From: a virus
Lineage: Duplodnaviria > Caudoviricetes
DNA length: 52,603 nucleotides
IMG/VR virus record: IMGVR_UViG_3300021475_000018
Span: 1 to 52,603 of that record
Strand: one strand, 5' to 3'
Below are positions 1 to 52,603 of the stretch, one piece after another (positions within the stretch are counted from its first letter, which is position 1; each line of letters opens with the position of its first letter). The notes beneath the pieces are model-generated. The model ran no database searches, was not told where the DNA came from, and saw only the letters and a program-made list of their open reading frames with translations. A program made the position numbers and the translations under genes.

Positions 1-114
1 CTGCGATCGGAATACTATTCTGGTGGGCAGGATCAAATCTAGATGCCTCGCGGGAAAAAGCGATTTGGTGCGGGGCTTCCGGATATTTTTCAAGATGTTG
101 AAGGAAGCCTCGTG

Positions 115-285
115 ATGACACAACACAGTCCGTACGCCCAACGCTGGGAAATCGCCGGCCAGCGCGTCAAGGTCATGTACGCGGTCGGCACCGCCATCAC
201 CGAGGACATCGCCGAAGCGCTGCTTTGGCGCAAGTGGTACCCGTCGCTTGGGTTGCGGTGGGTCGTTATCGCGGTGTCGGCATGA
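115..285 (+). CDS. hypothetical protein
   Basis: ATG overlaps the upstream TGA (TGATG); part of a tightly coupled run of small genes. Confidence 0.55.
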   Translation: MTQHSPYAQRWEIAGQRVKVMYAVGTAITEDIAEALLWRKWYPSLGLRWVVIAVSA

Positions 286-428
286 ATGACTTCGGCGGCG
301 GCTTTCTCGCATACGAGCAATTGAAGGATTTGCTTATCGAAGGCACCGCGGTACTGTTTGCCCTTGCTTCGCTCGCGTGTTGCGTCGGAGCGGCTTACTC
401 TCTTTGGAAAGTACTGCGCAATGGATAG
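282..428 (+). CDS. small membrane protein
   Basis: ATGA overlap with the previous gene; one hydrophobic helix (LLIEGTAVLFALASLACCVGAAYSLW). Confidence 0.5.
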   Translation: MNDFGGGFLAYEQLKDLLIEGTAVLFALASLACCVGAAYSLWKVLRNG

Positions 429-720
429 CAAGTATTGGGCTGCCTTGATAATTATCGCAGGTGCCAACTGCGTTTGGGTCGTACTCATGAGCATCGCGTT
501 GCGCCGCCGTCGCTATCCGGCCGTACACAAGATGGTGTTCACGCTGCTGGACGATGCCTACGCGAACGGACATTCCGAACCTGGGGAGCGGTGTCACGGC
601 ATGAGCCCCGACGAAATAGCGTACGATATGACGCTTTACGCGCCGGACTGCGAAAACCTTCGACCGGAGTTTTTGACGCCGTACGTACGTGCATGGATGC
701 AACAAAAAGGGCTCGAATAA
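421..720 (+). CDS. hypothetical protein with N-terminal TM helix
   Basis: Coupled ORF with a hydrophobic N-terminus. Confidence 0.55.
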   Translation: MDSKYWAALIIIAGANCVWVVLMSIALRRRRYPAVHKMVFTLLDDAYANGHSEPGERCHGMSPDEIAYDMTLYAPDCENLRPEFLTPYVRAWMQQKGLE

Positions 721-956
721 TGGACGTACAGGAATTTTCTAAGCTTAGGGTTGACGACGTGATACGGAACGAAATGTCCGGCAGCAACGGCATTGTCGTT
801 GCAGTCGAGAGCATGGGCGTACGGGTGCGTTGGGGCGATGCTGCGCTTGCGGTGCCCGGTATCACGCCAACATTTTTTTATAGCGTGCAGGGCACGGCGT
901 GGTTTCACTGGTCCAAGGTGGCGCAGGATGACGGCGATACTGCGCCGGGCGCGTGA
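720..956 (+). CDS. hypothetical protein (small beta-barrel-like)
   Basis: TAATG coupling; MDVQEFSKLRVDDVIR...GIVVAV...VRVRW. Confidence 0.55.
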   Translation: MDVQEFSKLRVDDVIRNEMSGSNGIVVAVESMGVRVRWGDAALAVPGITPTFFYSVQGTAWFHWSKVAQDDGDTAPGA

Positions 957-1128
957 GCTGCAACCGGGCCACAAGCTGTTTTTCACGCTCGAAACCGTGG
1001 TACGGACGTTTACCGATCGCATGACGCCGGAAGGCTACGTGAACGTGACACTGCAAAAGCCGTGCGGGAAGACTCGGACGGCGGTCTACAAGACCTACAA
1101 GCGAATAAAACTGTACATGGACGCTTGA
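928..1128 (+). CDS. hypothetical protein
   Basis: Fills the gap between coupled genes; plausible composition. Confidence 0.5.
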   Translation: MTAILRRARELQPGHKLFFTLETVVRTFTDRMTPEGYVNVTLQKPCGKTRTAVYKTYKRIKLYMDA

Positions 1129-1181
1129 CAACGTTTAAACGGTGCCCTACAAAGGGCCATCTTAACCCCGCTGGAGAGCGA
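1125..1181 (+). promoter_or_regulatory. sigma70-like promoter plus CCGCTGGAGAGCGA start cassette (copy 1)
   Basis: TTGACA 1125-1130, 17 nt spacer, TACAAA; motif 1168-1181; ATG at 1185. Confidence 0.75.
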
Positions 1182-1184
1182 CCC

Positions 1185-1796
1185 ATGCCCAACAATTTCC
1201 AAACCCGCGAAGAATGGCTTAACTTCGTCATGGACGAAAGCCGCCCCAAGTTCAAAGAGCTGGGCGCCCCTATCCCGGCCAAGATACGCCTGAGCGTTGG
1301 TTTCACGTCGAACGGCTACCGCGGCAAGGCTATCGGCGAGTGCTGGGACAGCAAGGCATCGGGCGACAAGACCTTTGAAATCTTCGTCAAGCCCGATCAA
1401 GACGAAGCCGTACGCGTTGCCGGCATCTTGGTTCACGAGTGCGTGCACGCCGCGGTCGGCATCGACCACGGTCACAAGCGGCCGTTCAAGCGCGTTGCTG
1501 AAGCTCTGGGCCTTGAAGGCAAGATGACAGCGACCACCGAAGGCGCGCTGTTCAAGGAGTGGATTGGGCCGATCTTGAAGAAGGCCGGGCCGCTACCGCA
1601 CAAATCGTTGCGCGCTTACCGCACCAAGAAGAAGCAGGGCACGCGGTTGCTGAAGTGCGAGTGCATAAATTGCGGCTACGTCGTCCGTACGACTGCGAAG
1701 TGGCTGGACACTGCTGGGGCGCCGTTCTGCGGCACCAAGACACACGGCCGGATGATTTGCGAAGAAATCGAAGATGGTGAAGGAGAGGACGAATGA
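1185..1796 (+). CDS. SprT-like zinc metalloprotease with C-terminal Zn ribbon
   Basis: HECVH (HExxH) followed by HGH..F, then CxxC...C...H/C. Confidence 0.75.
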   Translation: MPNNFQTREEWLNFVMDESRPKFKELGAPIPAKIRLSVGFTSNGYRGKAIGECWDSKASGDKTFEIFVKPDQDEAVRVAGILVHECVHAAVGIDHGHKRPFKRVAEALGLEGKMTATTEGALFKEWIGPILKKAGPLPHKSLRAYRTKKKQGTRLLKCECINCGYVVRTTAKWLDTAGAPFCGTKTHGRMICEEIEDGEGEDE

Positions 1797-1996
1797 ACCG
1801 AGCAGTACGGCAACGCCGGCAGGCACACAGACGACGGCTCGCCTTAGGGCGGGCTATGCACCAAGTACGGGCCGCGCGCTGGGGCTGCCACACCCGCGCG
1901 TGGAAGCTTCGCAAGCCGTGGCGCATTCAAATCCCGCGCATGCTGCGCAAGCACGCCAAGCTACTGCATCACACGATGGCCGTTTTGGGGAGCTGA
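1793..1996 (+). CDS. small basic hypothetical protein
   Basis: ATGA overlap; GGAGAGG RBS. Confidence 0.45.
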   Translation: MNRAVRQRRQAHRRRLALGRAMHQVRAARWGCHTRAWKLRKPWRIQIPRMLRKHAKLLHHTMAVLGS

Positions 1997-1997
1997 C

Positions 1998-2306
1998 ATG
2001 GACAAGGCTCTATGCCCCTTCAACTACGCTGGTCAACCGAGTTGCGAATGCTCGCTGCGATGCGCAATATTACAAGGCCAGAAACCGCGTGTACGGGTCA
2101 AAGCGCGCGGTCGAATGATCGGCAACAGTATTCCTTTGGATGCGCAGCCCGGTGATTTGATAGTCGGAAACCGGGGAGCTGCGGCCGTGGTGCAAGAATG
2201 GTGGACATCATCGGGGCTAAGCAGCGTCCTGAACACGCTGCATATCGGCAACGTGAATTACGAGGTCGACCGTAGCACGTATCGGCGGGTATACGATCGC
2301 AGTTGA
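1998..2306 (+). CDS. hypothetical protein
   Basis: GGGGAG RBS; directly follows the previous ORF. Confidence 0.45.
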   Translation: MDKALCPFNYAGQPSCECSLRCAILQGQKPRVRVKARGRMIGNSIPLDAQPGDLIVGNRGAAAVVQEWWTSSGLSSVLNTLHIGNVNYEVDRSTYRRVYDRS

Positions 2307-2358
2307 TAGCCACGCCCCGAACGTGCTATTGTGGGTTCAAATCACGGAGATTTGACCC

Positions 2359-5300
2359 ATGGCCAGCGACGATGCCAGCACGTTCGGCGGTGACAGCGCC
2401 CAAACCACGTTCGGGAGCGGGTTGAACTATATCGGCGGAGGCGGCGCAGACCCGGGGAGCAATGGCGCGGACATACCGCCGGGCTCCCCGGCACCCGTGC
2501 AGCCTGCTCAGGCTCCGCAAGCGTCTCCGTCGTTCGGCAGCATGCTGGGCGGTCCGCGCTACGCGCCCCCGGACCCGAACGCGTCGCCGCTTGACCAGAC
2601 TGCGGACACGCTGCAACAGCGCATTCAACGCGCGAACAGCGTCGCGACCAATCCGATGCTTCAGCTTTTCGACCCCGCTTCGGTGCAGAAAGCCCGGGAC
2701 TTTGTGCCGGCGGCTACGGAGCAGTTGCAGAAAATCAAGCAGCAGAAAGCCGATATCGCAGCGGGCCGCGCCGAAGCATCCAGCTTGGGGCTCAACCCCG
2801 GTGACGCGCCCGACGAAGCCACGCACGACGACAGGGTTTCGGTTGCGGTGAACAAGTCGCTGCAAGGCGATCTGAAGACGTTCAAGGGTCTTTCAGCAAT
2901 CGATCCGCAGCGCGCCGCGTCCATTCAAGATCAGGTACACGAGGCCGCATCTACGCATTTGAACAATGCGCAGCTCGCTTTCGACAGTCTGTCATCCGTA
3001 CCAAATCAGGGCCAGTACACCGCGAAGCTCAATCAGCTTCGCAAAGACGGCACCTTGACCGATTTGGAAGCGCTGGGCCTGAAGCTGCCGGAAAGCTATG
3101 ATGCGTTCAACGCCAGCAAGCCGGCGGAAGGCGAACAGCTTCGGCAAGCGCGCGTCGGAATGGAAAATCTCAAAGCGAAGATTGACGAACGTGGCAACGG
3201 TACGCCGATGTCCGCGGACGAACAGAAGACGTACGCCGGCCGGTTGACCACCGAAAGCGGGCAGGCGATCAACAACGGTACGTGGTCGCGGATCAACGGC
3301 AAGCGCGTGTACACCGTGAACGGTCAAGGCGACATTCGCGACCTGGGGACCAAGTTCAATTACGCCAACGCGGATCAGCGCAAGCAGTTTGGCGAAGAAA
3401 CTGCCGCAGCGGTGCCAAAGACCGACTTGGAAAAAGACCGCAATTTTAACCGCCTCTATTCGATTGCGACGGTGGACGCGAAGGGCAACGCAATCCCGGC
3501 ATCCGGCGCCGTGGATGAAAAAGGCAACCGTACATATTTGAACACCAACCCCAACGTACAGCAAGGCATTGCCGAAGGGCTCGCCAGCATGTTGCGCGGC
3601 GGTTCGGGCGGCGCGACAAGCGGTTTGCTCAATATCGAAACCAGCAAGCGCGGCGCCGTACAAGCCGTTCTGGACAAGATCATTTCGAACTATGCCGGCG
3701 GCGTCAATACGTTGACGGGCGATCAGGTCAAGCCGTACCTGTCGCAGATGACACAAGAGCAAATGCGCTCGGTTATGGACGGATTGAAAGGCTACAACGA
3801 CAAGGCCATGAGCGACCGGCTGGCGCCGATTGCGCAGCGCGCCGGAGAGCTGGGTCTTGATGCGTCGGCGCTGGGGCTGGGCAAAGACGAAGTGAAGGGC
3901 GTCCAAGACGCCATCGAAGCCGGTCGGCAAAGCACGATTGCCCGCTTCACCGCGCGCTCGCGTGCGGTCGGCGGCGGCGATGGCGGTATCTTTCTCGACA
4001 ACCCGCCGCCCGTGCTGGTAACGCATCCGGACCACCCGCCGGGCTCCGTACCGGAAGTGCCGCCGCCCGTACAGGGTCAAGGCGGGGCACCGCAGCCATT
4101 GCCGGGCGCAGCGGGAGGCGGCCAGCCCAGTGGTCCCGGTGGTGGCGGTCCCGGTGGTGGCGGCGGGGGCCCCGGTGGTGGTCCTGCGCCGACGCCCATC
4201 ACAATTGCCGGCCAACCGGTCGCGCCTCGCGTGCCCCCAGGTGGGACGCCCGGTTACTTCCCGGCGATGCAGCGCATCGAAAGCGGCAACGAAAAAACGC
4301 CGTGGACCGCGGGCACGCCAAAGACCAGCGCGAGCGGCGCGTTCCAAATGACGGATGCAACGTGGTTGGAAAACCGTCCTGCCGGCGTGACCGCGATGCG
4401 CGCCAAAGACGCAACGCCGGCACAGCAGACGCAGGCCGCCGAAACGTTGACGGCGAAGAATGCCGGAAAGTTGCAGCAAAACAACCTGCCCGTGAACGAT
4501 GTCAATCTGTACGTCGCGCATAACCTGGGCGCGAACGGTGCTGCGAAGTTGTTGCATGCGGACCCGAATGCCGACGCCCGTATGGTTGTCGGCGACACCG
4601 CTGCGAACAACAATCCGATGTTCTACAAGGGCAGGCCAACGGTTGCGGTAGCGATGCAGCGGTACGCCGCGGAAATGGGCAAAGGCACAAGTGCAGCGAA
4701 GCCGGTTGACATCGCATCGCTGCCCGACGTTGGCGCGGCACCGTGGAACGGCGCAACAACGCCCCAAGGTGACCGCGTGGCGACGCCGGCAGAGCGCGCG
4801 GCCGGACCCGTCGTGAGCAACGCGCCCGCGATCGGCAGCACTGTGGGCAGCATTGCCGGTGCGGTTGGCGGCCCCGCGGGCTCAGTGGCGGGTGGCGCTG
4901 CTGGCGGTGGTGCCGGTCAGGCATTTCAAAGTTGGATGCGCGGCGAAAGCCAAGACCCGGTGAAGATCGCGAAGCAAGCCGCGCTTGGTGGCGTCCTGGG
5001 TATCGCGCCGGAAGCAAGGCCGTTGCTTGGCGCTGCGGCTCGTGTTGGCGGCGCTGCGGCAGTTGATGCCGGCGCGACCGCGGCGCAAGGCGGCAGTACG
5101 GCGGACGTAATCGACAGTGCGGTGGAAGGCGGGAGCTACGCGCTCGGCGGCGAAATGCTGGGGCGCTTCATTTCTGCGCTGGGTCCAGCCGCGCACCGCG
5201 TGTTGTCGAATTACAAGCCAGACGCGCAAGTACAAATGTCGGAAATGGCTGGTAAGCTGTCCGAAGCGCGCAAGACGCTGGAAACGGAGGAACCGAAGAT

Positions 5301-6342
5301 TGCCGGGGCCGCGGGCGCCAGCTCGCCCAATCCGAAGTACGACGCGGCGAAGGCGCAGGAAGAAACCGCAAGCGAATTTATCAAGGCGCACGGGCAAAGC
5401 CCTGAAGATATGGTGTACGCGTACGATCAAGCCAAGCAAGGCGTTTCATCTGGCGAGGCGTTCACAATGCGCCGGGCCAACTCGGAACGCAGCAACGTAT
5501 CGGCTGGTTACAATGAACTGCGCCAGCAAGTGAACGATACCGGCGTCGGGGCGCCGAAGCCGAACCAACCCGTACCGGACGGTCCGGTTGCGCAGCTCCG
5601 TACGGCTGACAACATGACCGGCAGCGTTCCCGAACAATTTCGGCCGCAAGCCGAGCATGCCGAAATGCTGATAAAGGCGCCGGCTCAGAATTGGGGCCAG
5701 AAATGGCAACAATTGCAAGATGCCGGTTCGGAGCTGATTAGGCAGCGAATGGACTTCTTGAACGCGGGAGACAAAACCAGCGCCACGGCAATGAACAACC
5801 TATTCCAAGGCGTACGGAACCAACAAAAGGCGGCGGCCGAATACGTGTTCGGCGCTGATCGCGGCAAAGCGATTATCAGCAATCTGGAAAATCTTGACCA
5901 GCGTTACGCCAAGGTGATGAATGCCACCAATGGCATGAATTACGAGAAGATGCGAGCTACGCTCGCGGCAGGTAACACGCCGGAAGCGCGCGAACTGGAA
6001 AAGAATTTCACCGAATTTGCGAAGGGCGATCCATCGGCAATGCGTGCGTTCAACGCAATGAAGGCCGGCGCGAAAGGCGATTGGAAGTCGGAAGCGGCGT
6101 TGATGACGCCCATCATTGCCGGCGAAGCTGCGACCAACGCCAGCGGCATCCCGACGTTGGGTGCGGTAAGTGCTGCGATCGGCGGGTATCGTCTGTACAA
6201 GATTGCGCAAGGCTACATGAACGCGCGCGTTCTGGGCAAAGCAGTGATGTTCAAAGACTTCTTGGCCAACGAAGTGAAGAATGGTTTTCCGAGCCTCGCC
6301 CAAGGAGCGGCGCAGCGCGGAGCCATACAGGGGGCGCAATAG
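2359..6342 (+). CDS. large internal virion/DNA ejection protein with lytic transglycosylase (lysozyme-like) domain
   Basis: 1327 aa, Ala/Gly/Gln-rich; IESG...SASGAFQMTDATW...YVAHNLG motifs after a Pro/Gly linker. Confidence 0.75.
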   Translation: MASDDASTFGGDSAQTTFGSGLNYIGGGGADPGSNGADIPPGSPAPVQPAQAPQASPSFGSMLGGPRYAPPDPNASPLDQTADTLQQRIQRANSVATNPMLQLFDPASVQKARDFVPAATEQLQKIKQQKADIAAGRAEASSLGLNPGDAPDEATHDDRVSVAVNKSLQGDLKTFKGLSAIDPQRAASIQDQVHEAASTHLNNAQLAFDSLSSVPNQGQYTAKLNQLRKDGTLTDLEALGLKLPESYDAFNASKPAEGEQLRQARVGMENLKAKIDERGNGTPMSADEQKTYAGRLTTESGQAINNGTWSRINGKRVYTVNGQGDIRDLGTKFNYANADQRKQFGEETAAAVPKTDLEKDRNFNRLYSIATVDAKGNAIPASGAVDEKGNRTYLNTNPNVQQGIAEGLASMLRGGSGGATSGLLNIETSKRGAVQAVLDKIISNYAGGVNTLTGDQVKPYLSQMTQEQMRSVMDGLKGYNDKAMSDRLAPIAQRAGELGLDASALGLGKDEVKGVQDAIEAGRQSTIARFTARSRAVGGGDGGIFLDNPPPVLVTHPDHPPGSVPEVPPPVQGQGGAPQPLPGAAGGGQPSGPGGGGPGGGGGGPGGGPAPTPITIAGQPVAPRVPPGGTPGYFPAMQRIESGNEKTPWTAGTPKTSASGAFQMTDATWLENRPAGVTAMRAKDATPAQQTQAAETLTAKNAGKLQQNNLPVNDVNLYVAHNLGANGAAKLLHADPNADARMVVGDTAANNNPMFYKGRPTVAVAMQRYAAEMGKGTSAAKPVDIASLPDVGAAPWNGATTPQGDRVATPAERAAGPVVSNAPAIGSTVGSIAGAVGGPAGSVAGGAAGGGAGQAFQSWMRGESQDPVKIAKQAALGGVLGIAPEARPLLGAAARVGGAAAVDAGATAAQGGSTADVIDSAVEGGSYALGGEMLGRFISALGPAAHRVLSNYKPDAQVQMSEMAGKLSEARKTLETEEPKIAGAAGASSPNPKYDAAKAQEETASEFIKAHGQSPEDMVYAYDQAKQGVSSGEAFTMRRANSERSNVSAGYNELRQQVNDTGVGAPKPNQPVPDGPVAQLRTADNMTGSVPEQFRPQAEHAEMLIKAPAQNWGQKWQQLQDAGSELIRQRMDFLNAGDKTSATAMNNLFQGVRNQQKAAAEYVFGADRGKAIISNLENLDQRYAKVMNATNGMNYEKMRATLAAGNTPEARELEKNFTEFAKGDPSAMRAFNAMKAGAKGDWKSEAALMTPIIAGEAATNASGIPTLGAVSAAIGGYRLYKIAQGYMNARVLGKAVMFKDFLANEVKNGFPSLAQGAAQRGAIQGAQ

Positions 6343-6471
6343 TGGCACGACCAAAAGGGGCCAAGACAGCGCGAACCGAAGCGGAGCGCGCGGCGGTGCA
6401 GGAACGCGAGCGCAAGCGGCAACGCAGATACCAAAAGAGGCGTTACGCACGTAGGAAATTGGAGCGCAATA

Positions 6472-6759
6472 ATGGCACGCAACGAACAGCACATGCATTT
6501 GCCGCTAATTGATCGGCTAGCGGAGCAGTTGAAAGACAGCGGCACGCCGAGCCACACAGCGCGAGACATGGCGTTATCAATTTTACGTGACCGCGGACAC
6601 GTACACACCAACTCCGAACAGCTCACGGCCGAAGGTGCGCGGCGCGATCAGATGGGAGCCGCCGGCAGGGCGATTGACCGCGCTTCGAAGGCGAGCGGCA
6701 AGCCAGCGGAGCATTACGAATATGACACGAAGATCAATCGCGCCGTACTTAAGAGGTAG
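6472..6759 (+). CDS. hypothetical phage protein
   Basis: GGAG RBS; 95 aa. Confidence 0.6.
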   Translation: MARNEQHMHLPLIDRLAEQLKDSGTPSHTARDMALSILRDRGHVHTNSEQLTAEGARRDQMGAAGRAIDRASKASGKPAEHYEYDTKINRAVLKR

Positions 6760-6770
6760 AACGTTTAAAC

Positions 6771-7091
6771 GTGTCGTTATTTCCGTGGCTCAATCAACCA
6801 CCGCCAACGCTCAAAGAGTTGACGCCACGGGAGCGCATGCTCGAACGGCTCAAATTCGGAGTACCGCTGGAGCTTGTGGCCCGTGCGGCCGGACTTCGTC
6901 CGGAAACTTTGAAGGAAGACCCGGAAGTTGACAAGGCGATGGCCGAAGGCGAGATTTTGTTGTTCGAACGCGCGCGAGACAGCAGCGTGACGGGTATCGT
7001 ACGGGCCGCTATGCGTCGGGAAGCGGAGAGCTGGCTGCCCAAGGCGGAACCCAGTTCGGCGGGTTCGCTGGAGGATTTGCTGCGGGACTAG
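6771..7091 (+). CDS. HTH protein, possible terminase small subunit
   Basis: GVPLELVARAAGLRPETL HTH-like segment followed by helices; size fits TerS. It is not adjacent to TerL. Confidence 0.4.
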   Translation: MSLFPWLNQPPPTLKELTPRERMLERLKFGVPLELVARAAGLRPETLKEDPEVDKAMAEGEILLFERARDSSVTGIVRAAMRREAESWLPKAEPSSAGSLEDLLRD

Positions 7092-7203
7092 CTGAATAAT
7101 GTTTGTGCGGCTTAAAGTCCGCATTCATCCATGGCGCGCGGTTATTCGCGTCCCGTTTCAAACATGCCGGGATACCCGCGTCATCTTCCCAGGGTAGCGC
7201 CAT
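7009..7203 (-). CDS. small Pro/Trp-rich peptide (three PW motifs; DDAGIPACLKR)
   Basis: GGAG RBS upstream; its 3' end overlaps the 6771-7091 gene in antisense. Confidence 0.55.
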   Translation of the reverse strand: MALPWEDDAGIPACLKRDANNRAPWMNADFKPHKHYSASPAANPPANPPNWVPPWAASSPLPDA

Positions 7204-7260
7204 TTCAGTGCTCCGTATTTGTGTGCTGCCGACAATCGTACGCCGGCAGCACGAGTATTT

Positions 7261-7407
7261 TTAGCGCATATACACAATGCGTTGCGGTTTTGCCGTTACC
7301 GCATTTTGCCAACCGACGATATCAGATGCCGTCAAGATTACGAGCCCCAGCACGACAACGGCGCCGAAACTTAGCAACATTCCTACAAGCAAGCGTGCGA
7401 GCACCAT
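7261..7407 (-). CDS. 48-aa single-pass membrane protein (not in the ORF track)
   Basis: AAGGAGG RBS; MVLARLLVGMLLSFGAVVVLGLVILTASDIVGWQNAVTAKPQRIVYMR. Confidence 0.65.
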   Translation of the reverse strand: MVLARLLVGMLLSFGAVVVLGLVILTASDIVGWQNAVTAKPQRIVYMR

Positions 7408-7424
7408 TTCAACCTCCTTTGCGT

Positions 7425-7620
7425 GTTGTACACATTTTTCTGTACAAACGTAGTATGTACAGCGCTGTACACATAGTTCCGTACAAGGAACATGTCAAGC
7501 CGCTACATTTAGACCCCCGTGTCATACATCTACAAAATGTAGTACAAGCCCCTTGATGTATGACAATTTGGCGTGTTATCGGTGATTTGGTGAAGATTTC
7601 CAACCGGGCCCATAGGAGGC
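7425..7620. promoter_or_regulatory. divergent promoter region with TGTACA cluster and TGTATGACA inverted repeat
   Basis: Leftward TTGACA at 7493-7498; TGTACA at 7427, 7441, 7456, 7466; 11-bp inverted repeat 7520-7530/7555-7565. Confidence 0.65.
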
Positions 7621-7626
7621 TATACC

Positions 7627-8364
7627 GTGCAAATTGTTAACCAGCCCATCTTGGGCGGCGGTTTCCGCCACTACTCAGGTTTGCTGCCTGCCATCAACGC
7701 AGCCGGCGACCCCTTCCACGCTTCTGTGAGGCTTTTCCACGTCCCGGCTGCGGACACCAACGCGATGTTCCGCGGAGATATCGCCGTTTCGTCATCGGGC
7801 GCGATTGGCACCCAAGGCGGTGCGGACAATCCGGCCAACATCGGACCGCCGGCCGCAACGCCGGCAACGACCGTCATCGGCAACGGCGGCGGCTCAGGTC
7901 TAGGCAACCAATCGATTGCGCCCAATATCACGCGCTGGGTGCCCGCCGATACTACGTCGCTGATTGTCGGTGCCATCGTCGGCTTCGGTCCGATCACGCT
8001 GTACATGGCCAAGAACGGCTTCCAGTACAAGCCGGCGAGTTTCGAAGCATGGTTCTGGGTGGAGACGGACCCGGCCATGGAATTTACCGCAACCGTACCC
8101 ACCGTGCCCGGCACTGCATTCAATTTGCAGCTCATGGATGGCATCGACGTGAAAGCCAACGCCGGCTTTCAATCGACGCGCTTCGGTATTTCGGGCCTGT
8201 CGCTGGACCCTGCCACCATCGCGACCACGGCTACGCTGCCCCTGCGCATCTTGGGTTCGGGCGAGCAGATCGGCAACGACCCAACTTCGCCGGGTTTCGT
8301 TGCCAAGGTGACTTTCAACAAAAGCCGCCACGCATTCGCCAACGGCGCGTTCGTCGCCGACTAA
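7627..8364 (+). CDS. putative capsid decoration/minor head protein
   Basis: GGAGG RBS; beta-rich protein resembling those that usually precede this type of major capsid gene (recognised from memory). Confidence 0.5.
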   Translation: MQIVNQPILGGGFRHYSGLLPAINAAGDPFHASVRLFHVPAADTNAMFRGDIAVSSSGAIGTQGGADNPANIGPPAATPATTVIGNGGGSGLGNQSIAPNITRWVPADTTSLIVGAIVGFGPITLYMAKNGFQYKPASFEAWFWVETDPAMEFTATVPTVPGTAFNLQLMDGIDVKANAGFQSTRFGISGLSLDPATIATTATLPLRILGSGEQIGNDPTSPGFVAKVTFNKSRHAFANGAFVAD

Positions 8365-8404
8365 CAGCCCGTCAACCGTAACGTTGAAACGAGGATACAG
8401 GACA

Positions 8405-8983
8405 ATGAAGGAATTTCTTTCCAAGCTGAAGGGCGCAGCGATCGCGGTTGCGGCCGTCGTTGCTTTGATGCTGCCGACCGGTGGCGCTTTGGCCCAGACC
8501 ATCACCGCGCTCCCAAACAACGTCATCATCAACAGCGTTCTGGACATGGGCAACGGCCCCATGGAACTGAAGGTGCTGCAAGGCAACGGGTGGTTGTTCA
8601 CTGCGCAGGGTGCCGGCGTCGGCTCCACGTCGGGTTCGTCCACCACGTTGACGCTCACGGCGACCGCCGCTGCGGACCCGCCATGTGTAGGTTGCGAAAT
8701 TTCCGGCGCCGGCATCACGTCGGGCACCACCGTGGCAGCGTTCAACGGCACCACCACCATCACGCTCTCCGCGGCGATGACGGTTGCGGCGTCCACCCCG
8801 CTTGCATGGGGAATGGCCTGCCCGACCTTCGCAGCGCTGTCCGGCCTGCCCCCGGTACCAAATGTCGGATTGCCGGCTGCCGGCGGCGGTGACTTGCCGC
8901 TGTACACGCAGGCACGGGTCTGTCTTTTGGCGCAGAACGGTCCCGGCCTTACCGTGCTGCCCTTCCCGATCGGCGCGCACTAG
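8405..8983 (+). CDS. signal-peptide-bearing Thr/Gly-rich protein
   Basis: MKEFLSKLKG-hydrophobic-ALA|Q; 4 Cys; ISGAGITSGTTV...TITLS adhesin/fibre-like repeat. Confidence 0.7.
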   Translation: MKEFLSKLKGAAIAVAAVVALMLPTGGALAQTITALPNNVIINSVLDMGNGPMELKVLQGNGWLFTAQGAGVGSTSGSSTTLTLTATAAADPPCVGCEISGAGITSGTTVAAFNGTTTITLSAAMTVAASTPLAWGMACPTFAALSGLPPVPNVGLPAAGGGDLPLYTQARVCLLAQNGPGLTVLPFPIGAH

Positions 8984-8996
8984 CAGCGCTTAGCGG

Positions 8997-9020
8997 CCGG
9001 GGGCTTCGGCTCCCGGTTTT
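8997..9020 (+). terminator. intrinsic terminator
   Basis: CCGGGGGC-TTCG-GCTCCCGG-TTTT. Confidence 0.65.
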
Positions 9021-9044
9021 ACTTTCAACCGGAGGACTGCTTCC

Positions 9045-9338
9045 ATGCGTAAATATTTCGCTTGCGCGCTCGCGATGTCGCTTGCTTTCTCCGCTCCGAT
9101 CGCGGTTGCGGCGCAGACTTCTAAGCAGGGCATGCCAACCATTCACGTTCCGTACAGCGGCGCGGTCAAGGTGCCCTTCATGACGACTGCGCAGCTTCCG
9201 ATTTGCGATAGCTTCAACATCGGCATCATTCTTGGCGTCACCGATGCAACGACGCCGACGTACAACGGTGCGCTGACCGGCGGCAGCAACGTTGCCGTGC
9301 TTGTCGTGTGCAACGGTGCTGCTTGGAAATCGATGTAG
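9045..9338 (+). CDS. small signal-peptide-bearing protein
   Basis: GGAGG RBS; MRKYFACALAMSLAFSAPIAVAA|Q; 2 Cys in the mature part. Confidence 0.7.
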   Translation: MRKYFACALAMSLAFSAPIAVAAQTSKQGMPTIHVPYSGAVKVPFMTTAQLPICDSFNIGIILGVTDATTPTYNGALTGGSNVAVLVVCNGAAWKSM

Positions 9339-9353
9339 CAAGGAGCTGCCGCC

Positions 9354-9671
9354 GTGGCTATGAACCCCATCGTTTCCGTTCCGCGCGACTATCAGCAATG
9401 GTCGAACAACGTCATTCCGGTTATCGACTTTCCGTGCAAAGCCGGTGTGTACACGTTCACAGCGACGGCGACGGCTTGGGGTACGGCGCAGCTTCAGCGC
9501 ATGGTCGCGGACCCCGTACTAGGCGCCGAGTATATCAACATCGGCGCCGCGATTGTGGCCAATGGCATGACCGAGTACCACTTGGCGGCGGGGCAGTATC
9601 ATTGGGCCATCGCGGGAACGACTGGCTTTTCCGGCGTGTTCGAACGTACGGGTTCGTGGGCAGGAAGGTAG
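9354..9671 (+). CDS. putative virion protein
   Basis: AAGGAG RBS; beta-rich. Confidence 0.6.
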   Translation: MAMNPIVSVPRDYQQWSNNVIPVIDFPCKAGVYTFTATATAWGTAQLQRMVADPVLGAEYINIGAAIVANGMTEYHLAAGQYHWAIAGTTGFSGVFERTGSWAGR

Positions 9672-9675
9672 TTGA

Positions 9676-10275
9676 GTGACGTATACGCCGTCAACCGATC
9701 TTCTCGCGCTGTTGCGGAATACGGCGAACGGCGAACGCGTAACCAGTGTCCCCGGGCTCGATTGGGTTGTTGCTGCGCTTGCGCGCGCCGGTTTGATTAC
9801 TTTGGTTGTGAGCCAAACTGCGCCGACTGTTAATCAAGCAATTACGGCGTGGTTTAAACCAAATATTCCCTCATGGACCGCCGAAGGTGTTTTGTTTTTG
9901 TGGAACGGCACAGCATACGCGCCAGCCACGCCCGCATTGTGGAACCAAGTCATAAGTTCCAGCGGCTCGGCGACGCTGAACTATGTTACGATAAATGCAC
10001 TCGGAACCGGTGCATACGCTGCACAGCCAGCCGATGACGTGATTTTGATTAAGTCAGGTGTAGGCGCACCGTTCACGGTAAACGTTGACTGGAGTGCGCG
10101 CACAAAGAAGCTAACCGTTGTTGACAGCGGATTGGGTGCTTTGGCGAACAACATCACCATTGTACCTAAAGCGGGCCAGACGCAAATGGGCACGTTGAAT
10201 TATCAGTACCCCATCGACAGCAACGGCGGAAGTATCACACTCACGCCACTACCGGACGGTTCGGGAGCCTACTAG
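9676..10275 (+). CDS. fibre anchor/adapter protein (paralog family A)
   Basis: N-terminal ~90 aa shared with the 14647 and 15801 proteins (YxPSTDxLxLLRN...GLDWVVAALARAGLI...AEGVLxLWN). Confidence 0.65.
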   Translation: MTYTPSTDLLALLRNTANGERVTSVPGLDWVVAALARAGLITLVVSQTAPTVNQAITAWFKPNIPSWTAEGVLFLWNGTAYAPATPALWNQVISSSGSATLNYVTINALGTGAYAAQPADDVILIKSGVGAPFTVNVDWSARTKKLTVVDSGLGALANNITIVPKAGQTQMGTLNYQYPIDSNGGSITLTPLPDGSGAY

Positions 10276-11876
10276 TGAAAAAGCTTTGTTATATCGCCGT
10301 TGCATTGTTGGCGTTCATCGCGCCGGCAACAGCGCAGGTTAACCCCGGCACGTCGCCGCTGTCAATTGCTAAGGGCGGCACCGCGGCGAACACGCGCGCG
10401 GGTGCGGCGATGAATATTCTTCCTGCGTTCACGGGTGACGTGACAAGCAGTTTGGGTGGGTTTGTACTCACGCTTGCAATTGTGAACAGCAATGTCGGTT
10501 CTTTTGGCTCCGCGACGCAATGCGTGAGTTTCACAACGAACGCCAAAGGTTTGATTACGGCCGCTGCCGTGGTGACATGCACGCCGGGCATCGCGGCCGT
10601 TACCGGGCTTGGGACGAACGTTGCTACGGTGCTTGGTGCTGCCGCCAACGGTTCCGGTGGCGTCGTTGCCCCGACACCAACGCGAGCCGGGGACGTCGTT
10701 TATTGGAACGGAACAACGTGGGTCACGCTAGCAGGCAACAATTCTGGAACGAACGTCCTGCAAGAAACTTCGGCCGGCGTGCCGTCTTGGGTTGCTGCTT
10801 CTGGCGGCGGTACGATGCTGAGCTTGACGCCCGGCGGCGGCTTGGTGTCTTCAGTCACCGCAGCATGTTCGCAAACTGCGGTGACCACAAGCGGTACGTT
10901 TTCGGCTGCGCATTGCATCAACGCGCAAAGCGGGACTTCGTACGCTATTCAAGATAGCGACCGCGCAAAAACTATCATTGCCAACAACGCTGCGGCTCAG
11001 GCGTACGCTATCGCGCAAGCAGGTGCCGCTTCTGCGTTCCAATCAGGCTGGTATACCGATATTCAAAACAGTTCGGTTAACGCCGCAGCCATAGTCACCA
11101 TCACTGCTTCAACTTCGCAATTGTGTGCACAAGGAACGTGCGCACCTACGTACAAAATACTACCCGGACAGTTTGCGCGTATTTCATCGGACGGTACGAA
11201 CTACCAAGTTACAATGAACCCGGCGCTAAAAGCGCAGACAAGGCAAGTATTTCTTTCGGGTACCGGCGCTACGTATACGACGCCAACGCCGGCACCGCTC
11301 TATGATGTTATTCGCATGCAGGGCGGCGGTGCCGGCGGCGGCGGTTCGGGCACTGGTGGCGGCGCTGGTACGGTTGGAAATGCAAGCTCCGTTGTCGTGA
11401 GCAGCACCACCATTACCGCAGGCGGCGGCGGTGCGGGTTCGGCGGGCGGCGGTTCGGCATCGGGGGGTACTAATACCAACTGTACGACTGGGATTGTTGC
11501 CGCCGTTACAAGCGCAGTTGGGTATTCAGGCGGAGCCAGCGGTGCGGCTTCCGGGGGAACCAACATTCCGGGCGGAGCCGGTGGGAGTACGTCAACGGGC
11601 GCGGGCGGCGGCGGTGGCAGCACTTCGCCCGGCGCGGGCGGCCCCGGCGCCACGAACAGCGGCGGAGGCGGTGGCGGTGCGGGTGATGGGTCTGTGGGTC
11701 CGTCAGGCAGCGGCGGCGCGGGCGGCGCTTATTGCGAGCTGGTAATATCGCCCGTACCTGCAACTATGACGTACACTGTCGGGGCCACGGCGGCTGCCGG
11801 CTCCGCAGGTACTAGCGGCGCAGCCGGTGGTGTCGGCGCTGCTGGGGATATTATCTTTGAGGAACACTATCAATGA
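10275..11876 (+). CDS. glycine-rich tail-fibre-like protein with signal peptide
   Basis: PLSIAKGGT fibre motif; C-terminal Gly-rich domain (GGGAGGG...GDIIFEEHY); N-terminal ATA|Q signal. Confidence 0.7.
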   Translation: MKKLCYIAVALLAFIAPATAQVNPGTSPLSIAKGGTAANTRAGAAMNILPAFTGDVTSSLGGFVLTLAIVNSNVGSFGSATQCVSFTTNAKGLITAAAVVTCTPGIAAVTGLGTNVATVLGAAANGSGGVVAPTPTRAGDVVYWNGTTWVTLAGNNSGTNVLQETSAGVPSWVAASGGGTMLSLTPGGGLVSSVTAACSQTAVTTSGTFSAAHCINAQSGTSYAIQDSDRAKTIIANNAAAQAYAIAQAGAASAFQSGWYTDIQNSSVNAAAIVTITASTSQLCAQGTCAPTYKILPGQFARISSDGTNYQVTMNPALKAQTRQVFLSGTGATYTTPTPAPLYDVIRMQGGGAGGGGSGTGGGAGTVGNASSVVVSSTTITAGGGGAGSAGGGSASGGTNTNCTTGIVAAVTSAVGYSGGASGAASGGTNIPGGAGGSTSTGAGGGGGSTSPGAGGPGATNSGGGGGGAGDGSVGPSGSGGAGGAYCELVISPVPATMTYTVGATAAAGSAGTSGAAGGVGAAGDIIFEEHYQ

Positions 11877-12172
11877 TGCCGGACCCAAAAGTAAGGTGCC
11901 CCGCAACAGCCTTCACGCGCACATGCCGTGAAATCCTGGGGGAGTGCGACTGTCCGAAATTCGTCAGTGTCAAGGGCCACGACCCGCAAACCGGCGCCGT
12001 TGTTGATCGGCATGGTTGCGTGGACAGCTTCTTGCCGCTACTATTGATTGAAAATGCTCAGGTGTCGCGGCAAACTGGCGCGGCTGTCGAAAGCCTGCGT
12101 AACGAAATTGTCAAGAGTGCTGAAGATCGGCAGGTTGCGCTCGCAGCGGCTCAGCAACGATTTCTGAGGTAA
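11873..12172 (+). CDS. Cys-rich fibre-associated phage protein
   Basis: CP...C...C.C..F...G.DPQTG...GC...LPLLLIEN...TGAAVESLRNE pattern, typically found after podovirus fibre genes. Confidence 0.65.
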   Translation: MMPDPKVRCPATAFTRTCREILGECDCPKFVSVKGHDPQTGAVVDRHGCVDSFLPLLLIENAQVSRQTGAAVESLRNEIVKSAEDRQVALAAAQQRFLR

Positions 12173-12178
12173 AGAGTC

Positions 12179-12469
12179 ATGCAAATCTATAACCGGGGAA
12201 CGACAGTGCATCACCACCTTGACACCCTTAACTGGCCGGTGCTGGGCGTGAACGCCGCTGTTTTACCGTGGTTGAACGATCTGTGGACTTACGTTCCGGC
12301 TCCCACAGCGATCTACATGATTGTGTCGGCGGCCTTTATGTTGTTCCAGATGTCTGATAAGCTGGGCTTGCTGCACCGTTTCAAGCGGCACGCACCGGAG
12401 ACGGCAGAAGATCGGCGGGCAACTTCCATCATCAAGGAGCTGCCGGATGTCCCACAACAGGAGCACTGA
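12179..12469 (+). CDS. small membrane protein (holin-like?)
   Basis: Two hydrophobic segments and a charged C-terminus. Confidence 0.45.
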   Translation: MQIYNRGTTVHHHLDTLNWPVLGVNAAVLPWLNDLWTYVPAPTAIYMIVSAAFMLFQMSDKLGLLHRFKRHAPETAEDRRATSIIKELPDVPQQEH

Positions 12470-12472
12470 GCG

Positions 12473-12802
12473 ATGACTGCTTTCAAAGGCCACAAGACGG
12501 GCTTCAATCCCAAGGGCAGCAACGCATGCGTGCCCAACGAAATGGGTCCGCCAACGACGAAGTTCAACGGGCGCCCTGCGGTGCCGGCTGGACCGCTGAA
12601 GCGCTACCCGGGCGCGGCTGCGGACATTTCGAACGGCAATCGTCGGCTCGCGAAGGCCAACCATGGCGAAGGCGATGGCAGCGGCGTGACTTTCAGCGGC
12701 GCCCCCAGCGGCTTCAAGAATACCGGAGGAATGTCCAGCGGTCGCAAGCCTGGGGGTATGGGCGGCAAGCGCAGCAAGGATATGTCGGACAATCGGAAAT
12801 AA
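12473..12802 (+). CDS. Gly/Lys-rich disordered protein
   Basis: GGAG RBS; low-complexity and basic. Confidence 0.6.
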   Translation: MTAFKGHKTGFNPKGSNACVPNEMGPPTTKFNGRPAVPAGPLKRYPGAAADISNGNRRLAKANHGEGDGSGVTFSGAPSGFKNTGGMSSGRKPGGMGGKRSKDMSDNRK

Positions 12803-12807
12803 CGACG

Positions 12808-13020
12808 ATGGGCAAAGACGCGAAGGGCCACGGTTCTGCTGCTCGCGGCGGCCGGCAAACAAAAATGACCGCCATGCGTTTTGAACACGCGGCCCGTACG
12901 GGCGTGCTTGGTTCAAAGTTCAAGTCGAAAGCGGTGCGTAGCGGTAAGCAGGCGAAGATGACGAAACTAAGATCGTCGTTTCGTTTCAACGCTGCGTTAA
13001 AGTCGCCACGTTCGAAGTAG
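12808..13020 (+). CDS. small highly basic protein
   Basis: MGKDAKGHGS...; K/R-rich. Confidence 0.5.
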   Translation: MGKDAKGHGSAARGGRQTKMTAMRFEHAARTGVLGSKFKSKAVRSGKQAKMTKLRSSFRFNAALKSPRSK

Positions 13021-13032
13021 AAGGGAACTTAC

Positions 13033-13446
13033 GTGTTCTATCGCCCAGGCGGCACGGCCAAAGCGCCCAATCGTCAGTACGATACGGTCTATGCCGACAC
13101 CATCGGCATGGCTACCGATTGGCTGCCGATCAACAAGGGCGATACGATCGCGGTCAACATCGCGCGCGCCTCCATCGTGTTCGCGAGCGCTGCGCAGAGC
13201 ACGGTGACCGCGACGCCGTTCGCGCCGGAAATGAGCGTAGTTATGGAACTGGCCGTTTTGGGCGGCGCGGCTCCGATCAAGTTTCCAATCGATAACTGGG
13301 AAAACGTAGTCGTTGCTACGTCACGTCGGGCGCATCGCGCGGGTTTTGTACGGTTGAAGATTTTGAACATCAATAACGGCGACGGTACGGGCCTTTTGAT
13401 GGGCTTGCAAATCAGCCGTACGGGCGAGAGCGGAGCGGTGACATGA
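13033..13446 (+). CDS. putative virion protein
   Basis: Beta-rich ORF in the structural cluster. Confidence 0.6.
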   Translation: MFYRPGGTAKAPNRQYDTVYADTIGMATDWLPINKGDTIAVNIARASIVFASAAQSTVTATPFAPEMSVVMELAVLGGAAPIKFPIDNWENVVVATSRRAHRAGFVRLKILNINNGDGTGLLMGLQISRTGESGAVT

Positions 13447-13592
13447 ACGAACAAGAAATTCGAGCTTGCGTGATGCATGTTCGCGGCGCCATAGCGAACA
13501 ACGACGAAAAGGCAGCGTTGGATGCGATTGAAATCCACAAGGATTTCAATCGCATCGCCGATGCGCTCGAAAAGATGGCGAGCAAGGGGTAG
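13443..13592 (+). CDS. 49-aa hypothetical protein
   Basis: ATGA overlap; MNEQEIRACVMHVRG...RIADALEKMASKG. Confidence 0.45.
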   Translation: MNEQEIRACVMHVRGAIANNDEKAALDAIEIHKDFNRIADALEKMASKG

Positions 13593-13595
13593 CGC

Positions 13596-14225
13596 GTGGG
13601 CGGTTTCGACAACGGGTCAATTCAAGGCGGCGTCTTTTTTCAGGCCAAGCAATTCGGCTCGGTATTGCGCGGCGCCGGCCCGCCCGTGCCCCAATCCGGC
13701 GTTGTCGGCGACGTCTATATCGATACGCAGTCATGGTTTTTGTACGCCAAGCGGAGCGCAGATAATACGGACCCTTGGGGGCACTATTTGTTTCAAGTGC
13801 CCGTGACGTACCGTACGGCGCTGAAGTGGTTTAGCGCATCCGCGCCGGATAGCAGCATAGGCGTGCCCGGGGACTACTGCTTACTTTGGAGCGGCTGGTC
13901 TAACTACGGCATGCAGCCTTCGATCTACGGACCGAAGCAAGCCGCGGGATGGCCCGAAAACGGCAATGGCGGCACTGTTCCGATCGCAGCCGCGGGCGCC
14001 GGAACTGTGTTGCCAGTCGGTTTGCTGGACGAAGGGGCGCCGTTGACGTACAGCACGTCAACGCAGTTGATCGCAGTTGGTTTGGCGGATGAATTTATCC
14101 TCGCTGTTCCGGTTACTGCGGCTGCCGGCGACCCAGTAACGCAGCAAGGATTGCAGTCCGGACCGGCTGCGGTCGCCGTCGTGCTCAATCCGCTGTACAC
14201 CGCCCAGGACGGTCATGGTGTTTAA
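13596..14225 (+). CDS. fibre-associated virion protein (paralog family B)
   Basis: Highly similar to 14229-14657 (GFDNG..QGGVFFQ.KQFGS, DPWGHYLFQVP, LNPLYTA). Confidence 0.65.
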   Translation: MGGFDNGSIQGGVFFQAKQFGSVLRGAGPPVPQSGVVGDVYIDTQSWFLYAKRSADNTDPWGHYLFQVPVTYRTALKWFSASAPDSSIGVPGDYCLLWSGWSNYGMQPSIYGPKQAAGWPENGNGGTVPIAAAGAGTVLPVGLLDEGAPLTYSTSTQLIAVGLADEFILAVPVTAAAGDPVTQQGLQSGPAAVAVVLNPLYTAQDGHGV

Positions 14226-14228
14226 ACG

Positions 14229-14657
14229 ATGTCCGGCTTTGACAACGGGACACTTCAAGGCGGTGTCTTCTTCCAATCGAAACAATTTGGTTCGATTATT
14301 CGCGGTTTAGGTCCGCCCGGGCCGGCTGCCGGCGTACAAGGTGATCTGTACATCGATGTCTTGTTGTGGTTCCTGTACGCCAAGCGCGCAATTGACGACA
14401 CAGACCCGTGGGGTCACTACCTGTTTCAAGTGCCCGCGACGTACCAAGCGCAGCTCAAGTGGTTCGGCAATTCCATACCGACGAATGATGTCGGCATCAA
14501 CGGCGATTACTGTTTGATCTGGGGCGGCTATCCGAACTACGGTCTGCAACCTTCAATCCTCGGTCCGAAAGCCGCGGGTGCATGGCCGGGCTCGCCCAAC
14601 GCGGTCGCTGTGACGTTGAACCCGCTGTACACGGCGGAGGACACGCATGGTTTATAA
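14229..14657 (+). CDS. fibre-associated virion protein (paralog family B, short)
   Basis: Tandem paralog of 13596-14225 lacking a ~65-aa internal segment. Confidence 0.65.
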   Translation: MSGFDNGTLQGGVFFQSKQFGSIIRGLGPPGPAAGVQGDLYIDVLLWFLYAKRAIDDTDPWGHYLFQVPATYQAQLKWFGNSIPTNDVGINGDYCLIWGGYPNYGLQPSILGPKAAGAWPGSPNAVAVTLNPLYTAEDTHGL

Positions 14658-15801
14658 CCCAGCAACAGACTTTCTCGCACTTTGGCGCAACATCGCTGGC
14701 GTCGTCTCCAAGGTAGAAATGCCGGGGCTCGATTACGTTGTCGCCGCGCTCGCGCGTGCCGGCGTGATCACGCTGTCTGTTTCAGCGACCGCGCCAGTCG
14801 TCAGTCAGTCGACGACGGCATGGCTGCAAACGGCTGTCCCAAGTAATTCGGCCGAAGGCGTATTGTTTCTGTGGAACGCGGTCACAAGCGCGTACGTACC
14901 CGCTACGGCCGCGTTATTTCTCGATCTTTTGGAGGCATCGGCCGGGCAAAGTGGCGTCTCATGGTGGACTTCAGTCGGTGGGCCGCCACTTAATACAGTC
15001 GGCAATAACGGTGATTTTGCTGTCCGTACAGACGAACCAAACGGCATTTACGGCCCGAAAGCCTTGGGCGTGTGGCCCGCCTCTCCGCTGCCCGGCACCG
15101 CTGACGTACTCACGAGCAGTGCGCTTGACAACACGTTCGGCGCAACGGAGGGCGAGCTAGTCTACCGCGGCCCGCTTTTATGGCAAGGGCTCGGCATCGG
15201 CGCCGCCGGGACAGTCTTGACGCCTTCCGGCGGTGTGCCTGCATGGGAAGCACTGTCCGCGCTGCTTGACGCCGTGTTCGGCAACGTGCAGGGCGATATT
15301 TTGTACCGGGACACTGCCGCATGGAAGACGCTTGCCCCGGGTGTGGCGGGCACGGTTTTGACTACCGGGGGTGCGGGCGCCGACCCGTCGTGGCTGTCGT
15401 CGCCGTCCACCTTTCCATCCGGCACAGTCATGCTGTTTCAACAGACCGCGGCCCCCGTGGGCTGGACAAAGCAAACGGCTTTCAATGACTACGGCTTGCG
15501 CGTGGTGTCTGGCGCGGTCGGTTCGACGCCGGGCACCGCTTTTAGCACCGTGTTTGCGCAAACTTCAGTTGGCAATACGGCGCTGAATGCCTCGCAGATA
15601 CCCGCGCATACGCATCCAGTTAGCGCGTTGCAATTCAACACGACGGATAACGGCACCATCGCTGCGATCGGGTACTATTCCAATTCTGGCGGTGCCGGCG
15701 GCGTTGTTACGGATAACAATACAGGCGGAGGCGGTGCGCATAATCACTCGGTCAGCTTGGCTCTGTCGTACGTCGATATGATACTTGCGAGCAAGAACTA
15801 A
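14647..15801 (+). CDS. tail fibre protein with collar-like C-terminal domain
   Basis: Family A N-terminus; repeated GD/ELxYR..W..L..G..G.VLT units; FPSGT.MLF.QT.AP.GWTK, IPAHTH and AHNH motifs. Confidence 0.75.
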   Translation: MVYNPATDFLALWRNIAGVVSKVEMPGLDYVVAALARAGVITLSVSATAPVVSQSTTAWLQTAVPSNSAEGVLFLWNAVTSAYVPATAALFLDLLEASAGQSGVSWWTSVGGPPLNTVGNNGDFAVRTDEPNGIYGPKALGVWPASPLPGTADVLTSSALDNTFGATEGELVYRGPLLWQGLGIGAAGTVLTPSGGVPAWEALSALLDAVFGNVQGDILYRDTAAWKTLAPGVAGTVLTTGGAGADPSWLSSPSTFPSGTVMLFQQTAAPVGWTKQTAFNDYGLRVVSGAVGSTPGTAFSTVFAQTSVGNTALNASQIPAHTHPVSALQFNTTDNGTIAAIGYYSNSGGAGGVVTDNNTGGGGAHNHSVSLALSYVDMILASKN

Positions 15802-16409
15802 TGTACAACCCGTCAACCGATTTTCTTTCGTTGCTGCGAAATACAGGCAGTGGCAAAAGCGTGCTCAACATGCCGGGGTTGGATTGGACCGTTGCAGCGC
15901 TCGCTCGCGCGGGTCTTATCAACTTATCGGTTGGGCAAACCGCGCCAATGGTCAATCAGCCGACTACGGCATGGTTTAAACCATCGCAACCGTCATGGGT
16001 TGCAGAAGGCGTGCTTTACTTGTGGAACGCCAGCGCGGCTCAGTACCAAGTTGCTACGCCGTCACTGTGGCAGGCTGCGCTTTCCGGTACGAACAGTTAC
16101 GCATTCCAATCGGCGAAGTCTGCATCGAACCTCGTTAATGCGGGAACGACATTGTTGGCAATCCAACGTGCAGGGCCGTCTGCGACGACGCTTATACTCC
16201 CGCCGCTTAATCAGCGCATTGCAGGCCAGCTTTTGAAGGTCGTCGATTGGTCAACAGCGGTTGTCAATCATGCCGTAACCATCACGACTACGGATGGTTC
16301 GTCAATCATGCAAGAAACTTCTTGGGGCTTGCTATCGACGGCTGTACAACTTGCCGGTATTGGTTTATACCCGTCTCCTGATCTCAATGGGTGGGTCATT
16401 GCACCATGA
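15801..16409 (+). CDS. fibre anchor/adapter protein (paralog family A)
   Basis: Full-length paralog of 9676-10275. Confidence 0.65.
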   Translation: MYNPSTDFLSLLRNTGSGKSVLNMPGLDWTVAALARAGLINLSVGQTAPMVNQPTTAWFKPSQPSWVAEGVLYLWNASAAQYQVATPSLWQAALSGTNSYAFQSAKSASNLVNAGTTLLAIQRAGPSATTLILPPLNQRIAGQLLKVVDWSTAVVNHAVTITTTDGSSIMQETSWGLLSTAVQLAGIGLYPSPDLNGWVIAP

Positions 16410-17944
16410 AATTTGGAAAACTCGAAGTTGTTCTTTTTGTACTCTTCAATATGTTGGTTGCTTCGCCTGCGATTGGGCAGTGGCAGACGCCCGCGCACTC
16501 TGTCCCTATCGGACAGGGCGCCGGCATCACCGGCTTCGGCAGTGCGGGCCCGGCTGCCGCGGGCGTTCCGTTTGTCGGTAGCGGACCTACATCGGACCCG
16601 GTATTCGCGCCGCTTAATTTGGGTACGGCGGTAACTGGTAATATCATAACTTCGGCTGTGGGCTGCGTGAGCGCTACGCCATGCGTCGGGGATAGCGGCA
16701 TCGCTGCCGCGAACGGTACAATGACCTTCACCAAAAACAGCCTGACTTCATTGACATTCCACGACGCAGTAAGTTCGCCAGACACGGGCACATTCGGTAC
16801 GGCGCAATCCGTACAATGCGACCCGGGTTACATCATGACGGGCGGCCCGGGCCCCGGACCTTGTACGCAGCTAGGCTTTACGCCAAATCCCAGTAGCGTA
16901 TGGAGCGCGTTGCTTCTAGGGGGCTTCAATGCGCGTGCCGTCATGGGCTCGTACGGCGGTGTCGAAAACCCTGAAATAATCTGCGCCGACACGAACGTTT
17001 TTGGAGTGCAGATCGGCAATGGCGGTAACCAATCAGGTTGCGGATATCTCGGCGCCGCGCGGATCGGCGCCGGCTCCCCGGTGTCTTTCAACATGACCGC
17101 TGGAGGCTTTCCTCAGACTAGCGTCACGGCTTCGTTTGTCACGGGCAGCGGTAACGGCAAGATGACAGTTACGGCGCAATCAGGTTCGCCGATCGTTTTC
17201 GGGGAGACTTTCGTCGGGGCTGGAATTACTGCTCTTAACCCGCATGGTGCGCAAATCACTGGCACCGCCGCAATAGGTTCGGGGAACTGCTCCCCAGCGT
17301 GCACGGGTACCGGTGGCGTCGGCACCTACGCGGTCAATATCAACTCGGCGATCGGCTCGGAAACCATGATTGGCGGCCCTTCCGGCGCTGAAAATTCGAT
17401 GACGCTGGATTTGTGGGGTTTTTCGCTCGCGGGTGACACACAGAATGGTGTTTTCGTTTTCAGCGGCTCGCAAGTTGCGGCGTGGGGTAATTCGCCCGGG
17501 GGTGCGTCGCCGGCCGGCAGTCGCAATGGCGAATTCGCTGGTACGGGCATGGCGGGAGACGGACTGTACACACAAACGGAAACCGGCAGCCGTAATTTTT
17601 ATTTTGACGTAGGCTGTACGGGCACGCACACGGACGGTTCTTATCAGTGTGCCAATAACGATGTTGGGCGGCTTGCGCCGAACGCAATCGCTCCGGAACG
17701 CGTCACCAACGTATTTGATAGTGCGGGTAACCTTTTGCTTGGCGCCAATGGGAGCAGTGCTGGTTTCGCTGCGTTCGGCAACACGATAACCGGGCAAACC
17801 AGCAATTCGTTGGTATTCTATCCAGCTTCAGGCAACCCGACAGGCAACCCGCCATCTGGCGGAGGTTTGCTTTACACGCTCGGCGGTGCTTTGAAGTACA
17901 AATCCGGCGTGGGGACCGTTACCACTATTGTAGCGGGACCGTAG
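16406..17944 (+). CDS. Gly/Ser/Thr-rich fibre/adhesin-like protein with signal peptide and 10 Cys
   Basis: ATGA coupling at 16406; MKFGK-hydrophobic-AIG|Q; C-terminal PSGGGLLY..GGALKYK.G.GTVTTI fibre-tip-like motif. Confidence 0.7.
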   Translation: MKFGKLEVVLFVLFNMLVASPAIGQWQTPAHSVPIGQGAGITGFGSAGPAAAGVPFVGSGPTSDPVFAPLNLGTAVTGNIITSAVGCVSATPCVGDSGIAAANGTMTFTKNSLTSLTFHDAVSSPDTGTFGTAQSVQCDPGYIMTGGPGPGPCTQLGFTPNPSSVWSALLLGGFNARAVMGSYGGVENPEIICADTNVFGVQIGNGGNQSGCGYLGAARIGAGSPVSFNMTAGGFPQTSVTASFVTGSGNGKMTVTAQSGSPIVFGETFVGAGITALNPHGAQITGTAAIGSGNCSPACTGTGGVGTYAVNINSAIGSETMIGGPSGAENSMTLDLWGFSLAGDTQNGVFVFSGSQVAAWGNSPGGASPAGSRNGEFAGTGMAGDGLYTQTETGSRNFYFDVGCTGTHTDGSYQCANNDVGRLAPNAIAPERVTNVFDSAGNLLLGANGSSAGFAAFGNTITGQTSNSLVFYPASGNPTGNPPSGGGLLYTLGGALKYKSGVGTVTTIVAGP

Positions 17945-17945
17945 T

Positions 17946-18395
17946 ATGAAGATTTTGCTTTCCACGCTTTTCATAATCGCCGTGATGACTTCAGCCGTGG
18001 CCCAAACCGCCGCGCAAAAACAGCAGCTCTTAGAAGATCGAAAGTTCTTCGGCTTTGGCGATTGTCGTACGCGTCGTGAAGACCCCCGGATACTCGATAC
18101 CCCAGATGATATCAAAGTGCGCGACATTGTTGATGCGCGCATAGGCAGCCGCATCGACCGGCAACGCGTGGCTCAGGGCGGCATTGCCGATAATCCGATC
18201 ATAACTGCCGCCGATATCGAGCTGCATCGCACCGCGCTCGCGTTAATCCGTACGTGGGCTTTGATGCTTCCGGAAAGCCGCGTACGGCAAACGTACCTAT
18301 GCGTGGTGCAAATATACGTACGTGACCTTGACGAAGCCGCGGACGAACTGGTAACGCATAGGCTGCAAAAACAGGTAGCACCCTCGAAAGGTTAG
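17946..18395 (+). CDS. signal-peptide-bearing helical protein
   Basis: MKILLSTLFIIAVMTSAVA|Q. Confidence 0.6.
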   Translation: MKILLSTLFIIAVMTSAVAQTAAQKQQLLEDRKFFGFGDCRTRREDPRILDTPDDIKVRDIVDARIGSRIDRQRVAQGGIADNPIITAADIELHRTALALIRTWALMLPESRVRQTYLCVVQIYVRDLDEAADELVTHRLQKQVAPSKG

Positions 18396-18398
18396 CTC

Positions 18399-18692
18399 AT
18401 GTTCCACCGCATTGCCGTTATTTCGCTGCTCGTCATCGCACCCGCATTCGCTCAACAACCGGTCGCGACGGAAGACCCGGTTGTCAAGGCAGATAGCTAC
18501 TGGCAGCGCTACCACGCACAGCGCGAAGCAGCGGCAGGCCAGCAAGTAGTTTCGTTGGCGCGTCGCATCGATGATTTGGCCGCTCAGATTGAAATTCTCA
18601 AGGGCGAGCTGGCGGCAAAAGCTTCTTGCGTACTTGCGGTGCCGCAGCCTCCGGAAGCTCCGAAAGTTGACATCCCAGAACCGCCCAAATGA
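18399..18692 (+). CDS. signal-peptide-bearing coiled-coil protein (fibre chaperone or spanin-like?)
   Basis: AFA|Q signal, heptad segment and Pro-rich tail; lies just before the endolysin. Confidence 0.55.
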   Translation: MFHRIAVISLLVIAPAFAQQPVATEDPVVKADSYWQRYHAQREAAAGQQVVSLARRIDDLAAQIEILKGELAAKASCVLAVPQPPEAPKVDIPEPPK

Positions 18693-19210
18693 GTAGCTTT
18701 TACGATACCGTCATCCGCAATTCGAAAGCGTTTCGATCGGACGCCGTGTGCAAAGACATGGCGATGCTAGAGCCCGGTACGCGTGCGGCGGTGCTTGCGC
18801 TGGTAGCTGATGCCAAAGCCGAAGGCATCGATTTGCGGGTGCTGGAAACGTACAGAAGCCAGACTCGGCAAAGCTACCTCTTTACGAAGCACGTTACTCA
18901 GCTACGCATCGTCGGTTGTCACGGGTATGGCGTCGCGGCCGACTTCGGCGTATTCGTGAACGGGGTTTATCAGGAAAAGAACGGTCCGTACGTTTTCCTG
19001 CGCGTACTGGCGCGCAAGCACGGGCTTATCAGCGGACAGGACTGGGGTCATGCGAAAGAGGGCAGCTTCGTTGATAGCGGGCACGTACAGCGCGTTCCCG
19101 TGTGGCGCCAGACAGCGCTGTTCAACAGCTCATGGTATCCTCCGGTCGATTACGACCCGTACAAAGACAGCGTGGCCAACCATCACGCCGACGTGGTAGC
19201 TAAGGTTTGA
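18689..19210 (+). CDS. endolysin, M15 family peptidase
   Basis: LETYRSQTRQ..L, H.YG.AAD and D.GHVQ Zn-ligand motifs. Confidence 0.8.
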   Translation: MSSFYDTVIRNSKAFRSDAVCKDMAMLEPGTRAAVLALVADAKAEGIDLRVLETYRSQTRQSYLFTKHVTQLRIVGCHGYGVAADFGVFVNGVYQEKNGPYVFLRVLARKHGLISGQDWGHAKEGSFVDSGHVQRVPVWRQTALFNSSWYPPVDYDPYKDSVANHHADVVAKV

Positions 19211-19630
19211 GTACCGTCGCCACGTCGCCGACTTCATTCGCTTTGACCGTCTGAAGCTCGCCTTCCGTGCCGTGGTAAGCGTTGCCGTCGTCCCACCCCT
19301 TGGGGTTAGGCTGGGCTGCCTGCAAAGCGGCGAGAGCTGCGGACCCGGGCGAGGCTTCACAGTAGGCAGCACGCCGGACGCCGTACCGGCCTGCGAAGTA
19401 GGGGGAGCCGCCTGGGTAAACTCCGCCATTTCGTCACGCATTTCCTTCAAGTCGGAAATTTCCGCATCCATAGCGTTTAGATGGGCAGCGCGGGCCTGTC
19501 CGCGGGCTTCTTCCACCTTGGCGCCGTAGGCGATTACTTCGTCGTACATGGCTGCGCTGGCGTCCATCTGCGCCCCAACGACGCCCATAGCTTGACGCCG
19601 TTTAGCCTTCAGTTCCTCTTTGGTCGCCAT
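19200..19630 (-). CDS. hypothetical protein, apparently frameshifted near 19350
   Basis: MATKEELKAK... The -1 frame gives a more protein-like end (SAALAALQAAQPNPKGWDDG...VLKP*), stopping at 19200. Confidence 0.5.
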
Positions 19631-19867
19631 GCGCTGTTTCCTGTATATCCGTATGATTGCGGTCAAGTCGTTAAGCGACACGGCGCGGAAGGGAGCCCGG
19701 CCGGGCGGTCTTAGCACAAACGACGGAGCCGGTTCGGAAGGCACTCGTTTCCGGCTCCGTCGTCCCTGGAGGCTCAAACGCGACTTTTGTAAGACAAATT
19801 TGCCACCGCGTCAACCAAATGCTATAGGTTGCGGGCGGCTAGACCGCATCACAAAGGAGCAATCAAC

Positions 19868-20176
19868 ATGAACCAAACGCAAGTACAGACGACGGCGGCA
19901 CCGCTTATCGCCGTCGCGGCAGGCTACGCGGCAGCGCACGGTTGGCTTGGGCTAGGCCAAGGCGACTGGGGGACCGTCATCACCGCGCTGGGCGCGGCGG
20001 CAGTTGTGCTGTGGCCCGCCCTCGTGACCCGGGCGCAGTCGCTCAAGAACACGGTGGGCAACATGGATCATACGACCGTGGTCACCGACAAAGCGTCGGC
20101 CGACGCCCTGCCCGAAAACAAGTCTGTCGTCGCCGTCACGCCTGAAATCGTCGCGGCGATCAAGAAGGCGCAGTAA
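19868..20176 (+). CDS. putative holin
   Basis: AAGGAG RBS; two TM segments; near the endolysin. Confidence 0.55.
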   Translation: MNQTQVQTTAAPLIAVAAGYAAAHGWLGLGQGDWGTVITALGAAAVVLWPALVTRAQSLKNTVGNMDHTTVVTDKASADALPENKSVVAVTPEIVAAIKKAQ

Positions 20177-20275
20177 GCTTTGTTTGTCAGAGCGCGCCCG
20201 GCAAGCTATCATGCAGCGCCGGGCGCCGCTCGTGTGGGCTCCTTCACGGGTGCGAACTAACGCCATGGGTGCTCG

Positions 20276-21856
20276 GTGACCGTCTACCCCTGGGAGCAGC
20301 CTCCGTCTTTTTATCCGTGGCAGCAACCGCAACCTACGGAAGCGGAGCGCAAAGCGGCGATGCGGGCCAAGCTCCGCGATTTTGATTTCTATCGAGAGCG
20401 GTTCCTGCGCATCCGTCCGCGTGCCGGCGGCGAGCGCATCCCGTTCATTTTGAACAACGCCCAGCGCGTGTTGCATGCGCGTTTGGAAGAAGAGAAGAAG
20501 CGGTTCGGCATGATACGCGCGCTCGTGCCCAAGGCGCGGCGTATGGGCGTAAGCACGTATATTGGTGGACGCAACTTCCATCAAATCGGAACCATGTTCG
20601 GTCGGCGTGCGCAAGTGGTGGCGCACCGCGGCGACAGTGCAGCTAACCTGCATCGTGAAATCAAGGAGTTTGCCAACAGCTTGCCGGGCGCCGTACAGCC
20701 GTCGATTGGTGCCACCAACTCTTATGAAGTGATCTTTGACAAGCTCAAATCGCTTTACAAGGTGGCGTCGGCCGAAGGCGGCGATATTGGCCGTTCCGAC
20801 GATTTCCATAACCTGCATTTGTCGGAAGCCGCTTTCTTTGATAACACGGAAGACCTTTCGTCAGGTTTGCTGCAAACCGTACAAGACTTGCCCGGTACGG
20901 AGATTATAGAAGAGAGCACCGGCAACGGCCAGTCCGGCATGTTTTATAATCAATGCGAGGAAGCGGCGCGGCAGGGCAACAAAGGTCCGTGGCGCATCCA
21001 CTTCTTGCCGTGGCCCGTCATGCCAGAATATCGCCAAACTGTGCCGATCGGCTGGAAAGCACCGCAGGACTTTGAAGAGTACGCGCGCATGCATGGCGTG
21101 GACCGTGAACAACTGCATTGGTTCTGGACCAAGAACTATACGATAGCCGTCATGAACGGCGGGCAACCGGAGAAAATTCACCGGCTCACGCGTCAGGAGT
21201 ATCCGGCCATCTATAGCGAATGTTTCATGGCTGACAGTACGCTTGATTTCTTCCCGGCTTCCACCGTATCCGCGGCAATGGTGCGCAAACCGAACCCGTC
21301 CGCTGGGGCGCTGAAGCTGCTTTGCGTGGACCCAGCCGGTGACGGGCAGGACAAGCCTTTTGTCTGCGATCGGCAAGGCTCCGCGATCGGCGCTAAGGTT
21401 TGGGGCGAGCTGACAAGTCGGGACTACAACGTGCAAGCTGACTGGCTTGTGGCTACGTTTAAACGCTTCGATATGGATGCCATCCTTATTGACGTGACTG
21501 GCACTGGCAAAGGCCTGCTTGATGCCGTGCGGCTCCGCATGCGCGCGTACGGTCCCGAAAAAGTGGTTGCGGTCAACTTTGCCTGGGGTGCTTTGAACGA
21601 TACGTTGTACGGCAACCGACGTGCGGAGCTTCATGATAAATTTCAACGTTTCTTGCAAAGTGACGTGTACATACCGAATGACAAGATGTTGCAGGATGAA
21701 TGCGCCGCTTATAAATGGGGTGTGGGTGGTTGCCGCCGTGACGAAAAAGCGCGGCTGTTCATGACCCCAAAAGAGAAAATTAAAAAGGAGCTGAAGCCTA
21801 CGCGCTCGCCCGACCGTTTGGACGCCTGCGTTGTTTCGATGGCAATGGAGCTTTGA
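20276..21856 (+). CDS. terL: terminase large subunit
   Basis: LNNAQ, PKARRMGVST (Walker A), LHLSEAAF (Walker B), EESTGNG coupling motif; nuclease motifs VDPAGDG and RSPDRLDA. Confidence 0.93.
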   Translation: MTVYPWEQPPSFYPWQQPQPTEAERKAAMRAKLRDFDFYRERFLRIRPRAGGERIPFILNNAQRVLHARLEEEKKRFGMIRALVPKARRMGVSTYIGGRNFHQIGTMFGRRAQVVAHRGDSAANLHREIKEFANSLPGAVQPSIGATNSYEVIFDKLKSLYKVASAEGGDIGRSDDFHNLHLSEAAFFDNTEDLSSGLLQTVQDLPGTEIIEESTGNGQSGMFYNQCEEAARQGNKGPWRIHFLPWPVMPEYRQTVPIGWKAPQDFEEYARMHGVDREQLHWFWTKNYTIAVMNGGQPEKIHRLTRQEYPAIYSECFMADSTLDFFPASTVSAAMVRKPNPSAGALKLLCVDPAGDGQDKPFVCDRQGSAIGAKVWGELTSRDYNVQADWLVATFKRFDMDAILIDVTGTGKGLLDAVRLRMRAYGPEKVVAVNFAWGALNDTLYGNRRAELHDKFQRFLQSDVYIPNDKMLQDECAAYKWGVGGCRRDEKARLFMTPKEKIKKELKPTRSPDRLDACVVSMAMEL

Positions 21857-22229
21857 AGAATAGCGGCCCGCGCGTACGGATGTATGCCAGCATCAGATTG
21901 GATAAAATGTTCTGAATTGCGTAAGCTTCCAGCTCTGAAGACGGCTTGGTTTCGCCCATCTGTTTCCGGATATCCCGCCAGACGTGCATCGCTTCGTGGG
22001 CCAGCAATTCGATAGTTTCTCGCGGGATGCGATCTTGCACGGTGACAATGGCAATCGGCGTTCCCGTGTCTTTCCGTACGAGCAACGACGTAGTGCCAGC
22101 GCTTTCCGGGTAACGCGAAGGCCCGCGGCTCATTTTGGACGTTGCCACTTTCCAAGCCCGCTCGCTGGGGCAAAAAGCATAGCTGTACGGAAACCAACCA
22201 GCCTCAAACCACACAAGTTTATGCTTCAT
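21798..22229 (-). CDS. putative metallopeptidase-fold protein
   Basis: AHEAMH (HExxH) plus a downstream ELEAY. Confidence 0.6.
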   Translation of the reverse strand: MKHKLVWFEAGWFPYSYAFCPSERAWKVATSKMSRGPSRYPESAGTTSLLVRKDTGTPIAIVTVQDRIPRETIELLAHEAMHVWRDIRKQMGETKPSSELEAYAIQNILSNLMLAYIRTRGPLFFKAPLPSKQRRRPNGRASA

Positions 22230-22248
22230 TTCTCCGCGCTCCCCGGGG

Positions 22249-22277
22249 TTGACGTGTACACATTCGTACAGTATGAC
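22249..22277 (+). promoter_or_regulatory. sigma70-like promoter
   Basis: TTGACG-17 nt-TATGAC; TAAGGAG RBS downstream. Confidence 0.6.
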
Positions 22278-22320
22278 GAAGCCGTGTTCAAGCTAACATC
22301 ACCATTAAGGAGCTGATTTT

Positions 22321-22749
22321 ATGGACATCGAAACCGAGTTGTTGGAGGCCAGCGAGCGGGCAACCCCGGAACCGGCGAAGAAGGCCCCCAGGAAGCCGCG
22401 TCCCAGCGAGATTGCGGCCAAGGAAGCAAAGGCCGCAGCGAAAAAGGAACCGGCCGTCAAGGCGAAACCGAAGAAAAAGAAGGCTGCGAAGGCCAAGAAG
22501 AAATTCGTCAAAACGGCGAAAAAGCAGGCGCCGGCTCGCAAGGCGAAGCGCTCGGTTCCGAAGAAGGTCAAGAAGAAGAAGTTCGCCAAGAAGATGGGGA
22601 AGCCGCCCTTGACCGGCCCGGCAGCGCTCACACATCGGCTGGACTTGCGCGTCAACCGCGCCACCAAGGCTCGGGTTACGGCGTACGCGAAGAAGAAGGA
22701 GCAGACCATTTCGGCCGTCGTCATCGGTCTGATTGACAAGCTCAAATAG
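22321..22749 (+). CDS. histone H1-like Lys/Ala-rich protein fused to a C-terminal RHH domain
   Basis: AKKA/PKKK repeats; C-terminal RLDLRVNRATKARVTAYAKKKEQTISAVVIGLI. Confidence 0.7.
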   Translation: MDIETELLEASERATPEPAKKAPRKPRPSEIAAKEAKAAAKKEPAVKAKPKKKKAAKAKKKFVKTAKKQAPARKAKRSVPKKVKKKKFAKKMGKPPLTGPAALTHRLDLRVNRATKARVTAYAKKKEQTISAVVIGLIDKLK

Positions 22750-22817
22750 CTTCGCGCGGTGCTGATACGGTGAAAGCCGCTTTCTCGGTTGAACGGGGGC
22801 TGACCCGGCCGCAAACT

Positions 22818-22851
22818 AAAAGGCTCCGGCGATAAACCGGGGCCTTCTTTT
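22818..22851. terminator. bidirectional intrinsic terminator
   Basis: AAAAGGCTCCGG-loop-CCGGGGCCTTCTTTT between convergent genes. Confidence 0.7.
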
Positions 22852-22869
22852 CACGGAACCGTACGAGCC

Positions 22870-23541
22870 TTACAGGCCGTTGAAGTGCTTCTGAAGCCCG
22901 ACGCGGAAGGTGGTGTCGTCAGGTAGGCCTTGCTGAGCCGGCGAGTTGTAGAGCTGCGCATAGGTGGACCAGCCCGCCGAAACGACATAATCGATTTCCG
23001 CGCCCACGGCCATGACCGAGAGGCCATGACGTTGCACACCGCCAAAAATGAAAGCCGGTGTGGACGCAGCCAAAAAGTTAGCGGACACCAAGTTGAGAAA
23101 GGGATTTTGGGATGCCGCCGGGGCTTGGGTTGCCGATGACGGGAAGAAGTTGTAGCCGAGCTTAATAAACTCAGTCCCGACGAAGTTGCCCCCGGCCGGC
23201 TTTACGCCCGCGGGCGAAAACTCATAACCCCCGGTCAACTCGATACCGGCGAGCCACTGGCCGGTCCAAAGCTGGTAGCCGCCGCCGGCAAAGATATCGA
23301 GCCCATCCGAAAACGCACTGTTGACGCCGTTCGCAAGAATGTTCGGAGTGCCGACGTTGTTCTGAGCCCCCATGCCGAAGCTCGCGAACCAACCGGAACA
23401 GTTGCCGGCGGACTGGCACGGCTGTACGGCGGGAACGGCCGGGGCCTTGACGAAGGTCGCGAGCTTCGGCAAATCGGCAGCAACAGCGGAAGATGCCAGC
23501 GCAGCAAGCGCGACGCCGGCAAGAAGTGCAGATTTGAACAT
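22870..23541 (-). CDS. outer-membrane beta-barrel protein (Omp25/RopB-like porin family)
   Basis: Signal peptide AVA|ADLP...VKAP; GW-type first strand; GGGYQ...G.W..GIE; GAEIDY; FRVGL last strand. Confidence 0.75.
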   Translation of the reverse strand: MFKSALLAGVALAALASSAVAADLPKLATFVKAPAVPAVQPCQSAGNCSGWFASFGMGAQNNVGTPNILANGVNSAFSDGLDIFAGGGYQLWTGQWLAGIELTGGYEFSPAGVKPAGGNFVGTEFIKLGYNFFPSSATQAPAASQNPFLNLVSANFLAASTPAFIFGGVQRHGLSVMAVGAEIDYVVSAGWSTYAQLYNSPAQQGLPDDTTFRVGLQKHFNGL

Positions 23542-23647
23542 GTTTCTAGCTCCTTGTAAGGTTCGAATGAACCGTACCTTTGCTAGCCGGTTTCTTTGCC
23601 TTAATTAAGACCCCCTAACTAGAATGTCGGCGAGTGTTGCTGTACGG

Positions 23648-24205
23648 TTACACCCTAATGCGCCAGCCGTCCCCCGTGAACATGCCTTTCGAGCTGTCTT
23701 TGCCGTCTTTGACGTTCTCGGTGTACTTGCCGTTCAAATCTTTGTTGCGCGGGTCCATGCCGGCGTAGAGACTGCGCAGCGTCCCGCGGTGACGCTTACG
23801 GATATGTTCGCCGATCTTCTTGTGACGCGCCATAAGCACGGGGCGGTAAGCCTTGCCCATCTTATCGGTGCCCGCCACCAAGTCTTGAAACAGTTCCGTC
23901 ATTTCCGGCGCCGTGATGCGCTTCCATCCCTTGTTGTGCGCGTCGGCGACTTCCTGGGGGATTTCGTTGATGATGCGAAACTCGTACTCCGGATACTGAT
24001 CGCGGTTCGGAATGAACAGCTTCAGCGGCCGGTCAAGCACGAGCTGCGCAATGATGCCGTCTACGTCTTGCGCTTCGATAAACGGTGATTTCGGCGTGGC
24101 GTCGCCGGCCCCGGGGGCCTCCGGAATGAACCCCGGCGGATTGGGGCGGAGATTTTCCGGAAGCCCCGCGCCGGGGAACGGGCTCGCTGATTGAAACGGG
24201 TCCAT
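23648..24205 (-). CDS. conserved head-module protein
   Basis: YEFRIIN...GW...VAGT...G...VLM pattern typical of the gene after the scaffold. Confidence 0.6.
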   Translation of the reverse strand: MDPFQSASPFPGAGLPENLRPNPPGFIPEAPGAGDATPKSPFIEAQDVDGIIAQLVLDRPLKLFIPNRDQYPEYEFRIINEIPQEVADAHNKGWKRITAPEMTELFQDLVAGTDKMGKAYRPVLMARHKKIGEHIRKRHRGTLRSLYAGMDPRNKDLNGKYTENVKDGKDSSKGMFTGDGWRIRV

Positions 24206-24208
24206 AGC

Positions 24209-24877
24209 CTACTTCTTCCCTTTGTTGTTCTGATGCGTGCGGTAGTGGCTCGCGAGCGCATCGGTGATGAATTTTTCGCGAACCTCCTTCTTGGCGCCTT
24301 CCGGTACGAACCGATCGGCGGAACGCTTGACTTCCTTCTGGATGTCGGCCGGCGCGTCCGCCAGCTTCGTCCACGGACCGGACTTCGCACGGGTGGCGGA
24401 ACCGCGGCTCAGATCGCCGTCTTTCGGGCCGTCCGTGGCGCGCTGCTTGCTGGGCGCGGGTTTGCTCTCCGCGGCCCCTTCGCCCTCGCCTTCTTCGGCT
24501 GCTTCGCCCTCGTCTTCTTCGGCTGCTTCGCTTGCCGCGGTAGCGGGTTTAAATTCTTCTTCCACCGCTTTGATAACCGCATCGGCCATCGCTTCGGCGC
24601 TGGCAAACTTCTTGGGGTTCATGGTTTTGGCAAACTCGTTTGCCTTGGCGGACTTCTTGGGGTCCACGCCGAGCCACGGCGCTTTCGCTTCCGCGGCAAG
24701 CCACACGTCGTTGTTGGTGAAGGCCACGGCTGGTTTCGGCGCCGTGGCAACGTCAAGCTTCGCGATGTCGTCGGCAAGCTTCCGAGCGGCTGCGGTATCG
24801 CCGGCAGTCACCGCGGCGTCAAGTTGTGACTGCAATCCGTTGCGCGCTTGATCGCGCATCATCATATTCAAATCCAT
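24209..24877 (-). CDS. putative scaffolding protein
   Basis: Helical and charged; W...PWLG motif; acidic linker; located in the portal operon. Confidence 0.55.
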   Translation of the reverse strand: MDLNMMMRDQARNGLQSQLDAAVTAGDTAAARKLADDIAKLDVATAPKPAVAFTNNDVWLAAEAKAPWLGVDPKKSAKANEFAKTMNPKKFASAEAMADAVIKAVEEEFKPATAASEAAEEDEGEAAEEGEGEGAAESKPAPSKQRATDGPKDGDLSRGSATRAKSGPWTKLADAPADIQKEVKRSADRFVPEGAKKEVREKFITDALASHYRTHQNNKGKK

Positions 24878-24889
24878 CTGTACGGCTCC

Positions 24890-25408
24890 TTATTTCTTGT
24901 ACACAACGCGTTCACGGACGCCGGTATCTTCCGGCAGCGGCTTATCGAACAATCCGGGCGGGCTTCCACGCGCCATTTCTTGCGCCGCGGTTTGCAGGTT
25001 GTCCAGCACGCCTGCATCTGTCCATTCCAGCGTTGACGCATCTGGCATCGCCGATGCCGGAATGATCTTGATGACATCTTGGAAGGTGGAGAGGTAGCGC
25101 CACCCGCTGATACTGTTGAGAATGCCCTTGCCGGCTTGGAACATGGTTCCGGCACCCCAGCGTATCAGCACCCAATCGCCGATGTCGGCGCGCTGGCGCT
25201 TCAAGCCTTCGCCGTCTTTGTAGGTGAAGGCCATCGGACCCATGGCACGGATAACGCCGGCTTGCACGCCGTGTTCGCCGAGCTGGCGCGCAAGATCGGG
25301 AATAAGAATACTGCCAACTTTTGACGGCGGGTACGGAATTTGTACGGCGATGATATCGCGGCACGGTTCGCCGGCATCGTGGGGGATGTCGAAACCATAG
25401 ATGCTCAT
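24890..25408 (-). CDS. GroES-like co-chaperonin
   Basis: DIIAVQ...GSILIPD...GVIRAMGP.A......IGDWVL...AGT...DVI, a Cpn10 pattern. Confidence 0.75.
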   Translation of the reverse strand: MSIYGFDIPHDAGEPCRDIIAVQIPYPPSKVGSILIPDLARQLGEHGVQAGVIRAMGPMAFTYKDGEGLKRQRADIGDWVLIRWGAGTMFQAGKGILNSISGWRYLSTFQDVIKIIPASAMPDASTLEWTDAGVLDNLQTAAQEMARGSPPGLFDKPLPEDTGVRERVVYKK

Positions 25409-25641
25409 GCCTTATGCTCCTGTTTTAAGGCGACGGAAAATTCTTTCGCAACAACTTCCGGCGTGCAGCCTAGAAGCTGTTCAATTTCACGAAGGCCCGC
25501 TGCCTTGCCCTGCATCAGGGGGTCCACTGGCCTGCCCGCCAGGAATTGGTACACCGCCTCCCGCTGGCGCTGGCGCAGGAAGTTGAGCAGCAGCTTGGTT
25601 TCCGGACTGGCCAACCATTCCGTCAATTGTAGAGCTAACAT
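25405..25641 (-). CDS. small head-module protein
   Basis: EWLASPET motif; lies between portal and GroES. Confidence 0.55.
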   Translation of the reverse strand: MLALQLTEWLASPETKLLLNFLRQRQREAVYQFLAGRPVDPLMQGKAAGLREIEQLLGCTPEVVAKEFSVALKQEHKA

Positions 25642-27424
25642 CAGCGCTTTCCTGCATCATTTGCTGTACGGCGTGCTCAAGCTGCGCCATCTGCAACAGC
25701 CCTAAACGTTGGTCCTGCATACCGCCGCTAGCTTGTACCATGTTAAGTACGGCTTGTGTCAACTGTTGCGCAACGGCGCCAATAACCTTGATGTTTTCGT
25801 TGCGCTGCTTCAGCATCCCAATCATGCCTTGCATTTTTTCGTGCGGGGTGGCCTGGGGCTGCGGCGGCTGGCCTAGCAGTTTTTCTGGATTGGGAAGCCG
25901 CAGGCATTTGTACAGCCGCATGCGAACTTCGTCCCACTTCGTCATGGGGTCTTTCATCAACTCCATGTAGATGCCGGCAAGCGCGCTGCGCTGCATTTCC
26001 GTCGCCAATTGCGGGTCCGCGGTGACCGCTACGCCGTTGCCATCGGACGGCGAGACGCCACTAGGCAGCATTTCGTAAGCATCAGCCATGACGACGAACA
26101 TGCGAAATTCTTGCGTCAGCATCGCCACAAGCCGGCGATGCACAGCCGATTGCACTTGCCCGCTGCTATCGATGATACCCTTGGCCATCGTTGCCGACAT
26201 CGATGCCGGCGCGTTTTCGAGAAGGTTTAGCGTACCGGCCAAGCGATCGGCTAGCGTAATGATCTTGTCGAGTATTTGTACGGATGATGGCGAAACTTGC
26301 TTCGTTGGGAATTGCGAAAACGTGTCGGATAGCGGCCGTCCATCCGTGGGCAACACGTTAACGCGGTTGGTCTTAAGTTCGATTTTGTCGGGAAGCCCGA
26401 ACGAACTACCTCCCAGCACGCCGCCATCGGATGCGGAGCTTTCCGCGGTGTCGATGATGGCAGCTAGCAACCGATCGGCGGAGCCCTCAACACGGTTTAA
26501 CAGTTTGCCGAAGCCCATCGGAAAGAAACCGCCCTTGGGGTCCGGCAGTAATCGGTACGGATAGAAGCGATGAATGGGGTTGAAAAAAAGCTTTTCGTCA
26601 TCGTCAACCACGGTTTTGCGCGACCAACGCGGCTTGATTTTGACGACTTCCGCCACGTCGTCTTTCGAGATAACGACGGTCCAAGGTTCGTCTACGCCGT
26701 CGCCGTCAAGATCAAGCCAGCAGTCGCATTCGGCGAAATTCTTTGGTGCTTGGGGGTCCGCTTCGTCGAACACCGGACCGTACGAAATCCAATTTTTGCG
26801 CTTTATGGCGCGCTGGATTTCGTACGGGTAACGCTCAAATTCATCGGTGATGCGGGGCGCGCGCTCCACCGAGCGAACGTTTTTGTTGATCTTGACCCGG
26901 GTGCACGGCAGCCATTCGGTATGAAAAGCTTTTTCCACTTCGTCAAAGCTGCGCTTGCGCCACGCGAGCCCGGTAGCTGCCATGTGCACAACTAACGGGT
27001 CTGTGTCCAAAATCCAATTTGGATCGTTTGTACGGACCTGACTGGACACCCAGGAGGCAAGTTTTTCGCCGCCCTCTTCGCTGGAGCGGGCTAGGTCCGG
27101 TTCGCCTAGCAAAGCATCCGTGGCGCGCGCGGAAAACTGGATGACGGCCCCTAGCGTCAATTCGGTTGCTGGCGGTGGTTCCTCCCCCGAGCCTTCTTGT
27201 TCGCGGTTCTGCGGCGTGGCGTTGCCGCTATCTTCGCTGTCCAGCTTGTCAAGGTAGCCTTGGGCCTCCAAAAGCCAGTCCGACATAGAGCTATCGTCAA
27301 TGGCTATCAGTTCCAGAAGGTCGTTTGCGAGGATGCGCCGATCATCCTCCGTCAACTTTTCGGCCACGTTGCCAAAGGTTTCGGGTTTCTTCAGGTCTAG
27401 GTCTAGAACTGTGATTTCGCGCAT
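25487..27424 (-). CDS. portal protein
   Basis: ~645 aa; AVIQFSARA, G.AWRK, LDLDGDGVDEPW.V, F..GFG.LL, AVHRRL, ADP and Gln-rich barrel. Confidence 0.85.
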   Translation of the reverse strand: MREITVLDLDLKKPETFGNVAEKLTEDDRRILANDLLELIAIDDSSMSDWLLEAQGYLDKLDSEDSGNATPQNREQEGSGEEPPPATELTLGAVIQFSARATDALLGEPDLARSSEEGGEKLASWVSSQVRTNDPNWILDTDPLVVHMAATGLAWRKRSFDEVEKAFHTEWLPCTRVKINKNVRSVERAPRITDEFERYPYEIQRAIKRKNWISYGPVFDEADPQAPKNFAECDCWLDLDGDGVDEPWTVVISKDDVAEVVKIKPRWSRKTVVDDDEKLFFNPIHRFYPYRLLPDPKGGFFPMGFGKLLNRVEGSADRLLAAIIDTAESSASDGGVLGGSSFGLPDKIELKTNRVNVLPTDGRPLSDTFSQFPTKQVSPSSVQILDKIITLADRLAGTLNLLENAPASMSATMAKGIIDSSGQVQSAVHRRLVAMLTQEFRMFVVMADAYEMLPSGVSPSDGNGVAVTADPQLATEMQRSALAGIYMELMKDPMTKWDEVRMRLYKCLRLPNPEKLLGQPPQPQATPHEKMQGMIGMLKQRNENIKVIGAVAQQLTQAVLNMVQASGGMQDQRLGLLQMAQLEHAVQQMMQESADVSSTIDGMVGQSGNQAAAQLPAPAPAGGGVPIPGGQASGPPDAGQGSGPS

Positions 27425-27433
27425 GGTGCCCCG

Positions 27434-27460
27434 TGTATGACAAAAGTGTATGACAGTCAA
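27434..27460. promoter_or_regulatory. portal promoter with two TGTATGACA boxes
   Basis: Direct repeats at 27434-27442 and 27447-27455, inside a leftward TTGACT promoter. Confidence 0.6.
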
Positions 27461-27567
27461 GGCGTTACCGTACACTAATTTGACGAAATCCGCAGCATCG
27501 GCTATTTTGTACCAATTCGCACGCGCCGGCCTGCAACGCCGGGGAACCATTGAAAGGGGTTATTCGC

Positions 27568-28500
27568 ATGCAGGTTATCGACCGCTCGCTGCAATCATCG
27601 CAGTACTGGCCCGGGCTGTTCGCGCTGTTCGGCATGGATTACGAACGCCTGTCACCGATCTACAAGCAGTTCTACGACGCCAAGCCCTCGGAAAAGGCGT
27701 TCGAAGAATTTATGACGGAGCGCGCTGGCCTGGGCCTCGCCGTACAGCAACCGGAATTGGAGCCGGTGCAGTTCGACGTTCCCAACGAAGGCTACCGCAC
27801 CCAGGTCACCCACGCGTCGTACGGGCTCGCCGTGGCGATCTCGCGCGAAGCCAAAGACGACAACCTGTACGAGGATGTCGGCGGCCGAATGATGAAAGAG
27901 CTGGCGTTTTCGGCGCGGCAGACGGAAGAGTACATAGCGCATGCTCCGTTGCAGGTCGCGTTCGATGCCGTCAATGGCCTGCGTGCGGATGGCGTGCCGG
28001 TTTGCTCGCCATCGCATCCGACCGCTGTTGGTCTCCAGTCCAACCAGCTCATTTCCGCCAACGCGTCGGAATTGGCATTCGAGAATGCGGTTATCCAGAT
28101 CGCGTATACTCGCAACGGCCGCGGCTTCGTCGTCAACGTCCTGCCCAAGCGCGTCATCACGTCGCCGGAAAACGGTCCGGAAATCCGGCGTATCCTGGGT
28201 TCGCCTTTGCAGTGGAATGCACAGACGAACAATATCAACGTGCTGCGTTCGACCGGCGCACTGCCGGAAGTTATCGAGACGCCCTACTTGGTCGATAAGG
28301 ACAACTACTTCGTCCAGACTTCCGAGCAGGACAAAGACAACGGGCAGGGCTTCACTTTCTGGGAACGTTCGTCGCTGGAAACTCGTGAAGATAGCAACTG
28401 GAGCAATCAGGCGTCCCTGATCGCGATCTGGTTCCGCTGTGCGGCTTCCGTCGTGGACTTCCGCACCGTGTACGGTTCGGCCGGTTCCGACAATCTGTAA
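27568..28500 (+). CDS. major capsid protein
   Basis: PGLFALFG..Y, SEKAFEE, YGLAVAISREA.DDNLY, ADGVPVCSPSHP; strongly biased codons. Confidence 0.88.
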   Translation: MQVIDRSLQSSQYWPGLFALFGMDYERLSPIYKQFYDAKPSEKAFEEFMTERAGLGLAVQQPELEPVQFDVPNEGYRTQVTHASYGLAVAISREAKDDNLYEDVGGRMMKELAFSARQTEEYIAHAPLQVAFDAVNGLRADGVPVCSPSHPTAVGLQSNQLISANASELAFENAVIQIAYTRNGRGFVVNVLPKRVITSPENGPEIRRILGSPLQWNAQTNNINVLRSTGALPEVIETPYLVDKDNYFVQTSEQDKDNGQGFTFWERSSLETREDSNWSNQASLIAIWFRCAASVVDFRTVYGSAGSDNL

Positions 28501-28596
28501 GGGGTTGACGCCCGCTTTGGAGTAGCGTACGTAAGCAGTGTGCGGTGGCATCTTGCTATCGCTGCCCTCCTTGGGCGTTTCCTCCCTATTGACTTG

Positions 28597-28630
28597 GCGG
28601 CCCCGCTGTACGACGCGGGGCCGTTCTTTC
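28597..28630. terminator. terminator hairpin between convergent genes
   Basis: GCGGCCCCGC-TGTACGAC-GCGGGGCCGT-TCTTT. Confidence 0.6.
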
Positions 28631-28631
28631 A

Positions 28632-29531
28632 TCAGGCGGCCTTCGCCATCGGTGGCAGCCAATCGGGCGGCGCCGGCAGTTCCTCCCCAGGAGCCAAACG
28701 CGCGTTAGCCGGCCGGCGAAAGTCAATCACGGACAGCAACGCCCGCCCCGCCTCTTCTGCCTTCGGCCTGGGGCCTACCGAGCGCGCGGCCATGTCGATA
28801 CGCGGCCAACCCAGGTCAAGCAACCGGCGGGCGTGGTCACGAAACGCAGGGTAGTTGTGCACGAGCCACACAAAGCCAAGCGTCGCGTGTTCCGTTACCA
28901 GCGCATTCGGCGGGGCCAGCGTGGCGATCATTTCCAACGCGGTCACAAGCTCGCCCGGCGGTACAGGGGTTGCTCGTTTGGCGTAGCTTGCGCTGCCGTG
29001 ACCGTACAGCGATTTCAACGCGCCGACGCAAGCAAGTTTCGGCACGGTAAATTCGTCGCGTTGGTTGTTGGCGTCCACAACGGCCAAGCCGGCGTTCTGC
29101 ACGAGCCGGTTGAGCTGCACGGCGCTTTCGTCACCAGCCGCAACTTCCGCCATGAACAACATGGTTTGCGGCACCTTCCGCATTTTGGTGTTGCGCGAAA
29201 GAAAAATCTCGATTTCGCGCTTGCGGTCATGCACGTTGTAAATATCGCACGGAACGAACAGACGCGCGGACGCTTTCGCGCCTTCCCAGCGGTGCCGCCC
29301 GTCCACGACAAACAGCGCACCGTTTGCGCGCCGTACGACCATGAGCCGGCCGAACAGTGTCAAGTCGAAAGTCTTACCGATTTCCTTTACCAGCCGTGGG
29401 TTGCGCGGCTTCATTGCTTGATACGTCGTATCGACATTCAACAGTCCAATCGGAACCTCGGTTGGTTCCGGTTTTTCTTCGATGATAACGACGGGTTTCT
29501 GTTCCCAAGGGAACATCTTCGCGGTACTCAT
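28632..29531 (-). CDS. ParB/Srx-like N-terminal domain protein (DUF6551-like)
   Basis: LNVDTTYQ...FD..LFG.L.V.RR.NG.LFVVDGRHR; AAAGGAG RBS; own TTGACA promoter near 29600. Confidence 0.75.
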   Translation of the reverse strand: MSTAKMFPWEQKPVVIIEEKPEPTEVPIGLLNVDTTYQAMKPRNPRLVKEIGKTFDLTLFGRLMVVRRANGALFVVDGRHRWEGAKASARLFVPCDIYNVHDRKREIEIFLSRNTKMRKVPQTMLFMAEVAAGDESAVQLNRLVQNAGLAVVDANNQRDEFTVPKLACVGALKSLYGHGSASYAKRATPVPPGELVTALEMIATLAPPNALVTEHATLGFVWLVHNYPAFRDHARRLLDLGWPRIDMAARSVGPRPKAEEAGRALLSVIDFRRPANARLAPGEELPAPPDWLPPMAKAA

Positions 29532-29680
29532 TTGTACGGCTCCTTTGCTAGCTGCGCCCCTACGTGAGTACAAATACGGATGACGTGTGAATATGTCAAT
29601 ACCAAGCTTGACTTGCGGCGGCAAATCACCGCATGTGCGCACAACTGCACACTTCACAGTCAGGGCGGAGGGGGCGCTAC

Positions 29681-29926
29681 ATGCAGGGGTACTGGTGGGC
29701 ACGGACACCCGAAAATGCGCTATTTGTAGTCATGGTGGTGGGTGAAAAGGGCTATGTTCCCGGGGTGGAAGGTGCTATAGATTTAGGCGACTTTTTCATG
29801 ATCGAGCCCGTCCCATGGCCGCGACCCGCAACCCAAAGCCAAAATTCGGTTCTGCCGTCACCTGGGGCGCGTGCTCTCGTTGCAACGCCCGGGTCAAATA
29901 TTCTACCCTTTGTCGCGAGAGGTTGA
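29681..29926 (+). CDS. hypothetical protein
   Basis: GGAGG RBS. Confidence 0.5.
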   Translation: MQGYWWARTPENALFVVMVVGEKGYVPGVEGAIDLGDFFMIEPVPWPRPATQSQNSVLPSPGARALVATPGSNILPFVARG

Positions 29927-30423
29927 CTGGCCTTCTGGTTTGCGGGCCCGCCAGTGGCCGGCCGGTCCGCTACTGCCTTGATCCGTGGCCCCCGGTGTAC
30001 GACTTCCAAGCCTTTCCAGATAAGTCAATCGAGCCGCCGGCCGAACCGCTGCCGCTGCGCTACAACCTGGATGCTATCTGGGGCAACGGTCCGGTGTCCG
30101 GCAATACCAGCGACTTCGCTAACGCGCCCGCCGCGGCGCCGGACGACGCTACCCGGTTGAACAACTTGCTTCGCATGGTTCCGTATTACGCGGCTGCCGG
30201 CAAGACGGCTGCGTTCACGCCCCGAACGCAGGGTATCGACGTTGAAGTCGCAAAGGTGCTTTTAATCAATCCAGCGAATTACGACGGTACCTTTCTTCCG
30301 TCTAGTTCTGTACGGACGGTGACGCCGCCAATCGAAAGTCCGTCCAGCGTCACGCAGACGGATAAAGACGTGCCTTCCGATCAACTTTGGACGCCCCCAT
30401 GGGCGGTAAACCAAGGCGTTTAA
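29815..30423 (+). CDS. Zn-finger virion-associated protein
   Basis: WGACSRC...Y..L..E.LTGLLVC....C.DP. Confidence 0.6.
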   Translation: MAATRNPKPKFGSAVTWGACSRCNARVKYSTLCRERLTGLLVCGPASGRPVRYCLDPWPPVYDFQAFPDKSIEPPAEPLPLRYNLDAIWGNGPVSGNTSDFANAPAAAPDDATRLNNLLRMVPYYAAAGKTAAFTPRTQGIDVEVAKVLLINPANYDGTFLPSSSVRTVTPPIESPSSVTQTDKDVPSDQLWTPPWAVNQGV

Positions 30424-30425
30424 AC

Positions 30426-31115
30426 ATGACCACGACTGCGCTTGCTGTCATCACCGAAGCCATGCGACTGTTTGGCATCATTGACGTGATGGAAAACCCA
30501 ACTACGCAAGACGTGGCGAACGTGGTTATTACGCTCAACAACCTATTGCGCAACGAACACGCGGACGGCGCGGCGCAGTATCTCATGAGTTTGCAAACCG
30601 TGACACTGCCGCCGGGTGTTCTCGGTAGCGTGTACAGCTTCAGCATCGGTACGGCGCAAAGCAGCTATCTTGTGCAGCAAGACGCCGTAGGTCTGAAATC
30701 GCTGTGGATGAATGACATTCAATTGACGGTCAACCGTGAGACGCGCCAAGCTCCGAAAGCCGATATTGTCCGTACGACCTACCCCGGCATCATCACGAAG
30801 TGGCATACCGAAAAACAGGTAGACGGTTCGATACTGGTCTACGCTTGGCAACCGCCGCGCGCTTCTTCGCAGGCGTTGATTGAAATCGGCGGACGCATTC
30901 CGGCTCTGACGAATAGCGCCGGTACGGATATCGTTGCGCTACCACCGGAAGGTATCCACGACGCAACGCTGTTACTGGGCTTGACGATATGCGGCTCGTA
31001 CGGGCGTCCGGTTGACAAGATTGATCCTGTGCTGGCTGCGCGTGCGAAGTCCGTTGATGACCGATGGAAGCAATGGGCGCGAGGACAGCAATGGTTGCGG
31101 CTTGTGAGAGCTTAG
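30426..31115 (+). CDS. head-to-tail adaptor (P22 gp4-like)
   Basis: TALAVITEAMRLFG...PT..D......LNNLL; position before the gp10-like gene. Confidence 0.65.
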   Translation: MTTTALAVITEAMRLFGIIDVMENPTTQDVANVVITLNNLLRNEHADGAAQYLMSLQTVTLPPGVLGSVYSFSIGTAQSSYLVQQDAVGLKSLWMNDIQLTVNRETRQAPKADIVRTTYPGIITKWHTEKQVDGSILVYAWQPPRASSQALIEIGGRIPALTNSAGTDIVALPPEGIHDATLLLGLTICGSYGRPVDKIDPVLAARAKSVDDRWKQWARGQQWLRLVRA

Positions 31116-31116
31116 G

Positions 31117-32592
31117 ATGCCAGCAATCAATGTAATGGGGTCTTTTCAAGACCCTTTAAATCTGGATCAGGGCGCCGGCAAGCTCGTGAACGTGCGCGTT
31201 GTCCCGCGCGAAATGAAGGAGGGACGCGTCGCCAAGGTGCGTTTCCTCGGTTCGCCGGGGCTTACCACCGTATGCCAGCCCACCGCGCAACCTTGTATCG
31301 CGCTCTGCCACGCGCTCGATACGATATGGAGCGGTCACGGTGACGGTTCGATATACTACGGCATTGAAACCGGAGTACCCGTGTTGGCGGGCTTCGTTGC
31401 CGTACAAGCCGGCCAGCCGGTAATTCGGTTTGCGGAAGATCGCACGGCGCTTGCCATCGCATCAAATAAGAACATTCTCAATCCGTTGCTGTTTGGTACG
31501 GGTTACGTTGGTGTGAAGACCCCCACGGCCGGCATAACCAACGCCGGCTTTGACACGTCGATTGATTTTGATCCGTCCACCGTGGCAGAGCTGGACAACA
31601 TGACGATATGGTCCGGCGCGTCAAATGTGTACGCCAATCAAGATAGTAAGATGTACAACTCGAACCCGCTCGCGCCGGGCACGGTGCAGCCGAATAGCTT
31701 CGCCACGAAAGAAGCCCGCGCCGATCGCGTGGTTGACTTGGCGATTTCCGGCCGCGTCATGTGGCCGCTGGGTTCCCGGTCACTGGAGCAATGGTACGAT
31801 AGCGGCAACGGCGCCGATTTCCCGTATCAGGCGTTCCCCAATTCACTCAATTCGGTAGGCATCGCATCGCGGCTCACGTTGGCGGTGCTCCGCGACCGTA
31901 TCATGTTCGTGGGCACCAACCGTCGTGTGTGGCTTTGCTCGGGTCAATCCGGGGCCCCGGTGTCGCCGACCTGGGTTGACAATCTGCTGCAAGAGTTGAC
32001 GCTTACGCAGTTAGGCCAACTCACGGCCTATGCCTACGCACACGCGGAAAGTGACTTCTATGTACTCACGCTCCCTGGGTCTTGGACCATTGAGCTGTCC
32101 GGCGCGACGGGTTCGTGGTCTTACCGTCAGTCACCCGGGCGGCTTGACCATGCCAGCCGATGCGCTACGGAACACGATGGGGGTTCGACTTACGTCGGTC
32201 TGGATACGGGCCACATATGTACGGCTGATATGAACAATCAGACCGAGCCCGCCGGTACGATTTCCCGAATAATTGTGACCCCATGGGTTGGCGACGAAGA
32301 ATACCGCAGCACGTATGCTACGGTTGACGCAACGTCATCCATGGGTCCGCAAGCCGGCACCTTTCAGCTCGATTGGTCGGAAACTGCTGATGTCACCGAA
32401 GGCGGCGTCGTGGTGTCGAACCGTACGTGGCGCGGAGTACGACAAATTCAGATGCCGACGCCGGGCGTGCAACGCGCGATCGGACGTGATTTTGGTACGG
32501 GCCGGCGCCGTCAATTCCGATTGCAGTACAGCGGCACGCAAGCGCCCTTCACAATTGACGAAATGTTTATCAATACGATCAAAGGGACTTAA
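31117..32592 (+). CDS. tail nozzle/packaged-DNA stabilisation protein (P22 gp10-like)
   Basis: LVN..., PGL, FATKEARAD, GSRSLEQWYDSG..DFPY, HxxxDFYVLT motifs. Confidence 0.78.
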   Translation: MPAINVMGSFQDPLNLDQGAGKLVNVRVVPREMKEGRVAKVRFLGSPGLTTVCQPTAQPCIALCHALDTIWSGHGDGSIYYGIETGVPVLAGFVAVQAGQPVIRFAEDRTALAIASNKNILNPLLFGTGYVGVKTPTAGITNAGFDTSIDFDPSTVAELDNMTIWSGASNVYANQDSKMYNSNPLAPGTVQPNSFATKEARADRVVDLAISGRVMWPLGSRSLEQWYDSGNGADFPYQAFPNSLNSVGIASRLTLAVLRDRIMFVGTNRRVWLCSGQSGAPVSPTWVDNLLQELTLTQLGQLTAYAYAHAESDFYVLTLPGSWTIELSGATGSWSYRQSPGRLDHASRCATEHDGGSTYVGLDTGHICTADMNNQTEPAGTISRIIVTPWVGDEEYRSTYATVDATSSMGPQAGTFQLDWSETADVTEGGVVVSNRTWRGVRQIQMPTPGVQRAIGRDFGTGRRRQFRLQYSGTQAPFTIDEMFINTIKGT

Positions 32593-32813
32593 GAAGCGGA
32601 CGTAAATTCGCGGGCGTAGCTACTGAGCATCGCTACCGGGCGGTTTCGCAATTCTTGGCGAATAGCCTTGGTAATCGGAGTGGTCTGTTCGTACACGGCG
32701 ATAATGGGACGCTGAAACCGGGACAGGTGCTTTACGAGTACATAGCGCCTATCGCTGTCAAGTGTCTGCATAAGATGCGCGCCGCTGGACGCTTCGTATT
32801 GGATAGTAAACAT
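32589..32813 (-). CDS. hypothetical moron gene
   Basis: Opposite strand within the tail operon; GAGG RBS; own promoter TTGACT-17-TATATT. Confidence 0.6.
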   Translation of the reverse strand: MFTIQYEASSGAHLMQTLDSDRRYVLVKHLSRFQRPIIAVYEQTTPITKAIRQELRNRPVAMLSSYAREFTSAS

Positions 32814-32870
32814 GTCAACCTCGTATGTTGATTTGTACACAAATATACGGCAACTCTGTGGATAAGTCAA

Positions 32871-33308
32871 ATGGTGAACACACCGCAAAAATTCCCGCCG
32901 CCGCCGTTCTTGGTCGGTACGGACCAAAACACGCAGATGCTTAACCGCTGGTTACTGGAAGTGCAGAATGTGCTTGCCGCTGCCGGTGGCGTAGACCCGA
33001 GCAACATTGCAGGCTTTACAGCACTCCAAACTCAAGTCGCAACCAATACGACCGACATTGCGACGTTGGAGGCTGGACAAGGCGGCCAAGCGGGAGCTAT
33101 CGCCACGCTTCAGTTTGAAGTGACTGCGTTGAACGCCGACATAGCCACTATCAACGGGCAGCTTACGACGCTAGAAAGCAATGCTGTTGTACGGAACGGT
33201 ACTGCTGCGCCAGCTAACACGCTCGGTAATAACGGAGATTGGTTCGGCGATACGACGAATAAACATATTTATATCAAAGTTGCAGGTGCGTACGTAATGA
33301 TAGTTTAA
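32871..33308 (+). CDS. tail needle-like coiled-coil protein
   Basis: Heptad repeats (V.TNTTDIATLE) following the gp10-like gene. Confidence 0.55.
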   Translation: MVNTPQKFPPPPFLVGTDQNTQMLNRWLLEVQNVLAAAGGVDPSNIAGFTALQTQVATNTTDIATLEAGQGGQAGAIATLQFEVTALNADIATINGQLTTLESNAVVRNGTAAPANTLGNNGDWFGDTTNKHIYIKVAGAYVMIV

Positions 33309-33721
33309 ACGAACAGCATTAAAGCGTTAACTGCGCCCTGAAACTCCGCAAGCGTCCGTACGATAAGGTACACGTTATCGGCGGCTTCCCAGGCACGTTG
33401 AAATTGCGCTTGGCCTTTTCGCTGTTTGCCGTCCGGACGTTTCAGCTCGATTGCAACAGAGCGATCCGGCAGGAACGCTAGATAGTCGGCCACGCCATCG
33501 CGCACGCCCAGCCGCTTGAAATGCATAATGGCGCCGATGCCGCCCATGCGTTCGTTAGGGACGTGGAAAATCAGGAGCCGGCGCCAGATGCCCGACTTTT
33601 CGAGCCACTGCTGGGCATTCATGTGCAGGCATTCCTCGCCGAAGTCTTCCGGATTGCCGGGCGTCTTTGGCGGGGTTTTGCGGGCCTTCTTAGCGCGCTT
33701 TCTCGGGGGGTGCGAGGCCAA
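33305..33721 (-). CDS. VRR-NUC domain nuclease
   Basis: FHVPNE...K.LGV..GVADY......IELKRPDGK....Q. Confidence 0.8.
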   Translation of the reverse strand: MASHPPRKRAKKARKTPPKTPGNPEDFGEECLHMNAQQWLEKSGIWRRLLIFHVPNERMGGIGAIMHFKRLGVRDGVADYLAFLPDRSVAIELKRPDGKQRKGQAQFQRAWEAADNVYLIVRTLAEFQGAVNALMLFV

Positions 33722-33893
33722 GTTGTTTCAACCTTCTCTCTTCTTCTGGGAGCCACGTTTCTAGGGCTGCACGGACCGCTTTGGAGCGGTTGGTAGCGCC
33801 GCCTTCCGTATTCCGGGTCACGAAGTCAACCCGCTCCACAAGGGCGCGCGGGAGCCGCGCGGAAATCATTGGGCTTTTGCATTCGTCCGCCAT
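33690..33893 (-). CDS. ribbon-helix-helix (CopG/Arc-like) regulator
   Basis: MISARLPRALVERVD...NRSKAVRAALE. Confidence 0.75.
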   Translation of the reverse strand: MADECKSPMISARLPRALVERVDFVTRNTEGGATNRSKAVRAALETWLPEEERRLKQLGLAPPEKAR

Positions 33894-33939
33894 GGGGTAT
33901 AGTTAGACGAATTGTCATACATTTGCAAGGGCTTCTGAC

Positions 33940-34566
33940 ATGTCATCTTTCGGCGCGGGCCTGGGCTCGGTTATTGGCAGTTCCCTGGGGGCGAGTGACT
34001 TGCAGGGCGGTTTGAACGACGTAGGCAACGACACGGCGAATTTTGGCGCCATCGTGCAGCCGTACAATTCGTTCGGACAATCGATGCTCCCCGGCGCCAC
34101 CAATTCGATCAACAACATTAACAACGTCGCCAGCACGGGGCCGGAAGGGTACGAACAGTTCCTTCAGGGCTACCAGATGACGCCGGGCGCCCAGTATCAA
34201 GAGGGCGTAGCGAACGCAACGCAGAACAATAGCGCCGCGGCGAACGGTCAATTGCTGTCCGGCTCGAATGAGCGGGCGCTGTCAACGATCGATCAGGGCA
34301 TCGCGAACACAGATGCCAACAGTTCGTACAATGAGTACCTGCAAGGCAACAATCAACAGTTCGGCCAACTCGAAAGCGCCCTGGGCAACATGTTCAACGC
34401 GATCGGCGTCGGCACCACCGCCACTGGACAGAACGCCAGCGTGACGAATGCTGATATCGGCGCAACTTCGCAGATCGCACAAGCTCAGGCAAAGAACGAC
34501 CAATCGAAGGGCTCCGGTATTGGTTCGATGTTTAGCGGGCTCGGCAGCTTCGCAGCGTCGTTCTAA
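33940..34566 (+). CDS. DNA ejection/pilot protein (P22 gp7-like)
   Basis: G/S/N/Q-rich; QPY...G, TPG.QY, NSAAANG.LLSG motifs. Confidence 0.7.
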   Translation: MSSFGAGLGSVIGSSLGASDLQGGLNDVGNDTANFGAIVQPYNSFGQSMLPGATNSINNINNVASTGPEGYEQFLQGYQMTPGAQYQEGVANATQNNSAAANGQLLSGSNERALSTIDQGIANTDANSSYNEYLQGNNQQFGQLESALGNMFNAIGVGTTATGQNASVTNADIGATSQIAQAQAKNDQSKGSGIGSMFSGLGSFAASF

Positions 34567-34730
34567 CGGGGAAGGCACAGCCAAGGCGTAGGTTTCCAGT
34601 TGCGAGATTTCCATTGGAAACGGATTTCGCGGTACGCCAGAACTGTGAGCGTAGCGGCGCCGATTAAAGCAAGTACGTAAGTCATGTGGGTTGCTCTGTT
34701 GTGATGTTAGCGCGAACGTTGCGAAGGCGG

Positions 34731-34985
34731 CTACTTAGCCAATCGATCTAAACCTTGCGCTGTGATTTTGTACATCCAGACGGCTCTACATCCCGGATTG
34801 TAACCTTTGCGTTCCGCCAACTTGGCCCTTACCAGTTTGGCCAATGTCGCGCTGTGATGCGACCCGTTCGTGCCGCCGCAGTCTAGAGGCTTTGCCCACC
34901 CATCGCGAAAACCGATCTGCATATGGTTGCGGTTAGCAGCCTCAAGCTCGCGAAGGGTTTCGATGTCTCGGTCGGATAGCCTCAC
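34731..34985 (-). CDS. winged-helix-like protein
   Basis: LAKLVRAKLAERK....YKITAQG. Confidence 0.55.
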   Translation of the reverse strand: MRLSDRDIETLRELEAANRNHMQIGFRDGWAKPLDCGGTNGSHHSATLAKLVRAKLAERKGYNPGCRAVWMYKITAQGLDRLAK

Positions 34986-35115
34986 GGCGCTTCCTTTGAC
35001 TGCTGATTAAAGATAGCTGCCCGGCTTTCTTCCCGCGCGCCGGGCAGCGCGGCTCGTAATCCAATCTCCTGAGGTCGCATACAGGCTGTTGCCAGCTAAA
35101 AGATCAGACCGAAGC

Positions 35116-35319
35116 TCATGCCACGCTATTAGTAAGGTTCACCAGTACGTCAGGATGCGACAGGAACCAATCGTCATCGAAAATACCGACTGAGATATTG
35201 CCGCGGGGCGTAGGATTGTCGAAATGTATATGCAGACCGTCCTCTTCGATGGCGTAAACTCTTCCCTCTTCATTGCGGATAAGGTGCTTAACGCGGTCTC
35301 CGAATTTGAACTTGTCCAT
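35116..35319 (-). CDS. small SH3-like hypothetical protein
   Basis: FKFGDRVKH....G.V......IHFD. Confidence 0.55.
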   Translation of the reverse strand: MDKFKFGDRVKHLIRNEEGRVYAIEEDGLHIHFDNPTPRGNISVGIFDDDWFLSHPDVLVNLTNSVA

Positions 35320-35338
35320 TTCTCAAACCTTTCGTTTT

Positions 35339-35851
35339 CTACCTAATAATGCTGTATACGTACGCGTCTTGCGGTTCCGTACTCACATTAGGAAAATGCG
35401 CATACCGTCGCAACCGGCCTTCGCATTTCGCGCCCATGCGCTCCAATACACGTTGTACGGGTACGTTGTCAACGTGGCAATAAGCCCAGGTCCGCCAAAT
35501 ATGCGGGTGCGACATAATCCACTGTACGAATGGCTTGGAAAACTCCCGGCCGGCGCCGCGGGCCTTCCAGTCGCGTCGAAACATGATCGTTACCGCGGCT
35601 TGGTGACCTTGCACTTCCAAACCGACGATGCCCAGGATATCCGGTGGGCTGTCTTCTTGGCACACGGCTTGCCACCGTGCCTTGCTCTGCTGATAGAGCT
35701 GGATTAGCGCCGTGGCGTCGTCCACCGACTTATGTACGGGGAAGCCCATGTAGCGCATCACGTTGTGGTCGCCGGTCAAGGCAAACACCCCCGGGCCTTC
35801 CCAGGGGTGAATGTCGCGGATGATGAAACGACTATTTCCGACTTTGGCCAT
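35339..35851 (-). CDS. GNAT (RimJ/RimL-like) N-acetyltransferase
   Basis: VMRYMG, W..RG.GRE, CHVDN...QRVLERMG...EG.LRR. Confidence 0.82.
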   Translation of the reverse strand: MAKVGNSRFIIRDIHPWEGPGVFALTGDHNVMRYMGFPVHKSVDDATALIQLYQQSKARWQAVCQEDSPPDILGIVGLEVQGHQAAVTIMFRRDWKARGAGREFSKPFVQWIMSHPHIWRTWAYCHVDNVPVQRVLERMGAKCEGRLRRYAHFPNVSTEPQDAYVYSIIR

Positions 35852-35852
35852 T

Positions 35853-36086
35853 CTATCCCTGTCCGTACGAACCCAGGGAGACGCCGGTTTTGCGGGTCAA
35901 ATGATAAGCGTAGGCCAGCGGCAACGGGTCATACTCGCTGAAGGCCCCGGCGTATTCGAAGCCGCGGAAACCGGAACCGGGCTTGGCGACGCTATAAATG
36001 TGCAGACCACGCGCAAAGTCAGTGCGGTACGTAGCGTGATGAAACTCGCGAGCGGCAAAGAGGGTCTTAAGTTGATCTATGGTCAT
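35853..36086 (-). CDS. hypothetical protein
   Basis: Preceded by start cassette copy 2. Confidence 0.65.
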   Translation of the reverse strand: MTIDQLKTLFAAREFHHATYRTDFARGLHIYSVAKPGSGFRGFEYAGAFSEYDPLPLAYAYHLTRKTGVSLGSYGQG

Positions 36087-36088
36087 AT

Positions 36089-36143
36089 TCGCTCTCCAGC
36101 GGTTAGGATGCCACAACTATGCACATTTGTACGGGCGCGTCAA
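36089..36143 (-). promoter_or_regulatory. promoter plus CCGCTGGAGAGCGA cassette (copy 2)
   Basis: TTGACG 36138-36143; motif 36089-36102. Confidence 0.75.
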
Positions 36144-36342
36144 GCACTATTTTGACCCCTCTGAAACAAAATCTATGGGTTTTTGGCGGAGCGCGTCGAA
36201 TGTTGTTCGACCGAAGCCAACGCCCCGAACCGCATTCGCACACGCAAAACCACGAAATAGCGCCGTGTATCGTGGCTTTTTCTGCTCGGTATGCGATGGT
36301 GACCAAGCCGAACTTCTTCCCGGGTTCTATAAAATCGTTCAT
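36103..36342 (-). CDS. small Cys protein resembling the N-terminal domain of phage HNH/AP2 endonucleases
   Basis: GKKFGLVTI...WFCVCECG; no nuclease domain follows. Confidence 0.5.
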   Translation of the reverse strand: MNDFIEPGKKFGLVTIAYRAEKATIHGAISWFCVCECGSGRWLRSNNIRRAPPKTHRFCFRGVKIVLDAPVQMCIVVAS

Positions 36343-37019
36343 TTGGGTGCCAACATAAAGAGCTTTTCATTAGTGATATGATCGCGCAATTTCGTACGGA
36401 TGGCAGTCTTACTTTCTATTTTCGCTAACACGTATTGCGAAGGCCCTGTAAATTCACTGACAAAAACCAACACGCCGCGTTTTGCCTGCCATTCACACCA
36501 ATTCCAAAATAACTTGTGATCGAAGGCCGGCAGTCCTCCGTACGTCGTGGTGCCCATGTACGGAGGGTCGCAATATAGCGTGTCGCCGGGCTGAGGGTCA
36601 ACCCAGAAATAATCACGGTGTTGGAAATGGACGCTACGGGTAGCATTGATTTTTCTAAGCAACGCGTTCTTGCCCTGTCTTGCATAACTCGGGTTTTTCG
36701 CGTTGTCTTTGGCGTAACCCGCGTACCACTTTCCGGAGTAGGAACAGCAAAACCCGACGAACGCTTCTAACGGAGTGCCGCTCCCACGAACTTTAAAATA
36801 GGTTTCCTCGGTTACTATTTCCGGCGGTTCCCAGCCAGCGCGTACGGCAGCAATTAAGCGTGTCAATGGTTCGAAACTATCACTAGCAACGTACGGCTGT
36901 AAAGCAACCGTAGCGCTTAAGCCGCCGTGAAATGGTTCGAATAACCGACCTTGCTTACGCGGTAGGATGTGCGCTGCCAACCATTTTGCCAGCTTATGCT
37001 TACCACCAAGATACTGCAT
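36339..37019 (-). CDS. Dam-like N6-adenine DNA methyltransferase
   Basis: YLGGK..LA, EPFHGG, YCDPPY, FDH, FVSE. Confidence 0.88.
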   Translation of the reverse strand: MQYLGGKHKLAKWLAAHILPRKQGRLFEPFHGGLSATVALQPYVASDSFEPLTRLIAAVRAGWEPPEIVTEETYFKVRGSGTPLEAFVGFCCSYSGKWYAGYAKDNAKNPSYARQGKNALLRKINATRSVHFQHRDYFWVDPQPGDTLYCDPPYMGTTTYGGLPAFDHKLFWNWCEWQAKRGVLVFVSEFTGPSQYVLAKIESKTAIRTKLRDHITNEKLFMLAPK

Positions 37020-37053
37020 CAGTACGGATTAGCCGGCGACCAACGAACTATCA

Positions 37054-39020
37054 TCATTTGCGCATCCTATCCGCTTCGTACCCCTCGCAATCCAGCGGCA
37101 GCCCGGCAGTCCACGGCCGCGGCCGGCGCATAATTTCGCGCATCTGCTCTGAGCGCTGCTTGGCAATGTGAGCCGGCGCCAGCGAGAGTATGCTATCATA
37201 GACATCAAGGACCAACACAACATCCGGCAGCTCGTTCTCTATGTCAGCTTCCGCCGCGGTCACCAAGTCACGCGTACAGCTTGACAGAAGATTTCGAGCA
37301 GCGAACCGCCGAAAGCTTTCTGTCGCATCATGGCACCAAACTTCGCCCGGAAAAACTGCATTTCTCCGGTTGGCGAAATGTGTGCAGAGTAGTGCGGTAC
37401 CGCGCGACCGGACGGCAACAACATCCACACCGTACCATGACTGTCTTTTTGGAACGCGATTTTATTGTTGACTGGGAAGATACGGCCGTGCTGTTCATAG
37501 ATCGCAAATTTGAAGGCATCGGCCAAGTCGTACCAAAGCCGTACGAGTAGCGGGTTGGCTTGGCGATAACCGTTGATATCGATCATGGCTTTTTGGTCGG
37601 TTATCTCGTGACGCTTCAAACCGTTTTCCGCGGCCGTACGGATAAGGAACGCGAGATATGTACGCCAACCGAGCTGATAGTTGCCGCCAAGCGTGACGCT
37701 CTTGAATGTCTGCCGTTCTTTTGGATGCGTGGATTTGGTAGCGGTTTCTGGCAGGTTCAGACACTTCCGAGCGTTGTACATATACAAATCGCTGCCCGGC
37801 GTCGCAATGATATTTAAACGTTCCGTGTCGCCAGCGAGCCAAAGCGCGAAACGCAATTCCGCCTGGGAAGCATCGTTATCGCATACCATCCAGCCTGTAG
37901 GTGCCACGATGCAACCGCGAAGGCAGTCTGTCAGGGCGCTATTGCCTAGCGACGTATGACCCTGCTTCAGCCGGTCAATAAGCTGGTCTATCGTGGCGCG
38001 GCCTTCCTTGCCGTCGTACTTGCCGGACGGGCGCGCAATGTTGAACATATTCGCGCCTTCGGATGTGCCGCGCCCCGATCGCGCGCCGAAGTACCGTGTA
38101 GCGTCTTTGTAAAAACCGTTGACGTGCCGGTCTAGCAACGCTTGCGCTTTAAGCGGCGCGGAGCCACCCTCCGCCTGCAACAGCTCCAGAACAATCCGTA
38201 CGTCTGGGTGCAGGTTTTCGTCAGTAAGTTTTTCCGCGATAATGTGCTTCTGCGTATTCTCCAGTCCGGCAGCGCGGTTACCGCTATTGGCCCAATCGAG
38301 TATCCGCTGCCGCTGCGAAAGCTTGGTCACCGCGTTGTTGGTGATTTCCATAAGCTTCGCGGTGCTCTCCTGCTCGATTTCTTGCCGACGCATCGCAATC
38401 GCGGTTGCCAGATTAATATCGATCGGGAGCCCGATTTCGTTTTTACGCCATGTGCGCTCAAAGATCAGACGTTCGGCCGGTGACAGCGGAGGCAAGCGTG
38501 CGTCAACATCCATGAGGCATTCAACGTCGCGCAAGTTGTACGCGAGCAGCTTGACGAACGTTTCGATTTTTTCGTGGAACGTGCCGTCTTTCTGCGGCTT
38601 GCACGTCAGCGTCACGAGCGCGCGGCCTTGCGGGTCTTTGCCCCGGATACCAAGCGCCATACATAATTCATCAAGGCCGCCCGGGAACGCGATAGCTTGG
38701 GCGCGGCCCATTGTGCAATCAATCTTGCTCAAATCGATTTGTACGAACGGATTTTGCCGCTTAATCACGTTCACGTCGAAATTGGCGTGATGCGCAACGA
38801 AGCGCCGGCATTGCCGGATATCTTCGTAAAAGTCCGCCATCGTATGGGAGCCGATAGACGGATGTAATGTGCATGCAGTTTTGTACACACCGCGGAACCA
38901 CCAACACGCCGTGGTTATCTGGGTGGATGGGCATGCTGCATAGCGTCGCGCGCCCGCCGTCTTCAGGTTCGTACGGCTGCGTGTTTCTACATCGGCGAAT
39001 AAGTCGTCAAGCTGCGGCAC
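37054..39020 (-). CDS. polA: DNA polymerase family A (3'-5' exo + pol), split by a -1 frameshift at ~37280
   Basis: DVETRS, AHHANFD, YN..DV; motif A DASQAELR; motif B KSVTLGGNY. Motif C (VYDS) and PWTAGLPL lie in the second frame. Confidence 0.88.
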
Positions 39021-39143
39021 GTAGCACGCTTTCAAAGTTGAGAGAGCGGGTAAAGCCCTTCGTCTGCCAATTCGATGCACCGCGCCGGGAAACCGGAAAA
39101 ATCGACGCGTTGACCATTCCCGCTACGTCCGGTTGACACTCTC

Positions 39144-39173
39144 AAAAAAGTGCCCGGGACCGAAACCCCGGGT
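39144..39173 (-). terminator. intrinsic terminator
   Basis: Minus strand: CCCGGGG-TTTCGG-TCCCGGG-CACTTTTTT. Confidence 0.65.
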
Positions 39174-39181
39174 AGTTCGTA

Positions 39182-40096
39182 TCAGCGCGAAGGCCAAGCA
39201 CCGCCCTGCGTAGCGGCGCCTGGGAAGGTTTGCTGCGGCTGGTTAGAAGGGAATGTCGCATTCCCATTTGGCGCGCCGGGCATCCCACCATGGGCCTGGG
39301 CACCCCCGAAAGCAGGCCCCGCCGTATTCTGAGGGGCAAACCCCCCTTGCGGGCCTTGATGTGGGTTCCCAGGGAAACCGTTGCCGTTCTGCGGTCCCTG
39401 GGGTGCCGTAAAACCCCCATGCTGCGGAGCCCCGCCGAAGCCCTGGGGCGCGGTCCCAAAGCCTCCGTTCTGCGGACCGCCAAACCCACCCGGCGACGGA
39501 TTGAAGCCCGCCGGCCGGTAGCCCTGGGCCTGGGCAGCCTGCATCAGCTCGGCTCCGCTGATCGAGTTGCCGATAGCGATTTCCTCGCCGGGCGCCGTGA
39601 ACACCACGTTGTTGATGTAGAGCTTGATTGCACGGGCATTCTGCGAGTTGACCGCCACCGCTCCGCCGACGATGCAGAAATCGCCGGGCTTCACGATGTT
39701 GCCGCGGGCCTGGAGCGGCACGAGCGTGGCGCCCTGGGACAGTTCGACTTTGATCGCGTCACCGGAATTACCGGAAAACATCCACTGGCCGCGCGCCCAA
39801 TCAGCCGGCGGCTGCTGGGGGTCTTGCGGCATGTCACCGTCACGAATGGGCCACGTCACTTGCTCGTAACCGAGCCCGCCCATGGTCGCGGCGTGAATTT
39901 TCTGCATCGCACCCCAAAGGTTCTGGAAGACGGGCTCCATAGACCAATGCGACTGCGTTTTCGGCACGAGGAAACCGCCGAGCCAATTTGGCTTCGTTGT
40001 CTGGCCTCTGAAGTCGGTGCTGGGTTGCCAAAGATTTTTCATTCCGTATACTCGCGCGCCGAAACACATAAAGTTTTCGTACTGCTTTTTCGCCAT
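39182..40096 (-). CDS. single-stranded DNA-binding protein (DUF2815/T7 gp2.5-like) with long G/P/Q tail
   Basis: WPIRDGD, I.PGD, IKLYINNV.F...GEEI; upstream of polA. Confidence 0.7.
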   Translation of the reverse strand: MAKKQYENFMCFGARVYGMKNLWQPSTDFRGQTTKPNWLGGFLVPKTQSHWSMEPVFQNLWGAMQKIHAATMGGLGYEQVTWPIRDGDMPQDPQQPPADWARGQWMFSGNSGDAIKVELSQGATLVPLQARGNIVKPGDFCIVGGAVAVNSQNARAIKLYINNVVFTAPGEEIAIGNSISGAELMQAAQAQGYRPAGFNPSPGGFGGPQNGGFGTAPQGFGGAPQHGGFTAPQGPQNGNGFPGNPHQGPQGGFAPQNTAGPAFGGAQAHGGMPGAPNGNATFPSNQPQQTFPGAATQGGAWPSR

Positions 40097-40173
40097 AGCT
40101 TCGTATCCTTCATTTCTTCACACCGGAAGCCGCCGGCACGGTACGCCAACCGTACAAGACGGCCGGAATTAGG

Positions 40174-40374
40174 TCAATCACCTTTGAAAGAAAACTCGCG
40201 AATTTTGCCGGTCCAAAAATCTTGCGCTTTGGCCGCAGCTTCACAGTCGGCTTTCGTCTTGCCATATGTGACGACGTGCACGCGTTTGCCATCCCACCCG
40301 ATAAGCAAAACTTGCTTCAGATTGTACTTGTCGGCGATATTTTCGGCTGCGAGTATCGGAATACGCTTTGGCAT
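40174..40374 (-). CDS. hypothetical protein
   Basis: Coupled ORF; HVVTYGKTKADC. Confidence 0.6.
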   Translation of the reverse strand: MPKRIPILAAENIADKYNLKQVLLIGWDGKRVHVVTYGKTKADCEAAAKAQDFWTGKIREFSFKGD

Positions 40375-40375
40375 G

Positions 40376-41365
40376 TCAGTATCTCGCTGTTAGTTCGCCG
40401 GGTGGTTTGTGCGCACCGACCGCTGCATATTGCTTGCCGGCGAGCCCTAGCTTTTCCGCCTGGGCCGGCGTCACGGGCTTGACGCCTTTGTATCCAAATT
40501 GCTGATGTAAGTACGTTGCGGCTTGTGTGGCGTCATTCCATACGCGCCATGAACGCTTCGGCTCCAGCGACGCGCCATCGGCTTGCCGGCCCATCTTCAA
40601 ATGCGTAGTCAGCGCATCCTTGTACACCGGCTCCACGTCGCCGAGCGCGCGGATAAGGCGCAACAGCCGTACAAGGTCTTCCGTCGTCAGGTCTTCAATG
40701 CGCCGTGTCATCGCGCCCATGACGAAACCGGCGTCGGTGGACATCGCGGGGCATTGCTGAAATGCCTTGCACCAACGGCACCACGGTCCAGGGCGCGGCG
40801 GGCTGCGATCGGCGATGGCGCGCAACATGCGGTCGCGGTGCGCTTCAACCTGGGAGCGATGCGCTACCCACTGTTTAAACGGTTTTTCGTCCAGTCCGTT
40901 CGGTTGGAAGATCACGAAGCGCCACCATTCGGCATCCGTCATCGGCAGCGCCATAGCGCCGTACGAGAGCATTTGCGTGTTGTGGTGCGCATCAACGTCC
41001 CACTTGCCGTTTTTCAAATCGAGCCAAGTGACGATGCGCGGCGCTTCGTTCCAAAGATCGGTCGTTCCGCCGCATTCTTCGGTAAGGCGGAGTTTCAATT
41101 CCGTATGGATGGTGCCGGGTTCTAGCTGCCGTACAAAATCAAGCCCTAGGGCGATGGCGTCGGCTGCGGTGTCGCCTTCTTCCGGCATTTCCATTTCGGA
41201 AATCGCCACTTCGAACAGCGTGTGTACGCGCGTGCCTTCGTCGGCGGCAAGCTTCGTCTTCAGCGGCTTCGGCGGTTCCGGCACGCTGTGGCGAGCGCTG
41301 TACGTGCACTCTAGCCATGTTGACGAACTGGACGGCGCGTAAATGTCGTGGTGTTGATCGGACAT
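40376..41365 (-). CDS. PD-(D/E)xK Cas4-like exonuclease (DUF2800)
   Basis: PSS...WLEC, EGT..H, GTTD, DLKNG, Q...Y, IFQP, PG.WCRWC.A...CP. Confidence 0.82.
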   Translation of the reverse strand: MSDQHHDIYAPSSSSTWLECTYSARHSVPEPPKPLKTKLAADEGTRVHTLFEVAISEMEMPEEGDTAADAIALGLDFVRQLEPGTIHTELKLRLTEECGGTTDLWNEAPRIVTWLDLKNGKWDVDAHHNTQMLSYGAMALPMTDAEWWRFVIFQPNGLDEKPFKQWVAHRSQVEAHRDRMLRAIADRSPPRPGPWCRWCKAFQQCPAMSTDAGFVMGAMTRRIEDLTTEDLVRLLRLIRALGDVEPVYKDALTTHLKMGRQADGASLEPKRSWRVWNDATQAATYLHQQFGYKGVKPVTPAQAEKLGLAGKQYAAVGAHKPPGELTARY

Positions 41366-41532
41366 TACTTCGCGCCTTTCTCGCGGAACCGCGTTGCAAG
41401 TTCCCCGAACGTGATCTTCTCGCCGTAGTGGTCAAAGACTTCTTCGATGTCCGGCTTTTCATCGCAGCCCAGCTCATTCATGGCGAGCTGTTCCGCTGTG
41501 AACCTTCGAAAGAAATCGTCTGCTCCGCACAT
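41365..41532 (-). CDS. 55-aa hypothetical protein (not in the ORF track)
   Basis: CAGGAG RBS; MCGADDFFRRFTAEQ...EKGAK; TAATG coupling. Confidence 0.6.
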   Translation of the reverse strand: MCGADDFFRRFTAEQLAMNELGCDEKPDIEEVFDHYGEKITFGELATRFREKGAK

Positions 41533-41732
41533 TGTACGTCTCCTGAAAATGGTGGCCGGGGTGACTAGGCTTCGCAGCCGGCTGCCTAGTCACCCTTGCG
41601 GCCCGCTGGCTATTTAAGGAGTGGAAGGCACCAACCCCGCGCCAGCGTTTTCGAATTGAGTGACTGGGACCGCAGTGCGGCTGCGGTCCCAGTATGAACG
41701 AAATCGGCCCGCGAGAGTACCGTTCCGTTCAA

Positions 41733-42215
41733 TCAGCCGCCCATCAACTTCGCCATGTTCTCCAACTGAGGCATGCCGAGCGTGGGAACCTTGAACTGCC
41801 AAATCTGATCCGGCGTCATGTTGGCCAGATCGGGCGTGTTGCCGCACTGGCCGCGGAGCCACGACAAGGCCTGAGCGGCGCTTTCCGTGCTCATGGCGGC
41901 GCCGGCATCGTACTTGGCCTTGATGCGCTCGATAAGGGCCGCAGCCGCGGGCGCTGGCTGGGGGGCGCCTTGCGGATGCGCGTTCGGGAAGCCCCCGCTT
42001 GCCGCCTGCCCGGCGCCGGGGAAACCGCCCTGAGCGGCGCCCGAGTCGAAAGTCTGCGTTTGGGGCGGCATGATCGGGTTTGGCGCGATATGGCCGCCCG
42101 CGGCACCCGCCGTACCGGTTTCGGGTTCGTCCGCACCGCCCTTGCCGCCGCGCGTGCCTTTCAACCGCTTGACAAATTCCTGCACTTCTTCGACCGAACT
42201 AAATTTCAATTCCAT
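41733..42215 (-). CDS. hypothetical replication-module protein
   Basis: TAGGAG RBS; promoter TTGACG-17-TAGATA near 42250-42277. Confidence 0.65.
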   Translation of the reverse strand: MELKFSSVEEVQEFVKRLKGTRGGKGGADEPETGTAGAAGGHIAPNPIMPPQTQTFDSGAAQGGFPGAGQAASGGFPNAHPQGAPQPAPAAAALIERIKAKYDAGAAMSTESAAQALSWLRGQCGNTPDLANMTPDQIWQFKVPTLGMPQLENMAKLMGG

Positions 42216-42299
42216 GGTGTTTGACTCCTAAAAGTTGTGAGACGCCTTATCTAGCGCGTGTCGTGAACGGCGTCAATAGGTTCACGATATCCGTACAAG

Positions 42300-43973
42300 T
42301 CATCTTTGATGCAAAACCCCGTGCACGTCATAAACGCCGCCGACAAGATACCGGCCGTTCTGCGCCCGCTTCAAATAGACCGAATGCGGCGCGGGCAAGT
42401 CTTCGTACGGCCAAATCGCTGTAGCATACATAGTCGTGAGCAACCAACCGCCCGCGCTGTTCTTGACCGGTGGGGAAACGATTTGCTGCCACGGGTTCTT
42501 TTCAATCAGGGCTTTGACGTTGACGGCTTCAGCCCCGCCGCCGCGCGTCTTCAGGTCTTTGCCCGGAGCCTGCGATATCGTGTTGTCGAAACCGCAGAAC
42601 GGGCACAGCGGGTGCAGGAACGCGGCGTACACTTCTTCGCATGCGGCACATTGCTTGACTTCAGTTTGCTGCTGTCCGCAATGAGGGCAGCGCATGCCGT
42701 GGAAATGCGGGTCAAAACGCTCCGTACACATTTTGCACTTGGGCGCGCTCTTGTGGATTTCGCCGCAGCCCGGGCACGTCTTGCCGTGCTCCCAGGTTTC
42801 CCACTCTCTGCCGCAACCGACGTACAGCTTGCCGCCCTTGGTGATTTCTTCGCATGTCAACGCGCGGCCGGGCGAGGCCATCACAGCGTCAAGCGTGCCG
42901 TGCCGGTCAAGATTGCCGCCAAAATCGGATAGTAGACAGTTGGCGGCGTACGGCGTGATCCGCGCACCGCGGCCCAAGCCTTGCGCGTAGTAGACGGCTG
43001 ATTTGGTGGCGCGACAGAAAGCCATATAATCGATATGCAGCATGTCAAAGCCGGTGTTGAACATGTTGCACGAAACTAGCAGCGGTACGGCTCGCGCCTT
43101 GAAGGCAATCACTGCCTTGTCGCGCTTGCCGGGTGGCGATTGCGAATGAACGCCAACGGCACAACCTGGGTGTATTTTATTGAGCTGCCACTCCAGCTTA
43201 TCGACGTGTTCGACATTGCAGCAGAACGCGAGCGCGCAACGCCGGTTAAATTTCGTCATTACTTCGATTATCGTTTTGGCGTGCGAAGGCGCGAGCTTGA
43301 TCGCCCTGGGCGCTTGTTCGTCGAGATCGAAGTCACCCTTGACAACAGCGAGCCCGGCAACATCGATTATTTCATCTTCGCCGGCATCGACGGGAACGAT
43401 GGGCTTCACGTAACCGTCGCGCAATGCGTCCAAGAAGGTGTAGCGGAATACGATCGGGCCGAACGTCTTTGCTAAATCGCCCGTGCCGTCGGCGCGGAAA
43501 GGCGTGCCAGTGAGCCCGTGGACTTTGGTGTGCGAGAGCTTTTCGAACAGCCGGCGATATTGCGACGACTTGGCCGGCGGCACCATGTGCACTTCGTCCA
43601 CCAAGATTGCAACGACGTCGCGGAACAGATTGACGCGGTTGATGATGGTGCCGATGGTGCCCACCGTCACGCGCGCAAAGGCATTTGTACTTATCGACGA
43701 CGAACAGATACCCGGGCTTATGCCGTGGTTCTTTGCCGCGGCGGCGTTGTGGCCTACCAGCTCTTTGTTGTGGGCAACGATCAGGACGCGGCCGAACTGG
43801 CTGTAATGTAGCGCCAGCATGCCCAGCATGTCGCTCTTTCCCCCAGCAACGGTTATTTCGGCCACCGAGAAGCGTCCCTCGTACGCGATCAGGGCGGAGA
43901 CGCCGGCCGTTTGGTGCGGCCTGGGCGTCCACAGTACGGGCGTTAGCGCTGTTGTGTTGTTCCAGAAATTCAC
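42300..43973 (-). CDS. SF2 DEAD/DEAH helicase with C-terminal Zn fingers
   Basis: PRPHQ, VAGGKS, DEVH, LTGTP, TGFD, Q.LGRG.R; multiple CxxC. Confidence 0.9.
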   Translation of the reverse strand: MNFWNNTTALTPVLWTPRPHQTAGVSALIAYEGRFSVAEITVAGGKSDMLGMLALHYSQFGRVLIVAHNKELVGHNAAAAKNHGISPGICSSSISTNAFARVTVGTIGTIINRVNLFRDVVAILVDEVHMVPPAKSSQYRRLFEKLSHTKVHGLTGTPFRADGTGDLAKTFGPIVFRYTFLDALRDGYVKPIVPVDAGEDEIIDVAGLAVVKGDFDLDEQAPRAIKLAPSHAKTIIEVMTKFNRRCALAFCCNVEHVDKLEWQLNKIHPGCAVGVHSQSPPGKRDKAVIAFKARAVPLLVSCNMFNTGFDMLHIDYMAFCRATKSAVYYAQGLGRGARITPYAANCLLSDFGGNLDRHGTLDAVMASPGRALTCEEITKGGKLYVGCGREWETWEHGKTCPGCGEIHKSAPKCKMCTERFDPHFHGMRCPHCGQQQTEVKQCAACEEVYAAFLHPLCPFCGFDNTISQAPGKDLKTRGGGAEAVNVKALIEKNPWQQIVSPPVKNSAGGWLLTTMYATAIWPYEDLPAPHSVYLKRAQNGRYLVGGVYDVHGVLHQR

Positions 43974-43985
43974 GGGAGTTAGCCT

Positions 43986-44255
43986 TCAGGTTCCGTGACG
44001 GCCGCATGTGATGACTGGCCCGCAGTACGGACACCGCGCGGGCGGTTCAACGATATTACCGGCGTTATCAAGCTCTACGGTTTCGAACCGTCCATTTCTA
44101 AAACACAGCGCTGTCGGCTTGTTCGGTTCGCGACCGCCCGTCAAGGTTTCGCGAAAAGATTTTTCAAGCGCAGCCTCGAAGTAGGCGCGCGTTTGCGGGC
44201 TGATTTCTTCGCTTCCGCATTCGATTACTTTATATTCGATGGTGTACTCGGTCAC
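43986..44255 (-). CDS. hypothetical protein
   Basis: Coupled ORF; C-terminal CPYC. Confidence 0.5.
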   Translation of the reverse strand: MTEYTIEYKVIECGSEEISPQTRAYFEAALEKSFRETLTGGREPNKPTALCFRNGRFETVELDNAGNIVEPPARCPYCGPVITCGRHGT

Positions 44256-44542
44256 GGCTTGCGCCCCGTCATGTACTGCAAATCGCGGTCCACGTACTCA
44301 CGTAACTTCGCGATGGTGGCATTGAGCACGTCCTCTTTGCCGACGTGCCTGCCGACGACAAGCAAAGCTAAGACGCCGGCCAAGCCGTTGACGTACTCGG
44401 CGTGTACGGATTTGCCTACGGCATGATCGCGGATGATGACGGGCGTGAAGGTCTGCAAGTGGTCCCGCATCGTGTCGCGGATGGTCACGGAAGCTGCGGT
44501 TTCGAGCCGCAGGCCCAGCTTGCCGTCTTTGTCGGTTATCAT
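44252..44542 (-). CDS. hypothetical protein
   Basis: Coupled ORF. Confidence 0.55.
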   Translation of the reverse strand: MITDKDGKLGLRLETAASVTIRDTMRDHLQTFTPVIIRDHAVGKSVHAEYVNGLAGVLALLVVGRHVGKEDVLNATIAKLREYVDRDLQYMTGRKP

Positions 44543-44797
44543 TGCAACATCCCCGTTGGCAGCTCAACCCATGCTGCGAGCCAAATTGCGGCGAGACATA
44601 GCACGCCGCACAGTTCGAATGCAATTTGAGTTTTGGTCACGATGTCACCTTGGGTTCGTCGTAAACCGTTCCTTCAACATCGCCCAGTAGTTCCAACTCT
44701 TCCCGGTGCGGCGGGATGCTTTTGACGCGCTCGCGGGACATATCGCCGATGATGCGGACCAGTGCGTAGCGGGCGATGCGGTCGTGTTGCTTCTTGT

Positions 44798-44980
44798 TCA
44801 TGACCGCGCTCCCTTGATACGTTCTTTCATTTCGAGGCGGTTCCTCAAATCACGCGCCTCGGCAAAAGCTTCCGTTCTTTTGACAAAAGCAGCAGTCGTG
44901 TTGACGATGCCACCTTCGGAATTGCGAACTTGTCCAACATAGCCGTCTTTGGTCCAAGTTGTTGTAATGCGGTATGCCAT
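44798..44980 (-). CDS. hypothetical protein
   Basis: MAYRITTTWTKDG...; GGAG RBS. Confidence 0.55.
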   Translation of the reverse strand: MAYRITTTWTKDGYVGQVRNSEGGIVNTTAAFVKRTEAFAEARDLRNRLEMKERIKGARS

Positions 44981-44985
44981 GGCCC

Positions 44986-45189
44986 TTACTCCCAATTCGC
45001 GGCAAGGCAGGTAACCGCGGTCATGCCAGTCAGGGCAAGGCGGGCTTCGGCGTAGCCGGAACGCATCTGCAAGCCCAGGTAATACGAATAGGGCTTGGTG
45101 ACGCGGCCGTTGGCCTTTGACCATGCAAAGTCTTCCTTGGCGCGGGCGTGGGCTTCGGTCATGATCTTGGAAAGAAGGGGCTTGAACAT
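44986..45189 (-). CDS. hypothetical protein
   Basis: Preceded by start cassette copy 3. Confidence 0.65.
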   Translation of the reverse strand: MFKPLLSKIMTEAHARAKEDFAWSKANGRVTKPYSYYLGLQMRSGYAEARLALTGMTAVTCLAANWE

Positions 45190-45191
45190 CT

Positions 45192-45249
45192 TCGCTCTCC
45201 AGCGGGTTTGTGTGTACATATCTGTACAGAAGTCCGCTTAACCCGTCAA
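45192..45249 (-). promoter_or_regulatory. promoter plus CCGCTGGAGAGCGA cassette (copy 3)
   Basis: TTGACG-17-TACAGA; motif 45192-45205. Confidence 0.75.
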
Positions 45250-45273
45250 GCGTTATTTTCAACTTTTTGAAAA

Positions 45274-45582
45274 TTAATGCAGGGCGTCCCAAAATCCGAC
45301 GATTAGGCCCTCGTCGTCTTGCAAGAAACCGCCGCGCTCCAGCCGAACCCATTCATTCCAGCTCGGATAGGACGTGTATATACGGCGCCATGGGCTATCC
45401 GTACTCTCGATTACCGCCAGATTTGGCGTCTCAAGAGGTTCAGTTTGCTGGCAAATGTCCACGCAGGCCAGATAAGCGCCCCGACCGGGCGGGCGAGTAT
45501 GGATGGCACGTATCTCGTTGGCATATGCCGGGGGCGCTAGAGGGCTGCCGGCGACGAATGAGAAAGGCCAATAGCGTGTCAT
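45274..45582 (-). CDS. hypothetical protein
   Basis: GGAGG RBS; ATGA coupling. Confidence 0.5.
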   Translation of the reverse strand: MTRYWPFSFVAGSPLAPPAYANEIRAIHTRPPGRGAYLACVDICQQTEPLETPNLAVIESTDSPWRRIYTSYPSWNEWVRLERGGFLQDDEGLIVGFWDALH

Positions 45583-45917
45583 GGCAGTACCTCCAAACCT
45601 AGTTCGTGCGCCGTCTCCCAAACCTGCTTCACAAGCTCGCGTACGGACGCAATGTAGGGCGTGTTTGGCTGGGGCATGCCGACGTCCTGAAATTCGAGCG
45701 TGCTGCCGTCCGTGAACTTGCACTCTCCCCGTGGGATGATTTGACCCCTGGGCGTGTTCACAAGCCGTTGCAGCGCCGGATGCTTGCTATGGACCAGTAC
45801 GCCCGTGAGCTGTACGGCAATGGCAAAATCACGTTGCAGGGCCGCCACCTTGTCTTCAGTGGTCGGCTGCGCCGGTACGGGCGGCTCCCAGGGGTATCGT
45901 TGGATTTCGTTGCTCAT
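45579..45917 (-). CDS. hypothetical protein with N-terminal YPWE
   Basis: MSNEIQRYPWEPP...; coupled ORF. Confidence 0.6.
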   Translation of the reverse strand: MSNEIQRYPWEPPVPAQPTTEDKVAALQRDFAIAVQLTGVLVHSKHPALQRLVNTPRGQIIPRGECKFTDGSTLEFQDVGMPQPNTPYIASVRELVKQVWETAHELGLEVLP

Positions 45918-46067
45918 TCTTTTTTTACCCACTGCTGGCAGCTGTCACTTCCGTATTTGACCGTGCCGAGTTTCAAACACGGCGCTTTCTGCTTTCCAGT
46001 TTCGTCGGCAGCTCCAGCGCTGCCGTACCACATGTTGCAGCGTGAACACGTACGGAGCGGAAGCGGA

Positions 46068-46340
46068 TCAATCAGCATTTCTGTCATCCTCGATTGGAGC
46101 GCATTCATCGCAACGCAGCTCTCCGCCGTCGCTGTCTTGGCCGGTTTCGTCCGTACCGCACCACCAACCGCATCCGACGCACTCAAATACGAGTTGGTCA
46201 AGCGTGGCGCAAAACGTTGCGTTATCGACGTACTCCGCCGGCAGTTCAAGTGTTTCTAAAACTTCAGACAGCGATATAGTGGTATCGCGAATTTCATCCG
46301 CAACTAGTTCTGCGGCTTCCACTGGTCCGATCGTTCCCAT
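46068..46340 (-). CDS. Zn-finger hypothetical protein
   Basis: CVGCGWW...CDEC. Confidence 0.6.
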   Translation of the reverse strand: MGTIGPVEAAELVADEIRDTTISLSEVLETLELPAEYVDNATFCATLDQLVFECVGCGWWCGTDETGQDSDGGELRCDECAPIEDDRNAD

Positions 46341-46599
46341 GGTAACGCCTTTCGTAAGTACGTTGCATCTTCAGGATAGATTATCGCGCCTAAATCTTCG
46401 TTATAGGCGTCTGTCCAAACCACGGCAATAGTTCCGGCTTCAACGACAGTGACGGTTCCGCGGCTAGCGCCGGAACAGACAACATCGCCCACGGCATACT
46501 TTGGAGGCTCAGATGCGTGGCTCCAAGGATACACCGCTTTCCGTCCGCTGTCGTCTTGCCGCATTTGCAAATCCCGTCCCAGTCTTCCCAGGGGAGCAT
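46304..46599 (-). CDS. hypothetical protein(s); two overlapping frames, possibly one frameshifted gene
   Basis: MLPWEDW... starts 2 nt after the upstream stop; the -1 frame carries YPWS...LPWE. Confidence 0.45.
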
Positions 46600-46601
46600 G
46601 G

Positions 46602-46781
46602 TTACCCTTTTTCAATGATGCGTCGCGCCGCCATCATCACTGTGGCTTCTTCCGTTATGGAAGGGCGGCGCTGTGTTGCTGCATACGTGCTCCAGTACAG
46701 CAACACGAATTTGTAGCGTTCGGCGCATGTCGAGCATTCGCACCGATGATCGTTGCCGTCTGGCGTGACTAATTTTGCCAT
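46602..46781 (-). CDS. 59-aa hypothetical protein (not in the ORF track)
   Basis: GGAG RBS; MAKLVTPDGNDHRCECSTC...IEKG. Confidence 0.55.
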   Translation of the reverse strand: MAKLVTPDGNDHRCECSTCAERYKFVLLYWSTYAATQRRPSITEEATVMMAARRIIEKG

Positions 46782-48832
46782 GGGTAGCTCTCCAGCTTGG
46801 TTGTCGGTGTTTGAACGGTCCAGTTAACCGTAAGAGGCTGTTGTACGTTTCCGGCGGGCGAATAAACCGCATAAAAAGGGCATCCGCGCATCGTACGGAA
46901 GTGTCCCGAATTTAGCAAGCTCTGCATGCCCTCTTTTTCAAATAATTTTAGGGCAGCATCCTTGCTGATGACGAAGGCCGGCACGGAACCGTGTACGGAT
47001 GCACCCAGTTCGGCGGCGACACTATCAAAGGGAACCATGTTGCCGGCGCGAAGCGCGTCCATTCCGCCGCTAGTGACGCCGGGCAGCATCGCGCCGAGCC
47101 GTATCATGGCACTCTGTTCGCGTTGCTGCGGTGTTGTAATGATTTCGCGTTTAAACACATTCACCGTTGTTGCACGCCCCTTGCTGTCGTTGCCGTAGTG
47201 TTCGGAAATAATTCTCCCGGTGTAGCTCTTTGCCTTTGGCGCGCCGCGCGCTTTACCGCAGTCGATTGACACCGTGTCTTGCCGGCCAGCGGTGACGCGA
47301 TACATGAAACCGCTATTGCCGGCCTTGGCGCCGTTGCCTTTCTGCCAAGCATCCTCATTGCCGAGCGGCAAATGGTCCGTAACAACCATCGCTGCGCCCG
47401 TACGAAATGCGACATTTTTCAAAATGAACATCGCCTTTAAAACGCTTTCGGTATCGTTGTCGGCAAAGCAAAGCCCCGACGACGCCCAGGTATCCAGCAC
47501 GAGCAAGTCAACGCGCATGCCCATGGCGGCCATCGCAGCAACTTGGCCTAGGCAATCTTGTTCGAAGGAGCCGGAATTGACGCGCGGTATTAGATGGAAG
47601 CGTGAAGCTAGCTCGTTGCCGTTCGGTTCCTGCCGGATAAGATGCCTTACGCGTCGTTCTGTGCCGTAATCGTCTTCAGCGGCAACCCATAAGACATGAC
47701 CGTCCGTACGTTCCACTTCCGCGTCAAGCCATGCTCGGCAAGTGAGATAAGACACGCAAAGGTCGCTAACGACAGATGATTTTCCGGCTCCGCTGTGTCC
47801 GGTAAAGAAGTGAACTTCGCTACACAAAACGCGTTGATATAGTAGCCATGGTAACTCATTTGTGCTGTCCTCCAGTTTCAGCTCAAAGCCCGTACGAGCC
47901 TGCAACGTCGGCGCCGTTTGTCCGTCATGCAAACCTTGAAGAAACGTACGGCGCGACATGATAGCTTGCATTATCAGATTGCCGCGCAACACCGGCAACT
48001 GATCATGGCGCATGATTTCTTCGCCCAGGACGCGCCCGCCGTGACCTTCGGATAACGAGTGACCCGCGCTGGTTATCGCAGTTTCGATTTCCTCTCGTGT
48101 GCACATGCCGTTCTGCTCGGCGAACTTCAGCACCCCGACAAGCGAAAAAATCGTGGACCCGCGGCCCTCCGTACGGCCCATCAAGTCTTGCTTGAGCAGT
48201 CCTAAGTATCGTTTAGTGGCGTCGCGGCCGGCTTGCCATTCATCTTGCGTTCTAGGAATAGCTTCTGAAAGTTCGTCAGCTCCAGCGGTTTCGTGCTCGG
48301 CTCCGAACCGCAGGGACGTACCAGCCTGACGCGGCACTTCTGCAAGAATATGCTGAAGCTGTGCTGTTGTAATTTGCGGCCACTCTGCATCCCAATTCTC
48401 CCATTCGTACGGCTGTCCGGTGTCTTTGTGCGGGCCGAAGGCGACGAATTGTCCGCCCATCAATTGGAGCTTATCGCCGTCCGGAAATGTGAAAGTGCGA
48501 CCCTGTACGGGTGCGTCACGCAGAAAGAACGGTATCAGGAAACGCGGCCGTCTTCCCCATCGGATAGGAGTGTTCGGGCCGAGTATAGTACGAAACGCCT
48601 GCAAGAGACGCCCAGACATTTCGGGGTTTGATACGTCACAGTCAAAAGCGGTAAGGCCGTTGTCTCCGCAGCGGAGGCCCACGCTGCCGGCGCCTGGGTG
48701 GGGGATTGGTGATGTCCAGACATTCCAGCCGTCTCCTATGGGAGCTTTAGAACCCCTTGCGATAGCTAGCGGAAACAGTCCGCGCTGTACGGCTTGCGTC
48801 CAGAAGTCCTGAATGGTAAGAGGTAAAGGCAA
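46769..48832 (-). CDS. primase-polymerase fused to RepA/AAA_25 helicase
   Basis: SKAP...GW, VGLRCG..L.AFDCD, QFVAFG.H.DTG.PY.W; GHSGAGKS, AAED, LLVLDT, DH. Confidence 0.85.
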   Translation of the reverse strand: MPLPLTIQDFWTQAVQRGLFPLAIARGSKAPIGDGWNVWTSPIPHPGAGSVGLRCGDNGLTAFDCDVSNPEMSGRLLQAFRTILGPNTPIRWGRRPRFLIPFFLRDAPVQGRTFTFPDGDKLQLMGGQFVAFGPHKDTGQPYEWENWDAEWPQITTAQLQHILAEVPRQAGTSLRFGAEHETAGADELSEAIPRTQDEWQAGRDATKRYLGLLKQDLMGRTEGRGSTIFSLVGVLKFAEQNGMCTREEIETAITSAGHSLSEGHGGRVLGEEIMRHDQLPVLRGNLIMQAIMSRRTFLQGLHDGQTAPTLQARTGFELKLEDSTNELPWLLYQRVLCSEVHFFTGHSGAGKSSVVSDLCVSYLTCRAWLDAEVERTDGHVLWVAAEDDYGTERRVRHLIRQEPNGNELASRFHLIPRVNSGSFEQDCLGQVAAMAAMGMRVDLLVLDTWASSGLCFADNDTESVLKAMFILKNVAFRTGAAMVVTDHLPLGNEDAWQKGNGAKAGNSGFMYRVTAGRQDTVSIDCGKARGAPKAKSYTGRIISEHYGNDSKGRATTVNVFKREIITTPQQREQSAMIRLGAMLPGVTSGGMDALRAGNMVPFDSVAAELGASVHGSVPAFVISKDAALKLFEKEGMQSLLNSGHFRTMRGCPFYAVYSPAGNVQQPLTVNWTVQTPTTKLESYPWQN

Positions 48833-48909
48833 TCACGCCCCCAGCGTGGTTGGCGAGCCTTTCAGGCTCAGGTAAAACCCCGACGTTCACCGCGTCGGGG
48901 TTTTGCTTT

Positions 48910-49098
48910 TCAGAAATCAGCGTGGTTGAAGATCGCGCGGCGCATCGCCATAAAGCCCTTTTGCAAATCGGTTTTGGCGATTGCGAGCCAACGCTTGTCA
49001 ACGTTGGGCTGGGTTTCAAGGTGCGATATCAGGTTCGCCAGCGCTTCGGCGTGCGGTCCCATGAGTGAAGCGTTTTCTTCCGGACTGTAGTTCGGCAT
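48910..49098 (-). CDS. acb2: Acb2-like cyclic-nucleotide sponge (anti-CBASS)
   Basis: C-terminus RWLAIAKTDLQKGFMAMRRAIFNHADF closely resembles the Acb2 C-terminal helix as I recall it ([27 protein letters not shown]); AAGGAG RBS. Confidence 0.7.
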   Translation of the reverse strand: MPNYSPEENASLMGPHAEALANLISHLETQPNVDKRWLAIAKTDLQKGFMAMRRAIFNHADF

Positions 49099-49131
49099 GT
49101 GCGAGGCTCCTTGTTTGCAGGGGGCTTTGCT

Positions 49132-49656
49132 TTACGACGATTGCCACGGATAAGTCAAATTGCTTTCCATGGTATTTTGTACCGTTTCGCAGCCTATGGC
49201 GCGCATGGCCGCCGGCAACTCGTATTGCGCGAGCCGGGCTTTCAAGACTTGTACTTCGGCGAACAGTTCGCTGTTGCGTGAGTACAGCCCAGCTAGTTCC
49301 TCCGCCACCGTTGCTTTGTACATACGAAGCTGTTCCAGCTCCGTAGTATCAATGGGTGCTTGCGCCGGGGTGCTCTGTACGGTGGGCCTTGAAGTGCCGC
49401 CGCGGGAGCCCGGGCCGCCATTTTTGCGCTCAGCGCGACAAGTTGGGCAGTTGCGGAGCAGCAAGCCGGCATTCTTGGTAAAGCCTTGCAAGGCTTTCCG
49501 TGAAACGCTCAGGCTGATCTCGCCGCGGCACGTCGCGCATGGTCGGGTTACGCGGTATAGGTGGATGTAATCGCCGTTCCAGTATTTCGTGGTTGCTTCA
49601 CCGCCGCTCCAGCCTGCGGGGAGCGGACCGTCGAAAGGTGCTTGCATGTTGGCCAT
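49132..49656 (-). CDS. Zn-finger/coiled-coil protein ending YPWQSS
   Basis: CATC...CPTC; heptads. Confidence 0.6.
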   Translation of the reverse strand: MANMQAPFDGPLPAGWSGGEATTKYWNGDYIHLYRVTRPCATCRGEISLSVSRKALQGFTKNAGLLLRNCPTCRAERKNGGPGSRGGTSRPTVQSTPAQAPIDTTELEQLRMYKATVAEELAGLYSRNSELFAEVQVLKARLAQYELPAAMRAIGCETVQNTMESNLTYPWQSS

Positions 49657-49790
49657 CAGTTTTTCCGCATGTCTTGAATTTCTTCGGACAGCTTCTTCCA
49701 CGCGTTCACTATGACAGGATATTTTGCGCGCCAGCGTCCAAGCATGTCGCGAAGTTCGTCGTCAGTTGGCAGCCTGCTAGGTAGCTTCAT

Positions 49791-49943
49791 TCAAATGCTC
49801 CCGTCAACAACGCGAAACATGACGTACGCGAATGCGCCCAGCATGGCAAGCAACGCGATTTGCACAGCCGTACGGGCCGCGCGCTCGCCGAATGCAAACG
49901 CTATCAGGCCGACGATGGCGATTAGTCCGATGCCGACGTGCAT
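49791..49943 (-). CDS. small two-TM membrane protein
   Basis: GGAGGAG RBS; two hydrophobic helices. Confidence 0.55.
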   Translation of the reverse strand: MHVGIGLIAIVGLIAFAFGERAARTAVQIALLAMLGAFAYVMFRVVDGSI

Positions 49944-49947
49944 GCTG

Positions 49948-50130
49948 TTACTCCTCCGCCTTCTCGTTTGTGCGCAGGTACTCCAATCGCCCAGCCCAGT
50001 AGCGATCTTGCTGCTCTGCATCGTACACCGTGACGTTTGCCACGCTTCCGGTGAAAGAAGTATCCAAGCCGTCGCGCAAATGCAAACGACCTTGCGAGCC
50101 GGTTACTAGGTAATGCGTTGGGTATTTCAT
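49948..50130 (-). CDS. hypothetical protein
   Basis: Preceded by start cassette copy 4. Confidence 0.65.
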   Translation of the reverse strand: MKYPTHYLVTGSQGRLHLRDGLDTSFTGSVANVTVYDAEQQDRYWAGRLEYLRTNEKAEE

Positions 50131-50133
50131 TTG

Positions 50134-50192
50134 TCGCTCTCCAGCGGTTTGCTTTGATATCCGCACAATAGCAGGTTTTAGGTGCCTGTCAA
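50134..50192 (-). promoter_or_regulatory. promoter plus CCGCTGGAGAGCGA cassette (copy 4)
   Basis: TTGACA-16-TATTGT; motif 50134-50147. Confidence 0.75.
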
Positions 50193-50300
50193 CACCTTAA
50201 TTATTAAGGTGCTGTGAATTCGTCTTTTCACCATAAATTTACAGTAAATTTACAACAGAACTTGCTGTAAATTTATGGTGAAAAGCTGTAAATTTACAGC
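50193..50300. repeat. AT-rich palindrome cluster (candidate origin or switch)
   Basis: 9-bp inverted repeat 50193-50211; perfect 21-bp inverted repeat 50224-50244/50265-50285; 16-bp palindrome 50285-50300. Confidence 0.85.
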
Positions 50301-50422
50301 GTACATAATCAATCAGCCCCCGAAGTGATGGGGTGTGAAGAGACGAACGAATACACACCCACTAGACGGGGGGACGGAAGCGGAGTAACGTCGAAAAAGA
50401 AACACGGTACGGAAATACCGCC

Positions 50423-50869
50423 ATGACAAAACTCCCGGCTACCCGGCTTTCACAGTATGCGATGCAATCGGCTTGTGAAGAGATTGCACGGATACGGCCA
50501 TTCGTACGGAAGGAAAGCACGGCTTTGACAACGGCTTGCAGACAGGCGGGCATGCCTATGGAGCTGGCGGAAGTATGCGGCGGACTACTCGCCTCCGTAG
50601 TTGATGATTTAGTTGCTGCAAGCGGCTTGCCCAAATCGAGCTTTGAGCGTACCAAGCGAATGGTTCGCGTTTTGAAGACCGCCCAGGAGCCGGCCAGTCA
50701 CGCGCTACGGTTGGCCATGGCAGCGTCGCCAATCAACGGGGAAGCGGCTGTGATGCACTGGGACGCTATTTGCGAAGATCGCGAAAGAGGCAAGTTAGCG
50801 TGGCTGCTCGGCATGAGCACTGAGGCAGCTTGGAAGTACGGCAAGCGCATGGAAAAGATGACGGCATGA
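50423..50869 (+). CDS. hypothetical protein
   Basis: First rightward ORF after the palindrome cluster. Confidence 0.6.
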   Translation: MTKLPATRLSQYAMQSACEEIARIRPFVRKESTALTTACRQAGMPMELAEVCGGLLASVVDDLVAASGLPKSSFERTKRMVRVLKTAQEPASHALRLAMAASPINGEAAVMHWDAICEDRERGKLAWLLGMSTEAAWKYGKRMEKMTA

Positions 50870-51075
50870 GCTACCGCCCGTACAAATGCGAAGCATGCAA
50901 CCACGTCACGCAGCACCCCAGCGTGCTGCGCTCGATACCACGCTGTCCGAAGTGCAGCGGTCCGATGGAAAACATGCAAATCGCAGCAGCGTTCGGCGGG
51001 CACGGTAAACAGGATTATGACCAATATCTGCTAAGTCAACGGCGGGGGCCGATCAATGAGGGCAACACGGATTAA
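50866..51075 (+). CDS. small Zn-ribbon protein
   Basis: YKCEAC...CPKC; ATGA coupling. Confidence 0.6.
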   Translation: MSYRPYKCEACNHVTQHPSVLRSIPRCPKCSGPMENMQIAAAFGGHGKQDYDQYLLSQRRGPINEGNTD

Positions 51076-51158
51076 AGCTTGGCAACACATTTGCGTGATA
51101 TCTCGTGAGTACATGGCCGTTGTTGAGCTGATGCACGCGTACGAATGGGAGAAAGACT

Positions 51159-51332
51159 ATGAACGAACCCACAACCGTCCAGTACGACCGTATCGTACAG
51201 GCGGAAAAGGCGCTTACTGACGGCGGTTTCGTACGGGACAACCGAGCGGCTATCTGGGTTAATGACGCCGGACAGCGCGCCAAGGTGATGCGCGACGAAG
51301 TGACGAAGAAATTTTACGTTTTGCAAAAATAG
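51159..51332 (+). CDS. 57-aa hypothetical protein
   Basis: GGAG RBS; MNEPTTVQYDRIVQAEK... Confidence 0.55.
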   Translation: MNEPTTVQYDRIVQAEKALTDGGFVRDNRAAIWVNDAGQRAKVMRDEVTKKFYVLQK

Positions 51333-51335
51333 GGC

Positions 51336-51391
51336 TTGACGGCGCATTTGTACGGGTCCATATTGCGTACACACAAACCGCTGGAGAGCGA
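51336..51391 (+). promoter_or_regulatory. promoter plus CCGCTGGAGAGCGA cassette (copy 5)
   Basis: TTGACG-17-CATATT; motif 51378-51391; ATG at 51393. Confidence 0.75.
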
Positions 51392-51392
51392 C

Positions 51393-51710
51393 ATGACCAT
51401 CCAAATCAACACCGCTGAAGACGCCACTGCCGCCGCGCTGTTCAATTCGGCTAACGCCGTTGACGAGCTTGGGCTTATCAAGGCGCAGATCGCCGAATTG
51501 GAGCAGAAGGAGAAGGCGCTTACCGAAGCGCTTAAGGCGACCGGCAAGACCAGCTTCGCTGGTACGTTCTATGACTGTTCGATTTCGCATAGCGAGCGTG
51601 CCAACTTCGATATCAAGCAGCTCCGCGCCGATCTGGGCGAAGATGCTTGCGCGCCGTACGTCAAGGCGCCGACCAAGGTCGTGACGCTCAAGCTGACTGC
51701 GAAGAAGTAA
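51393..51710 (+). CDS. conserved phage coiled-coil protein
   Basis: VDELGLIKAQIAEL...; strongly biased codons. Confidence 0.7.
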   Translation: MTIQINTAEDATAAALFNSANAVDELGLIKAQIAELEQKEKALTEALKATGKTSFAGTFYDCSISHSERANFDIKQLRADLGEDACAPYVKAPTKVVTLKLTAKK

Positions 51711-51720
51711 GGGGGCAGCC

Positions 51721-52149
51721 GTGAAACTGACAACCAACACACATTTCGAAGCGGTTAAGGTCGTTACGCCGCAGGAAGCTGTGACATACGTCGTTCTCCA
51801 GCGTGCCAATCGACGTTACGGCAGAGGCATGACCATGGCCAAGAAAGAGCAGATCAACTGGAACAGCTTCACCAAAGCGGAGCTAATCAAAACTATCCGT
51901 ACGTTGCACACGCGGCAGACTAAGTTGCTCAACCGCATTGCGGAGCTGGAGGCTCAAGTTGGTAAATACGATCTGCCCGATATCTCGAAATTGGAGCAGC
52001 CTCGGGACGCCGGCAGCACGGCCGTACAAGGGCCGGCGTCCCACATGGTGGGCGCCGCGCAACGGTATCCCTGGGAAACGCAGCTCGCCAACACCGTGAC
52101 GTACGAGCCCACCAACGGCAAGCCGAACTGTCGGAAGGAAAACGAATGA
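51721..52149 (+). CDS. coiled-coil protein with YPWE (start may be 51829)
   Basis: Heptads; QRYPWETQ. Confidence 0.55.
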   Translation: MKLTTNTHFEAVKVVTPQEAVTYVVLQRANRRYGRGMTMAKKEQINWNSFTKAELIKTIRTLHTRQTKLLNRIAELEAQVGKYDLPDISKLEQPRDAGSTAVQGPASHMVGAAQRYPWETQLANTVTYEPTNGKPNCRKENE

Positions 52150-52334
52150 GCGACGACAAGCCAACCATCGACCTGACGAAGGCGGAGCAGCCCAGATACG
52201 GCGCCGTCAACGCCAGCCGGCAGGACCATATCAACCGGCTCCGTACGCGAACCCGCAACGCCAGCAACACCAATCCGGCGCTTGCTGCCGTCATTCAAGG
52301 CATCCTTGACTTGATCGCGGACGACGGGGTATAG
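52146..52334 (+). CDS. hypothetical protein
   Basis: ATGA coupling. Confidence 0.55.
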   Translation: MSDDKPTIDLTKAEQPRYGAVNASRQDHINRLRTRTRNASNTNPALAAVIQGILDLIADDGV

Positions 52335-52365
52335 ACGTACGGTCACAACACTGGGAGCTAACCAC

Positions 52366-52590
52366 ATGCGTAATAATCTCGTAATCGGCGTCATCGCTGC
52401 GGTTCTTATCGTGCTCGGGTACTTCGATGCCGCGGCGCAGAACATGAGCGGCATGGGTCGCATTGCCGACCCGCCGCCGGCACCGTACACGCGTGCTGAC
52501 TTCGAACGTGACTGCATCGCCATGGCGCCAAAGACCGAACCGGCGCGGCGCGAGTGGATTACCAAGACCTGTCGCAAGGAAGCGCCGTGA
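52366..52590 (+). CDS. small exported protein
   Basis: Signal-like AAA|Q; 2 Cys. Confidence 0.55.
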   Translation: MRNNLVIGVIAAVLIVLGYFDAAAQNMSGMGRIADPPPAPYTRADFERDCIAMAPKTEPARREWITKTCRKEAP

Positions 52591-52603
52591 AACGCGTTCT
52601 CAT

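Follow-up and report, generated by a model that had tools for sequence, protein, structure and literature searches.

Why do so many seemingly unrelated proteins of this viral genome carry the same short peptide, mostly close to one of their ends? The first-pass annotation of the window (the whole stretch of 52,603 nt analysed here) had described a tag [YFL]-P-W-[EQ] in ten exact copies and two near-matches. A six-frame scan of the whole window returns 11 matches. Ten of them are the copies claimed, and both near-matches, FPWL (6780) and YPWS (46520), are present as well. The eleventh match, FPWE at 39366-39377 on the minus strand, is located out of frame within an SSB-like gene (39182-40096) and is probably a chance match.

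Sites and definition of the motif

The ten exact copies are the following:

20285..20296, plus strand: YPWE, tag copy 1, residues 4-7 of TerL (gene 20276-21856, GTG start)
20312..20323, plus strand: YPWQ, tag copy 2, residues 13-16 of TerL
7186..7197, minus strand: LPWE, residues 3-6 of a 64-aa protein (ORF 7009-7203)
29502..29513, minus strand: FPWE, residues 7-10 of a ParB-like protein (28632-29531)
45885..45896, minus strand: YPWE, residues 13-16 of a 117-aa protein (45579-45932)
46334..46345, minus strand: LPWE, C-terminal region of protein B; the ATG that opens gene 46068-46340 is part of its ccATGG
46585..46596, minus strand: LPWE, residues 2-5 of zinc-ribbon mini-protein A (46390-46599)
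46775..46786, minus strand: YPWQ followed by N and stop, C-terminus of the primase-helicase (46769-48832)
49141..49152, minus strand: YPWQ followed by SS and stop, C-terminus of a 174-aa protein (49132-49656)
52066..52077, plus strand: YPWE, residues 116-119 of a 142-aa protein (51721-52149), 23 residues from its end

Related sites are:

6780..6791, plus strand: FPWL, residues 4-7 of a 106-aa helix-turn-helix-like protein (6771-7091)
7153..7176, minus strand: GIPACLKR, FtsZ-tail-like peptide of the 64-aa protein
12263..12274, plus strand: LPWL, possible further copy, residues 29-32 of a 96-aa protein (12179-12469)
46417..46428, minus strand: LPWF, tag-like copy 3, near the C-terminus of protein A
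46486..46497, minus strand: MPWA, tag-like copy 2, tail of protein A
46520..46531, minus strand: YPWS, N-terminal region of protein B (46304-46564)

The sites as described hold true, but the definition has to be widened. The core is Phi-P-W (hydrophobic-Pro-Trp, Phi being M, F, Y or L) followed mostly by E, Q or D, placed within about the first 35 residues of the protein or leaving only 0-3 residues before its C-terminus. Pro and Trp are fixed and Phi is limited to M, F, Y and L (W, I, V). Met, which was not part of the original pattern, is the commonest Phi in many relatives. An E, Q or D after Trp is preferred but not obligatory (E 73, Q 16 and D 11 at 190 terminal sites). Phi-P-W has the 2-4 fixed positions within 3-10 residues that are typical of short linear motifs.

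Enrichment at protein ends and selection on the peptide

Expectations for the window were derived from residue composition and shuffles, based on a gene set of 84 genes (15,497 aa) from a home-made codon-usage caller with likewise home-made start calls. The called genes contain eight [YFL]PW[EQ] against 0.20 expected from residue frequencies. [MYFL]PW[EDQ] is present eight times too, whereas 2000 within-protein shuffles average 0.43 and never exceed 4. The proposed enrichment thus withstands shuffled controls. Sites 7186 and 46334 are found in small ORFs skipped by the gene caller, homologues of which are conserved in relatives. Five of the eight called sites are located in the first 30 residues and two in the last 15, the eighth being the 52066 copy. 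The flanks are enriched for Pro (2.55-fold), Glu (2.2-fold) and Lys (2.5-fold) and are Gly-poor.

The enrichment extends to related phages. Across 21 clade genomes terminal [MYFLWIV]PW is found 190 times where ~28.0 are expected; internal copies (70 vs ~74.3 expected) are not enriched. Counted per 1000 codons, Phi-PW density is 2.1 at the termini in frame, drops to 0.30 further inside the reading frame and is 0.36 off-frame. An unbiased tripeptide scan leads to the same motif, terminal vs internal counts being 52 vs 1 for FPW, 74 vs 3 for MPW, 21 vs 1 for YPW and 90 vs 8 for PWE, with the terminal copies of each spread over 9-21 unrelated families. Solely RWR ranks above these tripeptides. The motif is restricted to protein ends and often sits at the very tip: 62 of the 93 C-terminal sites have 0-3 residues after Trp, and in 42 of the 97 N-terminal ones Phi occupies position 2 or 3.

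Each genome has about ten carriers, and the clade comprises no fewer than 21 complete genomes plus ~50 contigs. The carriers of the 21 genomes fall into 40 families, 21 of which have one carrier only. Since chance alone should yield ~1.3 terminal Phi-PW copies per genome, such single-genome carriers may be noise. The other 19 families, unrelated by BLAST, have at least two carriers each. Separate origin in unrelated proteins is hence observed, as are flexible segments with variable neighbouring sequence and spacing, both further hallmarks of short linear motifs.

Copies concentrated at gene ends might also be a by-product of nucleic acid or translation signals: a site in the DNA, an element for ribosome binding or coupling where two genes meet, or a codon effect of the start region. 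Two window copies contain the ATG of the next gene within ccATGG, and in Met-type genomes ATG opens the tag. The suspicion that these two copies are coupling by-products is not borne out, since PW persists in orthologues that use a different Pro codon, and the distance from C-terminal copies to the next start varies from 5 to >1000 nt. At the ten window sites Pro is encoded by CCC (5), CCG (2), CCA (2) and CCT (1), and Phi by TAC/TAT, CTC/CTA/TTA or TTC. The 190 terminal sites likewise use all four Pro codons (CCG 80, CCT 53, CCA 39, CCC 18) together with both Glu codons, and Phi alternates among ATG, TAY, TTY and CTN. Because all four Pro codons are used and the spacing is not fixed, selection acts on the peptide and not on the DNA, as had been proposed from synonymous variation. 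Moreover, the off-frame density given above is only ~1/6 of the in-frame terminal density, and TerL copies 10-25 codons inside the gene show conservation at the amino-acid level. The choice of Pro codons at tag sites does differ from that of the proteome (chi-square p = 7e-11, orthologous sites not being independent), for which the gene ends' own codon bias may be responsible. A by-product is thus very improbable and here largely refuted.

Carrier proteins within and outside the clade

The tag is conserved at the ends of orthologous proteins while its flanks vary, in line with the expectation for TerL, the ParB-like protein and the primase. TerL shows one to two N-terminal PW in 37/37 distinct orthologous N-termini, the phrog_2 match starting at residue 45. 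The ParB-like protein (matching phrog_1033 and DUF6551) has an N-terminal F/L-PWE in 5/5 orthologues, and the primase-helicase (Prim-Pol and AAA_25 domains) has PW within the last 20 residues of 21/21 orthologues, often in two copies. N-terminal copies are inside the proteins. Many orthologues open with M-Phi-P-W, the ATG being directly before the motif.

Several small proteins are carriers as well. The 174-aa family shows a C-terminal PW in 23/23 members from 21 genomes. The 117-aa protein is tagged in 19/21 genomes and 65/67 database homologues, with a linker of about 5-30 residues in the family; its AF2 model (mean pLDDT 92.5) has no secondary structure in residues 1-24, although with 72-77 the pLDDT of this tail is not low. 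N-terminal PW is found in 17/21 orthologues of the 106-aa protein (e.g. MFPWF, MLPWL, MFPWG), for which the former label 'TerS-like' finds no support, there being no match in Pfam or PHROGs. The family of protein A is present in 20/20 other clade genomes (tblastn) and contains 1-3 Phi-PW copies downstream of a conserved GATH. Its copy 2 (MPWA) is aligned with MPWE/MPWA of relatives just past GATH, and relatives end with ...LPWE, ...IPWK or ...FPW. Protein B overlaps gene A in a different reading frame. Its N-terminal motif reads YPWS, LPWS and SPWS in three relatives (G001, G009 and G007), and the family shows N-terminal PW in 6/11 and C-terminal PW in 9/11 members. The 96-aa protein family has an N-terminal Phi-PW in 4/5 members. 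The 52066 copy is the weakest of the ten sites: YPWE of the 142-aa protein is conserved in G001 only (AAQRYPWETQLAN).

The 64-aa protein is mostly a chain of short motifs, and at least 15/21 genomes have a homologue with Phi-PW[ED] at the N-terminus (pattern or tblastn). Its GIPACLKR resembles the FtsZ C-terminal tail, which PMC4117426 gives as DYLDIPAFLRKQAD. The peptide reads DDIPGFLKR, LDIPDFLRR, AIPAFLKR or EIPEFLKR in relatives, and compared by eye the core D/E-I-P-x-F-L-R/K-K/R corresponds to that tail. PMC4117426 also names the FtsZ tail among ClpX ligands. Along this line, the tag might be a turnover or chaperone signal, namely a terminal degron for a host AAA+ protease or adaptor (e.g. 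ClpXP, ClpAP/ClpS or Lon) that would time the abundance of the phage's DNA enzymes rather than position them. It resides at extreme N- or C-termini, and the residues allowed as Phi (F, Y, L, M) partly coincide with the bulky ones favoured by bacterial terminal degrons. A reader in the host would also fit the lack of a phage receptor column described below. However, there is no evident gain in destroying TerL, primase or freshly acquired methyltransferases. The N-terminal copies are often 5-25 residues inside and doubled, unlike an N-end rule residue, and we know of no degron class that Phi-P-W would match. We thus consider a degron improbable.

The tag ends with the clade. Both outgroup genomes have 0 terminal copies, the in-clade protein is the only tagged one among 123 full-length TerL representatives, and the nearest TerL outgroups (43%, 41% and 40% identity) are without tag. 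Newly acquired enzymes, namely DNA methyltransferases, gain it: N6_N4 methyltransferases of the clade have a C-terminal tag in 5/5 cases, and among the best 120 database homologues a Phi-PW tail is absent in 104 and attached directly after the catalytic domain in 16. C5 and Dam-type methyltransferases are also tagged. The annotated recurrent carriers (TerL, primase-helicase, ParB-like protein and three kinds of DNA methyltransferase) all handle DNA, a rule drawn from six annotated families as most small carriers have no known function. A point against a docking tag for DNA enzymes is that several of them are untagged, namely DNA polymerase, SSB-like protein, exonuclease and HNH-like nuclease, while the conserved PWQ of the SNF2 helicase is internal only.

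Phi co-variation, the putative reader and known systems

Which Phi residue is used (Y, F or M) depends on the genome, with unrelated proteins changing together. Agreement of the Phi class (aromatic, Met, other) across families within a genome is 0.522, compared to 0.373 +/- 0.017 in 2000 label shuffles, none of which reaches 0.522, with shared ancestry remaining in the test. Phi has switched genome-wide more than once, with ~4 changes of class on the TerL tree, at least 2 of them forced. This co-variation across unrelated proteins points to one co-evolving reader. An association scan of core proteins against Phi class revealed hardly any column that tracks it; hence no phage receptor stands out.

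The scan also bears on the idea that the tag is a particle-loading signal, i.e. docking to portal, scaffold or procapsid core, with terminase docking and head loading for co-injection. The 662-aa portal candidate (AF2 pLDDT 34, no match in a PDB profile search) has 0/442 variable columns tracking Phi class, no prohead protease was found by Pfam or PHROGs, and a replicative primase-helicase would be odd cargo. On the other side, TerL and a putative packaging partner are tagged, and two internal PW positions of a scaffold-like protein (24209-24877) are invariant. Injection would be plausible for methyltransferases and small early proteins, if the T4 capsid-targeting sequence and the P1 Dar proteins are taken as models. 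Altogether, particle loading seems quite unlikely.

In our opinion Phi-P-W is probably a lineage-private docking tag, most likely read by one common pocket. We infer that the flexible, Pro-rich N- or C-terminal tails of otherwise unrelated proteins would be bound by this pocket, on a phage or host protein, and that the reader would gather its carriers at a common site, probably phage DNA undergoing replication or packaging. A more far-reaching version is conceivable, though doubtful: Phi-P-W would be a private 'zip code' required of every enzyme destined to act on the phage's DNA, from terminase, primase-helicase and ParB-like nuclease to each methyltransferase newly captured. Only with it would they enter a single platform or compartment marking replicating and packaging phage DNA. 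The reader of such a code would co-evolve with the tag (as in the switch from Met to aromatic). Candidates would be a phage protein not recognised so far or else the SSB of the phage, acting as condensate scaffold via its long Gly/Phe/Pro/Gln tail. The 64-aa protein, with Phi-PW and FtsZ-tail mimic, would then connect the platform to the host division machinery.

We found no published description of a Phi-P-W tag. Shared docking peptides are textbook knowledge for sliding clamps and SSB; to our knowledge they occur on just a handful of phage proteins. Here a three-residue core marks ~10 proteins per genome across a whole uncultured clade, including the large terminase and horizontally acquired methyltransferases. 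Phi-P-W may hence be a bait for the organising hub of the phage's DNA metabolism, a sequence rule predicting which orphan genes act on phage DNA, and a natural case of tag and reader co-evolution. If private tags were common in phages, this would amount to an overlooked general layer of phage cell biology.

Among known systems, the T4 capsid-targeting sequence is similar in that a short terminal peptide sends unrelated phage proteins to one place. It is N-terminal only and removed by the prohead protease, whereas the tag is equally often C-terminal (93/190 sites) and, as mentioned, no such protease family was found by Pfam or PHROGs; the tag is hence not of this type.

The SSB C-terminal tip is an acidic run ending I-P-F, and the tails of T7 gp2.5 and gp4 are acidic and end with Phe. 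Like these, the tag has a hydrophobic-Pro-aromatic core at the extreme C-terminus beside acidic residues and is shared by more than one replication protein, including the C-tail of the primase-helicase. Unlike in SSB systems, the clients are tagged while the SSB-like protein has its own conserved tip [W/F]-P-x-R. There is no Phi-PW at its ends and the sole match in its gene is out of frame, so an SSB tail system does not apply. A further difference is the use of the tag at N-termini too, owing to which it cannot depend on a free carboxylate.

Sliding clamps bind the C-termini of gp43, gp33 and gp55 (T4/RB69 gp45), QL[SD]LF motifs (bacterial beta-clamp) or PIP-boxes (PCNA), including that of DNMT1. 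The sequences here follow neither QL[SD]LF nor the T4 client type and read Phi-P-W-[EQD], a sequence unrelated to Q-x-x-L-x-F types. Pfam and PHROGs revealed no clamp family among 89 window proteins, most of which have no match at all. Unlike in clamp systems, the clients comprise TerL, the ParB-like protein and a series of small proteins but not the polymerase. Both nevertheless place a small number of invariant residues on the flexible N- or C-termini of diverse DNA enzymes, share one hub (proposed here), and have clients that include methyltransferases and, in T4, links to packaging.

Terminal Phi-P-W peptides in the window and its relatives

The record (52,603 bp, 58% G+C, rated complete by CheckV) was annotated using our own codon-usage model trained on long ORFs of the same record, resulting in 84 genes with 15,497 aa. 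Only a minority of these genes is recognised by Pfam or PHROGs, and no tRNA genes were found in the window.

Products recognised by Pfam/PHROGs in the window.
20276-21856, +, TerL (phrog_2 from residue 45)
27550-28500, major capsid protein
28632-29531, -, ParB-like protein (DUF6551)
39182-40096, -, Enc34-type SSB-like protein
46769-48832, -, Prim-Pol/AAA_25 primase-helicase
48910-49098, -, Acb2/Tad1-hairpin protein of 62 aa (Pfam E = 7e-10)
Elsewhere in the window: family A DNA polymerase, DUF2800 exonuclease, SNF2 helicase, D12 methyltransferase, GNAT acetyltransferase, endolysin

The first-pass annotation had proposed a shared [YFL]-P-W-[EQ] tag in ten exact copies and two near-matches (FPWL at 6780, YPWS at 46520). 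A six-frame scan of the window returns 11 matches including all ten, the eleventh (39366-39377) being out of frame within the SSB-like gene; both near-matches are present as well. Eight of the ten sites lie in called genes, compared to 0.20 expected. The wider pattern [MYFL]PW[EDQ] is likewise observed 8 times, whereas 2000 within-protein shuffles averaged 0.43 and never exceeded 4. Shuffles and composition-based expectations thus rule out chance or composition as the source of the motif. The two uncalled sites (7186 and 46334) belong to small ORFs skipped by the gene caller yet kept in relatives, which rules out a gene-calling artefact.

The window TerL matches 24 IMG/VR loci at 71-98% identity, and a profile search extends these to ~50 loci, the next matches lying as low as 32% identity. 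Genes were called by the same procedure in two outgroup contigs (G021, G022) and in 20 relatives whose genomes are complete or nearly so (G001-G020). Counting [MYFLWIV]PW within 35 residues of the N-terminus or 20 of the C-terminus as terminal, the 21 clade genomes contain 190 terminal copies vs ~28.0 expected, each genome having 5-13, and 70 internal copies vs ~74.3 expected. The outgroup contigs have no terminal copies, and their overall PW content is at expectation. Among all tripeptides enriched at ends in at least six unrelated families, only RWR outranks FPW, MPW, YPW, PWE and PWD.

The P-W core of the proposed motif stands, but its flanking positions were drawn too narrowly. Relatives very often have Met ahead of Pro (KMPWE-stop, MKMPWE...), and the residues seen after Trp include E (73 of 190 sites), Q (16), A (14), L (13), S (13) and D (11). 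The core is therefore Phi-P-W. The tag sits close to the very end: 62 of 93 C-terminal sites have 0-3 residues after W, and 42 of 97 N-terminal sites have Phi at residue 2 or 3. The flanks are high in Pro, Glu and Lys and low in Gly.

Peptide or nucleic acid

A by-product of nucleic-acid signals is a rival explanation, and the first-pass annotation had itself suspected coupling to the next gene for two C-terminal copies containing ccATGG (46340, 46781). Moreover, three QR-[YF]-PWE sites of the window share the DNA string CAACGR-TWY-CCCTGGGAR, and Pro codon use at the sites differs from that of the proteome (p = 7e-11, with orthologous sites being non-independent). However, one of these three sites is out of frame and codons vary freely in the clade, which rules out a DNA-level motif. 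The synonymous variation noted earlier in the window was seen again, and the 190 terminal sites use CCG (80), CCT (53), CCA (39) and CCC (18) for Pro, GAG (36) and GAA (37) for Glu, and ATG, TAY, TTY or CTN for Phi. The distance from a C-terminal copy to the next start codon ranges from 5 to >1000 nt across the clade, so coupling or a ribosome-binding site is excluded as the source, also for the ccATGG pair. Per 1000 codons the density is 2.1 in frame at ends, 0.30 in frame internally and 0.36 off frame. Free codons, variable spacing and low off-frame density largely refute a nucleic-acid by-product.

Carriers, non-carriers and limits of the clade

Conservation at the termini of TerL, ParB and primase is complete among the orthologues examined and extends to further families.

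Conservation of the tag in carrier families.
20276-21856, +, TerL: N end, 37 of 37 distinct N-termini with 1-2 copies
46769-48832, -, primase-helicase: C end, PW in the last 20 residues in 21 of 21, often two copies
49132-49656, -, 174-aa family: C end, PW in 23 of 23 members
45579-45932, -, 117-aa family: N end, 19 of 21 genomes and 65 of 67 database homologues
28632-29531, -, ParB-like family: N end, PW in 5 of 5 members
6771-7091, +, HTH-like protein: N end, PW in 17 of 21 members

In TerL the copies are located 10-25 residues upstream of the conserved RAKLRDFDxYRE; two more loci, reading SMFPWEKP, were missed by the anchor pattern of the scan. In many TerL orthologues the ATG immediately precedes the tag (MFPWE, MLPWE, MNYPWT), and several have an in-frame stop a few codons upstream of this ATG, so the N-terminal copies are part of the protein. 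In the 117-aa family, a linker of ~5 to 30 residues connects the tag to the folded domain, and both tagless database homologues look truncated at the start.

A terminal carrier is present in 40 BLAST families altogether, 19 of which have at least two; as chance alone would give ~1.3 copies per genome, families with a single carrier may be noise. All recurrent carriers that Pfam/PHROGs can name act on DNA: TerL, primase-helicase, the DUF6551/ParB-like protein, and N6_N4, C5 and Dam-type methyltransferases. The methyltransferases are accessory genes differing from genome to genome. All five clade members of the N6_N4 enzyme are tagged, and among its best 120 database homologues a Phi-PW tail follows straight after the catalytic domain in 16 (e.g. 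...RKRVEPFPWE, ...VWPWS) and is absent in 104, including proteins of Pseudomonas, Sinorhizobium and Pseudochrobactrum and one of Pseudomonas phage MR14. Hence, enzymes entering the lineage acquire the tag.

The tag is absent from the DNA polymerase, SSB-like protein, exonuclease and HNH-like nuclease, and the SNF2 helicase has a conserved PWQ in internal position only. A scaffold-like acidic protein of 222 aa (24209-24877, -) shows two internal PW positions, KxPWFGVDP and SGPWTKLSDAP, that are invariant (11 of 11 genomes) and may be internal copies of the tag. The tail of the SSB-like protein (~110 residues, with abundant Gly, Pro, Gln and Phe) has a conserved C-terminal tip of its own, [W/F]-P-x-R (AWPSR at 39185-39199; WPQR, WPLR, FPGR or FPPR in relatives). 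This is probably another docking tip, distinct from Phi-P-W.

Two overlapping genes of the window both carry the motif.
46390-46599, -, protein A, zinc-ribbon mini-protein with a tail rich in Phi-PW
46304-46564, -, protein B, SH3-like barrel with Phi-PW at each end

Both are conserved and overlap by ~170 nt on the same strand in different frames (46304-46599), the folded part of either coinciding with the loose part of the other. According to tblastn, both frames are conserved and overlapping in G001, G004, G007, G009, G013, G014 and G016.

The 64-aa protein at 7009-7203 (-) consists almost only of short motifs: an N-terminal LPWE, GIPACLKR, and NWVPPWAASS near the end. GIPACLKR resembles the FtsZ C-terminal tail DYLDIPAFLRKQAD; relatives read DDIPGFLKR, LDIPDFLRR or AIPAFLKRDANN, and some end in Phi-PWE. 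At least 15 of the 21 genomes have the gene, always convergent with gene 6771-7091. Its product could possibly be a decoy for FtsZ-tail receptors, or a bridge to them.

Small proteins in 16 families unlinked by BLAST share a second peptide close to their N-terminus, N-R-W-R-A-[KQN]-M, which recurs at many loci in G002-G020 and twice in the window.
44986-45219, -, N-R-W-R-A-[KQN]-M protein
49656-49790, -, N-R-W-R-A-[KQN]-M protein

The peptide may form one strand of an AP2-like DNA-binding domain, shared but divergent among these families, or may be another tag; these proteins have no Pfam match even at E = 1.

Further features of the window concern single loci. The Acb2/Tad1-hairpin protein is likely a sponge for defence signalling nucleotides, and its gene adjoins that of the tagged 174-aa protein. 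The DNA polymerase, a single ORF (635-659 aa) in most relatives, is in two pieces here (37260-39080 and 37054-37266, -), which reflects a frameshift or else an error in sequencing. At 28538-28632, an intergenic stretch of 51 nt shows 90.6% identity to an unannotated part of Bradyrhizobium phage ppBeUSDA76-1, the window's only nucleotide match among deposited phages; a terminator-like GC hairpin and a T run come next.

No prophage relatives were found in two scans of one genome per bacterial or archaeal species. The closest cultured TerL is 31% identical, all matches listed beginning at query residue 15 or later, and the primase has no cultured match at E <= 1e-10. The clade is therefore uncultured. 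Among 123 full-length TerL representatives of a library clustered at 50% identity, the tag occurs in one, the in-clade representative (72% identity); it is missing from the representatives at 43%, 41% and 40% identity, and one unrelated representative has an LPWY match in a different context. Full-text literature searches, judged from the search results, returned no phage motif of this type. The Phi-P-W motif and the clade are new.

A proposed common reader and known systems

The most likely mechanism is a docking tag read by one pocket. Exposed on flexible ends, the peptide would be bound by this pocket, and DNA-handling proteins would thereby be gathered at a single site. Rival readings of a peptide at protein ends are a terminal degron and a particle-loading signal.

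A common receptor predicts a genome-wide pattern of Phi, and such a pattern is found. Phi is by preference Tyr in G000 (the window's genome) and G001, Phe in G007, G011-G015, G018 and G020, and Met in G002, G003, G005, G006, G008-G010, G017 and G019, each preference being consistent over the TerL, primase, 117-aa and 174-aa families. Agreement of Phi class (aromatic, Met or other) across families within a genome is 0.522 vs 0.373 +/- 0.017 with genome labels permuted within families (reached in 0 of 2000 shuffles), shared ancestry not being removed. At least two of the ~4 changes that the aromatic/Met split requires on the TerL tree are forced by well-supported branches, and independent switches are few.

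We scanned 29 core families column by column for association with Phi class. Besides the Phi position itself, TerL, the polymerase, the 117-aa protein (K72) and a 50-aa two-helix membrane protein (49791-49943) each contain one column that tracks perfectly. Near-perfect tracking is seen in a few columns of the SNF2 helicase and of a 208-aa Gly/Gln-rich protein; the SSB-like protein and the 662-aa portal candidate contain no such column of either kind. These alignment signals are scattered and weak, and a phage receptor does not stand out. A host protein is thus equally likely as reader. Structure was of no help: PDB profile searches gave nothing for three head-module families, the portal candidate reaches an AF2 pLDDT of 34, and the ESM Atlas held no usable lead for the 174-aa and 160-aa proteins. 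AF2 folds the 117-aa carrier confidently, but neither Foldseek (best E-value 0.26) nor VIA-align (best Z 3.7) gives it a clear structural counterpart.

T7 gp2.5 and gp4 bear acidic aromatic tails. In its way of working the tag can be likened to these tails as well as to clamp-binding peptides and PIP-boxes, but it differs in sequence and is a member of none of these families. In clamp systems the hub is the clamp; no clamp was recognised by Pfam or PHROGs in this phage, most of whose proteins match neither, and in contrast to SSB-tail systems the SSB-like protein is not a carrier. A further difference is that the Phi-P-W tag would operate at both protein ends.

Follow-up and report, generated by a model that had tools for sequence, protein, structure and literature searches.

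A putative two-part host-recognition apparatus with predicted Sec-exported distal proteins in an uncultured soil phage

The window analyzed here, 52,603 nucleotides long, is a complete phage genome (52.6 kb) from soil; the phage is uncultured, and its tail is probably short. Its virion module appears to encode a two-part host-recognition apparatus in which Sec-exported distal proteins, together with the exported proteins 8405 and 9045 (genes are named by their first nucleotide), would dock on adaptor-bearing particles at lysis, a reading to which we assign a probability of about one-half. The signals and paired cysteines on the outer, host-recognizing fiber parts, seen also in a large group of relatives, suggest that some of the particle is produced beyond the cytoplasm and attached at a late stage. 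In the proposed scheme, the fiber 14647 would carry its own distal part, and 9676 and 15801 would be ~200-aa adaptors for the separate distal proteins 10275 and 16406, each consisting of a signal, a ~45-aa adaptor-type-specific module, and a highly variable Cys-paired body of tail-fiber or tailspike parts. Sec would take unfolded 10275, 16406, 8405, and 9045 out of the cytoplasm; signal peptidase I would cleave them upstream of the N-terminal Gln; in the periplasm they would be oxidized, becoming disulfide-bonded and probably trimeric; and they would join the cytoplasm-built, adaptor-bearing particles only once holin and endolysin merge the compartments. Docking on virions at or after lysis, and its timing, we infer. 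Docking after lysis would have to compete with dilution.

Table 1. Features of the virion module and the adjoining lysis genes (positions in the window)
Feature	Position	Strand	Description
Conserved protein, 245 aa	7627..8364	+	Cys-free; head of module; 64-69% identity in 4 related loci
Exported core protein (predicted)	8405..8983	+	Signal ~residues 1-30 (nt 8405-8494), beta-rich domain, 4 conserved Cys including CxxC
Terminator-like hairpin	8995..9018	+	10-bp stem, 7 G-C pairs; directly 3' of 8405
Small exported protein (predicted), 97 aa	9045..9338	+	Signal ~residues 1-23, 2 mature Cys
Adaptor type B	9676..10275	+	~95-aa common N-terminal anchor domain, type-specific ~100-aa C-domain; no signal, no Cys
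Exported distal fiber/receptor-binding protein, type B (predicted)	10275..11876	+	Signal residues 1-20 (nt 10275-10334), conserved mature N-terminal module, fiber repeats, Gly-rich C-terminal region; 8 mature Cys
Conserved paralogous pair, 209 and 142 aa	13596..14657	+	Short motif in common with fiber 14647
Fiber	14647..15801	+	Signal-less, Cys-free; same N-terminal anchor domain fused to own C-terminal part
Adaptor type A, 202 aa	15801..16409	+	No signal, no Cys
Exported distal receptor-binding protein, type A (predicted)	16406..17944	+	Signal residues 1-24 (nt 16406-16477), then (from nt 16478) a conserved docking-type module of ~45 aa, variable body, five neighboring Cys pairs
Accessory ORF, 149 aa	17946..18395	+	Signal-like N terminus, 2 Cys
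Accessory ORF, 97 aa	18399..18692	+	Signal-like/membrane-anchor N terminus, helical middle, Pro-rich tail, 1 Cys
Endolysin, VanY/M15-type peptidase	18689..19210	+	No signal; Pfam PF02557 E 1.2e-5; PHROG 6523 'endolysin'
Holin candidate, 102 aa	19868..20176	+	Two hydrophobic segments, good ribosome-binding site; conserved in L006, L012, L013

Putative adaptors and distal receptor-binding proteins

The structural genes, including the signal-bearing ones, form one same-strand run in which stops overlap starts and purine-rich stretches lie 5' of the start codons. The GTG start of 10275 has one base in common with the stop of adaptor 9676, and the ATG of 16406 overlaps the TGA of adaptor 15801; because of these overlaps with upstream stops, both starts were taken as fixed. 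Genes 8405, 9045, 10275, and 16406, with their signals, are kept across a large clade of phages from metagenomes, with genomes of ~52 kb; this clade is without a cultured relative insofar as tblastn of the adaptor, 8405, and 16406 against 50,697 phage records gave no match.

The ~95-aa N-terminal domain common to 9676, 14647, and 15801 is most likely the tail anchor. Short adaptors were followed by a signal-bearing, Cys-rich protein in 15 of 16 cases (loci L006 and L007 are near-duplicates); one adaptor-like protein, L014:11390-12010, lacks an exported partner and raises the possibility that proteins of this kind function by themselves. Adaptor C-domains and mature N-terminal modules each came in three types, which corresponded in 14/14 pairs, and one N-domain was common to all adaptors; this co-variation could in part reflect plain linkage of neighboring genes. 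The ~45-aa module itself, which is highly conserved, was carried by more than 100 unrelated bodies. A repeat of 14647 (residues 185-249) recurs just after the signal in the exported homologue P0004, and the 19 homologues scanned for domains yielded Peptidase_S74 (two), Laminin_G_3 (one), and Beta_helix (one); Peptidase_S74 was found in neither 16406 nor 10275, and no sequence or profile similarity to solved fibers or adaptors was found. Based on repeats, domains, and a match to a phage tail protein, 10275 and 16406 appear to be distal receptor-binding proteins encoded downstream of signal-less adaptors, in agreement with the fiber role given to them by the sequence-only reading. Structure prediction, which that reading had proposed as a check, was confident for 8405 but not for the body of 16406 (pLDDT 55).

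The foremost alternative, which we regard as rather unlikely, is that the exported proteins work in the host envelope during infection without ever joining the virion, either masking or destroying the receptor, with superinfection exclusion or the absence of progeny re-adsorption to debris as the outcome, or serving as displayed adhesins; the ~200-aa "adaptors" would then be complete short fibers. The signal-peptide and disulfide evidence fits this too, as does the partnerless L014 protein, and exported proteins adjoin receptor-binding genes in known phages (T5 Llp, Cor, and lambda Lom). Beta-helix and LamG domains would, furthermore, suit an exported glycan-modifying enzyme of the kind that PMC7949094 portrays in WceF. 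However, the module lies exactly at the mature N terminus, and its position, type-matching, and exchange between bodies point to a docking module rather than an envelope enzyme. The proteins also measure 300 to 800 aa and have fiber repeats and S74 auto-chaperones, whereas known exclusion proteins are small lipoproteins (a Cys at +1 was found in 0/119 here), and their starts, by overlapping the adaptor stops, put them in the structural-gene run.

Predicted signal peptides and cysteine pairs

Six Sec-type signal-like N termini of the form small-x-small/Gln (the slash marks the cut) had been read from the sequence, and a recheck returned the same coordinates and motifs: 8405 ALA/Q, 9045 VAA/Q, 10275 ATA/Q, 16406 AIG/Q, 17946 AVA/Q, and 18399 AFA/Q. 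Our own rule-based test, used for signal flags within the genome and the families, flagged 7 of 53 gene products (the six and 22870-23541(-)), compared with 3.35 ± 1.71 per 53 for residue-shuffled proteins (maximum, 8; 200 shuffles); in this genome alone, the excess over chance is only modest, approximately 2 standard deviations above the shuffles. Strong evidence for the predicted signals comes from their conservation in relatives. Among 139 proteins examined (cluster representatives at 50% identity), the 16406-type mature start was found in 119, always 18 to 39 residues from the annotated start, with small residues at -1 (A113/G4/S2) and -3 (A97/V16/T4/S2), Pro at -4 in 106, a net positive n-region in 109, and a median uncharged stretch of 16 residues; a twin-arginine motif and a Cys at +1 (lipobox) were each found in 0/119. 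Mean pairwise identity in these 119 was 0.33 over the 16 residues before the cut versus 0.75 over the 16 after it. The same signal pattern was present in 8/8 syntenic orthologues and in the orthologues of 8405 and 9045. For 8405, which has 296 homologues at E<=0.001, 118 of the 120 among the matches listed were flagged, the other two being one missed by the rule and one truncated. Orthologues of 9045 in L008 and L002 have a hydrophobic N terminus, a cut before Q-T-S-K, and both Cys, the L008 copy being missed by the rule because of one Glu in its core. Across hundreds of homologues, these N termini behave as real, cleaved Sec signal peptides would, which supports the claim of export; for the conserved set, predicted export is well supported.

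The mature Cys counts previously reported (8405, 4; 9045, 2; 10275, 8; 16406, 10; 17946, 2; 18399, 1) and the five neighboring pairs of 16406 (87/93, 138/153, 193/212, 295/299, and 404/415) were reproduced. The proposed contrast with 9676, 14647, and 15801, which indeed have no Cys, is true inside the virion module but fails genome-wide (1.76 Cys/100 aa in signal-bearing proteins versus 1.15 in all others) because replication enzymes are Cys-rich. Signal-less anchor-domain proteins had 0, 0, 0, 4, 0, 0, and 1 Cys, and the signal-less 10275 "homologues" in this contrast are linked to it mainly by a low-complexity Gly-rich region and were not recovered by default BLAST. The 99-aa module protein 11873 has 5 Cys and no signal. 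When 16406 was aligned with five homologues, the 16 Cys columns of the alignable body formed eight neighboring pairs (138/153, 193/212, 295/299, 357/364, 393/424, 404/415, 453/472, and a C-terminal pair), and in any one sequence both members of each pair were present or both absent; the N-terminal third aligned poorly and had more scattered Cys columns. Mature counts were even throughout the complete receptor-binding-like proteins of the window and the loci (10/10), the 16406 family (9/9), and the 8405 matches listed out of 296 (120/120; 4 Cys in 119, 2 in 1), and in 66/72 signal-bearing 10275-family members, several of the odd cases being mis-cut sites of our rule. These data support the view that the cysteines behave like disulfide pairs, which would form after export.

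An N-terminal segment that stays uncleaved, either as a signal-anchor parking the fibers at the inner membrane until lysis or as a hydrophobic assembly element, with the Cys forming disulfides only after release or binding metal, is improbable. SAR endolysins and spanin inner-membrane subunits do have N-terminal membrane segments, and the free helix in the model of 8405 is compatible with either reading, but signal peptidase I, not an anchor, is what calls for the small residues seen at -1 and -3 in all 119 and for the frequent Pro at -4; the uncharged stretch is short for a membrane span; and the segment drifts freely in sequence, with the residues just after it conserved. It is barely credible that the signals arose by chance or from wrongly called starts in a proteome rich in Ala, Val, and Leu and that the Cys counts are even by coincidence, since, although shuffled proteins pass the rule, orthologues from independent metagenomes keep the signal (118/120 listed, 8/8 syntenic, and 119/139 in which the -1/-3 classes never vary), Cys pairs co-vary, 8405 is modeled with confidence, and the starts are fixed by upstream-stop overlaps.

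Head-side and lysis-side neighbors

Counted among the fiber-like proteins by the sequence-only reading, 8405 is better described by its structure matches, which have rather the look of a head decoration or surface knob. Its AF2 model (pLDDT 91; helix 2-22, then beta strands) resembles, as the best solved match, the decoration protein of Arthrobacter phage Bridgette (8eci; Foldseek E 0.013, 33% identity over 73 columns; VIA Z 7.9; profile E 0.1). In BFVD, 7/7 matches at E<=0.001 were viral, with a TM of only ~0.3, and those named were fiber, tail-collar, or virion structural proteins. The upstream protein 7627 had no match in Pfam, PHROG, or NCBIfam; of the named Atlas clusters, those closest to it, at 0.82-0.85 and so under the 0.9 bar, are "phage cement protein," and a capsid cement-type role is only a lead. 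So is the hairpin 3' of 8405 as a terminator, the region containing 14 terminator-like sites versus 17.8 in shuffles, which is no excess. Orthologues of the paralogous pair starting at 13596 are 58-77% identical in 13 loci (reciprocal tblastn matches).

The inclusion of 17946 and 18399 in the fiber set was not upheld: neither is fiber-like, and neither has a counterpart in 14 related loci, in which the endolysin directly follows the last receptor-binding gene. Four of the six are left as the conserved set. No family was found for 17946 in Pfam, PHROGs, NCBIfam, or PADLOC, and 18399 overlaps the endolysin start. Judging from their sequences, both are predicted to be separate, non-conserved, periplasm-directed accessory proteins adjoining the lysis genes. 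They may be analogous to spanins and to the T4 antiholin RI, which is described as regulating lysis from the periplasm and as having a cleavable signal (PMC8385771), in being small signal-bearing proteins adjoining lysis genes; in contrast to spanins (described in PMC3556154), no lipoprotein or outer-membrane spanin partner ORF was found near 18399. The holin assignment of 19868 we infer from its sequence.

Comparison with known systems

Adaptor or branched receptor-binding systems are found in short-tailed phages, as in the K1-5/SP6-type adaptor with two tailspikes, G7C gp66/gp63.1, and the Klebsiella KP32-type anchor-branch, and P22-type tailspikes have a conserved head-binding N terminus. 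These systems and the present one, taken with its homologues, have in common a virion-anchoring N-terminal domain, a short conserved docking module at the distal protein's N terminus, and freely exchangeable distal bodies that include beta-helix domains and S74 auto-chaperones. To our knowledge, the subunits of those systems are all cytoplasmic and without a signal; here, the distal subunit has a predicted cleavable Sec-type signal and paired Cys, and the adaptor has neither. Peptidase_S74 (PF13884, endosialidase type) ends two 16406 homologues, P0004 and P0006 (E 6e-12 and 7e-11); we know of no report of S74 fibers or spikes with signal peptides, but an ATP-independent self-chaperone would suit periplasmic folding. 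No precedent for exported, disulfide-paired distal fiber proteins of a tailed phage was found in the literature searched.

Exported phage proteins encoded beside receptor-binding genes include T5 Llp, T1/phi80 Cor, and lambda Lom and Bor, which share with our proteins the adjacency of a signal-bearing gene to host-recognition genes; however, they are small lipoproteins or outer-membrane proteins without fiber modules, whereas the proteins described here are larger and fiber-like, with a type-matched module. The Ff proteins g3p and g8p are Sec-signal virion proteins, g3p having disulfides, and assembly takes place outside the cytoplasm, but Ff belongs to another virus realm and its virion is assembled entirely at the membrane, with no lysis, whereas in this tailed phage that route would be restricted to the outermost parts. 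WceF of Pantoea stewartii, a bacterial enzyme, is described as exported and as tailspike-like in fold (PMC7949094); it likewise works outside the cytoplasm, but its gene is chromosomal, belongs to an exopolysaccharide cluster, and has no phage adaptor partner in that description. Residues 50-113 of 10275 are 52% identical (64 residues) to the "tail protein" gp113 of Tunturiibacter phage Tunturi_4 (PP885687.1), a cultured soil siphovirus of Acidobacteriota that differs from this phage in lineage and morphology. Its annotations are bioinformatic, the main text of PMC11924767 being without the terms "signal peptide" and "mass spectrometry" and naming proteomics only as a possible future method. 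Tunturi_4 gp113 and the "virion structural protein" gp114 have signal-like N termini (SFG/Q and SFA/S) and 8 and 20 mature Cys, respectively, and both come after a small signal-less fiber-type protein.

Predicted signal peptides of the virion-module proteins

The N-termini that the sequence-only reading had taken for Sec signal peptides were confirmed in six open reading frames (ORFs) of the virion module, named here by their start positions. All six (8405, 9045, 10275, 16406, 17946 and 18399) have Lys or Arg among their first residues, followed by a hydrophobic stretch and by ALA, VAA, ATA, AIG, AVA and AFA, respectively, directly before a Gln. Our own crude rule-based script, applied to the 53 gene products of the window, flagged seven of them, the six ORFs and one further ORF on the minus strand, while shuffled window proteins passed the same rule 3.35 ± 1.71 times (maximum of 8 in 200 shuffles); since the proteome is rich in Ala, Val and Leu and shuffles often pass, the signal from this single genome is modest. 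The seventh flagged product (223 aa) has a classic signal-like N-terminus (AVA before Ala) and an adjacent Cys pair in its mature N-terminus, is beta-rich and resembles an outer-membrane protein. It matches no family in Pfam, PHROGs, NCBIfam or PADLOC, and its gene, perhaps an accessory one taken from the host, may point to the host's identity.

What makes the predicted signals convincing is conservation in relatives, rather than the single genome. When viral contigs were scanned with the signal-less fibre 14647, 14 related loci emerged (three on contigs of 50-53 kb), across which tblastn and ORF maps show a conserved module order. Orthologues of 8405 (five loci) and 9045 (two loci) keep a basic-hydrophobic N-terminus of differing sequence, which stops right before the conserved mature start. 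The 8405 protein has 296 homologues at E ≤ 0.001, and 118 of the 120 listed pass the signal rule; of the other two, one has an obvious signal with an Arg in its core and one is a truncated sequence. For 16406, a HMMER search of 1.84 billion cluster representatives returned 212 proteins at E ≤ 0.001, about a dozen of which cover the body, most covering residues ~1-85 only. In these N-terminus-only matches, the aligned part starts at residue ~1-20 of the protein concerned; beyond it the proteins, some 70-1,100 aa long, are unrelated. A mature start of the form Q-[WFY]-[QA]-x-P was found in 119 of the 139 proteins examined (the type-A representatives), every time 18-39 residues from the annotated start.

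The residues around this predicted cut follow a strict pattern. Position -1 is Ala in 113, Gly in 4 and Ser in 2 of the 119, and position -3 is Ala in 97, Val in 16, Thr in 4 and Ser in 2, so that small residues occupy both positions without exception; position -2 can be any residue and Pro, a helix breaker, stands at -4 in 106. The six window ORFs obey the same -1/-3 rule. The cut lies at a median position of 22, the uncharged stretch before it, with 16 residues as its median length, falls short of a membrane span, and the n-region carries a net positive charge in 109 of 119. Mean identity is 33% over the 16 residues before the cut and 75% over the 16 after it (n = 109). No type-A representative has a twin-arginine-like motif. 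A receptor-blocking or exclusion lipoprotein of the Llp/Cor type was considered and rejected, given that 0/119 have a lipoprotein-type Cys at +1 and that the proteins measure 97-533 aa, against the small size of that type; between 8.4 and 19.3 kb, the only lipobox ORF is an out-of-frame one of 38-47 aa inside the adaptor gene 15801.

In substrates of signal peptidase I, the core drifts freely while the -3/-1 rules are rigid. The type-A N-termini, with their drifting core and rigid -3/-1 positions, fit such substrates and neither a membrane anchor nor a chance stretch, and Sec export of the signal-bearing proteins is very probable on this evidence. For what follows export, the reading that we prefer, with a probability of about one in two, is that a particle made in the cytoplasm and distal proteins held in the periplasm would be joined at lysis. 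The main alternative starts from the same export and has the proteins work in the envelope of the infected cell, by masking or destroying receptors or by display; we regard it as unlikely, if still to be reckoned with. That the N-terminal segment is a signal-anchor or another non-export element is improbable, since this fits poorly with the -3/-1 statistics and the conservation. A chance pattern, which also fits both poorly, is very improbable.

Pairing of mature cysteines

The Cys counts claimed for the mature proteins (4, 2, 8, 10, 2 and 1 in the six ORFs) were borne out, as were the arrangement of the ten Cys of 16406 in five neighbouring pairs and the lack of Cys in the signal-less 9676, 14647 and 15801. 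The signal-less proteins of the virion module are nearly Cys-free in general, with none in the 1,327-aa protein, 7627, 9676, 13033, 14647 or 15801. Genome-wide, the values are 1.76 Cys per 100 aa in signal-bearing proteins versus 1.15 in the others, the replication enzymes being Cys-rich; the contrast is local to the virion module, not genome-wide.

In an alignment of 16406 with five homologues of its body, the alignable part holds 16 Cys columns that form 8 neighbouring pairs, with additional scattered columns in the poorly aligned N-terminal third. Pairs 138/153 and 295/299 are invariant; pair 193/212 occurs in five sequences, both members missing together in the sixth; pair 404/415 is present in two sequences and absent from four; and three pairs (357/364, 393/424 and 453/472) plus a C-terminal one are limited to one or two sequences and are complete wherever they occur. 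Even numbers of mature Cys were counted in (i) 10/10 complete distal proteins from the window or a related locus (6-18 Cys), (ii) 9/9 members of the 16406 family, (iii) 120/120 listed members of the 8405 family, comprising the 118 flagged and the 2 missed by the rule (4 Cys in 119, 2 in one), (iv) 66/72 signal-bearing members of the 10275 family, several of the odd ones being visibly mis-cut by the rule, and (v) 107/119 type-A representatives, contig-end fragments included. As judged from these patterns, the cysteines behave as disulfide pairs that are gained and lost together. In the 10275 family, the median is 1.84 Cys per 100 aa in 72 signal-bearing members versus 0.18 in 48 signal-less ones (even counts in 24/48), but the link of 10275 to the latter rests on a low-complexity region and nearly vanishes in default BLAST, the long alignments having been made with composition correction off; this contrast between apparent homologues lends weak support.

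Adaptors, distal proteins and a decoration-type candidate

A ~95-aa N-terminal domain is common to the signal-less proteins 9676, 14647 and 15801, recurs in all relatives and has 20 invariant positions across 16 adaptors. Some fibres of relatives that are longer (808 and 462 aa) also begin with it, and we infer that it binds the tail. In 14647 it is followed by the protein's own distal part, whereas 9676 and 15801 are adaptors of ~200 aa whose stop codons overlap the starts of the signal-bearing 10275 (a GTG sharing one base with TAG) and 16406 (ATGA), respectively. In relatives, 15 of 16 short adaptors have a signal-bearing, Cys-rich protein next downstream, two of these loci (L006 and L007) being near-duplicates; the one adaptor without such a partner lies in L014 and leads into the endolysin. 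The adaptor C-domains fall into three groups, with bit scores of 69-171 within and at most 30 between groups, while the N-domains resemble one another whatever the group (79-147 bits). The three groups match three types of mature N-terminal module in the downstream proteins in 14/14 pairs, a match to which the linkage of neighbouring genes could contribute.

The type-A module is 75% identical across 109 representatives with unrelated bodies. The conserved block stops sharply ~45 residues into the mature distal protein and the module heads more than 100 unrelated bodies, as would be expected if it were a docking interface. A predicted complex of three adaptor C-domains with three mature modules scored 0.02, the partner's own fold being uncertain, and speaks neither for nor against docking. 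Short-tailed coliphages have an anatomy of adaptor plus distal receptor-binding protein, to which the layout of the window's fibre genes, here predicted from sequence, can be likened.

The distal bodies are, by their sequence resemblances, probably fibre or spike material. A scan of 19 distal-type proteins identified an S74 ('chaperone of endosialidase') domain at the C-terminal end of two, a right-handed beta-helix in one and a LamG lectin domain in one. Within the homologues of 16406, S74 is confined to two (P0004 and P0006), and neither 16406 nor 10275 has a Pfam match to a C-terminal Peptidase_S74. A repeat of 14647 (residues 185-249) recurs directly after the signal of P0004, and residues 50-113 of 10275 are similar to a protein that is annotated as a tail protein in a cultured phage. 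Neither the six ORFs nor the adaptors have a match in Pfam, PHROGs or NCBIfam, and PADLOC gave nothing usable, its one match (0.0099) lacking a matched stretch. Sequence searches of solved structures gave no meaningful match to any of 16406, 10275, 14647, 7627 and the adaptor profile. Structure prediction succeeded in part, with a confident model of 8405 (pLDDT 91) and a poor one of 16406 (pLDDT 55 with AF2 and 24 sequences), for which the Atlas model is also poor (pLDDT 0.51). Mid-cluster lie two further conserved genes, one for a signal-less 99-aa protein with 5 Cys conserved in the orthologue core (10 loci), the other for a protein of 96 aa that has a single hydrophobic segment; their products may bind metal or act at the membrane in assembly or lysis.

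The description of all six signal-bearing proteins as fibre-like held for 10275 and 16406, which are of fibre type, and not for 17946 and 18399, which read as accessory, or for 8405, which reads as decoration-type. The latter is a conserved core protein (56-94% identity to the listed homologues) which, among solved structures, comes closest to the Arthrobacter phage Bridgette decoration protein (8eci; Foldseek E of 0.013, probability of 1.0, 33% identity over 73 columns). The profile E for this pair is 0.1 and the VIA Z is 7.9 over 78 residues, Z below 8 being a range in which an arrangement can be a common one. Seven BFVD matches at E ≤ 0.001, weak in score, are all viral, those with names being fibre, tail-collar or virion structural proteins. 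We suggest, with low confidence, that 8405 is a surface or decoration-type protein. It is preceded by 7627, a conserved, Cys-free protein whose sole lead is to 'cement protein' clusters (0.82-0.85), and directly followed by the region's strongest terminator-like hairpin (10-bp stem), which would fit higher-copy production of 7627 and 8405 than of the downstream genes.

A proposed two-compartment particle and its counterparts

The window is a whole virus record, labelled 'linear' and of 100% completeness by CheckV, with a G+C content of 53-64%, no tRNA genes found, and no nucleotide match among 50,697 GenBank phage records. Beside the genes listed in the table, it encodes a replication set (family A DNA polymerase, helicase, primase and exonuclease), a methyltransferase, a weak tail-needle match and the 1,327-aa protein, which has a sub-threshold transglycosylase match. 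We infer a short-tailed phage, whose large terminase is at most 31% identical to those of the nearest cultured phages. No integrase or repressor was found among the 56 window proteins scanned. In the lack of a recognised integrase, the ParB-like protein may hint at a plasmid-like carrier state.

Coordinates of genes and other features in the window
Feature	Position	Strand	Remark
Terminator-like hairpin	8995-9018	+	directly after 8405
Signal-less 99-aa protein	11873-12172	+	mid fibre cluster
Conserved 96-aa protein	12179-12469	+	mid fibre cluster
VanY/M15 endolysin	18689-19210		recognisable gene
Open frame	19130-19630	-	ATG near 19630
Holin candidate	19868-20176		
Large terminase	20276-21856		recognisable gene
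Signal-like 223-aa ORF	22870-23541	-	
ParB-like protein	28632-29708	-	PHROG 1033, E of 3e-9
P22 gp10-type tail hub	31117-32592		PHROG 578, E of 1e-31

Counterparts of the signal-bearing 17946 and 18399 are absent from all 14 related loci, where the last distal gene abuts the endolysin, and neither protein has a family match in Pfam, PHROGs, NCBIfam or PADLOC. They appear to be accessory, periplasm-directed proteins beside the lysis genes, for which a lysis-regulating role like that of T4 RI is only an analogy. As a subunit of a two-component spanin, 18399 was rejected: no lipoprotein ORF lies in or next to 17946-19210, and relatives with the same endolysin lack the gene. The 600-base gap between endolysin and holin candidate holds a minus-strand open frame that overlaps the end of the endolysin gene, a candidate convergent gene.

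In the preferred reading, heads, tails and adaptors would be made in the cytoplasm, while the distal receptor-binding proteins, 8405 and 9045 would be exported by Sec, cut before Gln, and oxidised and folded in the periplasm. The S74 self-chaperone needs no ATP, and in proteins having one it would act in this periplasmic folding. The conserved mature N-terminus would dock on the adaptors once the putative holin and the endolysin merge the compartments, giving an outermost layer of distal receptor-binding proteins and decoration-like head protein. We extend this more tentatively to the phages of this soil clade, and perhaps to many phages of Acidobacteriota or other soil diderms: theirs may be two-compartment particles with a Sec-secreted, (pyro)Gln-trimmed, disulfide-bonded outer layer snapped on at lysis.

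The numbers of type-A representatives and of 8405 homologues, with the many ~52-kb contigs among those carrying relatives, indicate that the combination of signal and module concerns an abundant soil virus group. The window sequence, or part of it, is contained in 3 soil metagenome sequencing runs, one of which may be its source, and no RNA dataset is listed for it. Scanning bacterial genome contigs once with the adaptor and once with the terminase turned up no prophage relatives. Host leads are weak: (i) a signal-bearing, 10-Cys homologue of 10275 (P0070; WP_456860290.1) on an 8.87-Mb contig of Bradyrhizobium sp. USDA 4503, possibly a copy in a prophage of this cultured bacterium, (ii) a match to a phage of Tunturiibacter (Acidobacteriota) and (iii) a mis-binned 'Planctomycetota MAG' contig.

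If this is true, virion morphogenesis would gain a new step, in which the host-recognition layer takes an oxidative route through the periplasm; particles would stay non-adsorbing until release, and disulfides would stabilise their exposed surface for a life in soil. Such a route could explain how receptor-binding proteins are kept from cytoplasmic receptor precursors, their disulfide stability and the coupling of infectivity to lysis. An oxidising step would have to be added before cytoplasmic or cell-free systems could yield such phages or their receptor-binding proteins, and a signal peptide would no longer exclude a protein from the virion.

Among GenBank phages, the putatively exported proteins have a single match, Tunturiibacter phage Tunturi_4, an Acidobacteriota siphovirus of tundra soil (PMC11924767). 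Downstream of gp112, a small signal-less fibre-type protein, it encodes the 'tail protein' gp113 (455 aa; PP885687.1, 5872-7239) and the 'virion structural protein' gp114 (768 aa; 7239-9545), both with a signal-like N-terminus and with 8 and 20 mature Cys, respectively, which suggests signal-bearing tail proteins beyond one clade. The main text of the Tunturi paper (PMC11924767) contains neither 'signal peptide' nor 'mass spectrometry' and has proteomics as a possible future method only. A cultured phage with similar genes makes the idea testable. A full-text literature search, with little coverage of subscription journals, found no report of signal-bearing tail fibres in tailed phages.

In the textbook view, tailed-phage assembly is wholly cytoplasmic. 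To our knowledge, none of the following systems joins a tailed-phage distal fibre with a cleavable signal, and each shares one aspect with the window proteins: (i) cytoplasmic adaptor/tailspike systems; (ii) S74-bearing fibres; (iii) exported exclusion lipoproteins encoded beside fibre genes; (iv) WceF, an exported bacterial tailspike-like enzyme; and (v) the signal-bearing coat proteins of filamentous phages.
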